Assembly (NCBI RefSeq): GCF_035084215.1
Contig: NC_090363.1
Span: 5,766,001-5,830,000, forward strand
DNA: 64,000 nt
Direction of reading: 5' to 3'
Origin: Heptranchias perlo
Lineage: Eukaryota
Shown here piece by piece: positions 1-64,000 of the stretch. How positions within the stretch are numbered: position 1 is the stretch's first letter; every line of letters starts with the position of its first letter. The notes beneath the pieces were generated by a model. The model was not told the origin of the DNA, did not search any database, and saw only the letters and a list, made by a program, of their open reading frames with translations. The translations under genes and the position numbers were made by a program.

Positions 1-1254
1 AGGTATAGGTCTTGTGACTACAAACAAACTTTAAGTGGGAGTTGCTGGAAAATCTCGCAACCATCATCTAGGAGGGACCTGTCCAGTCGTGGAATGATCT
101 ACTTAAGTTAATTTAGCTGTTTTGAAAGCTGAGGAAGATGCTCTTTTGGTCTGTAAATGTCTGTTGTATGAATGGGAAGTAACTCGGGACAGCAGGGTTC
201 TTGGCAAATCGAGGCCTCTGAACAGGATCATACTGTGGATGATCACAAGACTCCCTAATGCTCAAGACCAGAAGAAAAGAATGACAGAGACTGCTGATTG
301 TTGGTGTGTTTTTTTTTTTCCCCCCCTCTGTGCTTTACAAGAAAAGTGGTGATGCTCACTGCCCCATGCTGATGGGCACCATCGTGACATTGTCTGGGGA
401 TTGCTCCCAGTCCTACATTACTGTACTTATTTAAGGCAAAGACAATGGTGCTTTTACATTTCGTATAGTACCGTTCGTATACAGGAATGTTTTTTTGAAT
501 GCTCTAGAAGGCGTGGAGGTGGGGCCATGAGCGAGAGGGCGGGAGGAGGAGTTATAGGGGGAGGCCGAACACTTGGTCAATGACCATCATTTTTGAAAGG
601 AGGCATTGACATCGAGTCCAAGTGGTCTTGGAGTAAATTCCAGAGGCAGAAGCCCAGTGATACTCATTCCCTGCTCAATGGAGAAATAATCCAGAGTTGG
701 GAGGGTGCAGACTTGAGCGAGTCACTTAATATGTCAAATATTATTTCTATAATTGATAACCCTGGTGACTAATAAAAACAATGTGGGCGACTACTTGTGT
801 TGTCTATTTACTACAATTATTTCTTTTTCCTCTAACTTCTCCTGATCGCATTGGACTTCTCAGTGACCCTGCCTCTCTGTGGCTGGGTTTTGAGTTATTC
901 TTGGCATTGATCTGGAATTTTATCTGATGGACATGGTAGAACTTTGAAGTGCTGTGAGGCGGCATTGATTTTTAAATGCAGGCAGGGGGCTGGTTGAAAG
1001 ACCAGTACAGTAAATATGATGTTTTATGGTGTGGGTACGTGACACTCGACCCCCGAGATGGGCTGGTGCTTTGTGCGGTGATGGGTCCCGACGTTTATTG
1101 ACCAAGCTGTGATTTAAAGGCTTAAAATACTGAAATCTTCCCGAGAGGCCACTTGACTTGGAAGTGTTAAAATCTGTTTGACCAGATGCTCTGCCCATCA
1201 ACACAAAAATACAGTTGTATTTGTACTCGGGAGTTTTGTAAACTCCTGAAGGTG

Positions 1255-1682
1255 CTGTACCCATCAGCCCCCTGTGCTCGCTGACCTACATTGGCTTCCG
1301 ATCCAGCAATGCCTCACATTTAAAATGCTCATTCTTCAAATTCCTCCATGGCCTCACCCCCCCCGCCATCTCTGTAACCTCCTACGACCCCCTGAGATCT
1401 CTGCACTCCTCCAATTCTGGGCTGTTGCACGTCCCCAATTTCCTTCGCTCCACCATTGGCGGACGTGCCTTTAGCCAACCGGGCCCTAAGTTCTGGAATT
1501 CCGTCCCTAAATCTCTCTCTCTCTTTAAGACACTCTCTTTAAAACCTACCTCTTTGAACAAGCACTTGGACACCCACCCTAATATCGCTTTGTGGCTCAG
1601 TCATTTTTTTTGTCTGATTTACGCTCCTAGGAAGCACCTTGGGCTGTTTTACTACATTAAAGGTGCTATATAAATGCAAGCT
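1255..1682 (+). mobile_element. L2 LINE 3' end
   Basis: LADLHWLPI..FK and GGRAFS..WNS motifs; GCTATATAAATGCAAG tail. Confidence 0.8.
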
Positions 1683-2269
1683 GTTGCTGACTCTTGCTGG
1701 GGTGTAGTTCCTCATATGCTGCCTGTCGCTCATTACCTTGGCTAAGTGACCTTTCTCACATAAGGTCTAGTTGGTGATGGGTTGATATTAATGGACTTCA
1801 GAATATTGTTCATTAGGCTACTCCCTTGCCCAGGATGCAGAGACCATTGTACCGGCCTGACCGTCCGCCTGGTTGATTTGCTTTTTTTTTAATGAGTTTA
1901 GGTGAGCTGGGGTTCATCACTCTGCCCAATTGAACGCTGCACTCCGACAGGGCACATCTGCTCTGCGGCGCTCCACTCTGCTCCAGGTCCCTGAGGATTA
2001 ATCAACTGCACAGAGAGAGCCTTGTGGTTGTGAGTCGACTGGAAGACCTGCGAGAGATTGATAATCAGCCTGTCTCTCTCTCTCTCTGGAACTGGCTTAG
2101 GGGCGACTGGTTTGTTCAGCGTTCTTTACTTTAAATCAGAGGGTTGGTGGCAGCTGGGGCGCTGCAGATGGGTGTCGAGACACCCCAGGTTCCCCACCTT
2201 GATTGAGGGGGAGGGTGGAGGGGACAATTGGGGCAGAAGGTTTGTCGAATCAAGAAAGAGGTGAGTAAT

Positions 2270-2716
2270 CATGTTAGTGGCATGTGCGCTCCTGAGTCAG
2301 AAAGTCATGGGTTCAAGTCCCCGCTCCAGGTACCTGAGCACAAAATCTCGGCTGACTCTCCCGGTGCAGTACTGAAGGAGTGCTGCACTGTTGCAGGTGC
2401 CGTCTTTTGGATGAGACATTAAACCGAGTCCCCGTCTGCCATCTTGGGTGGACTCAAAAGATCCCACTGCACTATTTGGGAGAAGAGCAGGATGTTTCTC
2501 CCCCAGTGTCCTGGCCAATATTTATTCGGCCAATATTTATTCAACCAACATCACTAAAAACATATTACCTGCTCAATATCACATTCCTGTTTGTGGGATC
2601 TTGCTGTGCGCAAATTGGCTGCTGCGTTTCCGACATTACAACAGTGACTACACTTCAAAAGGTACTCTATTGGCTGTAAAGTGCTTTGGAACATCGAGGT
2701 TGTGAAAGGCGCTCTA
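2270..2716 (+). mobile_element. tRNA-derived SINE (SacSINE1/Deu-like)
   Basis: B-box GGTTCAAGTCC, conserved core, L2-like tail. Confidence 0.8.
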
Positions 2717-2753
2717 TTTTCTCGCTGAACCTTTTTTTTAAGAAAAAGCTTGA

Positions 2754-2995
2754 GGGGGTGATTTTAACCCCCAAGTACAGATGGGTTGGGGGCGGGTGGG
2801 AGCTGAAAATAGTTTTTTTCGGTTGCGACTGCAACCAGGCTTTATTTCCGGGTTTAACTTGGGTGCATAAAATTCCAGGCTTCCCACCGGGAATGCAAAG
2901 ACCGAAAATTTTGCAGTTGCGACCCCAAAAAAAAAAGACTTTTCAACTCTCACCTGCCCCCAACCCACCTGTTCTTGGGGTTTAAAATCACCCCC
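2754..2995. mobile_element. ~240-bp MITE with long terminal inverted repeats
   Basis: GGGGGTGATTTTAACCCCCAAG...CTTGGGGTTTAAAATCACCCCC. Confidence 0.85.
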
Positions 2996-4147
2996 CACCC
3001 CCCGTGTCTGAGGAAAGGAGGATTGAGTGAATTGAGGTGTTGTAAGTTTGTGCAAGCTTTGGGAAAGAATATGCTAAAGTGGGGAGAGCGTGCAATGAGT
3101 CTTGATATCAATGAGTAGGAGGAGGAGATTGTGGGAAAGGCTATTTAGAGCTTAGATGGAACAAGAGTAATATTGCTAGTGATTTTTAAAATGGAGGGAG
3201 GAGAGAGAGAGACAGTCCGTGGCTACTTAACCATGGATCAGTGCAAAAGTAAATGAGGATCGAGTCTAAATTGTACTCTCTGCAGTGTGCCAAGTCCCCC
3301 TCCTGCTTTCCATTGTCTGTGTTTTTTCTGTTGAATAGGCAGTTGAGAGCAGCTGCTACACATTGACATAGTCAGCTGATAAACAGCAGGCCTTCCCTTG
3401 GGATTGTTGCAGCTTCTAACTCTCTCTCTCTTTCGGTGACGTGTTCTCTAGCAGTAAGGCGCACACGTGAGGTAACTGGAGGGCAGTGCGTTTTAAAGGG
3501 ACTGTTGACTGCACAAAGCCTGAGCGTTCGGTTTTGTTTTTTTTTAAAAAGGTGCGGTGTTTCTGTAAGAAATCCCCCTTGTTGGAGGGAGGAGGAGGCT
3601 GCAATAACTTTACTGTTAAAGTGATGTAATGTTATTTGTGGTGTCGCTTTGCCTTTTGCCAGTAATTTTTAATTGGGAGCCGTGCTCTGGGGAAGCTGGG
3701 TTCTGATTTGCTCTGTTGAAACCCAAATGTCTTTTATAAAACAGGTTTATGAAGCATAAAAGTGTTGAAAATTAACCCAAGTGTAAAAATTTTTTCCAGG
3801 GAGCTTTCATCCAGCCCCTGCCCGGATATGCACCATCATTTTGGGGGTGGGTGATAAGAGGGAAAGGAGGGGAGGTAATGTTCGAGATGGTTTGTTACAA
3901 TTGTAAGTTTGCTGCTTGCAGCTCTGACTAGAATGGTCATTTAATGTTGGGTCAAAATCTCCTATTGAGAAATAATTAATTTCCAAACATGGGAACTAGG
4001 AAATAATTATCCATAAAATAGAGCAGAAGTCCCTTTTCCAAGTGAGAGGGTAATGGGTTACCCACATGGTAGATCACCAAAAATACACCAAACAACCAAT
4101 TTACTGGAGTGGAAAGCCTTCTTATCCCCTAGAAAATAATTCTTGTT

Positions 4148-4590
4148 AGCTGTGGCTCAGTGGATAGTATACTCACTTCTGCATTGTGGGTTCAATTCCC
4201 ACTCCAGAGACTTGAGCACAAAATCTAGGCTGACACTCCCAGTGCCAGTAGTGAGGGAGCGCTGCATTGTCGGAGGTGCCGTCTTTCGGATGAAACGTTA
4301 AACTGAGGCCCCGCCTGCCGCCTCGGGGAGGCAAAAGATCCCACTATTTCGAAGGGGAGTTTGCCGTGGTATCCTGGCCAATATTTATCCCCCCACCCCA
4401 AATTTAAAAAAAAAATTAAATACAATCTGTTCGTTTATCACGTTGCTGTTTGTGGGATCTTGCTGTGCGCAAATTGGCTGTTGCGTTTCCTACATTACAA
4501 CAGTGACTACACTTCAAAAGTACTTCATTGGCTGTAAAGCACTTTAGGACGTCCCGAGGTGGTGAAAGGCGCTATATAAATGCAAGTTCG
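4148..4590 (+). mobile_element. tRNA-derived SINE (same family)
   Basis: A-box TGGCTCAGTGG, B-box, L2-like tail. Confidence 0.85.
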
Positions 4591-5571
4591 TTCTTTCGAC
4601 ACTTGTGTATTTTGTCAGGGTTCCATTTACTTAAACTGAAGAAATTTTGCATCTACCAACAGTGCACTTATAAGCCCATGTCCCACTGCACTTAGTGCAG
4701 TTACTTGCTACGTGTCATGGGCTTTTACGTAGGGCTGTTCTTTGAGTTGCCGAGCTTTTATTCGAGATGCTGGTCTGCCTTTGGTAGTTTTCTCGATTTG
4801 GGATATGTGGTCAAGTGAGTTGGGGGAGGGATGGGAGAATGAGCGGATGCACTGAAGGCAAGTTGGGAAGGGAGTTGTAAGGAATGTGCAGTGGGTTGGT
4901 TAGTGGCTGGAGTGAAATGGGAGTTGAGGCCTGTGGGAAAGGTATTCACCAGGCCAGGATTTATTGATGGGTTGCTTGGGACAGGGAATCACCTTGGGAG
5001 GATTATTCTGTGTGAAGGGCTGGAACAGTTTACTCACTGGAGGGAGGGGAATGTTCCCTGTCCAGCTGCTTTGAGACTGCTTGTTATGTTTCCTTGTGTA
5101 ACCTTGACTAACTTGTCCTTCCGTCTCCAATCGTTGGATGAATTCTTTGCTATATCTGCCGCCTTTGACCTATTATTGGGTTTCCTCTCCCTCTCTCTCT
5201 TGGCTTTGCTTCCTATGTCAAAGCTTGTTCAATTATAATTCATTTTTAGCTCTTGATTTCTCAGGTTAAAGTTCAAAAGGACATGATGGTGGGGGGGGGG
5301 GGGGGGGGGGCAGTGGTATATGATCTTTAACCTTCCCCCACCCCCTCTTTGCTTGGAGTTGTGGGAGAGAGGGTCTCCTTTATTAAAGTGTAGCAATGAT
5401 CAAACTGTAGATGTTGGTAACCATGTATCAATATCAATAATAGGCAAGCAGTCTGGCCTGTGGACAGATGTGCATCTAGCATCTGTACAGTTTGCTAAGT
5501 TGATGCGGCCTTCAGTTGGATGATGCATTTACAAGCCCTGCAAATTAAATTTATTTTTTTAAAAAAGGGCG

Positions 5572-5645
5572 TAACACTGCGGATGCTGGAAATCTGTTTT
5601 CCCAGCGTTTTCTGTTTTTATTTCAATCAGGTCGGGCAGCATCTG

Positions 5646-5676
<31 letters not shown>

Positions 5677-5900
5677 TTAATGTTTCAGGTCGATCACCTT
5701 TCGTCAGATGGGGAAGAAGTTTAAAAAAAAAAAAAAAAAAAAAAATTTTTTTAAGCAAATACCGAGTCAGGGGAAAGGGGGTGGAGGAAAGAACAAAAGG
5801 GAAGGTCTGTGATAGGGTGGCGGGCCAGGATGGAGGTGCGAGGCATAAGGGGATGGTAATGGGGAAGTAAAGGAACACAAGACTGGTCCAGAGGAGGTGT
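5572..5900 (-). mobile_element. Penelope-like element remnant with a degenerate hammerhead core
   Basis: CTGACGA-A-AGGT-GATCG-ACCT-GAAAC on the - strand; (GA)n tract. Confidence 0.5.
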
Positions 5901-7642
5901 ACACTTAAAAAAGCTTCCTTACTTTGAATTTTGCTACCTTGCCGTGATAGTGCGTTGAGATCTTTTCATTGTCTGTACCACAGAGGGTGTGGTGACTGCA
6001 ATATTGCTTGCTTCGAAATAAACCTGTTCCCTCTTGTTTCTTTTAAAAACAAAAGGTTCCTGTCGCAGGTCAGTCTGTAAATTCATCAGTGCAGAGCGGT
6101 AGGGAGTCACGCAGATGAGGCCTACGTTTGGCTGGTGTCAGCTGGGGTGCTACAATAGGCCTTCGCTCTCATTTAAGGGTTGCCAACCCTCCCAGGATTG
6201 TGCCTGGAGTCTCCAGGAATTGGAAATTTAATCTCCAGGGCACTGCTGCGAGCAACACTTGGGAGAAAAATTATAAAGGCAATTAAAAAAAAAAAAAGTT
6301 TTAATTTTCTTTGAACAGGAGTCTATAATATTGGGGCGGGGTCGTGTGGAGTGAGGGAGAGATGTTTGACTGTCAACAATCATCCAATTGGGTAATGGTC
6401 TTTTCGCCTTCCAATTGGCCATGGTGCTCTTGAGACTTGACATATCGAGTGACCAATGGTGGGAGTTGGAGGCAGGAGGTCGTGTGAGGCAACCTCCAGG
6501 AAATATGTTCAACCAGACATGGCTGTCTGGGGCTAGGGAGCCAGCAAATCAACCAGGGTTCCCGCTCCTGAACACTATTTAGCGCCCACTGTGTGTGTAT
6601 ACGAACTCCTGATGCTGCGCTTACCTGCACCCCCCCCCCCCCCCCCCCCCCCAAAACTCTCTTGGAGGGGGGGGGGGCGGGGGAAGAGAGAGAAGATAGA
6701 GGAGAGGCACCGACCCGGTTGCTTCTGTCTCCTCTCTCGTTCTTTTAGGCCCCAGCAACAAAGGAGGCTGCTTTTTTTTTCCCAATAAAATTTTAATTGG
6801 CAGCAGAAACTGTCTGACTGATCCCACAGGAGTACTCGTGGAAGGCTGAGCTTTAAAGTGACAGCATTTCCTCCACATGGAGGCCACTTTACTGAAGAGA
6901 GGCTACATTGCTAAACAGATAGCACGCTGTATAGTTGGCTGTTTACAGCTTGACCTCTGGTCTGTTAACACAAGTGGTCATTTTTTTTCAAAATAGAAAA
7001 AACTTGCATTCCTAAGGCATCTTTCACAACCTCAGGACGTCCCAAAGTGCTTTGCAGCCAAGTGTGATCACTGTTGGGGAAAGAATTTTTGCACAGAAAG
7101 ATAATGACCTTTTTTTAGTGGTGTTGGTTGGGGTATAAGTACTGGCCAGGACACCGGGGGATAACTCCTCAGCTCTTCGAATTAGCGGCCGTGGGATTTT
7201 TTTACGTCCAGCTGAGAGTTGGTTGTTTAACATCGTATCCGAAAGACCGGTTCTACAGGCTGGTGGGGAGAGTGTTGGGCTTTCTCACGTTTGGCCGGGG
7301 TATGATCTGGTTCTTAGCTGCTCACTGTACTTCTCGGCAAGGATCCTTGGACAGCGATCAGGAGTCTGAATCACTGACCCACCTCTACTGATCAGCCTCG
7401 TGATTGGGACCTCTCTGGACTTGTGCAGCTTAGTTCAGTGTGTGTTTACCTATTGTACCATTAATGGGAGCCTAGTGGCCATCTTTGTTTGTTTGAATAT
7501 GTTGCTGTAATAAAAATCTGTTCCACTTTCTTTAAGTTTTTCATTGAACAGCTGCTGGGAGAGGTGTTTGGCAGTGTTGAGTGGGGCCTCATGTTCCAGG
7601 CCAGCTGCTGGAATGTGTAAAGCCTTCACCCAATTTTCAGGT

Positions 7643-7985
7643 TTTTTTTATTCGTTCACGGGATGTGGGCGTCGCTGGCGAGGCCGGCATTTATTGCCCA
7701 TCCCTAATTGCCCTGGAGAAGGTGGTGGTGAGCCGCCGCCTTGAACCGCTGCAGTCCGTGTGGTGACGATTCTCCCACAGTGCTGTTAGGAAGGAAGTTC
7801 CAGGATTTTGACCCAGCGACGATCAAGGAACGGCGATATATTTCCAAGTCGCGATGGTGTGTGACTCGGAGGGGAACGCGCAGGTGGTGTTGTTCCCATG
7901 TGCCTGCTGCTCTTGTCCTTCTAGTTGGTAGAGGTCGCGGGTTTGGGAGGTGCTGTCGAAGAAGCCTTGGCGAGTTGCTGCCGGT
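7643..7985 (-). mobile_element. Same LINE family as 33846, 3' end
   Basis: Reverse complement of ~34340-34682. Confidence 0.85.
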
Positions 7986-8696
7986 GTATCTGGTCTCCCT
8001 GGTAAACCGCTGGCCTGGATTGGCACAGGGTTAGCTCGGGCTTTATGCTTTAAATCTCTGCATTGCTGTTTGTTTTTTTGTGAAAGCCTTTACCCCGGTG
8101 CAGGACCTGTGCTTGAAGCTTGGGAGCTGGGGAGGCGGAGATGATGTGCAGCCTCTCCACTGTTGATTTGACCTAAGGTTTCATAATGTGACTGAGCAAA
8201 ACAAAAATTTTTTTAACTAAATTTGGATGATATATTTTTCCTCCCCTCTCCTGGAGGTGCTGGAGTTGGTTGTCCAGGCAGATGATGTCCTCAGCCATGT
8301 TCTTCGGTGAGCCTGAACTGAGTTTATGGACGGGTTATTAGTCAGCGAGGCCTAGCCCAGTGCATGGGTCAACTTTCACTCCATGTACAAATGCATAACC
8401 CGACACAGACTGCATCCTGGCCGTTCTGGTTTTATGGATCATTCCCATTTACCCACTAGCCCATTTGGGGGAGCTGCTTAATCTTGCATTTTCAGTGTGA
8501 TTTTTTTTTTAGAAAAAAGGAGGCATTTTTTTTGTAGTCACCCTAAAATTCTGTCATTGTTTTCAGCAGAGCTGCGATGAGGTGCTCTACACATGATTGG
8601 AACAGCAGGCTGCTTGGGGGCGGAGATTGGGAGAGTTCAGGGATCGTGCGGGTGGTTTACATGCGGAGATTTGAGTGGCAGCTTTCTGTGTTGCAG

Positions 8697-8796
8697 GTGG
8701 AGACGGTGAAGTGTATTCTGGAAGAGCTGAAGCTGCGAGTGTATGAGGTGAAGGACGAGAAAGCCACACTCGACGGTAGTGATGTCTTGTTTACAG
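8697..8796 (+). CDS. DDAH2: DDAH2-type dimethylargininase, internal coding exon (VETVKCILEELKLRVYEVKDEKATLDGSDVLFTG)
   Basis: ttgcag acceptor and gtaacc donor; 100 nt, phase 0->1; DGxDVLFTG motif carrying the catalytic Asp. Confidence 0.93.
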
Positions 8797-8830
8797 GTAA
8801 CCGCTGGCTGTGTCGTCGCCGCCGCCGCTC

Positions 8831-8945
8831 GGGAATTTCCTCGCAGCCGCTCCTGCTCCGTCGCCGGAAATCCCGTTCGCTCCTAAACGGGGATGGCCGC
8901 AGCAAGCCAGGCGAAGTTACCAGGAGCGGCTCCGAGGAAAGTCCC
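8831..8945. promoter_or_regulatory. NF-kB site cluster in a CpG-rich intronic patch
   Basis: GGGAATTTCC (8831), GGAAATCCC (8866), GGAAAGTCCC (8936; reverse complement GGGACTTTCC). Confidence 0.55.
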
Positions 8946-9796
8946 GACCATTGGGGCATGGCTCCGTGGATGGCAGCAGGTCTCTGGTACCGCACGCGTG
9001 CCCGTTCTTCGTGCATGAACCCGCATCGGTGAATGTGGACAGACTATTCGACTGTGAGGGCATCACAGCCGACCTCATCCCATATCCCCACTTGTATTTT
9101 CCAGCAGTAATCACTGGAAAGTGATGAGCGATAAACCTGGCTTTGGGTTTTCTTCTTTCCTGCCCCCCCCCACTTCCAACTCAGAGACATGGATAAGCAA
9201 TAAACCTCCCCCACCCCCACAACTTGACCTGGTTCAGCTAACTTGACACAGGCTGGGGATCAGACTGCTGATCTCCTTAATTCAGACCTGCTCTAGCAGT
9301 GCAGTTATCCAGAAAGCCAATGGGCTAAGTCATCATTGTCTCCTTTTCAATTTAAAAATACGCCCAGAGCTATTTGTTCAATTTTTTTTAAAACCAGGGT
9401 TGCCTATGTTGGACTCAGTAATTCGTTCCAGCTAGCAGCCTATTGCAGGCTACGTCACCACAGAAGAGTAGCCCAGCTGCCTTCCACCATCTTGCTCAGT
9501 AACTCCACTCACCCAGCACCCTGACTCTATCTGCCGATATTAACCCAGCTCCCTCTTGCCATCTGGTTCTAGACACGAAAGGCATCAGGGGGTGTGGGGA
9601 GCGAGCGGGAATATGGTATTGAGATAGAGGATCAGCCATGATCATATTGAATGGTGGAGCAGGCTCGAATGGCCTACTCCTCCTATTTTCTATGTTTCTA
9701 TGGTTCAGTAACTCCTCTGAACACTTAAGGTGAAGGATGCATGTTCTGGGCAATCGAACACTTTCCCATTCTGACAAACTTGGATATTCACCAATG

Positions 9797-10062
9797 CTCC
9801 CAGGGCAAGTACAGCACAGGTTAGATACAGAGTAAAGCTCCCTCTACACTGTTCCCATCAAACACTCCCAGGGCAAGTACAGCACGGGTTAGATACAGAG
9901 TAAAGCTCCCTCTACACTGTCCCATCAAACACTCCCAGGGCAAGTACAGCACGGGTTAGATACAGAGTAAAGCTCCCTCTACACTGTCCCATCAAACACT
10001 CCCGGGGCAGGTACAGCACGGATTAGATACAGAGTAAAGCTCCCTCTACACTGTCCCATCAA
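9797..10062 (+). repeat. Minisatellite, ~4 x 67 bp
   Basis: Unit CTCCCAGGGCAAGTACAGCACGGGTTAGATACAGAGTAAAGCTCCCTCTACACTGTCCCATCAAACA; partial inverted copy at ~12353-12408. Confidence 0.95.
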
Positions 10063-11041
10063 TATGCTTTGGCCCCAATCTCATGCTTCCAAGTGACTCC
10101 TTGCAACATTTCTCCATCTTCCACACCAGCTGTCCAGTGTCCTGTCTGAAAGAAATTGTCAAACTGGGGACAGTTTCTGCTGTTGGTCCATGACCAGCAG
10201 GATTGAGACTGTCCGAATTTGTGTCTCACTGGGACCCTTTCAGTCAACAGGTAAGACGACTTATCCCATGCGAGACTTGTCGAAACTCTTTTATATTGGA
10301 TCGTGCGTCACATTGGTGTCCTCCTGCTCAGACCGTGCCCCCCCCCCCTGCTGGGACTGCGTACTCCACCCCAGCCCCAACACCACCATCTCTGCACAGC
10401 TCCTCCTGTTAGTCACTCAGGGAGTTGCACATTCTGATGGGGCTACTTTTTAATGGTTCTATTCTGGACTCCAAGAGGAAGTGGTTTTGTGAAACGCTGA
10501 CTCTGTGACTGAACGATTGAAGCCCCTTATTTTTTTTGGGGGGGGAACGGGTGGTTAAATTTCAGATCTTCAGGACTGGTTTGTAACCAGCTGGATTAAC
10601 CTTTCCATTGACATCTAATGCCCTGGGGGGTGGGGTTTAGATTTTGTCTTCCTCTCTCCTCGGGGTTGTAATCATGCAGCACAGAAAGAGGCCGTTCAGC
10701 CCATCGTGCCTGCGCTGGCTCTTTTTGAAAGAGCTATCCAATTAGCCCCACTCCCGCTGCTCTCTCCCCATAATCCTGCAAATTTTTCCCCTTCAAATAT
10801 TTATCCAATTCCCTTTTGAAAGTTACTATTGAATCTGCTTCCACCGCCCTTTCAGGCAGCGCATTCTAGATCAGAACAATTTGTTGCATTTATATATTCA
10901 ACTGCCCCAACTCCCGCATTCTTCTGCCATTTGATGCCTCTCCTTGCCATGTGAAGTCTCGTTTTAATTCCAATTCCTCTTCTCTCCACCCGCCCACCCT
11001 CCGCAAAAAACCTCTGACCAATCCCCCCTTTTCTGTTCCAG

Positions 11042-11115
11042 GGCGTGAGTTCTTTGTCGGCATCTCGAAATGGACCAACCTCAAAGGAGCGGAATTCGTG
11101 GCGGCCGCGTTCAAG
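11042..11115 (+). CDS. DDAH2: DDAH2 exon (REFFVGISKWTNLKGAEFVAAAFK)
   Basis: ttccag/gtgagt; 74 nt, phase 1->0; SKWTN matches DDAH2 (DDAH1 has SKRTN). Confidence 0.93.
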
Positions 11116-11363
11116 GTGAGTGGCAGGGGAACGCCCGTCGTGGGGGGTGGAGGTACCTGCTGGGGTGGGGGGAGGTGGAGGGAAAGGGAAATTGGGACTC
11201 TATTTGCTGATGATCCCTATGTGTTTGGGGAGAAGTTTATTCAGCAATTTGATGTACTTCAGTAATTGGGCTGTTGAGAGCTGATTGTAACGCATGGATC
11301 TCTCGTTTGATGACTAGGAAGGTTTGTGTTAATGGATCATTATCTCTTTTTGTGTTTCTGCAG

Positions 11364-11483
11364 GATTTTACTGTCTCCGTAGTGCAAGTCCCTGAACCCC
11401 ATCATTTGAAGAGTTTCTGCAGCATGGGAGGCCCCAACACCATTGTCGTCGGGAGTAGTGAGGCTGCTCGAAAGGCAATCAAG
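11364..11483 (+). CDS. DDAH2: DDAH2 exon (DFTVSVVQVPEPHHLKSFCSMGGPNTIVVGSSEAARKAIK)
   Basis: ctgcag/gtcagg; 120 nt; HLKSFCSM catalytic-His motif. Confidence 0.93.
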
Positions 11484-11625
11484 GTCAGGCGGGACCCTTA
11501 CTGTCAGCCCAACCCCGACCTCCCCTCCCAGTCCAGAGCCTGCTGATCCAGCTCCAGCATTAACCATCTATTTTCCCTCCTCTCAGTAGCCCTGGCTCCC
11601 CAGTGTCTTTGTGCCTCTTAATGGA

Positions 11626-12286
11626 TCACTGGATAGTGTGTGGGGATACTGACAGGGGGGTCACTGGGTAGTGTGTGGGGATACTGACAGGGGGGTCACT
11701 GGATAGTGTGTGGGGATACTGACAGGGGGTCACTGGGTAGTGTGTGGGGATACTGACAGGGGGTCACTGGGTAGTGTGTGGGGATACTGACAGGGGGGTC
11801 ACTGGGTAGTGTGTGGGGATACTGACAGGGGGGTCACTGGATAGTGTGTGGGGATACTGACAGGGGGGTCACTGGATAGTGTGTGGGGATACTGACAGGG
11901 GGGTCACTGGGTAGTGTGTGGGGATACTGACGGGGGTCACTGGGTAGTGTGTGGGGATACTGACAGGGGGGTCACTGGGTAGTGTGTGGGGATACTGACA
12001 GGGGGTCACTGGGTAGTGTGTGGGGATACTGACAGGGGGGTCACTGGGTAGTGTGTGGGGATACTGACAGGGGGGTCACTGGGTAGTGTGTGGGGATACT
12101 GACAGGGGGGTCACTGGGTAGTGTGTGGGGATACTGACAGGGGGTCACTGGGTAGTGTTTGGGGATACTGACAGGGGGTCACTGGGTAGTGTGTGGGGAT
12201 ACTGACAGGGGGGTCACTGGGTAGTGTTTGGGGATACTGACAGGGGGTCACTGGGTAGTGTGTGGGGATACTGACAGGGGGGTCAC
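11626..12286 (+). repeat. G-rich minisatellite, ~19 x 34-35 bp
   Basis: Unit TCACTGGGTAGTGTGTGGGGATACTGACAGGGGG(G). Confidence 0.97.
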
Positions 12287-12514
12287 CCTAACCTGAGGTG
12301 TAGTAGTCAATATGCCCCTTGTAGCCACATTGGCTGGGGGTTTTGTGACTTGTGTAGAGGGAGCTTTACTCTGATGTACCTGCCCTGGGGTGGACGATGA
12401 TGGGACAGGGTGTTTTTCCATTAGGCTGTGGACGAGCGATTACAGAATCAGGCCCGTTGTTTCCCGAATAGTTTCCTTGCTCACTTTTCTTCCCCCTTAT
12501 CCCTTTCTGGACAG

Positions 12515-12658
12515 GCAATGGAGCAGCTGACAGACTATCAGTACGACAAGCTGAGTGTGCCGGATGACTCCGCAGCCAATTGCATCTATGCACGAGTTGG
12601 TAATAAGAGCAACTTTCTGGTCCATCGGACGGCAGAGGAGTTTCCGGAAAGTTCAACG
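12515..12658 (+). CDS. DDAH2: DDAH2 exon (AMEQLTDYQYDKLSVPDDSAANCIYARVGNKSNFLVHRTAEEFPESST)
   Basis: ggacag/gtagat; 144 nt; PDDxAANCIY and LVHR motifs. Confidence 0.92.
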
Positions 12659-12920
12659 GTAGATATTTATTTTGGTTGCTTCCTTTGTTGAACGATCGGA
12701 GCAGCGGCCCTTGGAATAACATCTGCCTGGGATTATTCCTCTGTGGCCTGTCTGTTTTTAGGGGTGCGGGGAGGGCAGGAGGGGATATGACTGCCCCTCC
12801 AGTATTGTGATGCTTTATACCACAAATAGGGTTAGGTTCAAACGGTGCGAAGCCAGAGATGGTGTTTATACCACAGCTATTGGGACCTCCTCCAACGTTC
12901 CTGGAGTGCTGTTGGGTGGT

Positions 12921-13325
12921 TAAGGTGAGTGGTGATGTACATTCCCCTTTAAGGCAGGGAAGGTGAGTGGTGATGTACATTCCCCTTTAAGGCAGGGAAG
13001 GTGAGTGGTGATGTACATTCCCCTTTAAGGCAGGGAAGGTGAGTGGTGATGTACATTCCCCTTTAAGGCAGGGAAGGTGAGTGGTGATGTACATTCCCCT
13101 TTAAGGCAGGGAAGGTGAGTGGTGATGCACATTCCCCTTTAAGGCAGGGAAGGTGAGTGGTGATGCACATTCCCCTTTAAGACAGGGAAGGTGAGTGGTG
13201 ATATGGATGCACAGTTCCCCTTTAAGCCAGGGAGGGTGAGTGGTGATATGGATGCACAGTTCCCCTTTAAGCCAGGGAGGGTGAGTGGTGATATGGATGC
13301 ACAGTTCCCCTTTAAGCCAGGGAGT
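12921..13325 (+). repeat. Minisatellite, 7 x 38 bp followed by 3 x 45 bp
   Basis: Unit AGGTGAGTGGTGATGTACATTCCCCTTTAAGGCAGGGA and a longer variant. Confidence 0.95.
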
Positions 13326-15324
13326 GGTAGAAAACTGCACAAGTCTGCGAAGGGGTTTTCCCCAAATGCAACATCAACACTTGCTGGTGGGAGAACAGCA
13401 CTGCAAGGACATCAGAACAGGGAGGGGCCCATTTAAAAGGAGCTCCGAGAAACCAAGTTTACAAGTAAACTCCCCCGCCCCCCAAGTTTACCCTGTGCAG
13501 CATCAGCAGCAGCAGCAGCCCACTGTGTTCCCCAGGTCCGCCCTCTTATCAGACACGAGGGACGGGCTGGGCATGTTTTTAGTTTTCAGCATAAATTAAC
13601 TGCAAGCTGTGACCCAGGCAGTGTTCAATTAACACCACAGCTGCAACGTGTCTGCATTTTAGATTTAATTCTTCACAGATGTTATAACGCTTTGTGGAAA
13701 CGTGGTGACACGTCGGGAGTCTTTCTGTCTTTTTCTATTTCTTTGCTCTCGCTCTCTTTCTTTCTCCCCCCGCCCCCCTGAAAATTTCGCAAACTCATTT
13801 CACATTGAACCCTTGCAGCCGACATACAGAGATTGCAAGGGCAGTATCTGACTCTCTGCACCACCCAAGCACTCTGTGAAATCTCTGGGGCTTCTACTCC
13901 TCCTCCTCTGTGTTGTGAAACTTTGTTCCAATGTTGAAGCTAGTTATTTGAGTCTGTCTTGCAGTGAAAACTCCCTTTTCTTCTTGTCCACTGCCCCCTC
14001 CCCCCAACTTGTTCAAAGTGGTCGGAGCCGGTTGAGGCCTGAGTGATGGCGCGATGCCCGCTTAATACCTGACGTGGTGGGCAAATAGGTGGATAAACCT
14101 CTGTAAAACAGCTGGAGACAGGGCCCATCTCATCACTGAGTGGTAGCTGTGCAGATTTTATACCTAAACTGCCCACAATCGTTTGCAAGGCCCGTGATAC
14201 CATTGAGCTGCTGCTAAATGCCGTTGCTAAGGAGATAGGCCCAATCTAACCCTAGTAACCAGTGTTTTTTTTTTGTTGCATGATTTAACGGCTATACTTT
14301 GTGTTTTTTAAGATTGAGCTATCTGGGTATGTGATTAGATTTTTAAACTTTTTTTTTTCCCCCTCTTGATTTTGGGCCATTGGACGTATCTGGTGAGCTG
14401 AGTTTTTATATAAACATAAGTCTGCCACCATTTTGTGCCTGGCTTCAGTCTCTGTAGAATCAGCAGTGAATAATGGGGGTTGCACGTAAGATTTTGCAAA
14501 TCAGATACTTTCTTATCAGCTGTTTAGAGAGAGGCTGAAGCCAGCAGAGGAAAAAAAAATCTCACAGCTGCTTCCATTTAGGTGTCCCTGGACTTGCCTG
14601 AGCGGCTGCATTATCCTCGAGCCCTGGCTGGAAAGTTTTAAAATCTTTTTGAAGCAGGGGGTTTTAAAAAGAAAACCTTGAAATACTCTGCAAGGAAAGA
14701 ACTTGTGTTTATACAGTGCGAACCCGATGGCCGTTAAGCGCTTTGGGACAATGAAGTACTTCTGAAGTGTAGTCACTGTTGTAATGTAGGAAACGCGGCT
14801 GCCAATTTGCGCACAGCAAGATCCCACGAGCAGCAATGAGATAATGACCAAATGATCTGTTTTAGGTGTTGGTTGAGGGATGAATATTGGCCAGGACACC
14901 GCGGCGAACTCTCCTGCTCTTCAAAACAGTGCCGTGGGATCTTTTATGTCCACCTGAGGGCAGTTGGGGGGGCCTCGTTTCCCTCCTCGCTGAACAGTGC
15001 TGGCTACTCTTTGATGTCTTGTTGCAATCGCCTTACATGCGGGCTTGCTGGACCATGTTTCTTTGTGTCTGGCCATGGGACATTGACCGAATTGGGATCC
15101 AGTTAGCTTCCCTTCCATTTGCTCACTCCAGCAGAAGGGGACAATGGGAATCTATCAGGAGGAAGTGTTATTCCATCTGCCATACAACAAGTGAGAGAGC
15201 CCAATTGAAGTAGAATTATTTAATGGCATGATTGCTTTTTTTTAAAAAACGTTTTTTTTTTTGGGCCCTATTCCTGTGGGGAAGTATCTAGCCTTCATTT
15301 GGCAATTGGCCATAAGGATGTAAA

Positions 15325-15750
15325 CTTGAGCTCATCCAAAACTCTGCTGCCCGTATCCTAACTCGCACCAAGTTCCATTCACCCATCACCCCTGGGCTCA
15401 CTAACCCTACAATGGCTCCCAGTCTGGCAACGCCTCAATTTCAAAATTCTCATTCTTGTTTTCAAATCCCCTCTATGGCCTCACCCCTCCTTCCACCCTC
15501 CGAGATCTCTGCACTCCTCCAATTCTGGCCTCTTGCGCATCCCCAATTTTCTTCGCCCCACCATTGGCGGCCGTGCCTTCAGCTGCCTCGGCCCTAAGCT
15601 CTGGAATTCCCTCCCTAAACCTCTCTGCCCCTCTCAGGCTTTGGTTACCTGTCCTAATATCTTTTTTGTGGAGTGATGTCAAACTTTGGCATAGCACAGC
15701 ACCTTGGGATGCTTTACTACATTAAAGGCGCTATATAAATGCAAATTATT
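15325..15750 (+). mobile_element. L2 LINE 3' end
   Basis: Paralogous to 1255-1682. Confidence 0.8.
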
Positions 15751-15873
15751 GTTGAGGAAAGGGACATCAGGTGCTCATTGTGCTGCGAATTCCCGTGTTC
15801 CTGCCAGTGACTTGTTTGCGGACGGTTTGTAACCACTGCCTTTTAACTGGCTTCTTCCATCTTCGTTTTTCAG

Positions 15874-15990
15874 GCCTTCAAGAAGCTTCCGGATTACACG
15901 CTGATCCCGTCCGCCTGCACAGAAGTGGCGAAACTGGGGGCAGCCCTGAGCTCCTGTTCGATTCTAATCAACAAGAAGTATGAGTTCTAG
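15874..15990 (+). CDS. DDAH2: DDAH2 last coding exon (AFKKLPDYTLIPSACTEVAKLGAALSSCSILINKKYEF*)
   Basis: tttcag acceptor; frame continues from the previous exon to TAG at 15988-15990; C-terminal DDAH motif. Confidence 0.92.
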   Translation, partial: AFKKLPDYTLIPSACTEVAKLGAALSSCSILINKKYEF

Positions 15991-16653
15991 AATCGACTGG
16001 CCTCTTTCCCCTTTCTTCCCCAACCCCCCCCTCCCCCCAAGCCTTAACTCCACAGTTGAATAGAATAGAAATGGCTCTGATTTGATGGATCCCAGGGATA
16101 TGCTGAATACACTGGAATGTTTGAATCAGGAAGCCCCCAGTGAAGTCTGATTCCTTCACGTAGTCGAGATTGAGAGGTTGTTTTCAGCGCCCAACCTGCA
16201 GCAGACTGGAGTTTGAGCCCAGCAAAGCTTTGTTGTAGCAGAGGGAAGCTCAAGATGGAGGTGAGTACCAGCGACACCTAGGGGTAGAACATCAGCATTA
16301 CTGCAGCCGCACTGGATCAGCCGTTTGTCCAATTCCGATGCCTCTGATCGACTGGGAGACTGAAGGCTCTGCTCAGGGAAGCAGACATTCCCTTCTCCAC
16401 TTCCCCACCCAATGTTCCACAAAGGGAATGGGTGTGATCATCTCCTCTCGATCCCTGAAATCCTGGCACCAATCCTAGATTTGGACCTCCTTGTGTGTGT
16501 TTCTGGGATGTGTGTTTGGTTTGCGATCTGGATACCCATGAAGAGCTGGAAACTTTGAGCGAGATGTCTCTCATTGCAAAAACTTGACCCTATCCAATTC
16601 TGTGCATCGATCTGACCCACATGTCCAAGGAACAGACCCAGATATAGCTCTAG

Positions 16654-16687
<34 letters not shown>

Positions 16688-17700
16688 CCCGTTTGACCCC
16701 AAATTTTTTGGTCCTTTCGTGTTAAAATGCCCAAGGCTCCAGTATTCAATGCCTTTTTTGTTTCCTGGTTTTCCTCTTGCATTTACCCTGCGGCTGGTCG
16801 GACATAATCTGGGTTACATATCGAGGGAGGAAGAGAGAGAATATCAAATTCCTGAAACTAGGAGTCATCCCAAACCCAGATGTGGTCAAGCACAGTTTGA
16901 CTCAGTCCAGTGACACTGCATCGAAACCCTGGAGGGGGGGTGGGAAGAAGGGGAAAGAACTTCAAAATTAACATGTTCTCGCATTCTGGAAGCTTCCTGA
17001 GGAACGCACAGAAAATGTCCAAGTGTTCCTTTTTTAAAATGTATTAGTCATTCAGCAGATTGTTCATCTCACTTTTTTTATATTTGGCCAAAAATAAAAT
17101 GTACGAGGGTGGTAAAAGTCACTTCAAATCAGTTTGTGCCTTTTGGAAATTTTGTAAGATTTCCCATTTCTAGGGCGGGAAAAGAGGGAGAGAGTCTTGT
17201 GATGCTTAGTTCCAGCAGGAAATATCCTCCGGTGATTACTAGCAGACGACTGTTCCACACACACTCTCGTGTGACATTGCTGTCCCTATTATTTAAATAT
17301 GCTTTGTATTTTAAGCAGGTTTGCTCCTGCGCTAAAATAGTGGACAGAGATGCGGCAATCTGGTTTTTCCCCCTCACCCCTTCCCCAATCGCAATGCTCC
17401 TAAAAGCAAATGAACAGTGTAAGGGGTTTGGAGGGGATCAAACCATTAGTCTATAAGAGGGGCAGCCACCTCTTAAATATAGATTTATCAACTTAAATCA
17501 AGAATTATTACACTTGGTGTATATTTTCAGATTGCTGTGGTGTACAACTGGTTTAAATGAAAATTGGGCAGTTTCTAAAAACGAGCAGCTGAGCGGCAAT
17601 GCCGGTCTTGCACCCAGTTGGAAAGTTGAAAATCTGCCCCCTCACTCTGTGGCTCAAATTTGGGGTTGATGGGGTAAGAAGTGCCCTCTGTTCCCAGTGC

Positions 17701-17720
17701 TGCCGGCAGATGGCGCTGTT
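17701..17720 (+). promoter_or_regulatory. CTCF-like motif
   Basis: TGCCGGCAGATGGCGCTGTT fits the CCASYAGRKGGCRS-type core. Confidence 0.5.
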
Positions 17721-18260
17721 GTTCAATGTAACCGCTTCAAAATTGTCACTTTGTGCAACAGCACCGCCTAGAGTTAGAAAATAGTATTACAGAAAGAGCC
17801 CAATTGTTCTGCCCCCTCACTTTGACTCCTTTAAATGGAGAGTATTGACTTGTTTTTAATCAACGCTATTGCAAAGCAATTAGCATCTGAGAAAATGTCC
17901 TTTTTCAAAAAAAAGCAATCTAGTGCACCCATTAACTCTGCCAAGCTGCTGCACGTGTCGTGTTTCTCAAACAATAAAATGTTTGAGAATATTCTTGGTT
18001 TCTACATATGATGAAGAAAGGTGGAAACGTTTTGAGTTGCTCGTATTCGGTGTAAAGAGAACAGTTTGCAGTATAAATGGAACTTTCATGTTTGAGTCTT
18101 TGCAACAGCGGTGACTCGGGTCGTTGAGATATGAAAATTGGGCCGCTTCTATAACGGGTAGCTGATCTGCAACGCCGGTTTTACACCCAGGCGGAAAGTT
18201 GAAAATCTACCCCCTGAATTTGGGGTTGATGGGGTAAGAAGTGCCCTGTGTTGCCAGTGT

Positions 18261-18280
18261 TGCTAGCAGATGGCGCTGTT
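18261..18280 (+). promoter_or_regulatory. CTCF-like motif (duplicated copy)
   Basis: TGCTAGCAGATGGCGCTGTT inside a ~100-bp duplicate of 17620-17732. Confidence 0.5.
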
Positions 18281-18922
18281 GCTCCGTGTAACAACGTCCT
18301 GTTAGAATATTTTGCAACAGTAACTCTGCTAAGGTGACATTCTCTGCACCAGATAACTATTGGCAGAGTTCACTGGGCCTTTCATTTCAGCCCAAGTGGC
18401 ACTGGGCAAGCGAGTATTGACTGGCTCACGGGTCCTTTTCCAGCAGGGGCCGCTGCATAGTGACTGGCTCATTTATGGTCCCCAATTCTCCCCCCTCAAA
18501 TCTGGGGTCAGTTCGACCAATTGCAGAGCCCCCAACTAGTGCGATCAGTGTGGAGAAACATGGTTATCACAACCTTTACATTTATCCATAAATGATAGTG
18601 ACACAAGTACATTGAAGGACTGGCTGTCTCCTTCCTCCCCAGATGAAATGTAAAACTGAGTAAATAATTCTTTTGAGGGCCGTGTCCGTTTTACAAAGTG
18701 TCTGTACTAACAGCGGTTCGTTGTATCGTGCTGCCTTGAGTCTGTCCATGCCTGTGCCCTTGATGCAGCCTGATCCAGTTCCCGTTCCAGTGTGTTACCT
18801 CGTCCCTCCCTGGATTGGGATCACGTATTACAGAAGAGCCAGATCATTTGGTGCTTTACTGTGATTGCCTGAAATCCTGGTTTTTGTACCGCGTCTCCTT
18901 TGTAAACAGCTCTTCTGATTTT

Positions 18923-18947
18923 AATAAATTTGAGAATCTGCATTAAA
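18923..18947 (+). terminator. Candidate DDAH2 polyadenylation signals (AATAAA 18923, ATTAAA 18942)
   Basis: Two hexamers followed by a GT-rich tract, with repeat DNA starting just after; other AATAAA at ~17093 and ~17973. Confidence 0.45.
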
Positions 18948-18989
18948 AGTCTACCCTGGGCTGCTTAGTTTCTTGTATGGTGTATGCAA

Positions 18990-19520
18990 TACAGGAGTAG
19001 CTCACCAGCCCCTCCAGGCTGTTCTGCCACTCAAATAGATCATGGGTGTTACCTTCCTTGGTACCATATCCCTTAATGCCCTTACCTAATAAAAAATCAA
19101 GCTTAGTTTTAACATTTTCACTTGCTGCCTAGCCTCAAGAGCTGTTTGGGAGCGTTTCCTTTTTGTGCAAAGGAAGTTCTTCCTGACATCACCCCCGGAT
19201 GGCCTATCTCTAATTTTATTGTGATTTTTTTTTTTCTGCATTTCCCCCACCAGAGGAAACATTGTTTTTCAATCTACCTTATCCTATCAAATCCTTCATA
19301 AACACCTGAATTAGATCACCCTTAATCTTCTATACTCGTGGGAATACAAGCCTAGTCTCTGTAACCAGTCCATATAATTTAGGCCTGGTACCATTCTGGT
19401 GAATCTGCACTGCACCCCCTCCCAAGACCAATATATCCCTTGGGCAGTGCCCAGAACTGAGTGCTGTACTGCAGATGTGGGCTAACCAGAACTTTATATA
19501 ACTGGCATAACTTCAACACA
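18990..19520 (-). mobile_element. Old CR1 3' fragment
   Basis: Similar to the other CR1 3' ends in the window. Confidence 0.7.
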
Positions 19521-19951
19521 GCCCCCTTGGCTTCTGTGAAGTGTCTTCTTCACAGGTCAAAAACCTATGTACTTTCTATGTAGCTCATGTTTGTTATGGG
19601 GATAAAGACATGTCCTAGTAAATTATTCAATGGACCAATGTGCTCTTTAATTGTTTTTCGATTGCTTGTATAAAGGATAAATATTGGCCAGGGCACCTGG
19701 GCAAGCTCCCCTGCTTGTCTTCGAAATAGCTCCATGGGATCTTCTACGTCCACCTGAGGGGGAAGACGGGGCCCTGATTTAATGATTCATCCAAAAGACA
19801 GCAGCCTCCCCTCGCCACTACAGTGAAGTGTTAGCCTAGATTTTGTGCTCAAGTCTCTGGAGTGGGGCTCAAATCCACAATCTTCTGACTCCATGTGCTA
19901 TCACTGAGCCATGGCTAACCACCTGTGTGGCATCTTGAAAAGAAACATTAA

Positions 19952-20194
19952 GGGTGTCATTTTAACCCCCAAGAATGGGTGGGTTGGGGGTGGGTGGGAG
20001 TTGACAATAGATGTTTTCTTGGGTCGCAACTGCAAAATTTTCAGACTTTGCATTCCCAGTGGGAAGCCTGTACTTTTACGCGCCCAAGTTAAACCCGGAA
20101 ATAAAGCCAGGTTGTGGTCGCGACCCAAAAAACAATTATTTTCAACTCCCACCCGCCCCCAAACCACCTATTCTTGGGGGTTAAAATCACCCCG
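19952..20194. mobile_element. MITE copy flanked by TAA/TAA
   Basis: Same TIRs; possible 3-bp TSD. Confidence 0.85.
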
Positions 20195-21729
20195 TAAATG
20201 TCCAAGTTCGTCATCCACTATATGGCCTCCAGTCATATGATGTGAATAGAAGCTATTCCACTAGGGAAGGATCTTAGCGAGTAATTTTCCACTTACACCC
20301 TCATGGTGCAGACCCATGCATATTGGGAGATCAGTTTGGTAAGGCTCATGGAAAATTAATGGATGGAAAATATCAGCAAACACGTGCTCAACGGGTGAAG
20401 CTCCACATTGGAAATCCATAAGTGAAAAATTAAATTTCTAGGCTAAAACATACTGTCAGCCCTTCACACTCAACACCACCACTTCATCCCCTTCCCTATA
20501 AGGTACTTGTTTTTTTTCATTTCCTTAATGCTCATTGAAATCTCATTTCACAATTTTCTGTTTCACCTGTTGTAACATCTCTTGCTTTACTTTGGTGTAC
20601 TTTCCCAGCCTATCTCATTTCCTCCTTCTTTGCAGTCTCTCATAGTTTCCCCTTTCACTGTTACTAATCTCCCTGGACATGACGGCGAGCAGAAGATGAG
20701 AGCCCTGGCGAGGTACTAGCATCTGATCGGAGTGGAGTGGTGACTTCCCTCCACCATCAGGTGAGGGTTTACACCTCCAGTGCTGAGGTGGAATATTTAC
20801 CTGTAAGTTCCCAATTTCCAGCATATTGCCAACTCCCATACCTCACAGCCTTACCCCTCTCCACTTTAAGTTGTTGTGCACAATTTTCCATCCATTGAAA
20901 TTAATGGATGGAAAATTGCAGGCAGTGTTCTCATCGCTTTCTGATCTGTCCTTGTAGTGGGCAAGAAATTGGTAAATTTGCCCTATGGCGTCCACTTCAG
21001 TGTCCGTCTCTGGTAACCTAATTCACAACATATTATCTTTTAGGTGAAAAGGTTCCACCCGACTTCCTTTCTTACACATAGGGGGCAATTTTAACCTAAC
21101 CTGCCCATTGGGAAACTGACAGGATCAGGAGCAATGTTGATTTTACACCACATTCTATTTTACTCTCCATTGAAGTCAATGAGAAAGTTTTGTGAAGATC
21201 AGAACTAAAGCATCTGCAATTTTCTCACCTTTTAATTGCCGGGGGTGGAAAACATCAAATCATGGAGATTTGTCAATCTTCAGTCTCGCTATTTTCTCCA
21301 TTACCAATTTTGTAACTTATATTAAATCTAGTAAGTTCCTCCCCTTGATTCTAATTTTTCTAGTGTGCTATCCTCGTCTATGGGTCAGGATCTGGTTCTG
21401 CTCCTGTTGTCTGAACTTCACCGAATGCTCAGCCTAAACCATTATATTTTCACAGAATGCAACAGGGTGTTTAAACCATTAAGGCCATTTTCCCCACACC
21501 ATCTTGTATTTGATTTTGTACACTTGTTAAAATTTTAATTAAAAGGCTTAAGAGACATTTCCAAGAATTCATACATGCACTGTATACACATCTACGTACA
21601 GGGATTTAGTTGCATTAAGATTGTCATATCCACGTCAATGTGAAGTAATTATGGGTCATAATATAGCTCTGCAGTCAGATCCTAATCTGACTTCAGAATG
21701 CAATGAATCAAAAAGGATAAGAAGGAAGA

Positions 21730-22135
21730 AATGCTTGCATTTATACAGTGCCTGTCATGACTTCAGGACATCCGAAAGTGCTTTACAACCGATGAAGTAC
21801 TTTTGAAGTATAGTCACTGTTGTAATGTAGGGAAACGTGGCAGCTAATTTTGCACACAGCAAGATTCCCCAAACAGCAATGTTTTAGGTGTAGTTTGAGG
21901 GATAAATATTGGCCAGGACACTGGGGAGAACACCCCTACTCTTCGAAATAGTGACGTGAGAGGGCAGACGGGGCCTCAGTTTAACGTCTCATCCGAAGGA
22001 CAGCATCTCCCACAGTGCAGCATTCCCTCAGGACTGCACTGAAGTCTCAGCCTGGAGTTTGTGCTCACATCTCTGGAGTAAGACTTGAACCCACTACCGT
22101 TTGACTCAGAGGCAACAGTGCTGCCAACTGAAACA
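21730..22135 (-). mobile_element. SINE (same family)
   Basis: Reverse complement of 4148-4590. Confidence 0.8.
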
Positions 22136-22926
22136 TGACTTTGCACAACCAGGGTGGTGTGAAGACAGGTTAAAAAAAGTTCTCAGGTTATCACTTGAAC
22201 CTTCTAGATGCTTTATAAACTTATTGGGAAATCATTTTAATATTAGGAAAAAGCATTCTTACAGTAGTAAGATACCAGCAGGAGAACTCTGGTAAGCAGG
22301 AATGAGCAGAGCCCCTTGCTAGGGATAACTGGCAGTATAACTTTGCCAGTTGTGATTTGCATTTTACAGCTACCAATCTCAAACATGTAATATGGTATAA
22401 TTGCAGCCTCAAATATTTCTGACAGCACACTTTGCTTCTCGGCATGTGAATAAGTAAAGATCTTCCAGCCATTGCATTTCCATGTTCTTTGACTGTTTCA
22501 AAATTAATGAACATTGACAAGCTATGGGTTAATGAGCATGTAAACCATTCATGCATAAACATAACCAGATATATGTATAACCATAAACCACTTCCAGCAG
22601 TTTCCCTGCCAATCAAACCCATTCCTTATCATTATGTGAATAATGGGGCAGAAAATTGGGCACTTGAGGGTAATCACAAGACAGCAGAGGGGAAGATGAT
22701 TTAACCTGGTCTAGAGAAATGGGAAACTTGAACTTTTAGAACACTTATGTTATGGGGACGCAGAAATTCTACATCTTAGGTTGATGATATCATTAACATA
22801 CGACACCTGAGGAAGTCTCTTTGGGAAAGTACCAGCATTCCATTCTACCAAAGGCCCTGCTGTACTATGAAACAGGGAATAACTACACACATTTTTAAAG
22901 CAGCTGAACAGTTAAGAAAAGAGAGA

Positions 22927-23346
22927 CTTGCATTTAAATAGCGCCTTTCACAACCCCAGGACGTCCTTCGGTGCTTTATAGCCAATTAAGTACTTTTTTT
23001 TGAAGTGTAGTCACTATTATAATGTAGGAAACGCAGCAGCCAATTTCTGCACTGCAAGGTCCCACAAACAGCAATGCAATGATGACCAGATAATCTGTTT
23101 CCGTGGTGTTGGTTGAGGGATAAATGTTGGCCAGGACACCGGGGAGAACTCCCTTGTTCTTCTTCGAATAGTGCCGTGAGATTCAGCTTAGCGCCTCATC
23201 CAAAAGATGGCACCTCCGACAGTGCAGCACTCCCTCAGTACTGGAGAGTCAGCCTAGATTATGTGCTCAAATCTCTGGAGTGGGACTTGAACGCATGACC
23301 TTCTCGGCTCAGGGGTGAAAGTGCTGCCAACTGAGTCACAGCTGAC
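22927..23346 (-). mobile_element. SINE (same family)
   Basis: Reverse complement of 4148-4590. Confidence 0.85.
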
Positions 23347-23570
23347 ATTACCACTAGTACTAATCATGATACGACATTCAAAAAACGGGAAAGTGTATCT
23401 TAGGAGTATTTCTTAATAATTTCTGCATCCCAGATTAAAATTGTTACAGTATTCAAGGATAAAGTTTAGATACAAATCGCCCAAGTATTAAGGACCGTAT
23501 AATATCACTCAAGCTCTCCTTCGTGGACGCGTTCACTTTGGCCCACAGTCTTCCTACAGCGTTTATGGTC

Positions 23571-23720
23571 TTATTGGAATGTGGAAAGGACCTCGCAGAG
23601 AGGCTGGTTTGAAGGGATTGACTGTCTGCTGAACCTCGATGCGTTGACTGTGCTGTAGTCAGGAAAGGAGACATCACTGTTGAGTGGCAGAGTGCTATAT
23701 CTGGGATCAGAAGGTGTTGC
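23571..23720 (-). CDS. NCR3: Gene A last exon (ATPSDPRYSTLPLNSDVSFPDYSTVNASRFSRQSIPSNQPLCEVLSTFQ*)
   Basis: tcttag acceptor, phase 0, TAA; two YxxL/V motifs; summed CDS 780 nt stays in frame. Confidence 0.68.
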   Translation of the reverse strand, partial: ATPSDPRYSTLPLNSDVSFPDYSTVNASRFSRQSIPSNQPLCEVLSTFQ

Positions 23721-23934
23721 CTAAGAGTTACAATTAAAAATAAAATCACATTCTTTTTCACCGATTCTATTTGCATTTGTTCAGACTATAATTTTCTTTT
23801 ACTGTTTAGAGTGAGAAATATCAATCAGAGAGAATGAATTTGTTGAGGTGAAAAATCAAAAACGTTTCATTTTTTAAAAAAAATCAGCCCCGTGGTCCAA
23901 AAGATTTAAAAATGACATTGAGGACTTTAAATTA

Positions 23935-24220
23935 AGACTTGCATTTATATAGCGCCTTTCACGACCTCAGGAAGTCCCAAAGCGCTTTGCAGCCAATTAA
24001 GTACTTTCGAATTGTAGCCACTGTTGTCGTGTGTGAAATGCGGCAGCCAATTTGTGCGCAGCAAGCTCCCACAAACAGCAATGAGATAATGACCAGATAA
24101 TAGGGGTGAAATTGGGCAGGGATGCAGAACAGGCGGAATCGCATTTGCTCACTGCTACACGACACGCACTGCAGTGTAAGCTTAGATTATGTGCTCGACT
24201 CCAGAGTGGGCCTTGAACTC
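23935..24220 (-). mobile_element. SINE (same family, partial)
   Basis: Tail and core present. Confidence 0.75.
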
Positions 24221-24378
24221 AAAGGCGGCATTTTTAAGCTAAGGCGCCTGCCGGGATGCTGACGGGATCGGGTGCAAGAGTCTTATGACAGAGAGGCAAC
24301 AGTTTTACCAGATCTAATCTGCAAGACGATAGTAATTTTTTTAACTAACAATAAAACTAACAATAAAAATGATCTTAC

Positions 24379-24419
24379 TGACTCCTGATTCGGTAGTGAC
24401 ACCTGAAGTTCAATTATTT
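24379..24419 (-). CDS. NCR3: Gene A cytoplasmic exon (EIIELQVSLPNQES)
   Basis: ttccag/gtaaga; 41 nt, phase 1->0. Confidence 0.62.
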
Positions 24420-26626
24420 CTGGAATATGAACAGAAAGTGTTATATAGATATATGATGCAGACAATGTATCATCATTCTCAATCAGCAGTGGTTAGTTTT
24501 TTACTTTCTCCCCTCAAACCCCATTCCTTCCGGTTGCCAACTTTGGCTGGGCACAGCACCAGGGCTGCCAATCTCCAATAAGTTATCTAAATGGCCAATC
24601 TTCATACAGGAAGGTTAGAATTCTCCCGTCAGCATTCCCATCCTATTGTTCTTATTGGGAAATTCGAATCGCAAACCCAGCATTTTTCCAAATCAAGGAT
24701 GACACCTAGCATAGGAACGGAGGAACAGGAGTAGGCCGTTCAGCCTGTTCCACCATTCAGTGAGATTATGGCTGATCTGTATCTTAACTCCATCTGCCTG
24801 CCTTGGTTCAATATCCCTTAATACCCTTGTCTGACACAAATCTATCAATCTCAGTATTGAAAATTTCTTTTGACCCCCCCATCCTCAACAGCTTTTTGGG
24901 GGAAGAGTTCCAGATTCCCACTACCCTATGTGTGAAGAAATGCTTCCTGACATCACCCCTGTACGACCTAGCTCTAATTTTAAGGTTATGCCCCCTTGTT
25001 CTAGACGCATCCCTCCCTTACCACAGGATCAATGGAAGGCGGAGAATCAACAACACAACTGAGGGGATTGTTTTTCTCAGAGCAGTAAAAGAGAGAGGTC
25101 ACTGGATGAATTTATTTTGAACTGAGGACTAAGTGATGGAGTGACCAGCTGGAGTGAAGTGAGTGGGAGTGACCAGCAGTCCTGAGTTCCATGAAAGATG
25201 TAGATGGATATATGGTTGGAGGAGATTCATCACATGGGGCTGTCCAGGGGATTGAAAGCAAGGGTGGGACTCTTGAGGTCCACATTCTGTGGCAGGGAAG
25301 ACAATGGAATTCGTCAATGATAGTAACGATAAATGCAAAGAAAGCCTTGGATTCCTACAGAGCCCTTCACAATCTCAGGACATCCCAAAGAACTTTACAG
25401 CCAATGAAGTACTTCTGAAGTGTAGTCGGTGTTTCACTCTCGGGAAGTTTTGTTAGGCAAGGGTATGAGGGGACATGGAACCAAGGGGGGTAAATGGAGT
25501 TGAGATACAGATAAGCTATGATGTAATTGAATGACGGAACAGGCTCCAAGGGCTAAATGGCCTACGCCTTTTCCTATGTTCCTATGTAATGTATGGAACT
25601 ATGGTGTGACAGTGGATTCACAGTGTAGTTATATCAATGAATTGGAGTTTGTGAAGGGTCGCAGAAGCTAGCCAAGAGATGATTAGAGAAGTCTGTTCTG
25701 GAGGCAATGGAGGTCTAGATTAAGGGTTCAGTGCCAAAGAGAGAGAGATTGGGCGGGGAGGTGATAGGGATGCAAGCGGGCGATTGTCTGGAGGGGGTAA
25801 TATCGTCTTTGTGACTGACTGGATGGGGGCAAGTAGATCAACTCAGGATCGAACAGAACACTGAGTTTGTACACAATCTCGGCTGCTGGGAGGATTGTTG
25901 GGACTGAAACCAAAGTTATAGAGCTGTTAGAAATAGAAAGGGATGGTTTCAGTTTTGGCGGAATTTCGGCGTATCCATAATTTGATGTTGGTTGGATGGC
26001 CAACGGGCAGAGTGGAATCATAGGTGGAGGAGAGATACTGTTAAGCATCACCAACATACACTGTCGACTCAAGTATATCCTGCATTTCCTTAGGTTTCTC
26101 CATATGGGCTCTTTCAAAAAATAAGCAGCTAAAAAGGGTTAGGGTCAAACTTAAATCTGCTATGCACTTGTTTTAAACTGCCCGGTATGTTCTTTAATCA
26201 GTCAGACCTGGTGACCTGGGTGGTCAGTGGCTTAGACTCGTTGAGCTGATCTATCAGTGAAGCCACTGCACATTTTGACACCACGGAAATAAAAACAGAA
26301 CATGCTGAAAACGCTCAGCAGGTCAGGTCGCTCCACAGTGTTTGTTAAAGGCCACACCGCCATATTAGTGTTCTGTTGCCATAGTTTGGAAGGATGGAAG
26401 CTCCTCTCTAACGTTAGGTGATCACTACCTGTGCTGTGCTGATTATTCACTATTAATTGCACTTCGAGTTTCCCTCAATCACAGACAATTATTTATAGTG
26501 ATAGACACTTGAAAAGTTCACATGAAGTCCATCGTAGCACAAAGGGAAAAATTGTCAGAAAAACCACCGCGTTCGACTTTCAATAATGTGATTGTCAAAA
26601 TCTAAGAAATGCGCATAAATACTAAC

Positions 26627-26667
26627 CGTATAATTCACCTCTTCCCGATTGTGTAACCGTATGTGGC
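26627..26667 (-). CDS. NCR3: Gene A cytoplasmic exon (GPHTVTQSGRGELY)
   Basis: ttgtag acceptor, gttagt donor (alternative in-frame gtgaat donor would end the exon at 26639); phase 2->1. Confidence 0.6.
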
Positions 26668-26769
26668 CTACAAGGTAAGATCAAGTTAAATACAATTATA
26701 TATTGCATATTGCTAATTTGTAAATGTCAATTTATACATAAACTAATAATGCATTATTCTTTGACATAC

Positions 26770-26788
26770 CCTTTAAGTCTTGATATCA
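26770..26788 (-). CDS. NCR3: Gene A 19-nt cytoplasmic microexon (VISRLK)
   Basis: Strong polypyrimidine acceptor ttttcttttatttag and gtatgt donor; needed to keep the downstream frame open. Confidence 0.65.
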
Positions 26789-26993
26789 CTAAATAAAAGA
26801 AAAGATCATAAGATTAGAAAACTTTACAGGTACTTTTTAGTTTCTTTGCGTTTCACACGGTAAATAACAGCTATTAATATTTACACGAACACATATTTCC
26901 GTGATCATCGCCAAGTTTACGACAAATCTGTGATTATAGACTAGCATTAATACGTCTCATAATGAACACAAACACGATTCAGAAAAACGTTAC

Positions 26994-27125
26994 CTTTACT
27001 TTGATAGTACAGCCGACACAGCAGGAGAATAATTATAACGGAGAACAAGCTCAGCACTCCTGTCGTCAGTGGAAATGCTCCATCGTTGGTTGAAACGTCC
27101 CGTGGAGGACAATTAGGTACCTTCT
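26994..27125 (-). CDS. NCR3: Gene A stalk + TM exon (KKVPNCPPRDVSTNDGAFPLTTGVLSLFSVIIILLLCRLYYQSK)
   Basis: tcccag/gtaacg; 132 nt, phase 1-1; hydrophobic helix. Confidence 0.85.
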
Positions 27126-27201
27126 CTGGGATAAGACGACAAAGAATGCTCATTTCACAACTCAGTGTTTGGTCATTAAGCTTACAATCTGAATCACAAG
27201 A

Positions 27202-28976
27202 GAGAGAGTAGGGCCTCTTAAGGATCAACAAGGTCATCTATGTGCGGAACCACAAGAGATGGGTGAGATCCTAAATGAATATTTCACATCGGTATTTACG
27301 GTTGAGATAGGCATGGATGTTAGGGAACTTGGGGAAATAAATAGTGATGTCTTGAGGAGTGTACATATTACAGAGAGGGAGGTGCTGGAAGTCTTAACGC
27401 GCATCAAGGTAGATAAATCTCCGGGACCTGATGAAATGTATCCCAGGACGTTATGGGAGGTTAGGGAGGAAATTGTGGGTCCCCTAGCAGAGATATTTGA
27501 ATCATCGACAGCTACAGGTGAGGTGCCTGAAGATTGGAGGGTAGCAAATGTTGTGCCTTTGTTTAAGAAGGACGGCAGGGAAAAGCCTGGGAACTACAGA
27601 CCGGTGAGCCTGACATCTGTAGTGGGTAAGTTGTTAGAGGGTATTCTGAGAGACAGGATCTACGGGCATTTGGAGAGGCAGTGACTGATTAGGAACAGTC
27701 AGCATGGTTTTGTGAGAGCAAAATCATGTCTCACAAATTTGATTGAGTTTTTTGAAGGGGTAACCAAGAAGATAGATGAGGGCTGTGCAGTAGACGTGGT
27801 CTACATGGACTTCAGCAAAGCCTTTGACAAGGTACCGCATGGTAGGTTGTTACATGAGGTTAGATCTCATGGGATCCAAGGTGAGGTAGCCAATTGGATA
27901 CAAAATTGGATTGACGACAGAAGACAGAGGGTGGTTGTGGAGGGTTGTTTTTCAAATTGGAGGCCTGTGACCAGCGGTGTGCCTCAGGGATCGGTGCTGG
28001 GTCCGCTGTTATTTGTTATTTATATTAATGATTTGGATGAGAATTTAGGAGGCATGGTTAGTAAGTTTGCAGATGACACCAAGATTGGTGGCATTGTGGA
28101 CAGTGAAGAAGGTTATCTAGGATTGCAACGGGATCTTGATAAATTTGACCAGTGGGCCGATGAATGGCAAATGGAGTTTAATTTAGATAAATGTGAGGTG
28201 ATGCATTTTGGTAGATCGAATCGGGCCAGGACCTACTCCGTTAATGGTAGGGCGTTGGGGAGAGTTATAGAACAAAGGGATCTAGGAGTACAGGTTCATA
28301 GTTCCTTGAAAGTGGAATCACAGGTGGATAGGATGGTGAAGAAGGCATTCAGCATGCTTGGTTTCATTGGTCAGAATATTGAATACAGGAGTTGGGATGT
28401 CTTGTTGAAGTTGTACAAGACATTAGTTAGGCCACACTTGGAATACCGTGTACAGTTCTGGTCACCCTATTATAGAAAGGATATTATTAAACTGGAAAGA
28501 GTGCAGAAAAGATTGACTAGAATGCTACCGGGACTTGATGGTTTGACTTATAGGGAGAGGTTGGATAGACTGAGACTTTTTTCCCTGGAGAGTAGGAGTG
28601 ATCTTATAGAAGTCTATAAAATAATGAGGGGCATAGATAAGGTCGATAGTCAAAATCTTTTCCCAAAGGTAGGGGAGTCTATAACGAGGGGGCATAGATT
28701 TAAGGTGAGAGGGGAGAGATACAAAAGGGTCCAGAGGGGCAATTTTTTCACTCAAAGGGCGGTGAGTGTCTGGAACGAGCTGCCAGAGGCAGTAGTAGAG
28801 GCGGGTACAATTTTGTCTTTTAAAAAGCATTTGGACAGATACATGGGTAAGATGGGTATAGAGGGATATGGGCCAAGTGCAGGCAACTGGGACTAGCTTA
28901 GTGGTATAAACTGGGCGACATGGACATGTTGGGCCAAAGGGCCTGTTTCCATGTTGTAAACTTCTATGATTCTATG
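27202..28976 (+). mobile_element. CR1 LINE, 5'-truncated, RT nearly intact
   Basis: ORFs 27259-27684 and 27712-28896 (YMDFSKAFDKVPH, GVPQGSVLGP, KFADD); (TTCTATGA)n tail. Confidence 0.95.
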
Positions 28977-29831
28977 AAACTGCAACATGCAATTTTCATA
29001 TAGGTATTTCCTATAAAGTTAGACATTCTTTGGATAAATAGCACATTACACCATTAAACACTGCAGGCAATATAAACTCAATAAAACCATTAAACATTTC
29101 TGAGGAATTAACTCAAATAAACGAAGGTTTCATTCGCTCAACGCAACTATTCCATATTCCAGGGTTGGTAAATTCAGTTAAACTACCTTTGCTCTAAGAC
29201 CATTACCGAAATTAAACTATAGAGTTCCGGATGCGGATTGGAATAGATAGAAAATTTCTCATAACTTCACTGTCACCTGCAAATATTGTTTCGCTTTCCT
29301 ATCTAGCTAGCGCTCCACACCTGCCCCAACGTCTATGTCTAACAAAAATCAAGGTTGCTGGCAGTTTCATCAGTAAAACCGAAGTCACCAGAATAGATTT
29401 AACTTGTGCATTATCCAAGTTTTTTTTGGCAGGAGTTACACCTTCCTTCCCCCCATTTTCTCCCTTGTAGGCCCAGGAGGAAACCGTTCGAAACGGCCGC
29501 AGTGCTCGATCTCCACCCCCCCCCCTCCCCCTTTACCCAATGGGGAAGCAGCAGTTCCCTGCTCAGGGCAGAGAACGGGAACTCAGGGTGGGTGGGGGTT
29601 GCAATGGTTGGGGTGGAGCCTCCTATGGGCCATCCCACTACAGCACCTCGCCGTCAATAGTCAGATTTAAACTCCGCCTCAAACTTAGTAAAATGTCCCA
29701 AGGCACTTTCACAGGCTGGCAATCAGACAAAAATGCACACACCGAACTGATATCTCAGAGCACATGCACAGCCATAGAGATGTCAAGGTATTGGCCAATT
29801 CTTACAATGAACTCTGATCTTTTCTACTTAC

Positions 29832-30170
29832 TTTCAGTTATTATAAGTTGTGTTCCTGTCCCGTTTCCATCCCCAAATGTCGGGATTTCCACCTCGCAGT
29901 AGTAAAAATCCGAGTCCATTTTCGTTAAATTGACGATTTTAATGAAAGCCAGTTGTTGGGCAAATAATTCCGGCCCCGACTTCGTCAGCCGGTTCTGATA
30001 GAAAGGATTCCGATCTAACACTTCCACGTTTTGTGAGGCCCGTCTCCAACCCACTCGTCCGACAGTGCCGTTCCCTTCAAAAGTGCAGTTCATCTGCACT
30101 GAATCTCCTTCTGTTAGAGTAATGTTGGCCGGTGACTGGAACACGCTGAGCTCACTCATCAACCCATTGT
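29832..30170 (-). CDS. NCR3: NKp30/NCR3-like gene A, VJ-type IgV exon
   Basis: ctctag/gtaagt; 339 nt, phase 1-1; Cys..W..RL..DSDFYYCEVEI..GNGTGTQL closely follows NKp30 (YVCRVEVLGLGVGTGNGTRL). Confidence 0.9.
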
Positions 30171-30314
30171 CTAGAGTGTCAATGGGACAATGTAATCTGT
30201 CAATAATTTCCTATATATTTACAGACCAGTACTTAGTTCTGTCTGGAGGGTTGACGCTCATATTAAAATGTCTTTCCGTATCACTAATTGATGTTACTGG
30301 GTGTCTTTTTAATT

Positions 30315-30940
30315 AGAATTACCATCAACCCCATATCCCATACCAACAACATCCTGGGGGGGGGGGGTCGCCATGAACCAGAAACCCAACTGGACCAGCC
30401 GCATAAATACCAGGCCACCAGAGAAGGGCAGAGGCTGGGTGTTCTGCAGCGAGTGGCTCACCGCCTGACTCTCCAAAGCCTCTCCACCACCTACAAGGCA
30501 CAAATCAGGAGTGTGATGAAATACTGTCCACTTGCCTAGACAGTGCAGCTGCAGCAACACTCAAGATATGGACACCATCCAGGAAAATGTAGTTGGCTTG
30601 ATCAGCAGCCCGTCCACCACCTTGAACATTCACTCCCTCCACCACTGGCACACTGTGGCTGCAGTGTGTACCATCTACAAGATGCACTGCGGCAACTCGC
30701 CAAGGTTTCTTCAACAGCACCTCCCAAACCCGCGGACCTCTACCAGTTAGAAGATCAAGGGCAGCAGGTGCATGAGAACACCATCAACTCCAGGTTCCCT
30801 TCCAAGTCACAGATCATCCTGATTTGGACATATATTGCTGTTCCTTCATCATCACTGCATGAAAATCCTGGAACTCCCTACCTAACAGTAATATAGGAGT
30901 ACTATCACCACATGGATTGCAGCAGCTCAAGAAAGCGGCT
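30315..30940 (+). mobile_element. Same LINE family as 33846, degenerate
   Basis: Similarity to 33980-34600. Confidence 0.85.
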
Positions 30941-30959
30941 CAAAGATTCCCTTCTATGC

Positions 30960-32480
30960 AGTTAACATAAAAGGGAATCCAAAAGTCTTCTATAGACATA
31001 TATATAGTAGACGGGTGGTAAGAGGAGGGATGTGGCCGATTAGGGACCAAAAAGGAGATATACGCATTGAGGCAGAAGGCATGGCTGAGGTACTAAATGA
31101 GTACTTTGCATCTGTCTTTACCGAGGAAGAAGATACGGCCAAAGCCACAGTAAAAGAGGAGGTAGTTGAGATATTGTATGGGATAAAAATTGTTAAAGAG
31201 GAGGTACTAGAAAGGCTGGCTGTACTTAAAGTAGATAAATCACCAGATCCTGGTTGGGTGCATCCTAGGTTGCTGAGGGAAGTAAGGGTGGAAATTATGG
31301 AAGTGCTGGCCACAATTTTCCAATCCTCCTTAGTCACAGGGATGGTGCATGAGGACTGGAGAATTGCAAATGTTACACCCTTGTTCAAAAAAGGATGTAA
31401 AGATAAACCCAGCAACTACAGGCCAGTCAGTTTAACCTCGGTGGTGGGGAAGCTTTTAGAAACAATAATCCGGGACAAAATTAATAGTCACTTGGACAAG
31501 AGTGGATTAATAAGGGAAAGCCAGCATGGATTTGTTAAAGGTAAATCGTGTTTGACTAACTTGATTGAGTTTTTTGATGAGGTAACGGAAAGGGTTGATG
31601 AAGGCAATATGGTTGATGTTGTGTATATGGACTTTCAAAGGCGTTTGATAAAGTGCCACATAATAGGCTTGTCAATAAAATTGAAGCCCATGGAATAAAA
31701 GGGGCAGCGGCAACATGGATACGAAATTGGCTAAGTAGCAGAGAACAGAGGGTAGTGGTGAACAGTTGCTTTTCAGACTGGAGGAAAGTATGCAGTGGTG
31801 TTCCCCAGGGGTGGATACTGGAACCTCTGCTTTTCTTGGTATACAATTTTACAACACCAAGTTATAGTCCAACAATTTTATTTGGGCTATAAATTGGTGT
31901 TGTAAAATTGTTTACAATTGTCAACCCCAGTCAATCACCGGCATCTCCACATCATTTCTTGGTATATAATAATGACTTGGGTGTACAGGGCCACAATTTC
32001 AAAATTTTCAGATGTCACAAAACTTGGAAGTGTAGTGAACAGTGAGGAGGATTATGATAGACTTCAAGAGGATATAGACAGGCTGGTGGAGTGAGTGGAC
32101 AAGTGGCAAATGAAATTTAATGCTGAGAATTGTGAGGTGATACATTTTGGTAGGAAGAACGAGGAGAGGCAGTATAAACTAAAGGGGGACAACTCTAAAG
32201 GGGGTGCAGGATCAGAGAGACCCGGGGTACACAGGTCGCTGAAGGTGGCAGGGCAGGTTGAGAAAGTGGTTAAGAAAGCATACGAGATCCTAGGCTTTGT
32301 ACAACACTGGTTCGACCACAATTGGAGTATTGTGCGCGGTTCTGGGCACCACACTTTAGAAAGGATGTGAAGGCCTTAGAGAGGGTGCAGAAAAGATTTA
32401 CTAGAATGGTTTCAGGGATGAGGGACCTCAGTTATGCGAATAGACTGGAAAAGCTGGGATTGTTCTCCTTGGAGCAGAGA
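30960..32480 (+). mobile_element. CR1 LINE fragment, degenerate
   Basis: RT-region ORFs at 31015, 31653, 32095, 32322. Confidence 0.9.
31844..31954. mobile_element. 111-bp hairpin insertion (Penelope-type terminus) with 12-bp TSD
   Basis: 30-bp inverted repeat; flanked by TTTCTTGGTATA at 31832 and 31955. Confidence 0.75.
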
Positions 32481-32542
32481 AATCTGTCCTTTCTATTTTG
32501 TCAAGTGTAAGTATGGGAACGTTGGAAACATGTTGAATATTA

Positions 32543-32960
32543 CATAGAATTACATAGAATATACAACACAGAGACAGACCACTCGGCCCAACAGGTCCAT
32601 GCTGGTGTTTATGCTTCACATGAGCTTCCTCCCTCCCTACTTCATTTAACCCTATCGGCATATCCTTCTATTCCTTTCTCCCTGGTGTGTTTATCTAGCT
32701 TCCCCTTAAATGTATCTACACTATTCGCCTCAACTACTCCTTGTGGTAGTGAGTTCCACATTCTCACCACTCTCTGGGTAAAGAAGTTTCTCCTGAATTC
32801 CCAATTGTATTTGTTAGTGACTATCTTATGTTTAAGGCCCCTAGTTCTGGTCTCCCCCGCAAGTGGAAACATCTTTTCTATGTCTACCCTATCAAACCCC
32901 TTCATAATCTAAAAGACCTCTATCAGGGAATCCCTCAGTCTTTTTTTCTGGAGAAAAGAG
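32543..32960 (-). mobile_element. CR1 3' end
   Basis: ORF 32642-32905 (RRNFFTQRVVRMWNSLP) and tail. Confidence 0.85.
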
Positions 32961-33162
32961 CCACAGTCTGATCAAACTTTTCTGGTGAGCTGATGAATAG
33001 GAACTGTTTGCTAACGGAACAATTTGTGTCTAACTCAAAGGCATTGAATTGTCCAGTAGAAGGTATAACATGTAAGACAATTTCATGTATAACACAATCG
33101 TACACGTTCAAACCTGAATAAAGATAAAACTAAAATGAGAAAATATGAAGACAGTGACTCAC

Positions 33163-33220
33163 CAATATGTAAAAACATTGTCACTAAATTCAGGATCGTC
33201 CATATGTGAATAGTTTGCAT
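33163..33220 (-). CDS. NCR3: NKp30/NCR3-like gene A, leader exon (MQTIHIWTILNLVTMFLHI)
   Basis: ATG, hydrophobic peptide, phase-1 gtgagt donor; identical copy upstream of gene B. Confidence 0.8.
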
Positions 33221-33300
33221 TTTTACACGTTCTCTACAGGACAATACCAGCTCACGTTTGGCTTGCAGCGACCCAAAGTGCTGCTAAACACAGCAAACAT

Positions 33301-33365
33301 TCCACCGCAGGCACTGACGTGTGTGGAAAAAAAACCTGCGGTGGTTTAATTACCACAGACCACGA
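33301..33365. promoter_or_regulatory. RUNX-core cluster (ACCGCA, TGCGGT, ACCACA) plus TGACGT upstream of the gene A leader
   Basis: Three RUNX cores within 55 bp, ~85-140 bp upstream of the ATG. Confidence 0.45.
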
Positions 33366-33845
33366 ACTATGTTTATTATTTTTCCAATTGTGCTGGGAAA
33401 CAATATTTTAACAATAATTAGGAAAGAACACTACGTCAATGTTGCATAAGCGTCACCGAGTATATTGAGACAAAAATGGATTAGAGTTCAGTTTAATCCT
33501 CCATAAACTACAATGGTTTGCACCGGAGATAGAAACTCATCTTAAGTTTCCTCAAAAAGCAGAATGTATGGAAACAGTGCGCAGTGTAAAGCCAGATTGA
33601 AATGTGGAATTCCATGGATGAAACTATGCAGCGATAGACTCCATGGCGGGATTACCCAAATGGACACTTCGGATAGATACCCGGAGTCTCTGATATGCCT
33701 TTGGCACCAGATTCCGGGATGACCCATTTGCTTCAGAAGAAGAATGCGCGCGGAGAAAATCAGAAGGGAAACTTTATTGAAAAAACTTAGACAGAATTAT
33801 AAAAGCAGATTCTGTTAGCAGAGGGTGTTACATTCAAAAGGCCTG

Positions 33846-34682
33846 TATGCAGCAAGACCTGGACAACGTCCAGGATTGGGCTGATAAGTGGCAAGTAACA
33901 TTCGCGCCAGATAAGTGCCAGGCAATGACCATCCCCAACAAGAGAGAGTCTAACCACCTCCCCTTGACATTCAACGGCATTACCATCGCCGAATCCCCCA
34001 CCATCAACATCCTGGGGGTCACCATTGACCAGAAACTTAACTGGACCAGCCACATAAATACTGTGGCTACAAGAGTAGGTCAGAGGCTGGGTATTCTGCA
34101 GTGAGTGACTCACCTCCTGACTCCCCAAAGCCTTTCCACCATCTACAAGGCACAAGTCAGGAGTGTGATGGAATACTCTCCACTTGCCTGGATGAGTTCA
34201 GCTCCAACAACACTCAAGAAGCTCGACACCATCCAGGACAAAGCAGCCCGCTTGGTTGGCACCCCATCCATCACCCTAAACATTCACTCCCTTCACCACT
34301 GGCACACCGTGGCTGTAGTGTGTACCATCCACAGGATGCGCTGCAGCAACTTGCCAAGGCTTCTTCAACAGCACCTCCCAAACCCGTGACCTCTATCACC
34401 TAGAAGGACAAGAACAGCAGACACATGGGAAGAACACCACCTGCACATTCCCCTCCAAGTCACACACCATCCCGACTTGGAAATATATCGCCGTTCCTTC
34501 ATCGTCTCTGGATCAAAATCCTGGAACTCCCTACCTAACAGCACTGTGGGAGAACCTTCACCACACAGACTGCAGCGGTTTAAGAAGGCGGCTCACCACC
34601 ATCTTCTCAAGGGCAATTAGGGATGGGCAATAAATGCAGGCCTCGCCAGCGATGCCCACATCCCATGAACGAATAAAAAAAA
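33846..34682 (+). mobile_element. Second non-LTR retrotransposon family, 3' fragment with A-tail
   Basis: QQDLDNVQDWADKWQVTF..LGVTIDQKLNW..IYKAQVRSVMEY. Confidence 0.9.
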
Positions 34683-36019
34683 TATATAAATGTACACAAA
34701 ATTTGCAACTTTTTTCAACACAGATATTCAGCAATCTATGCAATGGACCTAGGTCCACAGTGGAGGGCAGCAACAAGATTTAAAATAATAGCAGAGAAAA
34801 TAAATTGATGACACCAAGCACAGGCACGATGGGCCGAATGGCCTCTTTCTGTGCTGGACCATTCTACGAAGCTGTAGATTGCAAAATGAAGAGAAGGTGG
34901 AGGAAGGTAATGATTTCCATAACTTTCAGCTCCTGGGTCATAGTAAGTTACAACAGGAGAGGAACTTGATTTCAACACCATAATAATGCAGGGAGGTGTA
35001 AGAGGGCAAATTTGGAGCTTAGAATACCCGGGAAATCAGAGGAGCGCTGGTCATAGTACAGCAATATCAATAAACCAGCATGAAAACAGAACTGTCACGT
35101 CTTCACAAAGATTATTGATAAAAGTGCATTTAGTTAAACGTTTAAGTGGCTAAACTTTGAGAGTGTGCTTTGCCTTAAGACGTGGTGATCTCTGTCTGGG
35201 TCAGGTTCAAATGAAACAACCTCAGTTCCTTCTCTATTAGTTTTTAATAAAATCTTATTTATTCATTTTGAAAGAGTTTTTTGACCAGTTTTTGATGTTA
35301 AATAGAGTAATACGTGTCGTAGAAGACAAATTGAACTTTAATTTCTGAAGCCAACAAATGGTAATGGAATGATTGTACAGCACAAAGAAACGATCACAAT
35401 GTAGCAAATGTGTTTAACGATGGATTAATCTAATAAATTTAAAAAATAAAACCAGTTCTTCTTTTGTGTCTATTCTGACAGAGAATGAAAGCAACCACCA
35501 TTGTGCAATGCTTAATTCAGCTGTAGAGGGATATGAAGCCTTTTTAGTGTTTCAGTATGAGTTGTCCAAATAGGGAACCGATTTCTGTACAGCGATCAAA
35601 CCCACGAACTAACTTATAGTGTTTCGTAGCTGCATTTGCAAATCACAATTCTGGTATTGCATTACCTCTTTCACCCATCGATACCTGGCTACACGTTTCA
35701 AGATCTTACTGACAGATCAATGTCACTTTATTGGAAATTAGTTTTGCAGAAATATAATATCAGTGAATCATAACGTCTAGTGTAATGTACATTTTGGTTT
35801 CCTGCATAAATTACAAAACCACTTCGCTCTACCGCTGGTGCAAATTCAAAGTGCTAAGCCATCAATGGGAAGACACTACAAATCATTTGGGTCATAAACT
35901 GACCTGCTGGAAAAGCTCAGCAGGTCAAGTAGAATCTATGGGAAAAGGAAAAAAAGTTAACGTTTCAGGTATATAATCTGAAGATGCATTTAAGGGGGAG
36001 CTAGATAAGAACATGAGGG

Positions 36020-36870
36020 GAAAGGGATAGAAGGATATGTTGATGGGGTTAGATGAAGTAAGGTGGGCGGAGACTGGTGTGGAGCATAAACACCAGTATA
36101 GATCTGTTGGGCCGAACGGCCTGTTTCTGTGCTGTAAATTCGATGTAATTCTATGTAACAATCCTTCGTCAGGACGGGAAGGGATTAAAAATGGACAGTT
36201 TATACGAAGGAGCAGAGCAAGAGAGTGGAGGGGTAATTTCATACAAAAGAAAATAAAATAAGAGGGCAGACGGGGCCTCGGTGTAACGTCTCATCCGAAA
36301 GACGCCACTCCCTCTGTACTGTCACTGGGAGTGTCAGCCTAGATTTTCTGCTCAATACTTTGCAGCTGGACTTGAATCAACAGCCTTCTGACTCAGAGGC
36401 GAGAGCGCGATCCACCACTGAACAACAACATTTAGAACTGCACTAATATGGAAACTTGTGAATAATTTTATTCCAGTAATCTTCTTGGAGGTTAATAAAG
36501 ATGTGCTACTTTTGTCACTTCATGAAAGCAGAAAGGGTCACTTTCGTGTGAAGAATTCCATGCAGTTTAGCACAGAGAACTGATACCTTCCTGATCACGT
36601 TCAAAAAGGGAAACGGTATATAAAGAAAACCAAAGATTAAACTGTGTACTATCACAATGAGACCAAAGTTCTTATTCTTTAACAAAGTGTTCAAAATCAT
36701 GTAGGGCTTAGATAAAGTAAATAAAGAGAAACTTTTCCCATTGGCGGAAGGGTCGAGAACCAGAGGACACAGAGTTAAGGTGATTGGCAAAAGAACCAAA
36801 GGCGACGCGAGGGGGAACTTTTTTTGTGCAGCGAGTAGTTATGATCTGGAATGCACTGTCTGAAAGGGTG
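36020..36870. repeat. Segmental duplicate of ~57760-58630
   Basis: Near-identical sequence; ORF-track translations 36037/57776 and 36515/58274 match. Confidence 0.92.
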
Positions 36871-38681
36871 GCGGAACTGATTGAAAAGGATGCAACTCTT
36901 ATTCTCAAGAGACACAACACAAATATCGGAAGTGATGACCAGAAATGGCGTGAAACTCGCAGCAAACTGTCAGTAGCAGTATACCAGGGATCAAATATTT
37001 GTAAACAGACTGACATTGAACGGTCTGAAAGTCACATGCGGTTTATCCATCGGTATATAATTTACAGGCACAAATCACACAAATGCTTGAGAGTGGCATA
37101 AACTATTACGGGTGTTTGTGGGAATTGATATGGCAGAAAAAAGAAAAAAAGTGTAAGTTTTAGGGAAATCTATGAATGAATAGATAGTCAGGCAGACCGA
37201 CTTTAACTCGGATTCTCTACAGTTTTTCCATTGCCTTTTCGTGTCTTCAGTAGTGCAACATGGCACAGATCGAAATCCCCTTTTCGGCTTCACATTTTCT
37301 GGTTTCCCTGGATGTCAATCCTTGCAGGAACGCGCTAATGGCAGCAGCGTTGACGTGCTGTACATTCTAATATAACCCTGAACTCCTTCATCACTGGTAA
37401 TTCTGTATCTGTTGGACTATAGTCTAAAAGTGCTCTTGCTGATCGTAAAAGATGCTCCTGAGGATTGGAGAACAGCAGATGTTACTCCCATTTCTTTTAA
37501 AGGTACCAAAAGTGACCCAGGAAACTGCAAACCAGTGATTTTGACGGCCATTGTGGGTAAAGTTATGGAAACCCATATTAAACATAACATCATGGAGCAG
37601 CTGGATAGAAATAAAATCATAAAAGATAACCAATATGGGATCATGAAGGTCTTGATCATAACAAGCGGCGTCACCTTGTCCAGAACAGTGGGACCAGAGG
37701 ACACGGCCTGTAGGTGAAGGAGGATGAATTCAAACCGAATCTGCAGAAGCTGAGCGAGTGGCAACTCGTGACTTCGATGGAAAGGGAAATCGGGAGAGGT
37801 GTTTAACGGACAGCCGATCCAATATCGTTTTACACTATCGACACAAGTTAAAATTACTCCCTCTTCTAGATTGTCATATAGTTGAACTGCCGTGCAAGTT
37901 ATAATAAAAGAAAATTTGATGTTTATAGATGTGAATGGCAGAATCAGCTGTGCAAATATTTCATCAGCTTGCTTCTTTGACCTATAACTTTTGATATGAT
38001 GCCTGGTTGTATAAAGCACCATACGATCTATCTCTTCCATTTAAAGCGCCTTAAATAGTTTTGTACTATAACTGAAATCACACTATGACTGAAACATTAC
38101 TTACTAATCGAAGAATCAAATAATATCACTTTAATTAACACTTATATTTTAATATCCTGTCTCATTTTCTGTCACTTGCACACGGCAGCATCGCTGACTC
38201 TGGGCTGGTGAGGGCGCTGCAAACCAGAACAGCCTACGTATTGCAGGTGTGACCTATTCTCACTCGGTAGACTTTGTTCATCTTAATCAGTTATACCGTA
38301 TAAAACTCATGCCTAAACAATAAACAATTATTGGCAAAATGCACAAATAGCACAGCAGCCCAAGGTGCTGGGACATTTTACAATGTTTTATAGGATTGTT
38401 ACTGAGAGTCAGCACGCCGGTGGAAAACAGATCTTAATAAATCTACTGATATTTCCGCTGGTTGCTTCATATATGTTCTTGCTTTAAAGCTTTAAATCTC
38501 TCATGTGAAAGATTTTAGAATGATGTATTCCCGTTGGTGTTACTATTTTAGATCATCCAACTGCAGCGACCTGCAGATATAAGAGTGGTTTAAACTTTAA
38601 GCTTTAACTTCGGGCATTAGTGCAAAATGGGCTCTATCGAATCGACCGCCTATTATTCGCCCACCAGATTTTCCCGTCCAT

Positions 38682-38866
38682 TGGGGGTGATTTTAACCCC
38701 CAAGAACGGGTGGGAGTTGAAAATAGTTGGTTTCGGCTTTATTTCCGGGTTTAACGTCGGCGCCGAAAAGTACACTGGGAATGCAAAGTCTGAAAATTTT
38801 GCGATTGCGACCCAAAAAAACCCAACTATTTTCAACTCCCTCCAGTTTGGGGGTTAAAATCAGCCC
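38682..38866. mobile_element. MITE copy, internally deleted
   Basis: Same TIRs. Confidence 0.8.
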
Positions 38867-40064
38867 AACATTACCCCTACTTTGTGGATGGGCTCGTTAT
38901 GGAAACTTCGCAATTTTCATTTCGATTCACTTCAACAGAAATGAAAATGGTGCGATTTGTATAAAGGGCGGCCAATCCACAATGCCTTTTTCATGCCAGG
39001 ACAATGGGAGCAATTTTAACGTCTGTAGTCAATGGAAGGGAAAATTGGGTGAGATGTATAACGTGCGGTCGACCCAATAGCAGGACAGGTTCTTTTTCCA
39101 ATCTGCCTTGTTTTGGCTGTAAGCGGGGATGCTACAGTTTGCTCCGTACTCCTGGTTAAGCAACAGAAATGTCAGCTATGATTTCCGCTCGCAATCACAT
39201 TGAATGACCACTGGACACAAACATCCATATGTGAACATTGGGTGAGGGAATGTTGGACTCGGTTGTGATGTCCATTCTACCCATCAATGCCTGTGCCAGC
39301 TCATTGAAAGAGCTATCAAATTATTCCCACTCCCCCACTCTTCCTCCATAGTTGTGAAAACTGGTCCTTTACAAGTCTATATCCGATTCCCCTTCGAAAG
39401 TTTCTACTGACCCTATTCCCACCACCCTTTCAGTCAGTGTATTCCAGATCATAACAATTGGCTGTGTAAAAAAAATTCTCCTCGTCTCTCCTCTGGTTCT
39501 TCAGCCAATTATCTTCAACCTGTATCCTTTGGTTACCGACCCCTCCGCCAGTAGAAACAGTTTCTCTTCATGGGCTATATCAAAACCCCTCATCATTCTG
39601 AACACCTGTATTAAATCTCCCCTTAACCTCCTCTGCTCTAAGGAGAACAATCCCAGAGCGTTCTATTCACATAGGGACCTGAAAAAATCTTCACCCTATA
39701 AAGTATCTTCTGTAGACCAGTAGCTTAATTTAAACTGAAATGTCTAAGGGTCCTTGTGGTTTTGGTTTTAAAGTGCAAAAAACCATCAAGCATTTGTACA
39801 TGTTGCCTTTTCTCGCAGAAACCCGGATGTAACAGTACCGCTGAAAGCTGTAACCATCAAAAAATTAAAGCTTATATATGTTGGAGTATAGATTAAGGTC
39901 AATTATTCACGTGTATTGGAACAATATGTTTCGCAAGAAAACAAAAAAAATTATCGCTCCAGTTTTTAGTGTGAAAGTAACAGATCTACTAAAGGGGGTG
40001 TGGGTGTGGCTTGCTTGTAACAAACTTAAACCACAAAACATTACCTGATAAGAAACAACTATGC

Positions 40065-41620
40065 TTGCATCCGAGGGTCTTAAAGGAAGTGGCTACAGAG
40101 ATAATGGATGCTTTGGTTGTAATTTTCCAGAATTCACTAGATTCTGGGAAGGTCCCAGCGGATTGGAAAACCGCAAACATAACACCCCTATTCAAGAAGG
40201 GAGTGAGACAGAAGGCAGGTAACTGTAGACCCGTTAGCCTAACATCTGTCATTGGGAAAATGCTAGAATCCATTATTAAGGAAGTAGTAGCAGGACATTT
40301 GGAGACTCATAATACAATCAAGGAGAGTCAACATGGTTTTATGAAGGGGAAATGACGTCTGACAAATTTATTAGAGTTCTTTGAGGAAGTAACGGGCAGG
40401 GTTGATAAAGGAGAACCAATGGATGCAGTATATTTAGATTTCCAAAAGGCATTCGATAAGGTGCCACATAAAAGTTTACTGCACAAGATAAGAGCTCATG
40501 GTGTTGGGAGTAATATACTGGCATGGATCGAGGATTGGCTAACTAACAGAAAACAAAGAGTAGGGATAAAAGGGTCATTTTCAAAATGGCAATCTGTAAC
40601 TAGTGGGATGCCGCAGGGATCAGTGCTGGGGCCTCAACTATTTACAACATATATCAATGACTTCGATGAAGGAACAGAGTGTCTTGTGGCTAAATTTGCT
40701 GATGATACAAAGATAGGTGGAAAAGCAAGTTGTGATGAGGACACAAAGTGCCTGCAAAGGGATATTGACAGGTTAAGTGAATGGGCAAAAATTTGGCAGA
40801 TGGAATTTAATGTGGGAAAATGTGAAGTCATCCACTTTGGGAGGCAAAAAAAAGCAAAATATTATTTGAATGGAGAAATACTACAAAATGCTGCGGCACA
40901 GAGGGATCTGGGTGTCTTTGTACATGAAACACAAAAAGTGAACATACAGGTGCAGCAGGTAATCCAGAAGGCAAATGGAATATTGACCTTTATTTCGAGG
41001 GAGATGGAGTGTAAAAGCAGGGATGTCATGCTACAACTGTACAGGGTGCTGGTGAGACCACACCTGGAGTACTGCATACAGTTCTGGTGCCCTTATTTAA
41101 GGAAGGACATACTTGCATTGGAGACAGTTCAGAGAAGGTTCACTAGATTGATTCCGGGTATGGAAGGGTTGTCTTATGAGGAAAGATTGAACAGGTTGAG
41201 TCTATACTCATTGGAGTTTAGAAGAATGAGAGGAGATCTTATTGAAACATATAAGATTCTAAGGGGACTCGATAGGGTAGATGCTGCGAGGATGTTACCC
41301 CTCATGGGGGAATCTAAAACTAAGGGGCATAGTCTCAGAATAAGGGATCACCCGTTTAAGACGGAAATGAGGTGGAATTTCTTCTCCCAGAGGATCGTGA
41401 ATCTTTGGACTTCTTTACCCCAAAAAGCTGTGGAAGCTGAGTCATTGAACACATTCAAGGCTGAGTTAGACTATTTTTTGATCAGGAAGGGAGTCAAAGG
41501 ATGTGGGGAAAGGGCGGGAAAGTGGCGTTGAGGTAAAAATCAGAATAGCCATGATCTCATTAAATGGCGGAGGAGGCTCGAGGGGCCGAATGGCCTACTC
41601 CTGCTCCTATCTCTTATGGC
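40065..41620 (+). mobile_element. CR1 LINE, 5'-truncated
   Basis: 370-aa RT ORF 40419-41531. Confidence 0.95.
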
Positions 41621-42286
41621 CAGATAGTGAAGTAATATTTTCCATCACTGGTTAATGACAGCAGAAATTATTTGCATGACAAATTGAGAAATGATCATTT
41701 ATCATTATTGAACCACATGATCCGCGTTGCAAAACAAAATGCCTTTTTCTGAGAAAAGGCAAGTGTTGTGTGATGGAAAAATAAATCATCTCTCTTTTGA
41801 TCATGTACTTTTCAAGCTTGAAGTGACTCTAAAAGGATAGCTTTTCTTTTAATAGATGATGAGTTCTAGAGTGGTTATAATATTCGGTTAAAATACTCAT
41901 CAGGGCGTATTTCACAGGGTTAATTTTAACTTCACCCTCCCATTGGAAAACGGACGGGCTCGGGTGCAATGCATAAACCCACCCCCGATTTTAACTGTTC
42001 CTGCTTGCTGGAAACTGGCTGGGGCAGTTAAAATAATTCCAGTCACTTACCCCCTCAAATCCCGTTGCCTTCCCATCGCGTCCCACTAAATTAGGCTGCT
42101 CTTTTAAGCAGGCGAGCAGGACACACGCAGAAATGAAGTGAGGTCCCACTTTAAAGATATGGATCGGGTCTGATGATGTCATCAAGACCCGATCTGCAAT
42201 TTTAGTTGAAGGCTTGAGCGGGGTGGGGGGGGGGGGGAGCAGTCATAGTTTCCCCCGTCAGGCAAACCTGTCTGGAGAGGGATTAT

Positions 42287-42530
42287 GGGGGTGATTTTAA
42301 CCCCCAAGGACGGGTGGGTTGGGGGCGGGTGGGAGTTGAAACTAATTGTTTTTTTGGGTCACAACTGCAAAATTTTCAGACTTTGCATTCCCAGTAGGAA
42401 GCCTGTACTTTTACATGCCCAAGTTAAACCGGGAAATAAAGCTGGGTTGCCGTCGCGACCCATAAAACAACTATTTTCAACTCCCACCCATCCCCAAACC
42501 ATCTGTTGTTGGGGGTTAAAATTACCGCCG
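42287..42530. mobile_element. MITE copy
   Basis: Same TIRs. Confidence 0.85.
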
Positions 42531-43244
42531 TAATCATCCTTTAAGATGGGCAGGGCTTCCATGTCCCCATCCTTGCCGGGGTCGTCAATGAAGTCAAGGG
42601 AAAATAATATTGAGCAAGGCTAAAACCGGCGTTACACCCGAACCTGTCAGTTAACTAACCGGCCGTTTAGGTTAAAATTGTCACCTACATCCCTTCCAAT
42701 TTTTATTTCCATTGAAGTCAGCGGAAATAAAAATTGGGAGAGGTGCAAAACGGGCTGCCGATTCGGTATTACCCATTTTACACTATTGCGTAAATTCAAG
42801 ATCAAGATTCAAGACCCTGTGAATTATCTCTGTTTGACTTCAAGTCTTCTTGCTCCCTAGAGATACAAGGGCCGGGTATGGGGGTAATATTGACTTGGAG
42901 GATCATTGCTGGTATCTATAATCCTTAGTATAAAGAAGGACTTCCTGATATCAATAAATCTGCTTTTTACTGGATAGAACCTACCTTCCCTTTCTTCCTT
43001 TCCCGAATCTTTGTCTCCCCCTCCACCCCCCCCCCCCCCCCCCATACCAGGTGTCTGCTCTTTTCCTCTTAATCTGTCCTATGAAATCATCTGAGACATT
43101 GTTCTGTGGATGAGCAGCTCTGTAGAAATACAGACTATTATTGACATATATCCTATTATTATTTAACCGTGTAGCAACAATTCCATTTGATTATTACCAA
43201 AAACAGAAATAAAAAGACAACAAAAAGGTGGCCTGAAATGCACT

Positions 43245-43250
43245 TTTATT
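43245..43250 (-). terminator. Candidate gene B polyadenylation signal AATAAA
   Basis: AATAAA on the - strand followed by a T/GT-rich downstream element (~43200-43228). Confidence 0.55.
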
Positions 43251-44643
43251 GAAAAGAGCAAGAACGTTGAATTTCACGATGCAAGACTTCAAAACTGTTT
43301 GATAAATTCAGGCATACGCTTCAGTCCCCATATCTATGCTGGCTTTAAGTTGTTGTTGCAAAATAGGAGGTTTACATATCAGAAGTATAGATGATTAATT
43401 AAATATTTGTAACATTTCGATCCCCAGGCAGAGATATACCCAGATGCAGACACTAAATTCTGTTAAACTGATACAAGTGTTACTTATCACGTGAAATCAT
43501 TTTAAAAGAACGGGGAAAATAACACAACAATCTTACGAGTTGCTTTATCTACTTTAACTACATGACTACCTACATTAATATCATGCATTATATTTTATAT
43601 TCTAATAATTTTGTTTCTTGTTTACTTATAGGTAGCATATGTTCTACTGAAGTGTTTAAGAATTTCTTTATGATATACAGTGAGAAATTTGTACACGTAA
43701 ACGTTCCTTTCAATTCTGCTTGTTACTGTCCTTCAACTTTTTCAATTGCTAGTTGGACGCAATGTACAAGCATACACATTGTATAGAATTCCTTTCCCCA
43801 GTTAAAAGTGGCTTTATCAAGGATTTTCACCTTCCAGTTCAACAAAGAAAAAAGCTGGGCTATTCTCCAGTCAACAGCTGTCATGAGTGCATACCTTTGG
43901 ACAGCAATTTGGGGGTCATCTGTGAATATTGTCTTCTAGGCCACCTCGAACAAACAATTGTAGAGCATAACGCAATAGGGCCAGTTTTATTATTGAGAAA
44001 CCTAGGTATAGGCCTCAAAACCAACAAGAACAGAACACCACAAAGGTTCAGAAGAGTCAAGAAAAGGTGATAAGTTTTGAAAGCCTATGGATTGTAGGAG
44101 GTAGGGTGGATAAGAGGATTGAGAAGCCTGCAGTTCTAAGGTCCTGGGGAAGAATGACTTCAAGCTGCACATTGTGTGATTAACCTTTATTTGTAAAGGA
44201 CGACGGTACAAGGAGGAGGAAGAAAGCATACGATGTTGTACTTGTAGTATGAGAGGAACAAGAGAAGCTCAGAGGAGCAATGAACATAGCGGCGTCGATA
44301 AAATACAAGTCCGAAAAGCTGCGACAAAAAAAATAGATGTGTAAATAATTTCCCTTCTAATATTTAGGTATTCGAAAGCATTTCAGTGGAATGGACCTTC
44401 TCATTATTTGTGAATCATATCAATTATTCCTGACAGCAGGCCACCCAACACCTAACAGCAACTTCAAAGGAAGGAGAGGTATTTAAAATTTCATACATGT
44501 ATTCTACATCAGTGTTCAAAAACTAGTTATCTCACAAAACAGTAACACTGTAATTAGATGTTTTAATCTCACGGTTTGTTTGATACAGCAGGTGGTGAAA
44601 TAGATATGTGGTAAAAACCAGACAGTGCCACACTGGTTGGAAT

Positions 44644-44730
44644 CTACTGCATGTTCTTTCTTGTCTGTGGTCCACGTTTTTGCTTTGTCTTAACTTCATT
44701 ACCGTGACAATGAAGATAATTCTCTTCATG
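44644..44730 (-). CDS. NCR3: Gene B putative last exon (HEENYLHCHGNEVKTKQKRGPQTRKNMQ*)
   Basis: ttctttctccaaag acceptor; open in phase 0 to TAG; reading frame depends on the preceding exon. Confidence 0.5.
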   Translation of the reverse strand, partial: HEENYLHCHGNEVKTKQKRGPQTRKNMQ

Positions 44731-44831
44731 CTTTGGAGAAAGAACATGAACATTATGTTGATTTGTATCAAGATAAAAAGAAGGCATTCTTTCACCACTA
44801 AATTTTATAAAGCACGCATTTTTTTCATAAC

Positions 44832-44854
44832 CGCTGCGTTATTCCCTTCAGAAC
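44832..44854 (-). CDS. NCR3: Gene B putative small exon (GSEGNNAA)
   Basis: aaacag/gttatg (weak sites); phase 1->0 parallels gene A exon 6. Confidence 0.4.
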
Positions 44855-45494
44855 CTGTTTAAACTTGTAACGGTCTACAAATTACACCGTGCCAAATTAG
44901 GCTTTTCTAAGGCATGTGTGGAATTCAACAGTTTTATCTTGGACAAATTGAGTTGTGCTGGGAAACAATGCCACGGGTCTTTGATTTTTACACAGAGGGT
45001 GCAGAGAGCAGGCGTACGGAGCTAAGGAGGAATACGACATAGGCGACTATCGGAACAGTGTCAGTATGAATAAAATGGGGGAAAACAGATTTAAAAGGAT
45101 GCCACAGTGAAAGAGAGAGAGGCAGAAAGAGATTCCTATCACCATAATTGATTACATTGTAGAACTATAATAACTCTGCATTTACAGGTCTCAGTTACAT
45201 GCATGCACGAAGGATATCTATGTGGAAAGCCCCCAGAGGAGAATGTTTGTTTTGTAAACATTTTATGTAAAGTCTTTGTTAGCTTTAAAAGAAAGAGTCA
45301 AAGTGATCCATCTAACTTCCTGGGGACTTTGCAAAATCATTCCACAGAGATTTAAACTCTCTACAGTCAAACAAAAAGCTCCCTCTTCCAGGCGAAGCCC
45401 TCACTCTGGGTATAGGTAAAAGGGTAAAAGATATACCCTTTGCAATGTTTGTATCATTCCCCCTCTTAGGTAAAAAGTGCAGAATTCTTAAAAT

Positions 45495-47860
45495 GCATTC
45501 AGGAGAACTTTTTTTAGCTAGTACGTAGCAAGCCCAACAAGAGAGTGTGCAGTTCTGGACATAGTTTTAGGGAATAAAGGGGCAGGTGGAAGGAGTATCA
45601 GTGGGAGAGCATTTTGGTGATAGTAATCATAATTCAGTTAGATTTAGCGTAGTTATGGAAAAGGACAAATGTAGAACAGGGGTAAAAGTTCTCAATTGGG
45701 GAAAAGCCACATTTACTAACCTGAGATGTGATTTGGCAAAAGTGGACTGGAAACAGCTACTTGAAGGTAAATCAGTGTCAGACCAGAGGGAGGCGTTTAA
45801 GGAGGAAATAGAGTGGGCTCAGAGCAAGCATGTTCCCACAAAGAAAAGGTGTGGGACTCCCAAATCTAGAGTCCCCTGGATGTCAAGGAGCATACAGGGT
45901 ATGATAAGACAAAAAAGGGAAGCTTATGTCGGATACCGAGAGCTCAACACTGCAGAAAGCCTAGAGGAGTATAGAAAGTGCAGGGGTAAAATTAAATAGG
46001 AATTTAGGAAAACAAATAGAGGACATGAAAAAAACATTGACAAGTAAAATCAAGGAAAACCCAAAGATGTTTTATAAATACATAAAGAACATGAGGATAA
46101 ATAAGGAAAGAGTAGGGCCTATTAGAGACCAAAAAGGAAACCTATGTTGGGAGGTGGAAGACCCGGGTATGGTTTTCAATGACTATTTTGCGTCTGTCAT
46201 CAAAAAAGAGGGGGACGATGCAAGCATTGTAGTTAAGGAGGAGGAGTGTGAAATATTGGATGGGATAAACATAATGGGAGAGGAAATATTAAGGGGATTA
46301 GCATCTTTGAAAATAGATAAATCACCAGACCCGGATTAAACGTATCCCAAGCTGTTAAGGGAAGCAAATGGGAGGAAATAGCAGAGGTTATGACCATCAT
46401 TTTCCAATCCTCTCTGGCTATAGGCGTGGTGTCTGAGGACTGGGGGACTGCTAACATTGTACCATTGTTTAGAAAGGGAGAAAGGTTTAGACCGAGTAAT
46501 TACAAGCCAGTCAGCCTAACCTCGGTGGTGTGCAAATTATTGGAAACAATTCTGAGGGACAGTATTGATCGTCATTTAGAAAGGCACGGATTTGTTAAGG
46601 GAAGGTCACGTCTGACTAACTTGATTGAATTTTTTGAGGAGGTAACAAGGAGGTTCGATGAGGGTAGCATGTTTGATGTAGTCTACATGGATTATAGCAA
46701 GACATTTGACAAGGTCCCACGTGGCAGACTGCTCAGGAAAGTAAAAGCCCATGAGATCCAAGAGAAAGTGGTAAATTGGATTCAAAATTAGCTCAGTAGC
46801 AAGAAGCAAGAGGTAATGGTTGACAGGTGTTTTTGCGACTGGAAGGCTGTTTCCAGTAGGGTTCCACAGGGCTCAGTATTAGTTCCCTTGCTTTTTGTGG
46901 TATACATGAATGATTTAGACCTAAATGTAGGGGGCATGATTAAGAAGTTTGCAGATGATACAAAAATTGGCCCGTTGATAGTGAGGAGGAAAGCTGTAGA
47001 CTGCAGGAAGATATCAATGGACTGGTCAGGTGGGCAGAAAAGTGGCAAATGGAATTTAATCTGGAGAAGTGTGAGGTAATGCATTTGGGGAGGGCAAACA
47101 AGGCAAGGGCGTACACAATAAATGGGAGGATACTGAGAGATGTAGAGGAACAGAAGGACTCTAGAGTGCATGTCCACAGATCCCTAAAGGTAGCAGGATG
47201 GTTAGATAAGCCGATTAAGAAGGCATACAGGATACTTCCCTTTATTAGCCGAGGCATAGAATATAAGAGCAGGGAGGTTATGCTCAAACTGTATAAAACA
47301 CTAGTTATGCCACAGCTAGATTATGTGTAGTGTTCTGGTCACCACATTACAGGAAAGTTGTGATTGCACTAGAGAGGGTACAGAGGAGATTTACGAGGAT
47401 GCTGCCAAGTCTGGAGAATTTTAGCTATGAGGAAAGATTGGATAGCCTGGGGTTGTTTTCTTTAGAACAGAGGAGAGATTTAATTGAGTTGAACAAAATT
47501 ATGAGGGGCGTAGATAGAGTGAATAGGAAGGACCTATTTCCCTTAGCAGAGAGGTCAATAAACAGGGGGCGTATATTTAAAGCAATTGGTAGAAGGATTA
47601 GAGGGGAGTGGATGAGAATTTTTTTTCACCCAGAGGGTGGTGGGGGTCTGGATCTCACTGCGTGAAAGGGTGGTAGAGGCAGAAACCCTCATCACATTTA
47701 AAAAGTACTTGAATATGCACGTGAAGTGCTGTAACCTACAAGGATACGGACCAAGAGCTGGAAAGTGGAGTTAGGCTGGATAGCTCATTTTCAGCCGGCT
47801 TAGACACGATGGGCGAATGGTCTCTTTCTGTGCTGTAAATTTCTATGATTCTATGGTTCT
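45495..47860 (+). mobile_element. CR1 LINE, degenerate
   Basis: Frameshifted EN-end/RT ORFs 45586-47665; TTCTATGA tail. Confidence 0.93.
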
Positions 47861-48799
47861 AGATTGACACCACGGGTATAATGTCCTACCGAACAGAAAC
47901 CACTGCCCAGCGTACTAATACCAGTATCATGAATGCTCGCTAAATGAAATCCACATGATTAATCGGTCAGATTAAGGAGCACAAAGCAGTCACTGGATTC
48001 ATTAATCTGTATTTTGGCGGCAGGAATCAGTGCCCAATTCGCGAGATGGGGGCCACACAATAGGCGGGAAGTCCTCCAGTGGAATCCGTGCAGTGCTCAA
48101 TCTTCCTGCTAACCTTTTAGGTCAACTTCAAATGTTGTCATAGTGGAACTTTGGAGAACTGCACCAGAAAAATTATATTAATTTAAAGAAGGCTTCTGCA
48201 CCACTTTCTGTTTTGCATTGGTCTTGTACACGTGGAATGACCGCAAAGGGAGCGCCATGTGCAATGGAAGTCTTAAAAGAATAGTTTCTTATACTTTTTT
48301 TCGTTTTCACCTTTTCAGTAACGATCGTGTTGTTTCTTTTAAAAAAACACGTGTCCATTCCTTGCCTTTCTATATTTTGTACATTTCATTTTAGTTTTTT
48401 TTTAATATCAGAGTACATGAGGAATGTTAATGTTAAAATAACAGTAACAATGCATCTGTAAATTCACTCGAAAGCCGAGTGCAATTGAAACATTTAAAAT
48501 ATTTCAGCAGAACTGCGAGAGCTTTGAGAAGGACGGTCACCATAAAGAGACTCTTACAATACACATTTTCAGGGGAGTTCTGAAAGCTACAAGGTATCTA
48601 AGTACAATCTGTGGATTCCCGTGGAGGTTAACAAGTTATAGCAAAATTAATGATGGGCGTTGGTTTTAAAGCGCCCAAATACAGTGTATTGTCATTGAAA
48701 TGGTGCAAGATGAACAGACGTGTGCGATAGGGACCAGCAGACACCCAGAGCTGGATTAGCTGCACTTGTCATTATGCCATTGCCATATCTGTAGGTCTT

Positions 48800-49180
48800 G
48801 GCATACCGACCTGGCAATGACCAAGGACAACTGCCTTCGCAGCTTATGGGACAGCAGAGAACCAGATGTGGAACTATAACATATACTACCAGGAAACATG
48901 TGGCAACCCCACGCCACAAAGCGGCAAGGCAGCCGCAAGTCAAGTTTACCACTGCAATCATACTTTTACAATCTAGAGGAGTAGGTATAGAATGCCAATG
49001 GTAATACCCACGGATGTATCACACTGGTGGCTGATGCATCAGCCAGCATCGCCAACACTTACATTTCGTCTCGCCGAGAATAACAATGACAGCATGATGT
49101 GACTCAGCAATGCCACTGCATTATTGCATCTTCCACTGTGCAGGGATCATTGACAGCAGCCATGTAACTATTTGGACATT
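48800..49180 (+). mobile_element. PIF/Harbinger transposase relic
   Basis: VKFTTAI and GIIDSSHVTI resemble HARBI1-type GAIDCTHVAI. Confidence 0.5.
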
Positions 49181-49754
49181 AGGCTTCAACTCTTCCTCAT
49201 GCTGCCCACCACTTGCTGTACCCTGTGACTCAGCTTCTGTAACCTCCTCAGCTTCTGGCAGGATGCGTGTTGCTGTGCTGGTGCTTGCAAATGTTGGTGA
49301 GAAAGATGGAGACGGTGTGTGGTGTTGTCTTGTTCTGACCTACATGCTTCTCTCCAGGTTTACAATGACAAAAACATGTTAGAATGCTGATCCTAAGATA
49401 TATCTTCAAGGAAAGCATTCGTTACAAGATGGGAGGAGGGGGGGGGGGGCGGAGGTAATTATATCCTAACCCGCCCGTCGGAAAACTGACGCGATCGGAT
49501 GCAACGCTCATTTTACGCCATTATTTCTCGTATTTTCCTCCTTTTATTTCAATTAAAAACATGTATCATCGTATTTTGCTTTGATCACATATTGTTCAGA
49601 TATTTCTGCAGGTCATTCCAATGGTTTTATCATGCACTTTTGATAATTATTTGATGTAATCAATAATTTTGCACAAAAATGTGGAAGTGGAATTGTATAA
49701 TCTTTTATACATGACACACAACACATGCAACTAGACAGACAAACAAGCATTTAC

Positions 49755-49798
49755 CTGATGATTGGCATGGCTCTGTACTTTGTTTCTGTGTGGCAATT
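49755..49798 (-). CDS. NCR3: Gene B cytoplasmic exon (RIATQKQSTEPCQSS)
   Basis: aaacag/gtaaat; 44 nt, phase 2->1. Confidence 0.62.
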
Positions 49799-50059
49799 CT
49801 GTTTGGGACAAAACAGAAATAAAGTTATTAAAATGCTTAAGTTATATCTGAAGTTCTGGTGATTAATATTTCCAATTTCAAAATGTACTCTCGGATGCAT
49901 TTATAGTGAAGTTTCCAGTCAGGTGGGAGCTCGGCTATGTTGCATGATCTTTCTGGAATTCTCCTACCCAGCTCTGTTTAGACACATGCGCAGATCACCC
50001 TCTCGACGTTTAAAATAAACTTCCAAGAAAAAAGTAGAAGGAAAAAAAGCAGCAGTTAC

Positions 50060-50488
50060 ACAGCGCCTTTCACGATCTCAGGACGACCCAAAGTGCTTTA
50101 CAACCAATGAAGCACTTTTGAAGTGTAGTCACTGTTGTTATGTAAGAAACGCCACAGTCAATTTGCGCACAGCATGTTCCCACAAACAGCAATGAAATAA
50201 ATGATCAGATCATCTGTTTTACGTGTTGTTTGAGGGATAAATGCTGCCCAGGTCAAAGGGACAACTCCCCTGCTGTCATATCTCTTATGTCCACCTGGGA
50301 GGTCAAACAGGGCCTCAGTATAACATTGCATCTGAAAGACCGCAGCATTTTGACAGTGCAGCACTCCCTCAGCATTGCACTGGAGTGTCAGCCTCGATTA
50401 TTTGCTCAGGTCTTTGGAGGTGAAGTTAAACCCATCACCTTCTGACTGAGAGCCGCGAGTGCTGTGCACTGAGCCACGGCTGACACTG
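50060..50488 (-). mobile_element. SINE (same family); further copies at ~7001-7247, 14700-14965, 19670-19915, 36255-36420, 54560-54915, 58005-58160
   Basis: Reverse complement of 4148-4590. Confidence 0.8.
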
Positions 50489-51349
50489 AAGGGGTACCGT
50501 TCCATATTTTCCTTTATCTTATTGTCTCTGCTATGTAATTCCTATGAATGGCTTTTAAGGGGATATTTGTAACCGAACTCGCCGGCGGCAAACTTACTGG
50601 ATCGGGTGGAATTCTCGATTTACACCCCGCCCAATCCTATCAGTTTCCCAACAGGCCGATTAGCTTAAAATTGCCCATTTTCAGTTGATGACATTAAGTC
50701 CCGCTTCAATTACTGGGACAATTTTCTTTTTGAAAATTATTTTGAGAACTATATTCATATTATAAAGATGCAGAACTCATTCCACGTAACTATAGTCTAG
50801 TTAACATTCACATAGCATTCAATCGCACTGAGAGAAACGGGAGAGGAATTATTAAGTCAATCAAGCGACTCATTAAACACTCAAGTATTAATTATTTGCT
50901 TCATATTCCATGCTTGTCGCTGGCTATAATGAAGGCTTCTGTCTTTGCTGATACTAATGGAATATAAACCAAGCGCCAATCGTTATCATATCGTATGTTC
51001 CATTTAGACGAGAGCCTTTTATCCCTGCCTAGCGGAAATAGTAAAATGGAAGCAAAACAATGGCTGACACACACACACAAATAAACAGACACACAAACAC
51101 ACACACACACACAAACACATACACGCGCGCGCTCTGTTCAACTTGTTACAAGCAGTTCACAGTCTGTTAAGTAAACCAAACAAATGTGCGAACCACTTAA
51201 CCGGTTCTTTTGCAGAATCGAAAGAAGTACATTCTCTGTAGAAGAAGAAGATATTTAGCAGATGTGTTATTGAACTGCAATTTTTCGTACTTTGAAAAAC
51301 TTTTAGAAGAAAGCATTACATTCGGCAAGGAAACTATTGTTTGGCTTAC

Positions 51350-51368
51350 CTGAAAAGCGAAGCTAAAG
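51350..51368 (-). CDS. NCR3: Gene B 19-nt microexon (ALASLF)
   Basis: ttacag/gtaagc; same size and phase (1->2) as the gene A microexon. Confidence 0.65.
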
Positions 51369-51487
51369 CTGTAAATTGAAAAGAATGCAGAAATATAATT
51401 CGTGTTAATACAATTATTGATAATGCTATTGGCGATTATTGTAACAATACAATGATATCAACTCTCAAAAATATGAAATCCTCCAAA

Positions 51488-53232
51488 TAGAAACATAGAA
51501 ACATAGAAAATAGGAGCAGGAATAGGCCATTCGGCCCTTCGAGCCTGCTCCGCCATTCAATATGATCATGGCTGATCCTCTATCTCAATACCATATTCCC
51601 GCTCTTTCCCCATACCCCTTGATGCCTTGTGTGTCCAGAAATCTATCTAGCTCCTTCTTAAATATATTCAGTGAATTGGCCTCAACAGTCTTCTGTGGTA
51701 GAGAATTCCATAGGTTCACCACCCTCTGAGTGAAGAAATTTCTCCTCATCTACCCTGTATCCTGAGACTGTGACCCCTCGTTCTGGACCCCCCAGCCAGG
51801 GGAAATATCTTCCCTGCATCCAGTCTGTCTCGCCCTGTCAGAATTTTATATGTTTCAATGAGGTCCCCTCTCATTCTTCAAAACTCGAGAGAATACAGGG
51901 CCGAGTCGACCCAATCTCTCCTCATATGACAGTCCTGCCATCCCAGGAATCAGTCTGGTGAACCTTCACTGAACTCCCTCTATGGCAAGTATATTCTTTC
52001 TTAGGTAAGAAGAACAAAACTGCATACAATCCTCCAGGTGTGGTCTCACCAAGGCCCTGTATAACTGCAGTAAGACATCCTTGCTCCTGTACTCAAATCC
52101 TCTTGCAATGAAGGCCAACATGCCATTTGCCTTCCTAACTGCTTGCTGCACCTGCAAGTTTGCTTTCAGTGACTGGTGTACAAGGACACCCAGGTCCCTT
52201 TGTACATCAACATGTTCCAATCTATTACCATTTAAATAATATTCTGCCTTTCTGTTTTTCCTTCTGAAGTGGATAACTTCACATTTATCCACATTGTACT
52301 GCATCTGCCATGTATTTGACCACTCACTCAACTTGTCTAAATTGCCTTGAAGCCGCTTTGCATCCTCCTCACAACTCAGGATCCCATCTAGTTTTGTGTC
52401 GTCAGCAAGCTTGGAAATATTACATTTGGTTCCCTCATCCAAATCATTGAGATATATTGTGAATAGCTGGGGCCCAAGCACTGATCCCTGTGGTACCCCA
52501 TTAGTCACTGCCTGCCATCCCGAAAAAGACCCATTTATACCTACTCTCTGTTTTTTTTTCCTGTCTGTTAACCAATTTTCAATCCATGCCAGTATATTAC
52601 CACCAATCCCATGTGCTTTAATTTTGCACACTAATCTCTTATGTGGGACTTTAACAAAGGCCTTCTGAAAATCCAAATAAACCACATCCACTGGTTCTCC
52701 CTAATCTATTCTACCAGTTACATCCTCAAAAAACTCCAGGAGGTTTGTCAAACATGATTTCCCTTTCATAAATCCATGTTGACTTTGTCTAATTCCGTCG
52801 ATATTTTCTAAGTGTCCTGTTATCACATCCTTTATAATAGACTCTAGCATTTTCCCTACTACTGATGTCAGGCTAACCGGTCTGTAGTTCCCGGTTTTCT
52901 CAGTCCCTCCTTTTTTAAATAGTGGGGTTACATTTGCCACCCTCCAATCTGCAGGAACTGTTCCAGAGTCTATAGAATTTTGGAAGATGACAACTAATGC
53001 ATCCATTATTTCCATGGCCACCTCTTTTAGTGCTCTGGGATGCAGATTATCAGGCCCTGGGGGTTTATCGGCTTTCAGTCCCATTAATTTCTCCAGCACT
53101 ATTATTTTACTAATACTAATTTCCTTTAATTCCTTCTTCTCACTCCCCCATTGGTTCCCTAGCATTTCTGGGAAGTTACTCGTGTCCCCTTCGGTGAACA
53201 CGGAAGCAAAGTATTTGTTTAATTGCTCTGTA
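51488..53232 (-). mobile_element. CR1 LINE, 5'-truncated
   Basis: RT ORFs 52701-53201 and 51966-52691. Confidence 0.95.
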
Positions 53233-53651
53233 CATTCATCTCTGCTGGATGTCTTTACTGTTAGACCTGATGACTTAATAGTAGGATTTTAATAATAATG
53301 AGCAGTGCCCCTAATATTTATTTCGTTTCCTGGTTAATGTCTCTTTAATTGTTTTATTTTTTCCCATATTTGGCAGATGATAACGAAGTACATGATGAAA
53401 ACAAAGTTACTTGTTATCCCACATTCCCTGAGAAATACCGTGTGCCTCAGCACGTTATCACTAGTTTGAAAAAGTCATCCTGATCACAAGGTTCCTAATT
53501 CATTGCAAAATGGGAAATCTTTTGAAAATTCACCACAAAATTGCAAAAAGAAAACTGAATCGTATTATGACGATTTCTTGTTATTCTGAGGCATTAGATA
53601 GAAAATGTGATGATTCTACAGCTTGTCTATTATTTTAAACATTTGAAGTAC

Positions 53652-53786
53652 CTTTATTTCTCCTAACAAGGACTGCAATCACCACAAGCAGTGTCAGGGT
53701 AATTAGTATTGTCACTCCACCTCTCACTACGACCCACATCAAATCAAACTGTGAGCTTTCTAAACTGTTTGGGTTGTCACAAGAAT
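53652..53786 (-). CDS. NCR3: Gene B stalk + TM exon (HSCDNPNSLESSQFDLMWVVVRGGVTILITLTLLVVIAVLVRRNK)
   Basis: ctacag/gtactt; 135 nt; TM with N-terminal Arg (VVVRGG, cf. NKp30 LLLRAG). Confidence 0.87.
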
Positions 53787-54133
53787 CTGTAGAAAGAAAA
53801 AAAAACAATAATAAGTAATTTGTCCGTAAATAGAAATAGTAAGTACAACAGCAATGAAAACAGTGATACAAGGAAACACAGATAGAATAGATAGGGAGAC
53901 GGGTACACAAGCAGAAACGCAAATAAATACAAGATAGATAGGGAGAGAAAGCGAAGGAGACACACACCACCCATCGGCAGAAAGAGTGAGCAAGACAAAA
54001 AGGCAGAAACAGAGGGAAATCCGCCCAACACCGGTGTGACACACCATTAAAGAAAGGATTAAGGAAACAAGAGAGTTTTAAATATGGAAACGATATCCCA
54101 ATGCCTTAATGTTACAATGTTAGGTTTTCTTAC

Positions 54134-54460
54134 GCTTTACAGTAACCGAGGTTCCTCTACCGACTGCCTTCGGCTCGCCCATTATTTCAACCTCACAGTA
54201 ATACACTCCAGACTCGCATTGCGTCATATTCATAATTTTGATTGATGCATCCCGCCTGAGTTTGAACGCATCCTTGTCGGCTTTTATTAGTCTTTTCTTG
54301 TACCTCGGAGAATCAAAGTCTAAGATACTGCTATCTTTTCTCCATCTGAAGATACCAGGCCCTGATATACGAAAGGTGCAATTCAAAATCACGCTTTCAC
54401 CTTCGAATAAAGTAACTGAAGTGGGATTTTGCACTATGGTAGATGTTTCAGCTTCCAAAC
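54134..54460 (-). CDS. NCR3: NKp30/NCR3-like gene B, VJ-type IgV exon
   Basis: cactag/gtaaga; 327 nt, phase 1-1; NCTF..WRK..RL..ESGVYYCEVEI..VGRGTSVTV. Confidence 0.9.
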
Positions 54461-56044
54461 CTAGTGACGCACAAAAAAGCACAAGGATTAATTAGCCATC
54501 GTTACAGGATAAAGCAATACGCATTATGCACCTTGTACCGATACCATCTTGGTTTTGTAGCAGCACCATCGTCTGTGACTCAAATGGTTGTAGGTTCAAG
54601 GCGCAATTGAGGCCTTGAGCACATTATTCTAGGCTGACACTTCAATGCAGTACTAAGTGAATGTGTTTTTTTCAAAGCGGAGAAAGTTCTCCCGGTGCAA
54701 TAGCCAACTTTCAGTCCTCAAGAAACACCACCAAAACAGCTTAACTGGCCATTCGTCTCATTGCTCTTTGTTGGACTTTGTTGTGAGCAATGTGGTTGAC
54801 GCGTTTACCTACAAAGCAACAAAGACTAGTCAAAAAACAATAATCATTGTTCAATAGTCATTCATTGGCTTTGGGACGCCTTGAGGTTGTGTAAGATGCA
54901 ATACAATTGCAAATTTTTTCTTTGTATCATGCAGCCTCAACTTACACTTTTGCTTTAATATGTTATGTTATTAATTCCAAAGGAAATTATTATATGAATA
55001 ATAGTAAGAAAGAAAAAGAGAGAAAAAAAACAAGAAAGTAACAAAAAAGAAAGAAAATGTTACATTCATTATTGCTTCATTAATAATAGTATGAAGTAAT
55101 AAATCAATGCCATACATTTTTTATTCTTATATAATTATCCAGGAATGTCTGATTTCCACATGAGGGAAATATAAGAAAACACGTTCAGCAAATGTAATAG
55201 AGGCGGGGTATTAGCTTGTTGTATATATTCGACATTAAGCCGTAAGTTGTACAGTAAATCATTTGTGCATTGTAAACTGTGTACATCTTAAAGTCAGGAA
55301 AAATAAAACATTGGCTCATGTTAATTCAGTCATCTAATTGACGGTAAATATCGAGTCTAATACACCAGGCGACTGTCAGAAAATTAATTAGTTAAGGACA
55401 GCATGGTCAATGTGATGAATTTGTGAACCGCTGTTTAGATATTGAAGCCATACGCTAGTCACCCTTGTGAACATAAGGTCCCACTTTTCGTTACAGATTG
55501 AACCAAGGTTTTTTTGTATATTGAGCTCAATTCCATCAATGATCAACTTTTTACACCTTGCCAATAAATAAATCAATTTCATTTACTTCCTACATTTAAA
55601 GATTACCATCTCGGACCCTGGTGTATGATTATCTCATTTGGCTGCTAACCGTAAAGCAAAAATAAGCTATGAATAGAATAATAGGATATGACCTATCAAA
55701 AATATAGTTATTGTGATGCTTTCACAGATAAAAAACCTTCATTGTTTATTTATTATCAACGTGTGTCCATGAGTTCCCTGGGGTGATTTATTCATTTAAT
55801 GGCCAATATTGCTGGGGTATAAAATATACCCAGGTCAGAAAACCACTAGGTAAGATTTCCAAATATATGCAGAATCATTAAACAAAAAATGATGAAAAAT
55901 ATTATTCAAATAACAAGCAAGAAATATTACAGAGAACAACAAAGAACGATAGTTTTTTCTAAATGTGGTGCATTTGGCTGCAAATGTTTTGGAAGAAATC
56001 AATTCGGTGATTGTATTAGTTGATTTTATAAACATTATTTTGAT

Positions 56045-56580
56045 ATATATATATTAATGACCTGGACTTAGGTATACAGGGTATAATTTCAAAGTTTGCA
56101 GATGACACGAAACTCGGAAATGTAGTAAATAATTTAGAGGATAGTAACAGACTTCAGGAGGACACAGACAGACTGGTGAAATGGACAGACACATGGCAGA
56201 TGAAATTTAACATGGAGAAGTGTGAAGTGATACATTTTGGTAGAAAGGATGAGGAGAGGCAATATAAACTAAATGGTACAATTTTAAAGGTGGAGCATGA
56301 ACAGAAAGACCTTGGGTGCATGTAATCAAATCTTTGAAAGTGGCAGGACAAGTTAGCGAGTTCCACATTCCAACCATTCTCTGGGTAAAGAAGTTTCTCC
56401 TGAATTCCCTATTGGATTTATTAGTGATTGTCTTATATTTATGGCCCCCTACTTCTGGTCTCCCCCGCAAGTGGAAACATCTTCTCTACGTCTACCCTAT
56501 CAAACCCCTTTAATATCTTAAAGACCTCTATTAAGTCATCCCTCAGACTTCTCTTTTCTAGAGAAAAGAGCCCCAACCTG
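56045..56580. mobile_element. Fused CR1 fragments (+ strand 56045-56355, - strand 56356-56580)
   Basis: KFADD region followed by an inverted 3' end. Confidence 0.8.
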
Positions 56581-57251
56581 ATCAATCTTTTCTGGTGAAC
56601 TGATGAAGAGGAACTGTTTGCTAACGGAAATATTTGTGTCTAACTCAAAGGCATTGAATTGTCCAGTTGAAGGTATAACATGTTAGACAATTTCATGTAT
56701 AACACAATCGATTAGGAGCCCTGAACTTAATTTATTTCCAGAAGTAAATTTTAGTAGGTCCCTTTAATTATATTAATCTCTTAAAGCCAATTCACGGCAT
56801 CTGCTTGAAGGAGAACATTTAATGTGTGTGCATATTTCTAATCAGCATTTCATTGCCTGAAACGGCGGTTGAAGCAGATTCAATAGCGTCTTTGAACTGG
56901 GAATTGGATATATACTTGCAATGGAAAAAATGCAGGGCTATGGGGAAAGAATGGGGGAGGGGGTTAAATTGGCAGTTCTTTCAAAGAGCCGGCACAGGCA
57001 CGATGGGTCGGATGGCCTCCTCCCGTTCTGTATAATTCTGTGATAAAGCTGGCCTAAAGATTAAATACTTGTACCCTACAAGTGCTGGATTCACCACAAC
57101 AAAGTAAAATTAAACAGTTTTTTTTACACTGTCACTACAATTATGTATTATTCCTGTGTAAGGAACCAGTCTGCCCAACCAAATGCTCGTACACGTTCAA
57201 ACCTGAATAAAGATAAAACTAAAATGAGAAAATATGAAGACAGTGACTCAC

Positions 57252-57309
57252 CAATATGTAAAAACATTGTCACTAAATTCAGGATCGTCCATATGTGAAT
57301 AGTTTGCAT
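57252..57309 (-). CDS. NCR3: NKp30/NCR3-like gene B, leader exon (MQTIHIWTILNLVTMFLHI)
   Basis: Identical to the gene A leader; phase-1 gtgagt donor. Confidence 0.8.
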
Positions 57310-57390
57310 TTTTACACGTTCTCTACAGGACACTACCAGCTCACGTTTGGCTTGCAGCGACCCAAAGTGCTGCTAAACACAGCAAACATT

Positions 57391-57455
57391 CCACCGCAGG
57401 CACTGACGTGTGTGAAAAAAAACCTGCGGTGGTTTAATTACCACAGACCACGAAC
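57391..57455. promoter_or_regulatory. Same RUNX-core cluster upstream of the gene B leader
   Basis: Near-identical copy of 33301-33365. Confidence 0.45.
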
Positions 57456-59020
57456 TATGTTTATTATTTTTCCAATTGTGCTGGGAAACAATATTTTAAG
57501 AATAATTAGGAAAGAACACTGCGTCAATGTTACATCAGCGTCACCGAGTATATTGAGACAAAAGAATGGATTAGAGTTCAGTTTAATCCTCCATAAACTA
57601 CAATGGTTTGCACCGGAGATAGAAACTCATCTTAAGTTTCTTCAAAAAGCAGAATGTATGGAAACAGTGCGCAGTGTAAAGCCAGATTGAAATGTGGAAT
57701 TCCATGGATGAAACTATGCAGCGATGGACTCCATGGATATTTAATGGAAGGATGAGGAAAAAGGGATAGAAGGATATGTTGATGGGGTTAGATGAAGTAA
57801 GGTGGGCGGAGACTGGTGTGGAGCATAAACACCAGTATAGATCTGTTGGGACGAACGGCCTGTTTCTGTGCTGTAAATTCGATGTAATTCTTTGTAACAA
57901 TCCTTCGTCAGGACGGGAAGGGATTAAAAATGGACAGTTTATACGAAAGAGCAGAGCAAGAGAGGGGTGGGGTAATTTCATACAAAAAGAAAATAAAATA
58001 AGAGGGCAGACGGGGCATCGGTGTAACGTCTCTTCCGAAAGACGCCACTCCCTCTGTACTGTCACTGGGAGTGTCAGCCTAGATTTTCTGCTCAATACTC
58101 TGCAGCTGGACTTGAATCAACAGCGTTCTGACTCAGAGGCGAGAGCGCGATCCACCACTGAACAACAACATTTAGAACTGCATTAATGTGGAAACTTGTG
58201 AATAATTTTATTCCAGTATTTAAAAAGTAATCTTCTTCCAGGTTAATAAATATGTTATTTTGTGCTACTTTTGTCACTTCATGAGAACAGAAAGGGCCAC
58301 TTTCGTGTGAACAATTCCATGCAGTTTAGCACAGAGAAGTGAAATCTTCCTGATCACATCCAAAACTACCAAAAAGAGAAACGGTATATAAAGAAACCCA
58401 AAGATTAAACTGTGTACTATCACAATGAGACCAAAGTTCTTCTTAATCTTTATAGAACTGTTCAAAATCAAGAAGGGTTTAATTAAGGTAAATAAAGAGA
58501 AACTGTTCCTATTGGCGGAAGGGTCGATAACCAGAGGACACAGAGTTAAGGTGATTGGCAAAAGAACCAAAGGCGACGTGAGGGTGAACTTTTTTATGCA
58601 GTGAGTTGTTATGATCTGGAATGCACTGCGTCAAAGGATGGTGGAAGCAGATTCAATCTTGGCTTTCAAAAAAGAATTGGATAAGTACTCGAAAAGCAAA
58701 AAGAAATTGCAGGTCTATGGGGAAAGAGCAGTGGAGTGGGACTAATTGGATAGCTCTTTCAAAGAGCTGGCACAGGCACAGTGGGCTGAATGGCCTCCTT
58801 CTGTGCTGTATGATTCTCTGATAAAGTTGGCCGAAAATAAAATACTTATACTCTATAAGTGCTAGATTCAACCCAAGGTAAAATGAAACTATTTAAAACC
58901 GTTACTTCATTATGTATTATTTCTGCATAAAGAACCAATCTGCCCAATCGAATGCTCGTACACGTTAAAATGTTAATAAATGCAAAGTGAAAATGAGAAA
59001 ATAAGAAGGCAGTGACTCAC

Positions 59021-59068
59021 AGACATGTAAATGTATTATCATTAAATTCAAGACTGAATAGTATGCAT
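59021..59068 (-). pseudogene. Degenerate third leader exon (10-nt deletion, early TGA)
   Basis: Aligns to the 58-nt leader with the gtgagt donor retained; ATG CAT ACT ATT CAG TCT TGA. Confidence 0.75.
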
Positions 59069-60649
59069 TTTAACACTTTCTCTACAGGACATCACGATAG
59101 GGTTAGAAAAATTAGGGTGGGGGGAGGCCAGAGTGCAGCATAAACACCGGCATAGACCAGTTGGGCGAAATGGCCTGTTTCTGTGCAGAGGCGAGAGTGC
59201 TACCCACCGATCCACGACTAAACACTCAAATGTAGAACTGCCTTAATATGTAAACTTGTGAATAATTTTATTTCAGTATTTAAAAGGTAATCTTCTTGGC
59301 GGTTAATTAAGATACCCTTTTTGTGCTACTTTTGATACTTCATGAAAGCAGAAAAAGTCACTTTCGAACGAAGAATTCCGTGCAGTTTAGCACAGAGAGA
59401 CGTGAAACCTTCTCCACCATGTTAAAATCTATTAAAAACGAAAGTCATAAATAAAGAAACGCAAAGATTAAACTGTCTAATATCACAAAGAGACCAAAGT
59501 TCTTATTATTCTTTAATCCAACCTGCCTATCTGGCACCTACACCTAGTCATTATGGCCTCTTATTCTGCTCAACTTCCCCTTCGTTTCGGCTCTGAAATC
59601 ACAAAATGTAATCTTGCCCCTGCTTATAAATACCTAATTATGCACAGTGATCTATATATTCGTTACTATGTAAGTGTGAATGTGAGAATAATAAACGTGC
59701 TCAAAATTATGAGGAGTTTTGATAGAGTAGATAAGAAGAAACTGTTGCCACTGGTGGGACGCTCGGTAACCGAAGGTCACAGATTTAAAGTAATTGACCA
59801 AAAAAAAAGCCAGTGGGGGCGGGGGGCGGGGGGAGATGGGGAGAATTTATTTTTACGCAGCGGTTGTTATGATCTGGAACGCACTGCCTGAAAGGGCGGT
59901 GGAAGCCTATTCAATAGTAACTTTCAAAAGGGAATTGGATAAATACTTGAAAAGGAGAAATTTTCAGGACTATTGGGAACGACCAGGAGGGTGGTACTAA
60001 TTGGATAGCTCTTTCAAAGAGTCGGTACAGACATGGTGGGCTGAATGGCCTCCTCCTGTGATGGAAGATTCTATGATTCTATGCTTCTATGATTCTATGT
60101 TTCTATGACATAAAGGAACATCCAATGGCTTGTCTATTCTGTTTTTTGTATTCAACTGATGCCATAGTTTGCCGCCCAGTCCTGTCTGCTCCTCTGCTGG
60201 TGCCTTCAGCACAAATCACACTGTCTCTAGGTTCATGTTGCTCCTCGGCCGCTTCCAGAATAAGATCTCTGAACATAATGTATAGGATGCAGTATACTCC
60301 TATAACCCAGTACCTTTTTGTTAACATTTTTTCTGAAGGTTATAGTTGGAATATTGCTTCAAACAAATATGCATGTCATTCATGAGTGGAAACGTGAGTT
60401 ACCTTTATGTATTTCTTTTTAAATTATATTATAAAACCGAAATATTGTCATGGCGACTAAGAGAACACTGCCATATACATGTTCATTAGTGGGCCTGCAA
60501 TATGATCCATGGTGCATTTTCACAGACATTTTAGCGAAGGTGGAAAGTGTTTCCATTTTGCAGAGTGCTAAGGTTTTAGTGTGAATCCCATCCGGTCCAC
60601 CCTGACTCTGAGGCGGTGTGAAATTCCCAGAAGAATTAGACTGACAGGT

Positions 60650-61520
60650 ATAAAAAGCAATCAAAAGGGCTAATGGAATATTGGCCTTTATTTCAAGAGG
60701 GTTGGAATACAATGGGAAGGAAGTTATGCTTCAGTTGTACAGAACCTTGTTCGGATCCCATCTGGAGTTTTGCATTCAGTTTTGGGCACCATATCCCAGG
60801 AAGGATATATTGGCATTAGAGTGGGTACAGTGCAGATTTACCAAAAATCATACAGAGGCTTAAAAGATTAAAATATGAGGACAGGTTGCGTAAATTTAGG
60901 TTGTATTCCCTTGAGTTTAGGAGGTTGATGGGTGAGCTAACTAAGGTGTTTATAATAATAATGTGGAATTCCCTTCTCAAAAGGCTGTGGATGCTGGGAC
61001 AATAGAAATGTTCAAGATTGAAATCGACAGATTTTTATTAAGTAAGGGTATCAAGGGGTATGGATCAAAGACGGATAAATTGAGTTGAGCAACAGATCAG
61101 CCATAAGAACATAAGAAATAGGAGCAGGAGTAGGCCATACGGCCCCTCCAGCCTCCTCCGCCATTGAATAAGATCATGGTTGATCTTCGACCTTAACTCT
61201 ACTTTCCCGCCCGAACCCCATATCCCTTGATTCCCCTAGAGTCCAAAAATCTATCTTTCTCAGCCTTGAATATAATTAATGACTCAGCATCCACAGCCCT
61301 CTGAGATAGAGTATTCCAAAGATCTAGTGAACCTTCGTTGCACCGCCTCTAAGGCAAGTATATCCTTCTTTAAATAAGGAGACCAAAATTGTACACAGCA
61401 CTCCAGGTGAGGTCTCACCAAAGCCCTGTACAATTGTAGTAAGACTTCCTCACTCTTGTACTCCAAACCCCTTGCAATAAAGGCCAACATGCCATTTGCT
61501 TTCCTAATTGACTGCACTCT
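60650..61520. mobile_element. Tail-to-tail CR1 3' fragments (+ then -)
   Basis: ORFs 60681-60863 (+) and 61284-61517 (-). Confidence 0.85.
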
Positions 61521-62991
61521 AACTTTCTGTGTTTCTTGTACCTCTTGTACCAGTATTTGTTAGCAAAGTAATGAGAAACTTCGCTAAAGTTTGCCTGATC
61601 TTTCATTCTCTTAGGAAGAAGAGTTTTCAAGCAAACTCAAAGCATTTTCAAAATTGTCTAAAACATTTTTAGCGGTTTAGGTATTCTGGAAACATTGGTG
61701 AGCGTCTTTTCTATATTGTGCTGCAGGAACGAAAGATTGTGTTGCGGGCGGCTTGCTGCTTATAAAATGGCCTGCACGATTTGTATGAGGTGATATTTTT
61801 ATGCTGCAGCTAATATTTGCACCAATTTCTATGGTTAGTCATTGTTTTTATTATATGAACAAGTATGTGGCACCTACCACCACAAGTTGGAGGATAGATT
61901 GTTTTGTAACACTATAGTTATAATGTCACATAACACAATGTATTGTGAAGGCCACTGGTAGTGGCTGAATATGTTAGATTACATTTTATTACATGGCGTT
62001 CAGGGATTTTCGTTGGTATTTTTGGGGTCCAATTGAGAGATTGGACCCCATTTACATGACATTTTGTCATGTAAGCTGTAAATCAGCTGCCTTGATCATT
62101 ATTTTTAAAAATGTATTCTTGGGATATGGGCGTCGCTAGCAAGACCAGCATTTATTGTCCATCCCTAGTTGTCCTTGCCCTTATTTTGCATATTGATCGA
62201 GAGAAGGAAAAGTGAAAATGAGGGGCTGTCCTTGCTGTGACGTGAGAGTGGGCTAAGGGCGGTCATGTTGGTGCAGCGAAATAACCGAACCATAAAGACT
62301 TCCATCCTGTCGCTGTATCATAACCGCTGAATTAACTAGAGACAGAAACTTACTTGGTGGTGTGCGATTTCGCCGCACGAGAGCGGGAAAATTGCCCTAT
62401 AGTATCCATGAAAGTTTTAAGAATGTAGTGTTTTGTAAACTACAAGATAGGTATCTTCAAGATTATGCTGTAATAATAGAATGAAAAACTTAAGTTAAGG
62501 GCAAAGTTTAGGCCAGTGATAACTTTAGCAAGAGTCTTTGCTCAGGACCACTACTGTTTAAATACGATTGTTGAAGAAAGGTTTTGATGCTGCATTAAAT
62601 GCTGGATTAAGGAAGGCACGAGGCCAGATTAAAGTCAGGAGTTTCAGGAACTCTGCAATATTGTAGCAAGTACGTGCCTGGGCCAATACAGTCTTAGATA
62701 TCTCCAGGGGGTTATGAAATTAACCTGCTGTGCTTTTTCTGACTCCATCTGGAAAAGCTCAGTCCTCCTGGCTCAAGGGTCCATGATGTAAAGGTTACTT
62801 TCCATGACTTAAGATTTAACTCTTTCTTTAATACTTTATAAGTTAATATGGGACAAGTAACTGAACATAGCCAGCAACGTTTACACGGTTCAAAAGAATA
62901 ATGCGAATTGCAGAACCATTATTCCTTGCTTACTAGCTTTGAGCAACTAAATTAGCTTTTTATTTTGTTTTAAATCTATGTGGTGCAACAT

Positions 62992-63006
62992 TGCCACCTA
63001 CTGGTA
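62992..63006 (-). promoter_or_regulatory. CTCF motif, reverse orientation
   Basis: Reverse complement TACCAGTAGGTGGCA matches CCASYAGRKGGCR. Confidence 0.55.
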
Positions 63007-64000
63007 CAGTACTGGTACACAAGGATCAAATGATGGTAATGTCAGAGTTGATAAAAATATAACAGAATAGCAATTGAAAAAGTGCTCAATAGCACCTAAT
63101 TGCCAAATATTTCTATCTTTATTTCTAACTTGACTCTTCACTATTTCTTATCGCTATGAGTAACCCTTGTGTCTAAGAATATTGTTATGCATGACACCAA
63201 CAGTGATACCTCAGTGTCAGGAAGTTGAGGTTTAAGACTGCGATTGTACTGACGGAGCCCTCGGATAATGAGACTAATCTCAGTGGTGAAAATGTACTTG
63301 CAGCAATTGCTTCTAGTCTCATGTCGTTTGCAAGTCCAATTGCAACGGCAAGAAGATAATGCAGTATCTGTTAGTGGTGTGCGATCCGCTCCGTCACATT
63401 TTTCTCTCTGTGCTGCGTGCAGGGTTTGCTTTACACCGAGGTGGTAAAGGTGAAAATCAACCCCCACCTGTTTTCAGACCGTTTTGCAGCATTGAAGAAA
63501 AAAAAGAGCCAAATGGATGGCGAAGCTTACCACCACAATCCTGTCGCAAAAGATGCTCACCAGAATTCTCTGCAGACAAACCCGTTAGTTCCCATTAAAG
63601 GATGACTTCAACCTGCCCCACCACATGTAAATGAGGACGATGCGGCATAAATAACGTCTCCCTGCCATGTCTCCAGTTGGAATCCCTAACCCGACCTCTG
63701 AGAACGCCGCCACTACATAGTGATGATGTGAGAGCACAGCAGTACCCGAGAGGCAGGTACAGCACGCCAACTTTAACATGGGAACATAGAAACATTGGAA
63801 CGTAGGAACAGGAATAGGCCATTCAGCCCCTCCGGTCTGTTCCGCCATTCAATTAGATCATGGCTGATCTGTATCTTAACTCAACCTACCCGCCTTGGTT
63901 CCCTAACCCTTAACACCTTTGCCTAACAAAAATGTTCTCATATATTTGAATCTTTGTACGGCTTTGCCTGGCCAGTGGTTTGGGCGGTTTGGGGCACTGG

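What the first reader, a model, noticed from the sequence alone, without database searches (positions are those of the whole stretch)
23571..26667. Gene A tail carries an ITAM-like DPRYSTL-x10-YSTV plus an exon-junction YEII
Seen: the last exon reads DPRYSTLPLNSDVSFPDYSTV in a frame the ORF track does not show. Spacing fits an ITAM, but the second motif ends in Val. Both Y-2 positions are Pro, so neither is a canonical ITIM. YEII forms only if the gttagt donor (exon end 26627) is used; the in-frame gtgaat donor (26639) removes that Tyr. Inference: intrinsic signalling whose sign is unknown, possibly tuned by alternative splicing.
Basis: partly seen in the sequence, partly recalled or inferred. 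Interest (0 to 1): 0.75.

Follow-up and report, generated by a model that had tools for sequence, protein, structure and literature searches.

The report
Shark NKp30-family receptor, reshuffled tail tyrosines
This is a spliced shark immune-receptor gene of the known NKp30 family whose apparent "on-switch" tyrosine pair is seen in only one of six shark species compared, while the single tyrosine kept by all six likely belongs to a braking-type tail, so it looks mostly ordinary.

Summary
Gene A is a seven-exon, minus-strand V-TM-tail receptor identical to RefSeq XP_067829800.1 (Heptranchias perlo) and orthologous to a nurse-shark NCR3. One spliced contig uses the 26627 donor and the proposed last-exon frame, so YEII is made. 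No contig with the 26639 donor was seen, and none of five orthologues can hold that donor in register (inferred). YSTL-x10-YSTV fails both published ITAM patterns and fits only a loosened one. Across six species: Tyr196 3/6, Tyr218 (YSTL) 1/6, Tyr232 (YS[T/N][V/I]) 6/6; a C-terminal Tyr, an ITIM in two species, is in 4/6 and absent here. The TM has no basic residue. Most likely: an adaptor-independent, ITIM-derived, weakly inhibitory tail with Tyr232 as its core. Caveat: all five comparators are galeomorphs, so gain versus loss of Tyr218 is unresolved, and a lineage-specific switch to an ITAM-like activating tail (about 15%) is not excluded. No signalling was tested.

The parts
33163..33220 (-). 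Gene A leader exon, coding part (19 codons + 1 base)
   Evidence: Matches P0001 residues 1-19; this junction was not shown in the contig tables
29832..30170 (-). Single VJ-type Ig V exon with J-like G-x-G-T strand
   Evidence: Pfam V-set 3e-8; profile's best PDB match human NKp30, 50 bits vs 37 for SIRPa; contig piece
26994..27125 (-). Stalk and transmembrane exon; no Arg/Lys within the hydrophobic stretch 150-168
26770..26788 (-). 19-nt cytoplasmic micro-exon that sets the tail frame
   Evidence: Joints 26666>26769 and 26788>26994 in contig of X1; skipping it gives a 171-aa product in the model
26627..26667 (-). 41-nt cytoplasmic exon; Tyr196 codon at 26630-26628; used donor after 26627; in-frame donor-like site after 26639, use not seen
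24379..24419 (-). 41-nt cytoplasmic exon (EIIELQ + VSLPNQES, the last 8 residues absent from 5 of 5 orthologues); internal donor-like site after 24403 is read through in the contig
23571..23720 (-). Last exon, coding part and stop; 3' UTR continues to at least 23266
23688..23708 (-). D215-P-R-Y218-S-T-L221: Tyr present in 1 of 6 orthologues
23646..23657 (-). Y232-S-T-V235: Tyr and Ser invariant in 6 of 6 orthologues, +3 always V or I
23592..23594 (-). Glu253, aligned to a C-terminal Tyr in 4 of 5 other sharks (ITIM LTYAQV in two)

Best explanation
Gene A is a spliced shark NCR3/NKp30-family receptor with no basic residue in its membrane helix, and it likely signals through its own tail as a weak, ITIM-derived brake centred on the invariant Tyr232 motif, the ITAM-like pairing likely being an incidental product of tyrosine turnover. 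Shown: gene structure, splice form, orthology, motif content and conservation. Inferred: the V domain binds a B7-family ligand such as B7-H6; clustering lets a Src-family kinase phosphorylate Tyr232 (helped by Tyr196 or Tyr218 as a second site); an SH2 phosphatase or adaptor is recruited and dampens activation by adaptor-coupled NCR3 paralogues. Because H. perlo has Pro at Y-2 and lacks the C-terminal ITIM Tyr, the brake is predicted to be weaker than in nurse or zebra shark.
For: Tyr232 6/6, Tyr218 1/6, Tyr196 3/6. A canonical ITIM pattern is in 3 of 5 comparators: LEYSTI at the Tyr232 position in horn shark, LTYAQV in nurse and zebra shark. No ITAM pattern of any stringency in the 5 comparators. 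Human NKp30 activates through a TM arginine and CD3zeta/FcRgamma (PMC6514059, passages); gene A has none. Other named shark NCR3 paralogues carry ITIMs (P0018 VEYATI; P0035 VQYSAL, VQYCTL). Of 51 fetched V-domain proteins passing a TM-and-tail filter (of 162 held; isoform duplicates and unnamed non-NCR3 proteins included), 26 had an ITIM pattern, 1 a strict ITAM, 3 the loosened pattern.
Against: H. perlo itself has no canonical ITIM or ITSM, nor do catshark and bamboo shark (3 of 6 without). It lost the C-terminal Tyr and has Asp at Tyr218-3 as in the ITAM consensus (PMC7026191), which fits a switch to activation. The horn-shark orthologue has an Arg in its TM stretch, so the sign may not be uniform in this clade. 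An ITIM pattern arises in 21% of shuffles of this tail, so single pattern hits are weak. All comparators are one clade (Galeomorphii; membership of the five genera partly recalled). No phosphorylation or binding data.
Confidence: 0.5

Rival explanations
1. The conserved Tyr232 motif is a Yxx-hydrophobic sorting/endocytosis signal (or a non-phosphatase SH2 dock), and the receptor would act mainly by competing for and internalising ligand, like CTLA-4.
For: YS[T/N][V/I] is invariant at Y and +3 while Y-2 varies (P, L, R, P, P, P), which is the pattern expected if only Yxx-hydrophobic is selected (AP-2 motif definition recalled). PMC11599192 (part 2) describes such endocytic Tyr motifs in CTLA4 tails.
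Against: Canonical ITIMs in 3 of 5 comparators and in paralogues; several tyrosines per tail suggest SH2 signalling.
Confidence: 0.25
2. In H. perlo (or all squalomorph sharks) the tail has become an intrinsic ITAM-like activator: Tyr218 and Tyr232 would bind Syk/ZAP-70 tandem SH2 domains without any adaptor.
For: D-x-x-Y-x-x-L first half; 10-residue spacer within the broad 6-12 range (PMC3827506); absence of the C-terminal ITIM Tyr and Pro at both Y-2; CEACAM3 works with a non-L/I last residue (PMC7026191); loosened pattern in only 1.7% of shuffles.
Against: Fails both published patterns; Tyr218 and Asp215 are in 1 of 6 species; Thr220, Leu221 and the second half were already there (6/6), so one new Tyr is enough to mimic the pattern.
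Confidence: 0.15
3. Signal sign or strength is tuned by alternative use of the 26639 donor, which removes GELY and Tyr196.
For: The site is in frame and matches 7/9 consensus positions, the same as the used donor. Human NKp30 has tail splice isoforms of different effect (PMC6514059).
Against: The one covering contig uses 26627; the 90% cluster of P0001 has one member; the two horn-shark isoforms differ only at the N-terminus; the in-register codon is Asp or Ala in 5 of 5 comparators, which cannot contain the GT (assuming the same exon end); Tyr196 is itself absent in 3 of 6 species.
Confidence: 0.05

Closest known systems
Nurse shark NCR3, QTT61903.1 / UniRef A0A8A9WR28 (P0007); shark NCR3 family of Kinlein et al. 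2021 (PMC8273117, title only seen)
   Same: 51% identity over the full length including leader, TM and tail; same V-domain clade (SH-aLRT 98); uncharged TM; shared YSTV motif
   Different: Nurse shark lacks Tyr196 and Tyr218 and ends in a canonical ITIM (LTYAQV); H. perlo lacks that Tyr, has the other two and an 8-residue insertion
Horn shark NCR3-like XP_067865589.1, catshark XP_038673028.1, bamboo shark XP_043533739.1, zebra shark XP_048376288.1
   Same: Full-length orthologues (48-61% identity), Tyr232 motif kept
   Different: None has Tyr218; horn shark has a TM Arg and LEYSTI; catshark has YSNI and no C-terminal Tyr
Human NKp30 (NCR3)
   Same: Single V domain with J-like strand; best solved-structure match of the orthologue profile (E 2e-12)
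   Different: Human receptor uses a TM arginine and CD3zeta/FcRgamma and has no intrinsic signalling tail (PMC6514059; PMC12272517's figure legend claims ITAM/ITIM in its isoform tails, in conflict with that); gene A has no TM charge and a 90-residue tail with three Yxx-hydrophobic motifs
CEACAM3 ITAM-like motif; FcgammaRIIA intrinsic ITAM
   Same: Two Tyr motifs in the receptor's own tail; CEACAM3 has a non-L/I last residue (PMC7026191); FcgammaRIIA carries an intrinsic ITAM (PMC3827506)
   Different: Both are functionally shown; gene A deviates in spacer and last residue together and its first Tyr is not conserved

Membership tests
Shark NCR3/NKp30 family | Single non-rearranging VJ-type V domain in one exon | tested here: met
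   Exon 30170-29832 holds the whole domain with G-x-G-T strand
Shark NCR3/NKp30 family | Closer to NCR3 than to other Ig-V families; groups with a named shark NCR3 | tested here: met
   Top four PDB sequences are human NCR3; clade with QTT61903.1, SH-aLRT 98, quick tree without bootstrap
Shark NCR3/NKp30 family | MHC linkage | tested here: inconclusive
   A DDAH-family gene lies at about 8.7-12.6 kb (hits are DDAH1 structures; that human DDAH2 is in class III is recalled); no genome held
Shark NCR3/NKp30 family | Binds B7-H6 | not testable with these tools
   No binding test run
Mammalian-type activating NKp30 | TM arginine for CD3zeta/FcRgamma | tested here: not met
   No Arg/Lys in residues 150-168
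ITAM | YxxL/I-x6-8-YxxL/I | tested here: not met
   Spacer 10, last residue Val (pattern from PMC3819593, PMC7026191)
ITAM | Broad form YxxL/I-x6-12-YxxL/I | tested here: not met
   Spacer fits, last residue Val (pattern from PMC3827506)
ITAM | Acidic residue at Y-3 of the first half | tested here: met
   Asp215; Asp in 1 of 6, acidic in 2 of 6 orthologues
ITAM | Both tyrosines conserved in orthologues | tested here: not met
   Tyr218 1/6, Tyr232 6/6; comparators all from one clade
ITAM | Recruits Syk/ZAP-70 when doubly phosphorylated | not testable with these tools
   Needs experiment
ITIM / ITSM | [ILVS]xYxx[ILV] or TxYxx[VI] (full patterns recalled) | tested here: not met
   No match in P0001; ITIM match in 3 of 5 comparators
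ITIM / ITSM | Recruits SHP-1/2 and inhibits | not testable with these tools
   Needs experiment
hemITAM | DGYxxL with upstream acidic triad | tested here: not met
   Motifs read ELYEII, PRYSTL, PDYSTV (pattern from PMC3819593)
CD28H-like receptors (PMC11599192) | Conserved E-I-P in CDR3 and YxN tail motif | tested here: not met
   EIP only in H. perlo (EIQ, EVP, EFP, EFM in orthologues); YxN only in catshark

The most novel reading that the evidence does not exclude
In the sevengill-shark lineage an inhibitory NKp30-family receptor flipped sign without gaining a membrane charge: it lost its C-terminal ITIM tyrosine and gained an upstream D-x-x-Y-x-x-L ten residues before the inherited YSTV, building an intrinsic ITAM-like module. 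This would be a natural case of an ITAM arising in place from an ITIM-type tail.
Probability: 0.15. Interest if true: 0.55.

Novelty: new member of a known kind. Interest (0 to 1): 0.27.

Why it matters
As the best reading stands it adds one more shark NCR3 with an uncharged TM and a tyrosine tail, and shows that four tail tyrosine sites come and go among orthologues while one stays fixed, which names Tyr232 as the residue to mutate first. If the novel case held, it would give a testable example of an activating motif evolving inside an inhibitory receptor tail in the oldest jawed-vertebrate NK-receptor family.

Tried and rejected
No whole genome held, so synteny beyond the window and a paralogue census were not possible. 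The run search listed no holder on record as RNA; X1 is taken as RNA only because its contig skips introns at GT..AG ends. The RefSeq model may rest on the same RNA, so it is not counted as independent. No squalomorph, ray or chimaera tail was found: a tail HMM from six orthologues hit only these and the truncated basking-shark model among the 162 proteins held; the sawfish, basking shark, Mustelus and C. punctatum models lack the tail and were left out of the counts. Kinlein 2021 could not be read, so whether it already describes this tail is unknown. Paper searches for nurse shark + NKp30 + ITAM, XMIV + Xenopus and atypical ITAM terms returned 0; NKp30 + Xenopus + shark + ITIM returned 2, of which one was read and does not treat shark NCR3 tails. 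Alternative exon combinations were translated; only the seven-exon model matches the contig length and P0001. CD28H-like identity rejected (membership table). A clean paired activating partner in gene B was considered and left open because its tail donor looks damaged. No structure or complex prediction was run: phosphotyrosine binding cannot be modelled with these tools.

Full report
Observation. The finding lies on the minus strand. The last coding exon (23720-23571) reads DPRYSTLPLNSDVSFPDYSTV in a 49-codon frame that is overlapped by a longer ORF in another frame. Ten residues separate the two motifs and both Y-2 positions are Pro. A seven-exon model (33220-33163, 30170-29832, 27125-26994, 26788-26770, 26667-26627, 24419-24379, 23720-23571) translates letter for letter to P0001, which the protein collection names XP_067829800.1, uncharacterized protein of Heptranchias perlo.

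Splice form. One 1133-nt contig of run X1 (depth 20) lies on the last exon, the TM exon and the V exon, and on the 41-nt exon 26627-26666 and the 19-nt micro-exon, with CT..AC intron ends at the two joints tabulated. Its loose end before 26627 is window 24390-24419, and the 42 record positions between the last-exon piece and 26627 equal the 41-nt exon plus one base. So the gttagt donor and the proposed frame are used and YEII is made. This is 1 contig in 1 of 4 runs laid on that stretch; contigs drop rare forms, so minor use of the 26639 donor is not excluded. That donor would delete GELY and scores 7/9 against a recalled consensus, like the used one. But counted back from the junction residue, the codon that carries its GT is Gly only in H. 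perlo and Asp or Ala in 5 of 5 comparators, which cannot be an NGT codon; this assumes the same exon end. The 90% cluster of P0001 has one member and the two horn-shark isoforms differ only at the N-terminus.

Identity. The V exon scores as V-set; a profile of five orthologues finds human NKp30 first among solved structures (50 bits; SIRPa 37). Protein searches gave full-length relatives in horn shark, catshark, bamboo shark, nurse shark (QTT61903.1, named NCR3) and zebra shark, 48-61% identical. In a quick ML tree of 46 V domains (44 distinct; the top 45 of 67 passing a score filter plus named paralogues) gene A sits in a 10-row clade, SH-aLRT 98, with these and with sawfish, Mustelus and C. 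punctatum models that lack tails. A DDAH-family gene lies 11-15 kb away, compatible with MHC class III (recalled, not tested). Eight nurse-shark NCR3 genes are cited in PMC12227049 (passages); the family paper (Kinlein 2021) was seen as a title only, and it or its supplement may already describe this tail.

Motif tests. Published ITAM patterns are YxxL/I-x6-8-YxxL/I (PMC3819593, PMC7026191; passages) and x6-12 (PMC3827506; passages). P0001 fails both and matches only when Val is allowed; it has no ITIM, ITSM or YxN. In 200,000 shuffles of the tail the loosened pattern appeared in 1.7%. Column counts over six full-length orthologues: Tyr196 3/6 (His, Asp, Asp in the three carpet sharks), Tyr218 1/6 (Gln or His elsewhere), Tyr232 6/6 with Ser233 6/6 and V/I at +3, and a C-terminal Tyr in 4/6 that is Glu253 here and deleted in catshark. 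Thr220 and Leu221 are 6/6, so a single new Tyr produces YxxL. A canonical ITIM pattern is present in 3 of 5 comparators and no ITAM pattern in any. H. perlo's TM stretch has no basic residue; horn shark's has an Arg. Human NKp30 depends on a TM arginine and ITAM adaptors (PMC6514059, passages).

Mechanism. Shown: structure, splice form, orthology, conservation. Inferred: the receptor signals without adaptors through Tyr232, in a tail of ITIM ancestry, as a weak brake (0.5). Against this, H. perlo has no canonical ITIM, 3 of 6 species lack one, ITIM patterns arise in 21% of shuffles, and horn shark has a TM Arg. Rival one (0.25): Tyr232 is a sorting motif and the receptor acts as an internalising competitor; the free variation at Y-2 fits. 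Rival two (0.15): a lineage-specific switch to an ITAM-like activator; Asp215, the gained Tyr218, the missing C-terminal Tyr and the CEACAM3 precedent fit, but both published patterns fail and conservation is 1/6. Since H. perlo is a squalomorph and the comparators are galeomorphs (plus recalled placement), they count as one independent lineage, and gain versus loss of Tyr218 is not polarised. Rival three (0.05): splice tuning at 26639.

Context. The neighbouring paralogue, gene B (57309 to about 44644, minus), has an Arg in its TM stretch where its 87%-identical sister P0160 has Ala, the same 19-nt micro-exon layout, and a leader region 98% identical to gene A's over 551 nt. That suggests a paired activating neighbour, but the exon at 51235 is followed by TT rather than GT at the end that keeps the sister's frame, so gene B's tail may be frameshifted; expression was not tested. 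Earlier notes of this scan on other shark genomes describe NCR3-like genes with inhibitory tails; they are unchecked leads, not support.

Verdict. A real, expressed, correctly read gene; a new member of the known shark NCR3 family; the ITAM is not conserved among the species available and the splice switch has no support. Other papers seen: PMC11599192 (parts 1-3 of 6 and passages), PMC10751288, PMC12272517, PMC10450919 (passages). No paper describing this tail turned up in searches, but the most relevant paper is outside the library. Interest 0.27.

Noticed in passing
window 44644-57309, minus strand (gene B): NCR3-like paralogue: V exon 54460-54134, TM exon 53786-53652 with an Arg (sister P0160 has Ala), 19-nt micro-exon 51368-51350, exons 51235-51202, 49798-49755, 44730-44644. 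The donor after the 51235 exon is one base off the sister's frame, so the tail may be frameshifted.
   Followed up: partly
window 33098-33646 vs 57187-57736; 36013-36885 vs 57752-58656; about 58970-59180: Gene A's leader exon and upstream region are duplicated (98% over 551 nt; 90% over 906 nt) in front of gene B, whose sister P0160 has a different leader, so gene B looks like a chimera with gene A's leader/promoter; a third, decayed leader copy lies near 59100.
   Followed up: partly
window 24379-24403: The 8 residues VSLPNQES are absent from 5 of 5 orthologues and begin exactly at an internal CAG|GTGTCA donor-like site, suggesting a donor shift by 24 nt; the contig reads through it.
   Followed up: partly
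window about 8690-12600, plus strand: Exons of a DDAH-family gene (one exon hits DDAH1 structures, E 4e-7); DDAH1 vs DDAH2 not resolved.
   Followed up: partly
window 27193-28893, plus strand: Long, nearly intact LINE-type reverse-transcriptase frames begin about 70 nt upstream of gene A's TM exon, in the V-TM intron, on the opposite strand (identity read from the translation, not searched).
   Followed up: no
window 11623-12286 and 12922-13323: Tandem repeat arrays of about 69 nt and 38-76 nt period inside the DDAH-gene region (self-BLAST).
   Followed up: no
window 22015-23015: A 1003-nt contig of run X1 (depth 35, 3 differences) lies just downstream of gene A's last exon and may be an extended 3' UTR.
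   Followed up: no
P0002 (Mustelus asterias XP_078075208.1): Annotation fuses an upstream V-TM NCR3-like gene to the leader and V exon of the gene A orthologue, with no tail; probably a model artefact of two adjacent genes.
   Followed up: no

What the first reader, a model, noticed from the sequence alone, without database searches (positions are those of the whole stretch)
23571..57309. Tandem pair of NKp30-like receptors with different signalling designs (candidate paired-receptor system)
Seen: two complete - strand genes, each leader / single VJ-type V / stalk-TM / small cytoplasmic exons. Gene B has an Arg at the start of the TM (WVVVRGG) and no clear tail motif. Gene A has an uncharged TM and a ~90-aa tail with three tyrosine motifs. 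Established: mammalian NKp30 (single NCR3 gene) signals via a TM Arg pairing with CD3zeta/FcRgamma and has a short tail. Inference: B is adaptor-dependent and A signals through its own tail, giving a paired system not seen in mammals.
Basis: partly seen in the sequence, partly recalled or inferred. Interest (0 to 1): 0.85.

Follow-up and report, generated by a model that had tools for sequence, protein, structure and literature searches.

The report
Two shark NKp30-family receptor genes
The window holds two neighbouring shark genes of the already described NKp30 (NCR3) immune-receptor family: one is expressed and has a long tyrosine-bearing tail, and the other is a recent patchwork copy that has gained a membrane arginine, so they are not a matched activating/inhibitory pair.

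Summary
Gene A is real and complete. Its seven exons translate to a 259-aa NCBI protein of Heptranchias perlo: six match by tblastn and the 19-nt exon c1 was read by eye. A spliced contig in a public run joins the TM and tail exons.

Gene B has an intact V exon and a stalk/TM exon with the Arg. Its leader is a 98% copy of gene A's leader region. Its body is a recent duplicate of another H. perlo gene, P0171 (V 87%). The tail exons lie as far down as 44644.

Both V domains are NKp30-like: NKp30 gives the top four Foldseek PDB hits for each. Their nearest named relatives include nurse-shark NCR3 records.

A and B share only 41% V identity and belong to separate old lineages. Tail-bearing, uncharged-TM NCR3 genes from sharks are already in public records. 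Gene A has no canonical ITIM, ITSM or ITAM. Gene B's Arg is unique in its lineage (0 of 13) but sits at the family's usual depth.

This scan's unchecked notes list further NKp30-like clusters on neighbouring DNA of this genome.

The parts
33163..33220 (-). Gene A leader exon (58 nt, MQTIHIWTILNLVTMFLHI plus 1 nt, donor GTGAGT)
   Evidence: Found by the leader scan. Residues 1-19 of P0157 match.
29832..30170 (-). Gene A V exon. It is VJ-type: the J-like GTGTQLIIT lies in the same exon. Phase 1 in, phase 1 out.
   Evidence: PDB best hit is NKp30 3noi_A at E 4e-07. AF2 pLDDT 92.2. Foldseek top 4 are NKp30.
26994..27125 (-). Gene A stalk (CPP) and uncharged TM exon, 132 nt
   Evidence: The spliced contig piece covers 26994-27125.
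26770..26788 (-). Gene A cytoplasmic exon c1 (19 nt, ISRLK)
   Evidence: Joints 26666>26769 (cut +1) and 26788>26994. Flanks. Matches P0157 by eye; too short for tblastn.
26627..26667 (-). Gene A cytoplasmic exon c2 (41 nt, PHTVTQSGRGELY)
   Evidence: joints; 13 of 13 residues.
24379..24419 (-). Gene A cytoplasmic exon c3 (41 nt, IIELQVSLPNQES). The Y-E-I-I motif spans the c2/c3 junction.
   Evidence: joint 24419>26627; 14 of 14 residues. flanks.
23571..23720 (-). Gene A last coding exon (49 codons plus stop) with RYSTL-x10-YSTV. The 3' UTR continues below 23400.
   Evidence: 49 of 49 residues. The contig piece 23400-23719 runs on 134 nt beyond 23400.
57252..57309 (-). Gene B candidate leader exon. 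Its peptide is identical to gene A's leader.
   Evidence: No lineage-typical leader (MAMDRC...) was found anywhere in the window.
57187..57736 (-). Duplicated 5' block of gene B, 98.2% identical over 551 bp to 33098-33646 of gene A. Flanking homology is about 90%. It ends inside intron 1 at B 56342 / A 32736.
   Evidence: blastn; window-by-window identity.
54134..54460 (-). Gene B V exon (VJ-type, GRGTSVTV in the same exon)
   Evidence: 87.3% identity to P0171. AF2 pLDDT 91.2. Foldseek top 4 are NKp30.
53652..53786 (-). Gene B stalk (SCD) and TM exon, with the Arg codon AGA at 53722-53724
   Evidence: 88.6% identity to P0171. The Arg is followed by 19 uncharged residues and then RRNK.
51350..51368 (-). 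Gene B cytoplasmic exon c1 (19 nt, A-LASLF). The lineage motif here is AYALLV.
   Evidence: Exon scan. Lineage motif counted.
51201..51235 (-). Gene B cytoplasmic exon c2 (ECTSFDSAKEP). At the expected phase-1 end the next two bases are TT. A GT lies one base upstream, which shifts the frame.
   Evidence: Sequence. 12 of 12 residues to P0171. The junction position is inferred from the Pristis isoforms P0041/P0153.
49755..49798 (-). Gene B cytoplasmic exon c3 (LPHRNKVQSHANHQ)
   Evidence: All exon residues are identical to P0171.
44644..44730 (-). Gene B last coding exon (HEENYLHCHGNEVKTKQKRGPQTRKNMQ plus stop)
   Evidence: One difference from P0171 within the exon.
58956..59091 (-). Relic third copy of the A-type leader region. 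It reads MHTIQS and then a stop.
   Evidence: 76.9% identity to 33098-33243. Translation.

Best explanation
The window, most likely from the sevengill shark Heptranchias perlo, carries two tandem minus-strand members of the elasmobranch NCR3 (NKp30) multigene family. They lie downstream of a DDAH gene.

GENE A
- It is the orthologue of a known nurse-shark NCR3 subtype (P0161, 250 aa).
- It is transcribed and spliced into a 259-aa type I receptor: leader, one non-rearranging VJ-type V domain, a Cys-containing stalk, an uncharged TM and a 90-aa tail.
- Inferred mechanism: after ligand binding the tail tyrosines are phosphorylated and recruit SH2 proteins.
- The one tyrosine kept in all six species of the lineage is YS(T/N)(V/I). 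In Heterodontus this same site is a canonical ITIM (LEYSTI), and nurse and zebra sharks carry a C-terminal ITIM that gene A has lost (Cys in place of Tyr). I therefore lean to an inhibitory or modulating role (about 55%) over an ITAM-like activating role (about 25%).

GENE B
- It is a young patchwork. A copy of gene A's promoter/leader block (98% identical) sits in front of a duplicate of the P0171-type gene. That type is a separate lineage conserved in sharks and rays, with an invariant juxtamembrane AYALLVRECSSFDSAKE.
- On B's branch all the stalk/TM changes occurred (5 against 0), including Ala to Arg. The AYALLV motif became ALASLF, and one tail splice donor is out of phase.
- If expressed, B would present an NKp30-like V domain on a TM whose Arg sits at the depth used by TM-Arg relatives. 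It could then pair with an Asp-bearing ITAM adaptor as mammalian NKp30 does.
- My odds for B: working adaptor-dependent receptor about 40%, decaying copy about 40%, ordinary lineage-type function (assembly error or alternative splicing) about 20%.

A and B are neighbours from different subfamilies, not a matched pair.
For: GENE A STRUCTURE AND EXPRESSION
- The exons equal the stored protein P0157.
- A spliced contig with GT-AG introns removed was found in run X1.

FAMILY
- PDB phmmer with A's V exon gives NKp30 as best hit, E 4e-07.
- A profile of 18 family sequences has NKp30 as the top 4 PDB hits, best E 1.3e-16.
- Foldseek top 4 are NKp30 for both models: A at E 2.0e-10 and TMq 0.82, B at E 7.3e-11 and TMq 0.82.
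- Relatives are named NCR3 or NCR3-like in Heterodontus, Chiloscyllium, Pristis, Rhincodon, Ginglymostoma, Polypterus, Acipenser, Protopterus and Gopherus.

LINEAGES
- V-A is 68.75% identical to the Heterodontus NCR3-like protein P0006. V-B is 63% identical to P0003 and 87% to P0171.
- In the tree of 56 V rows, A lies in a 9-row elasmobranch clade inside a starred 18-row clade that holds turtle NCR3. B pairs with P0171 (100/99*) inside a starred 15-row clade of 8 shark and 7 ray rows.

GENE B AS A PATCHWORK
- The duplicated 5' block is shown. No lineage-type leader is in the window.

GENE B'S SIGNALLING END
- 0 of 13 lineage genes are charged at B's Arg position (A in 9, T in 3, V in 1). 12 of 13 have AYALLV and 1 has AYAALV.
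- The Arg is followed by 19 uncharged residues, as in 8 TM-Arg relatives.
- Polarised changes between B and P0171: V exon 5 on B's branch, 4 on P0171's, 4 ambiguous; stalk/TM exon 5 against 0.

TAIL MOTIFS.

MAMMALIAN NKp30: TM Arg paired with CD3zeta/FcRgamma, from passages of PMC6514059.
Against: - The sequence margin for NKp30 is small. In the profile search mouse SIRPalpha scores 60.3 bits against 64.0. With B's V exon alone, SIRPalpha (E 2.2e-06) and TCR alpha chains rank above NKp30 (E 2.9e-05).
- The tree held no mammalian NKp30, CD28, SIRP or TCR rows, because none was available as a stored protein. It therefore does not test monophyly with mammalian NCR3.
- The run is labelled only 'RNA?' by the tool. 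That it is RNA rests on the intron-free contig.
- The c2 donor problem in B rests on one base of the assembly and on a comparison with protein isoforms of other species.
- The direction of gene A's signalling is inferred from motif homology only.
- Kinlein et al. 2021 could not be read, so which published subtypes match A and B is unknown.
Confidence: 0.8

Rival explanations
1. A and B form a functional paired system: B is adaptor-dependent through its TM Arg, A signals through its own three-tyrosine tail, and the design is new relative to mammals.
For: Both designs are present side by side. B's Arg sits 19 residues above the cytosolic RRNK, as in 8 TM-Arg relatives. A's tail is in a transcript.
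Against: The V domains are only 41% identical and lie in separate lineages that each contain sharks and rays, so a shared ligand is not implied. Public shark NCR3 records already combine uncharged TMs with ITIM tails. B's Arg is private to this copy. B's tail model is doubtful. Only one of A's three motifs is conserved.
Confidence: 0.15
2. Gene B is a decaying by-product of segmental duplication, on its way to being a pseudogene. The Arg, the lost AYALLV motif and the out-of-phase donor are neutral damage, and only gene A functions.
For: - 3 of 6 residues are changed in a motif otherwise kept in 12 of 13 lineage genes.
- The c2 donor reads TT at the expected site.
- The leader is borrowed, and a further dead leader copy lies upstream.
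- None of the 16 proteins returned with P0041 as query carried B's V exon, while two other H. perlo proteins were returned. This is a weak sign that B has no annotated protein.
Against: - All exons keep open frames.
- Every splice site inspected for B's exons except the c2 donor is canonical.
- B's V exon has not changed faster than P0171's: 5 against 4 polarised changes.
- The changes cluster in the stalk/TM/c1 module (5 stalk/TM, plus 3 in c1, by eye; none on P0171's branch) rather than being spread over the gene.
- The Arg falls at exactly the family's usual depth.
- The promoter/leader block is 98-100% intact.
Confidence: 0.35
3. Gene A is an activating receptor that carries its own ITAM-like motif (YSTL-x10-YSTV) and recruits a Syk-family kinase directly.
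For: The motif is present in the last exon and in the transcript. From recall, a functional ITAM with a 12-residue spacer exists in human FcgammaRIIA.
Against: The spacer is 10, not 6-8, and the last residue is V, so it fails the canonical pattern. The first tyrosine is absent in the other 5 species of the lineage, which have QETVLP, QETILP or QGTVLQ there. The second tyrosine aligns with an ITIM in Heterodontus.
Confidence: 0.2

Closest known systems
Nurse-shark NCR3 family genes. Kinlein et al. 2021, Immunogenetics 73:333; seen only as a title in reference lists. Accessions MT914154-914161 are cited in PMC12227049. Proteins P0161, P0044 (QTT61901.1) and P0080 (QTT61898.1).
   Same: - A single non-rearranging VJ V domain, a multigene family, uncharged TMs with tyrosine-bearing tails, and the MQT... 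leader.
- Gene A's V exon aligns best with P0161's lineage: 55-57% identity, and the same clade.
- From recall of the abstract: eight divergent subtypes, linked to the MHC.
   Different: - A different species.
- Gene A has lost the C-terminal LTYAQV ITIM (it has Cys at the Tyr position) and gained RYSTL and an 8-residue insert in exon c3.
- I could not check whether the P0171/B lineage is one of the published subtypes, because the paper and its supplements were not available.
Human NKp30 (NCR3)
   Same: One VJ-type V domain. NKp30 is the best PDB match by sequence for A and by fold for both genes. They share the C-x-V-E-[VI] F-strand motif and the GxGT J-like end. Gene B has a TM Arg as NKp30 does (for NKp30).
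   Different: - The V domains are 25-29% identical to NKp30.
- Gene A has no TM charge and a 90-aa tail.
- B's lineage has a conserved tail of about 65 aa.
- Both shark genes have a stalk Cys.
- From recall, NCR3 is a single gene in humans, whereas here it is a large cluster.
Classical paired receptors (SIRPalpha/beta, KIR, PILR); general knowledge, recalled
   Same: B compared with P0171 looks like such a pair: 87% identical V domains, one with a TM Arg and a damaged tail, the other uncharged with an intact conserved tail.
   Different: A compared with B does not fit (41% V identity). P0171's tail has no ITIM, only KAYALL, so it is not an evident inhibitory partner.
CD28/CTLA-4 family
   Same: A single V domain, a membrane-proximal Cys in the stalk and tyrosine motifs in the tail. 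From a passage of PMC6514059, NKp30 is structurally similar to CTLA-4 and PD-1 and is considered a CD28-family member.
   Different: No YxxM or PD-1-type ITIM/ITSM pair in A or B. No CD28-family chain appeared among the top 50 fold matches for A or B. The only PD-1 entry, 5b8c_B at rank 36 for A, is a chain of the pembrolizumab Fv complex.

Membership tests
NCR3 / NKp30 family | One non-rearranging VJ-type V domain encoded in a single exon, ending in a J-like GxGTx(L/V)x(V/I) motif | tested here: met
   A ends in GTGTQLIIT and B in GRGTSVTV, each inside its V exon, with phase-1 borders. Pfam V-set: E 4e-09 for A and 1.8e-11 for B.
NCR3 / NKp30 family | The V domain is closer to NKp30 than to other V-set receptors | tested here: met
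   - Gene A: NKp30 is the best PDB sequence hit.
- Family profile: NKp30 is the top 4 hits, but only 4 bits above SIRPalpha.
- Fold search: NKp30 is the top 4 hits for both A and B.
- With B's sequence alone NKp30 is not the best hit.
- No tree with mammalian sequences could be built.
NCR3 / NKp30 family | Linkage to the MHC (class III region) | tested here: inconclusive
   A DDAH exon lies at about 11340-11492 on the + strand (DDAH1 in PDB, E 2e-11). That human DDAH2 is an MHC class III gene is recalled. An MHC class III block 125 kb beyond the window is only an unchecked scan note.
NCR3 / NKp30 family | Mammalian signalling design: TM Arg and a short tail without motifs | tested here: not met
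   Gene A has no TM charge and a 90-aa tail. Gene B has the Arg, but its lineage has a tail of about 65 aa. This feature describes the mammalian gene, not the wider family: public fish NCR3-like records show both designs.
NCR3 / NKp30 family | Binds a B7H6-type ligand | not testable with these tools
   No binding data. No B7H6-like gene was looked for in the window.
Paired activating/inhibitory receptors | The partners have near-identical ectodomains | tested here: not met
   A against B: 41% V identity and different lineages. B against P0171: 87%, so the feature is met for that pair only.
Paired activating/inhibitory receptors | One partner carries an ITIM and the other a TM charge with a short tail | tested here: inconclusive
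   B has the TM Arg and its tail is uncertain. Neither A nor P0171 has a canonical ITIM. A's orthologues have one in 3 of 6 species.

The most novel reading that the evidence does not exclude
Gene B may be an activating receptor caught at birth. A duplicate of the conserved P0171-type receptor took over gene A's promoter and leader. It changed an invariantly uncharged TM position to Arg at the depth (19 residues above the cytosolic basic anchor) seen in 8 TM-Arg relatives. It lost the invariant juxtamembrane YALL motif and is shedding its tail through a splice-donor change. B and P0171, not B and A, would then be the true pair. The locus would show step by step how activating partners arise in an ancient vertebrate receptor family.
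Probability: 0.3. Interest if true: 0.55.

Novelty: new member of a known kind. Interest (0 to 1): 0.33.

Why it matters
- NKp30 is, from recall of Kinlein et al. 2021, the one NK receptor traceable from sharks to humans. How its signalling designs diversified therefore bears on the origin of activating/inhibitory receptor logic.
- This window adds a confirmed, expressed sevengill-shark orthologue of a known tail-bearing subtype.
- It also shows that the tyrosine motifs of that subtype turn over between species. Only one is constant.
- It provides a concrete candidate for a newly formed TM-Arg copy built by exon-block shuffling.
- The family, its multigene nature and its mixed designs are already on record, so the finding extends known work rather than opening a new question.

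Tried and rejected
SEARCHES THAT FOUND NOTHING USEFUL
- The word-indexed search with A's V exon alone found nothing: 11 candidates, none at E<=0.001. The length window of 62-196 aa excludes full-length relatives.
- Pfam found only Ig families for the V exons and nothing for the TM or tail exons. It found nothing on three ORFs that contain DDAH exons.
- An Atlas search with residues 130-235 of P0171 gave no hit at 0.9 or above (best 0.85, unnamed). The conserved tail of B's lineage stays unexplained.
- No lineage-type leader for B was found in the window. The best tblastn E was 0.064, in an unrelated place.
- No further family exons were found elsewhere in the window.

PAPERS
- Kinlein 2021, Flajnik 2012 and Ohta & Flajnik 2015 are not held. 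What I say of them is from titles in reference lists or from recall. Their supplements, which I could not see, may list subtypes that match A and B.
- Searches for adaptors in sharks and for papers citing Kinlein gave nothing usable.
- I have not shown that B-type findings are absent from print.

REJECTED READINGS
- A canonical ITAM in gene A.
- A and B as recent duplicates of each other. Only the 5' block is shared.

ERRORS IN MY OWN CALLS
- In one search my coordinates for B's c2 and c3 were out of frame, and the 'last' row included one intronic codon. I use only the V and TM rows of that call.
- In one search P0164 was not parsed (tail 0). In one search the isoforms P0164, P0166 and P0167 matched neither pattern and are left out of the 13.
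I resent the same report with the field in place.

TREE
- I gave it 56 rows. These were V domains (at most three per protein) from the 46 proteins in my list of source names that kept a near-complete V domain, plus B's V exon.
- All representatives without a name, and domains beyond the third in multi-domain proteins, were dropped.

Full report
WHAT IS IN THE SEQUENCE

The window has exactly two V-type exons with the Cys...Trp...Tyr-x-Cys pattern. Both are on the minus strand, at 29832-30170 (gene A) and 54134-54460 (gene B). Each has phase-1 borders and ends in a J-like GxGT motif inside the same exon, so both are non-rearranging VJ-type V exons. The two V domains are 41% identical and share NCTF, WR and YYCEVEI.

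GENE A

- One public run (X1; the tool labels it 'RNA?', a guess) holds a contig of 1133 nt at depth 20.2.
  - The contig lies without any difference on 23400-23719 and 26994-27125.
  - It carries the joints 24419>26627, 26666>26769 and 26788>26994. All have CT..AC ends, which is GT..AG on the minus strand.
  - The joint between the last exon and the next one was among rows not shown. The 102 nt of the record between the two listed pieces equal 1+41+41+19, which fits.
  - An intron-free contig at that depth in a run of 115 million letters is best read as mRNA.
- Reading the exon flanks gives:
  - stalk/TM 26994-27125
  - c1 26770-26788
  - c2 26627-26667
  - c3 24379-24419
  - a last exon from 23720 with the stop at 23571-23573.
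- A leader ORF of 58 nt with a GTGAGT donor lies at 33163-33220.
Instead, a search with the stored Heterodontus protein P0006 returned P0157, 'uncharacterized protein [Heptranchias perlo]', 259 aa.
- tblastn of P0157 on the window matches the leader, V, TM, c2, c3 and last exons. The only mismatches are at split junction codons. c1 is too short for tblastn and agrees by eye.
The window is therefore most likely H. perlo, and gene A is already an annotated protein.

GENE B

- The V exon and the stalk/TM exon (53652-53786) are intact. The TM reads LMWVVVRGGVTILITLTLLVVIAVLVRRNK, with the Arg codon at 53722-53724.
- The leader at 57252-57309 encodes the same 19 residues as gene A's leader.
- It lies in a 551-bp block that is 98.2% identical to gene A's 33098-33646.
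  - The flanks are about 90% identical.
  - B has a 476-bp insertion in intron 1.
  - Homology ends inside intron 1 at A 32736 / B 56342.
- From the V exon onward, blastn found no A/B match over the V, TM or tail exons. The only matches there are at non-collinear offsets, which I take for dispersed repeats.
- A search with the stored Pristis protein P0041 returned P0171, a second H. perlo protein of 235 aa on a contig of the same length as P0157's. Against gene B's exons it shows:

| Exon | Identity of P0171 to gene B |
|---|---|
| V | 87.3% |
| stalk/TM | 88.6% |
| RECTSFDSAKEP exon | 12 of 12 |
| LPHRNKVQSHANHQ exon | all residues |
| last exon | all but one residue |

- P0171's own leader (MAMDRC...) is not in the window.
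- B is thus a recent duplicate of the P0171-type gene fused to an A-type 5' block.
- Its tail exons lie at 51350-51368, 51201-51235, 49755-49798 and 44644-44730. B therefore spans about 12.7 kb.
- Two things are wrong with the tail.
  - The 19-nt exon encodes ALASLF where 12 of 13 lineage genes have AYALLV and one has AYAALV.
  - The next exon should end in phase 1, as the Pristis isoforms TVAAP/IAAP show. The two bases after that point are TT. The only nearby GT is one base upstream and shifts the frame.
It skips the 19-nt exon and reads the next exon outside the conserved frame.
- I have no RNA for B, because the single read-laying run went to gene A.

FAMILY

- With A's V exon alone, human NKp30 is the best PDB hit (E 4e-07).
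- With B's alone, NKp30 (E 2.9e-05) ranks behind SIRPalpha and some TCR alpha chains.
- A profile of 18 family sequences puts four NKp30 entries on top (best E 1.3e-16, 64.0 bits). Mouse SIRPalpha follows at 60.3 bits.
- AlphaFold models of both V exons are confident (pLDDT 92.2 and 91.2). For both, the four best Foldseek PDB matches are NKp30:
  - A: E 2.0e-10, next is a shark IgNAR V at 4.0e-09.
  - B: E 7.3e-11, next is SIRPalpha at 1.2e-09.
- The exhaustive representative search found 1032 proteins at E<=0.001, of which 183 were at <=1e-10.
- Names were looked up for 30 representatives. Many are 'natural cytotoxicity triggering receptor 3(-like)', including nurse-shark entries QTT61901.1 and QTT61898.1. 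A third nurse-shark NCR3 (P0161) appeared.
- PMC12227049 cites MT914154-914161 as nurse-shark NCR3 genes (passage). These belong to Kinlein et al. 2021, which I could not read. That it reports eight divergent, MHC-linked subtypes is my recollection of its abstract.

LINEAGES

- In a maximum-likelihood tree of 56 V rows (named proteins only, at most three domains each; no mammalian or outgroup rows were available):
  - Gene A sits in a 9-row elasmobranch clade (90/96) with nurse-shark P0161, zebra shark, Heterodontus, Scyliorhinus, Mustelus, Chiloscyllium and a Pristis entry.
  - That clade lies inside a starred 18-row clade that also holds turtle NCR3.
  - Gene B pairs with P0171 (100/99*) inside a starred 15-row clade of 8 shark and 7 ray rows.
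- A and B are thus neighbours from two subfamilies that each contain both shark and ray members. They are not a duplicated pair.

SIGNALLING ENDS

- Gene A's 90-aa tail has ELYEII, PRYSTL and PDYSTV.
  - None fits the ITIM, ITSM or 6-8-spaced ITAM patterns.
  - YSTL-x10-YSTV fits only a loosened ITAM pattern.
- Across the six species of the lineage:
  - YS(T/N)(V/I) is always present, and in Heterodontus it is the ITIM LEYSTI.
  - A C-terminal ITIM, LTYAQV, exists in nurse and zebra shark, where gene A has LCEVLS.
  - RYSTL is unique to H. perlo.
  - The junction tyrosine is shared with Scyliorhinus and Heterodontus only.
- I therefore read gene A as a tyrosine-phosphorylation-dependent receptor of a lineage with inhibitory ancestry. 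The ITAM-like reading is a weaker rival.
- For gene B:
  - The Arg is followed by 19 uncharged residues before RRNK. That is the same count as in 8 TM-Arg relatives from bichir, sturgeon, gar, frog and turtles.
  - None of 13 genes of B's own lineage has a charge there.
  - Polarising the B/P0171 differences with six outgroups gives 5 B-derived, 4 P0171-derived and 4 ambiguous changes in V, but 5 against 0 in the stalk/TM exon. All three c1 changes are also on B's side.
- The change is concentrated in the signalling module. This fits either a shift toward an adaptor-dependent design or local decay, and I cannot separate the two without RNA.
- That mammalian NKp30 pairs through its TM Arg with CD3zeta/FcRgamma is from passages of PMC6514059.

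CONTEXT

- A DDAH exon lies upstream on the + strand.
- Unchecked notes of this scan place more NKp30-like clusters, and an MHC class III-like block, from the window's end to at least 680 kb beyond it.
- Public records from other sharks and basal fishes show both designs in this family:
  - ITIM tails: Heterodontus P0071, Chiloscyllium P0076, sturgeon P0092 and lungfish P0113.
  - TM Arg or Lys with short tails: Chiloscyllium P0012, Heterodontus P0139, bichir P0057 and sturgeon P0109.

VERDICT

The 'paired system not seen in mammals' is an already documented property of shark NCR3 genes, and A and B are not partners in the usual sense. What is new is modest:
- an exact, expressed model for the H. 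perlo orthologue of a known subtype
- the turnover of its tyrosine motifs between species
- a chimeric, Arg-bearing young copy (B) whose true counterpart would be P0171.

Noticed in passing
window 8577-16000, + strand (exon at about 11340-11492): Exons of a DDAH gene (dimethylarginine dimethylaminohydrolase) lie upstream of the receptor genes. The best PDB match is DDAH1 at E 2e-11. From recall, human DDAH2 lies in the MHC class III region, so this may reflect old synteny with NCR3.
   Followed up: partly
window 27259-28896 (+), 31015-31892 (+), 40011-41531 (+), 45586-47665 (+), 51588-53288 (-): Long reverse-transcriptase ORFs, which I take for LINE-type retroelement copies, lie in the introns of both genes and between them. 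One of them (51588-53288) separates B's TM exon from its first tail exon.
   Followed up: no
window 23916-24173, 24690-25076, 25335-25463: Short repeats inside gene A's largest tail intron are covered by contigs at word depths of tens of thousands in all four runs, with many joints between them. They look like highly expressed or very abundant SINE-like elements.
   Followed up: no
window 24379-24419: Gene A's exon c3 is 8 codons longer (VSLPNQES) than in the five other species of its lineage. An in-frame GT lies right after CAG, at the position where the shorter form would end, so the exon may have grown by a shift of the donor. The X1 contig uses the long form.
   Followed up: partly
window 58956-59091: A third, degraded copy of the A-type leader region (76.9% identity; MHTIQS followed by a stop) lies upstream of B's leader. 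This suggests repeated duplication of this block.
   Followed up: partly
Proteins P0171, P0168, P0170, P0172, P0041 and others (B lineage): The cytoplasmic stretch RRNK-AYALLVRECSSFDSAKE is nearly invariant from sharks to rays and matches no known family. Its YALL lies six residues from the membrane and could be a sorting signal. The function is unknown.
   Followed up: partly
Proteins P0003 (Pristiophorus), P0159 (Mustelus), P0008 (Scyliorhinus): These public gene models fuse two neighbouring family genes: an ITIM-type with a B-type, a TM-Lys type with an A-type, and two further V types. Tandem mixed arrays like the one here therefore exist in other sharks and confuse automatic annotation.
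   Followed up: no
Stalks of gene A (27090-27110 region, NCPP) and gene B (53775-53784, SCD): Both stalks carry a membrane-proximal cysteine that is conserved in most members of each lineage. This hints at disulfide-linked dimers as in the CD28 family.
   Followed up: no

Follow-up and report, generated by a model that had tools for sequence, protein, structure and literature searches.

Gene B of Heptranchias perlo very probably joins the promoter region and leader of gene A to a young duplicate of gene B'

We analysed a 64,000-nucleotide stretch of Heptranchias perlo DNA (the window; assembly GCF_035084215.1, contig NC_090363.1, positions 5,766,001 to 5,830,000) that contains two V-domain genes, A and B, of an NKp30-like receptor cluster. 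We found that B very probably consists of the promoter region, leader and part of intron 1 of A on a young duplicate of a third NKp30-like gene, B', the two parts most likely having been brought together by ectopic recombination between CR1 fragments. If active, B would be under A-like control.

The spliced model of gene A, on the minus strand, matches the H. perlo RefSeq protein P0003 at 259/259 residues. It begins with a 58-nt leader exon (33163-33220), which orthologue leaders mark as ancestral to the A lineage, followed by a VJ-type V exon found by homology searches (29832-30170). The gene model then places a stalk/TM exon whose hydrophobic stretch has no charged residue (26994-27125), a 19-nt tail micro-exon (26770-26788) and tail exons 2 and 3 of 41 nt each (26627-26667 and 24379-24419). 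The last coding exon, as in P0003, carries the tyrosine motifs YSTL and YSTV (23571-23720). Human NKp30 was the best PDB match of the A V domain (E 4e-7), and in a tree the domain grouped with nurse shark NCR3 (support 95/96), for which the paper is reportedly Kinlein et al. 2021. The 5'UTR and putative proximal promoter (33221-33646, minus strand) contain three RUNX-type and three CRE half-site matches, the start site being putative. Downstream of A lies a convergent DDAH-family gene on the plus strand (8698-15990, ends approximate and exons read by eye), of which the exon 12515-12658 matches DDAH1 structures (E 2e-15); we take it to be likely DDAH2, an MHC class III marker. The window held no third V match, the one looked for being the C-type V exon, which belongs to a TM-Lys gene that the Mustelus model P0004 fuses to the upstream side of A. 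The leader family of A is present on A-type V domains of Heterodontus, Mustelus and Stegostoma (3/5 other species with an A-type record, the gene models of the remaining two having no leader). Since A orthologues in three other sharks carry this leader, A is its owner.

Gene B, also on the minus strand, matches A in its layout of seven exons, in which a 19-nt micro-exon follows the TM exon, and both genes encode a single VJ-type V domain in one exon with a Cys-Trp-Cys core and a GxGT strand. The exons of B are a leader identical to that of A (57252-57309), a V exon with 88% protein and 94% DNA identity to B' (54134-54460), a stalk/TM exon with an Arg (53652-53786), the micro-exon, which reads ALASLF against AYALLV in B' (51350-51368), tail exon 2, where the donor for the B' frame is TT and not GT (51201-51235), tail exon 3 from the gene model (49755-49798), and a last coding exon in the B' frame with 27/28 residues as in P0006 (44644-44730). 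The minus strand of the window contained no second AYALLV micro-exon. In structure matches SIRP-alpha, TCR-alpha and NKp30 scored alike for the B V domain, and trees gave it no firm deep placement. Intron 1 includes a B-only linker of 1.1-1.3 kb, made of unique DNA and a CR1 fragment (55050-56353, left edge approximate), that had no match in the A intron. The CR1 match of the linker (31974-32259 with 56065-56354, 78%) was rejected as a sign of shared ancestry, the genome holding many closer copies.

Upstream of this linker lies the captured A-type cassette of B (56354-58656, minus strand), comprising an intron-1 piece, the leader exon, the putative promoter and a distal block. The first-pass annotation of this sequence had called the two 58-nt leader exons identical (33220-33163 in A, 57309-57252 in B), and we found the same. 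Its near-identical blocks are colinear (32747-33646 with 56354-57736, and about 36013-36885 with 57752-58656), and near-identity holds in the core, with 7 mismatches in 548 bp (98.7%, the putative promoter of A being part of this core) and 12 in 450 (97.3%). It does not hold in the flanks, where mismatches outward from the core number 6/124, 15/210, 28/229 and 25/205. Divergence is thus 1-3% in the core, 5-7% in the unique flanks and 12% at the CR1 edges, and the core differs from the intron block in mismatch rate (Fisher p=3e-9). The intron-1 block of A (32747-33100) is 90% identical to B 56354-56710, and its gene-proximal edge is inside a CR1 3' fragment, as had been proposed. The distal block of A (36020-36885), common with B 57759-58656, falls from 97% to 88% and ends in a truncated CR1 3' fragment, so that both edges of the captured block lie in CR1 fragments. 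The gaps put at ~480 bp in A and ~2.4 kb in B measured 476 bp (B 56711-57186), with TCG microhomology at the deletion junction in A (33098-33100), and about 2.37 kb (A 33647-36019), an A-only segment of LINE 3' end and unique DNA that was probably deleted from B. In all, the B cassette differs from that of A at 94 positions and by two large indels. The RUNX and CRE matches are retained in both copies. The V domains of A and B are 40% identical (42/105 aligned residues), close to the ~35-40% estimated by eye, and the TM and tail exons, described as not alignable, gave DNA alignments no better than shuffles in 5/5 exon pairs.

The body of B has a different origin. B' (XP_067830063), the third gene of H. 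perlo, differs from B by 5-6% of DNA positions in introns as well as exons (20/328, 7/135, 15/263 and 14/287), and in the tree B grouped with B' at 100/100 inside the B lineage. When 15 of the 18 homologue matches were taken into a leader alignment, B' and all 13 aligned non-Heptranchias rows of the B lineage, from sharks and rays, had a leader unrelated to that of A; the A-type leader was found in 0/13. The window contained no B'-type leader and no other leader near the B V exon. Because B is a young duplicate of B', and B' and 13/13 orthologues use a different leader, B is a chimera. Its 5' and 3' parts derive from different parent genes, A and B', both retained. The transfer was one-way, A to B, and the old B lineage was not rewired, because the parent B' persists and keeps a leader of its own. 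The first-pass annotation had seen two ancient paralogues put under one control; this did not hold up, the recipient being the young duplicate.

We suggest that ectopic recombination at CR1 fragments most likely joined the A cassette to the B' body. The unique cassette flanks (6/124 and 15/210) fit the 5.5% divergence of B from B' (p 0.47 and 0.18), and the 5-7% divergence of both suggests that capture and duplication took place at about the same time. The core does not fit 5.5% (7/548, p 3e-7; 12/450, p 0.003). It was probably re-homogenised later by gene conversion, with somewhat less weight on its having been held by selection; constraint can account for some of the identity in the core, since the 5'UTR of A is also conserved in the A genes of Heterodontus and Mustelus. 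A relic third cassette copy, missed in the first-pass annotation, lies upstream of B (58624-59515, minus strand, ~76-78% identical). Its pseudo-leader contains in-frame stops and has lost 10 bp, and its proximal promoter is deleted. The 476-bp segment and three short segments are present in B and the relic and absent from A; since B and the relic both keep them, these are losses in A. The A and B cassettes have taken separate deletions after the transfer. Of the recent recombination first proposed for the 5' block, the movement of a promoter-leader block by ectopic recombination stands, but the event is not very recent, given the separate deletions and flanks that differ by 5-12%. Dating in years was rejected: the epaulette shark rate of 7e-10 per site per generation, given in the excerpted text of PMC10587355, is uncalibrated here and yields millions of generations even for the 1.3% core.

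Several observations run against this explanation. No contig among those listed bridges the repeat-rich join between cassette and B body (55975-56638), so the fusion is taken from the assembly. Homologue searches returned no protein identical to B, which is weak evidence. Beyond the block the upstream DNA of A (36886-44640) and B (58657-64000) has in common only two CR1-type matches and is not colinear, unlike a plain unequal crossover product. No source was found for the 1.1-1.3-kb linker, so that any exact route is tentative. The CR1 edges, at 12%, are more diverged than a single event at 5.5% predicts.

B is also damaged, with a lost splice donor and a lost conserved Tyr that the first-pass annotation did not record. 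The TM Arg (AGA at 53724-53722, against GCA for Ala in B') is absent from 12/12 orthologue TM regions and from A and B', the tail Tyr lost from B is kept in 13/13 orthologues, and a near-invariant Ile, kept in 12/13, is changed. The gain of Arg and the losses of Tyr and tail donor fit either an emerging activating receptor or a copy in decay. It is an even call whether B, as a real chimera, is a dead-on-arrival or decaying pseudogene in which these three changes are drift. Besides the GT to TT donor and the changed near-invariant positions, this reading is favoured by the loss of 2.37 kb of upstream DNA from B, by an earlier cassette copy that is already dead, and by a dN/dS near 1: the V domains of B and B' give 1.4, which does not depart from 1 (p=1.0) and fits relaxed as well as diversifying selection. 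However, the reading frame is still open in the leader, V and TM exons, 11/12 splice sites are canonical, and the Arg required two adjacent substitutions. An alternative GT lies 1 nt upstream of the lost donor and causes a frameshift; the model still predicts a membrane protein, 195 or 271 residues long, by exon skipping or use of this GT. The V and TM exons have no gaps against B', compared with 3-4 in ~590 nt of adjacent intron, which is weak evidence.

From its sequence, B has a little under an even chance of being an activating receptor; otherwise it is a decaying copy. The new Arg is predicted to allow pairing of B with FcR-gamma/CD3-zeta, and loss of the Tyr together with the altered tail would remove B' signalling. 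A fuller version, doubtful at present, has B as an activating NK/T-cell receptor that is expressed, is specific to one shark lineage and combines the B' ligand-binding body, the A expression programme and the TM Arg with tail Tyr loss, the CR1-flanked cassette being a reusable module. Three copies of the cassette of different ages are seen, and possibly there is a further B copy. In runs X20, X21 and X22, which are RNA by guess, the leader bin had depth. The X20 and X21 contigs over V and TM carried the letters of B', including one V-TM join, and their 20 V differences from B translate to P0006; in run X22 the V exon was uncovered. No B-lettered V or TM contig was among the rows listed for the RNA-like runs, and no leader-to-B-V joint among the 15 joints listed, with 617 further joints beyond these. 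These absences are no evidence either way on expression because contigs drop rare forms.

In DNA run X3, possibly the assembly's own sample and hence not independent, B-type, B'-type and A-type letters occur side by side. Contig depths, which are a hint, were 13-17 for B-type, 7.4-7.7 for B'-type and 6.7-8.3 for A-type. It is improbable that B and B' represent a single locus, as alleles or haplotype variants, with leader capture a segregating structural polymorphism like SIGLEC14/5. Alleles linked to the MHC can differ widely, the annotated contigs of B' and A are of equal size (21,079,719), and the absence of a B protein among the homologues, though weak evidence, would suit a window from the other haplotype. 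However, B and B' differ by 5-6% in introns as well as exons, and alleles would be expected at equal depth with A twice as deep.

Slightly less credible still is that recent gene conversion at the 5' end homogenised A and B in place, as two ancient and functional paralogues, and keeps them co-expressed. The identical leader, the 98.7% core with identity falling stepwise outward, V domains just 40% identical and RUNX and CRE matches in both copies would agree with this, but B is a young copy of a gene that keeps the ancestral leader, the A leader is in none of the 13 aligned B-lineage proteins of other sharks and rays, and the two copies took separate post-transfer deletions. A false join of the A 5' end to a B-type body deserves equally little credence: the join lies in very high-copy CR1 and, as noted, is bridged by no listed contig, but against this stand the 94 differences and two large indels, the presence of both A-type and B-type letters in X3, a single depth class (13-17) for the B-type contigs of cassette, linker, relic and body, and a B V exon with no other leader nearby. 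One X3 contig also runs without any difference across the B side of the 476-bp indel.

B as a hybrid of A and B' offers a clean, divergence-dated case of an expression module and a ligand-binding module reshuffled separately, in the oldest living adaptive-immune lineage. A and B' both survive, so the effects of promoter capture and the TM Arg are directly testable. For annotators it is a warning, as protein collections seem to lack the extra gene B, and the read depth hints that a further copy is unassembled, two B per A. If B is an expressed activating receptor, sharks would show activating receptors being born from non-activating ones, as KIR, Ly49 and Siglec do in mammals, and expression would have been exchanged without regard to specificity. 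A silent B would be no more than a common relic of birth-and-death evolution.

Like the anti-Lepore hybrid globin genes, B is an additional hybrid that takes its 5' end from a downstream gene and its body from an upstream one. Unlike plain anti-Lepore, in which the whole upstream intergenic region is duplicated, no such duplication is seen at the A/B locus. Promoter swap (SIGLEC14/5) and activating-from-inhibitory KIR are already known; the shark case was not found reported. No published description of this locus was found in the literature searched, and the supplements of PMC10751288 may list the cluster. As far as the excerpts of PMC6514059, PMC12227049 and PMC10751288 go, the genes resemble human NKp30/NCR3 and shark NCR3 in a single non-rearranging VJ-type V, a TM and a putative MHC-type neighbourhood, and B resembles NKp30 in its TM Arg; unlike NKp30/NCR3, A has no charged TM residue and has a tyrosine-motif tail. 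The B lineage did not group with the nurse shark NCR3 record QTT61901.1 in the tree. Activating KIR and Ly49 arose, in the portion of PMC2213150 that treats them, from inhibitory homologues by gaining a charged TM residue and losing tail tyrosine signalling, and are short-lived. B is similarly a young duplicate with a new charged TM residue and a lost tail Tyr, but no canonical ITIM is demonstrable in B', activation by B is predicted, and the promoter is from a third lineage. For SIGLEC11/SIGLEC16 the excerpted text of PMC5701461 describes fragmented conversion tracts including upstream DNA, a proposed expression change and a non-functional partner. Fragmented tracts with upstream DNA and a non-functional partner are also found here, although those tracts homogenise the V-set ligand-binding domain and here the V exon is outside the tract. 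The near-identical ligand-binding domains of Siglec-type paired receptors are likewise not seen, A and B being 40% identical, and B and B' 88% by duplication. In the SIGLEC14/5 fusion allele, by the partial account in PMC4042635, recombination of tandem genes placed a receptor coding body under its neighbour's promoter and changed its expression. The coding body of B was similarly placed under a neighbour's promoter region. The SIGLEC14/5 event deletes a gene and involves near-identical 5' ligand-binding exons; here a gene was added, identity between the parental V domains is 40%, and sharing is limited to promoter and leader.

We compared the window against itself and found that the regions of gene A, an NKp30-like receptor gene, and gene B, a second receptor gene, share three colinear blocks, here called the cassette (56354–58656 in B; promoter region, leader exon and a piece of intron 1). 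The 58-nt leader exons, both on the minus strand (A, 33220–33163; B, 57309–57252), are identical at 58/58 bases, as the first-pass annotation had read them. Its description of the blocks as near-identical holds for the core of leader and upstream region (7 mismatches in 548 bp) and for the segment just past the large gap (12/450), but not for the unique flanks (6/124 and 15/210) or the CR1 fragments at either edge (28/229 and 25/205). A-B identity falls in steps rather than being uniform across the cassette. The edge fragments, which we take to be CR1 by their sequence, are of high copy number in the read contigs. The gaps put at ~480 bp and ~2.4 kb measured 476 bp of intron absent from A, with TCG microhomology at the join, and about 2.37 kb of upstream DNA absent from B, where the join carries a short filler and a truncated repeat. 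A third, older cassette copy with a broken leader lies at 58624–59515. Since this relic and B share segments absent from A, the absences are deletions in A. Same-orientation CR1 3' fragments part the cassette units (56851–57044, 58459–58822 and 59689–60077).

Both genes comprise a leader, a VJ-type V, a TM and short tail exons. Their V domains are 40% identical by alignment, within the 35–40% judged by eye, and the TM and four tail exon pairs, already called unalignable, score no better than shuffles although the exon layout is the same. The spliced model of A matches P0003 (Heptranchias perlo XP_067829800.1) at 259/259 residues, has human NKp30 as its best solved-structure match and clusters with a nurse shark NCR3 record; the V domain of B is about as close to SIRP as to TCR-alpha and NKp30. 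A tail exon of A (23571–23720) encodes YSTL and YSTV ten residues apart; in the Heterodontus orthologue the second of these sites reads LEYSTI, which is ITIM-like. An NCR3-like gene with a TM Lys is fused upstream of A in a Mustelus model (P0004), while in Heterodontus it carries an adjacent accession (P0144); no V exon of this type was found between B and A in the window. Downstream sits a DDAH-family gene (8698–15990, family by match), presumably DDAH2 of MHC class III. Its introns hold minisatellites of 67 bp (9797–10062), 35 bp (11626–12286) and 38/45 bp (12922–13324). PMC12227049 and PMC10751288 describe NCR3/NKp30 as an MHC-linked VJ gene.

Three other sharks, Heterodontus, Mustelus and Stegostoma, have A-type proteins with a leader of A's family; the Chiloscyllium and Pristis A-type models have no leader. 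The protein closest to B is not B itself but P0006 (H. perlo XP_067830063), from a third gene, B'; V identity between the two is 88% and their tails are nearly the same, but their leaders are unrelated. An annotated B' isoform, P0163, lacks the greater part of the V domain because a splice within the V exon joins directly to the TM exon. Searching with B' returned 18 proteins, of which 15 were aligned (P0161, P0072 and P0170 were left out). The B'-type leader is present in 13/13 aligned non-Heptranchias rows and also in P0161 and P0072. In the tree, B pairs with B' at 100/100 inside the B lineage. Because the A-type leader belongs to A in other sharks and the B'-type to the B lineage, we conclude that the cassette passed from A onto a B' duplicate. 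The feature is real, and is better explained by a lineage-specific chimeric duplicate than by two homogenised ancient paralogues, as first proposed.

Four DNA runs from one sample, possibly the assembly's own, contained 86–88% of sampled words, and read contigs were placed on the window at 88% likeness. In run X3, B-lettered contigs without differences cover body, cassette and relic; B'-lettered contigs show 5–6% differences, and A-type indels also occur. A single contig runs across the 476-bp indel on the B side; among those listed, none spans the repeat-rich join of cassette and body. The sole contig covering position 55954 has 2 bases more than the window, possibly a small assembly error or copy difference. 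X3 depth, which is not copy number, is 13–17 for B-type contigs, 7–8 for A-type and B'-type and 21–25 for the shared core. This pattern hints at a second B copy and speaks against an allelic relation of B and B'; across 53300–59600 B-type contigs are ~2x as deep as A-type and B'-type ones, and a further or collapsed copy is possible. Runs X20 and X21, guessed to be RNA, have B'-lettered contigs over V and TM, one of them a V-TM join, and the 20 V differences translate to P0006. Likeness to B' extends at least as far as 54840 and has ended by about 55200, which leaves a B-only linker.

B and B' diverge by 4.9–6.1%, introns and exons alike. The unique cassette flanks are consistent with this divergence; the core lies far below it and the CR1 edges lie above it. 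On the simplest reading, capture would have occurred at about the time of the B/B' duplication, its breakpoints falling within CR1 fragments or close to them, and the core would afterwards have been converted or held by selection. Constraint rather than conversion is a real alternative for the core, because the upstream region shows conservation in other sharks and contains three RUNX-type and three CRE half-site matches (p 0.007 and 0.016 against shuffles, from six motifs). Unequal crossover in its plain form does not suffice, because regions further upstream of A and B are not colinear.

In B (V exon, 54134–54460; TM exon, 53652–53786), two adjacent base changes put Arg for Ala near the TM start, and this Arg is absent from 12/12 orthologue TM regions. 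NKp30 pairs via a TM Arg with CD3-zeta or FcR-gamma (PMC6514059). The Tyr of AYALLV, present in 13/13 orthologues, is lost in B. The donor of the next tail exon reads TT; skipping the exon or using a GT one base upstream would give 195 or 271 residues, with ectodomain and TM intact. B may be active, at slightly under an even chance. Against a function, dN/dS in V between B and B' is 1.4, which does not differ from 1, both branches carry derived changes, and, more weakly, no B protein was on record among the homologue-search matches.

No account of this locus was found in the literature searched, which covered article text other than the main shark NCR3 paper. In its gain of a charged TM residue and loss of a tail Tyr, B resembles the origin of activating KIR and Ly49, which arise by this pattern and are later lost (PMC2213150). 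Closest among known systems are the SIGLEC14/5 promoter-swap fusion (PMC4042635) and SIGLEC11/16 conversion (PMC5701461); unlike in these, the ligand-binding exon is not shared between A and B.
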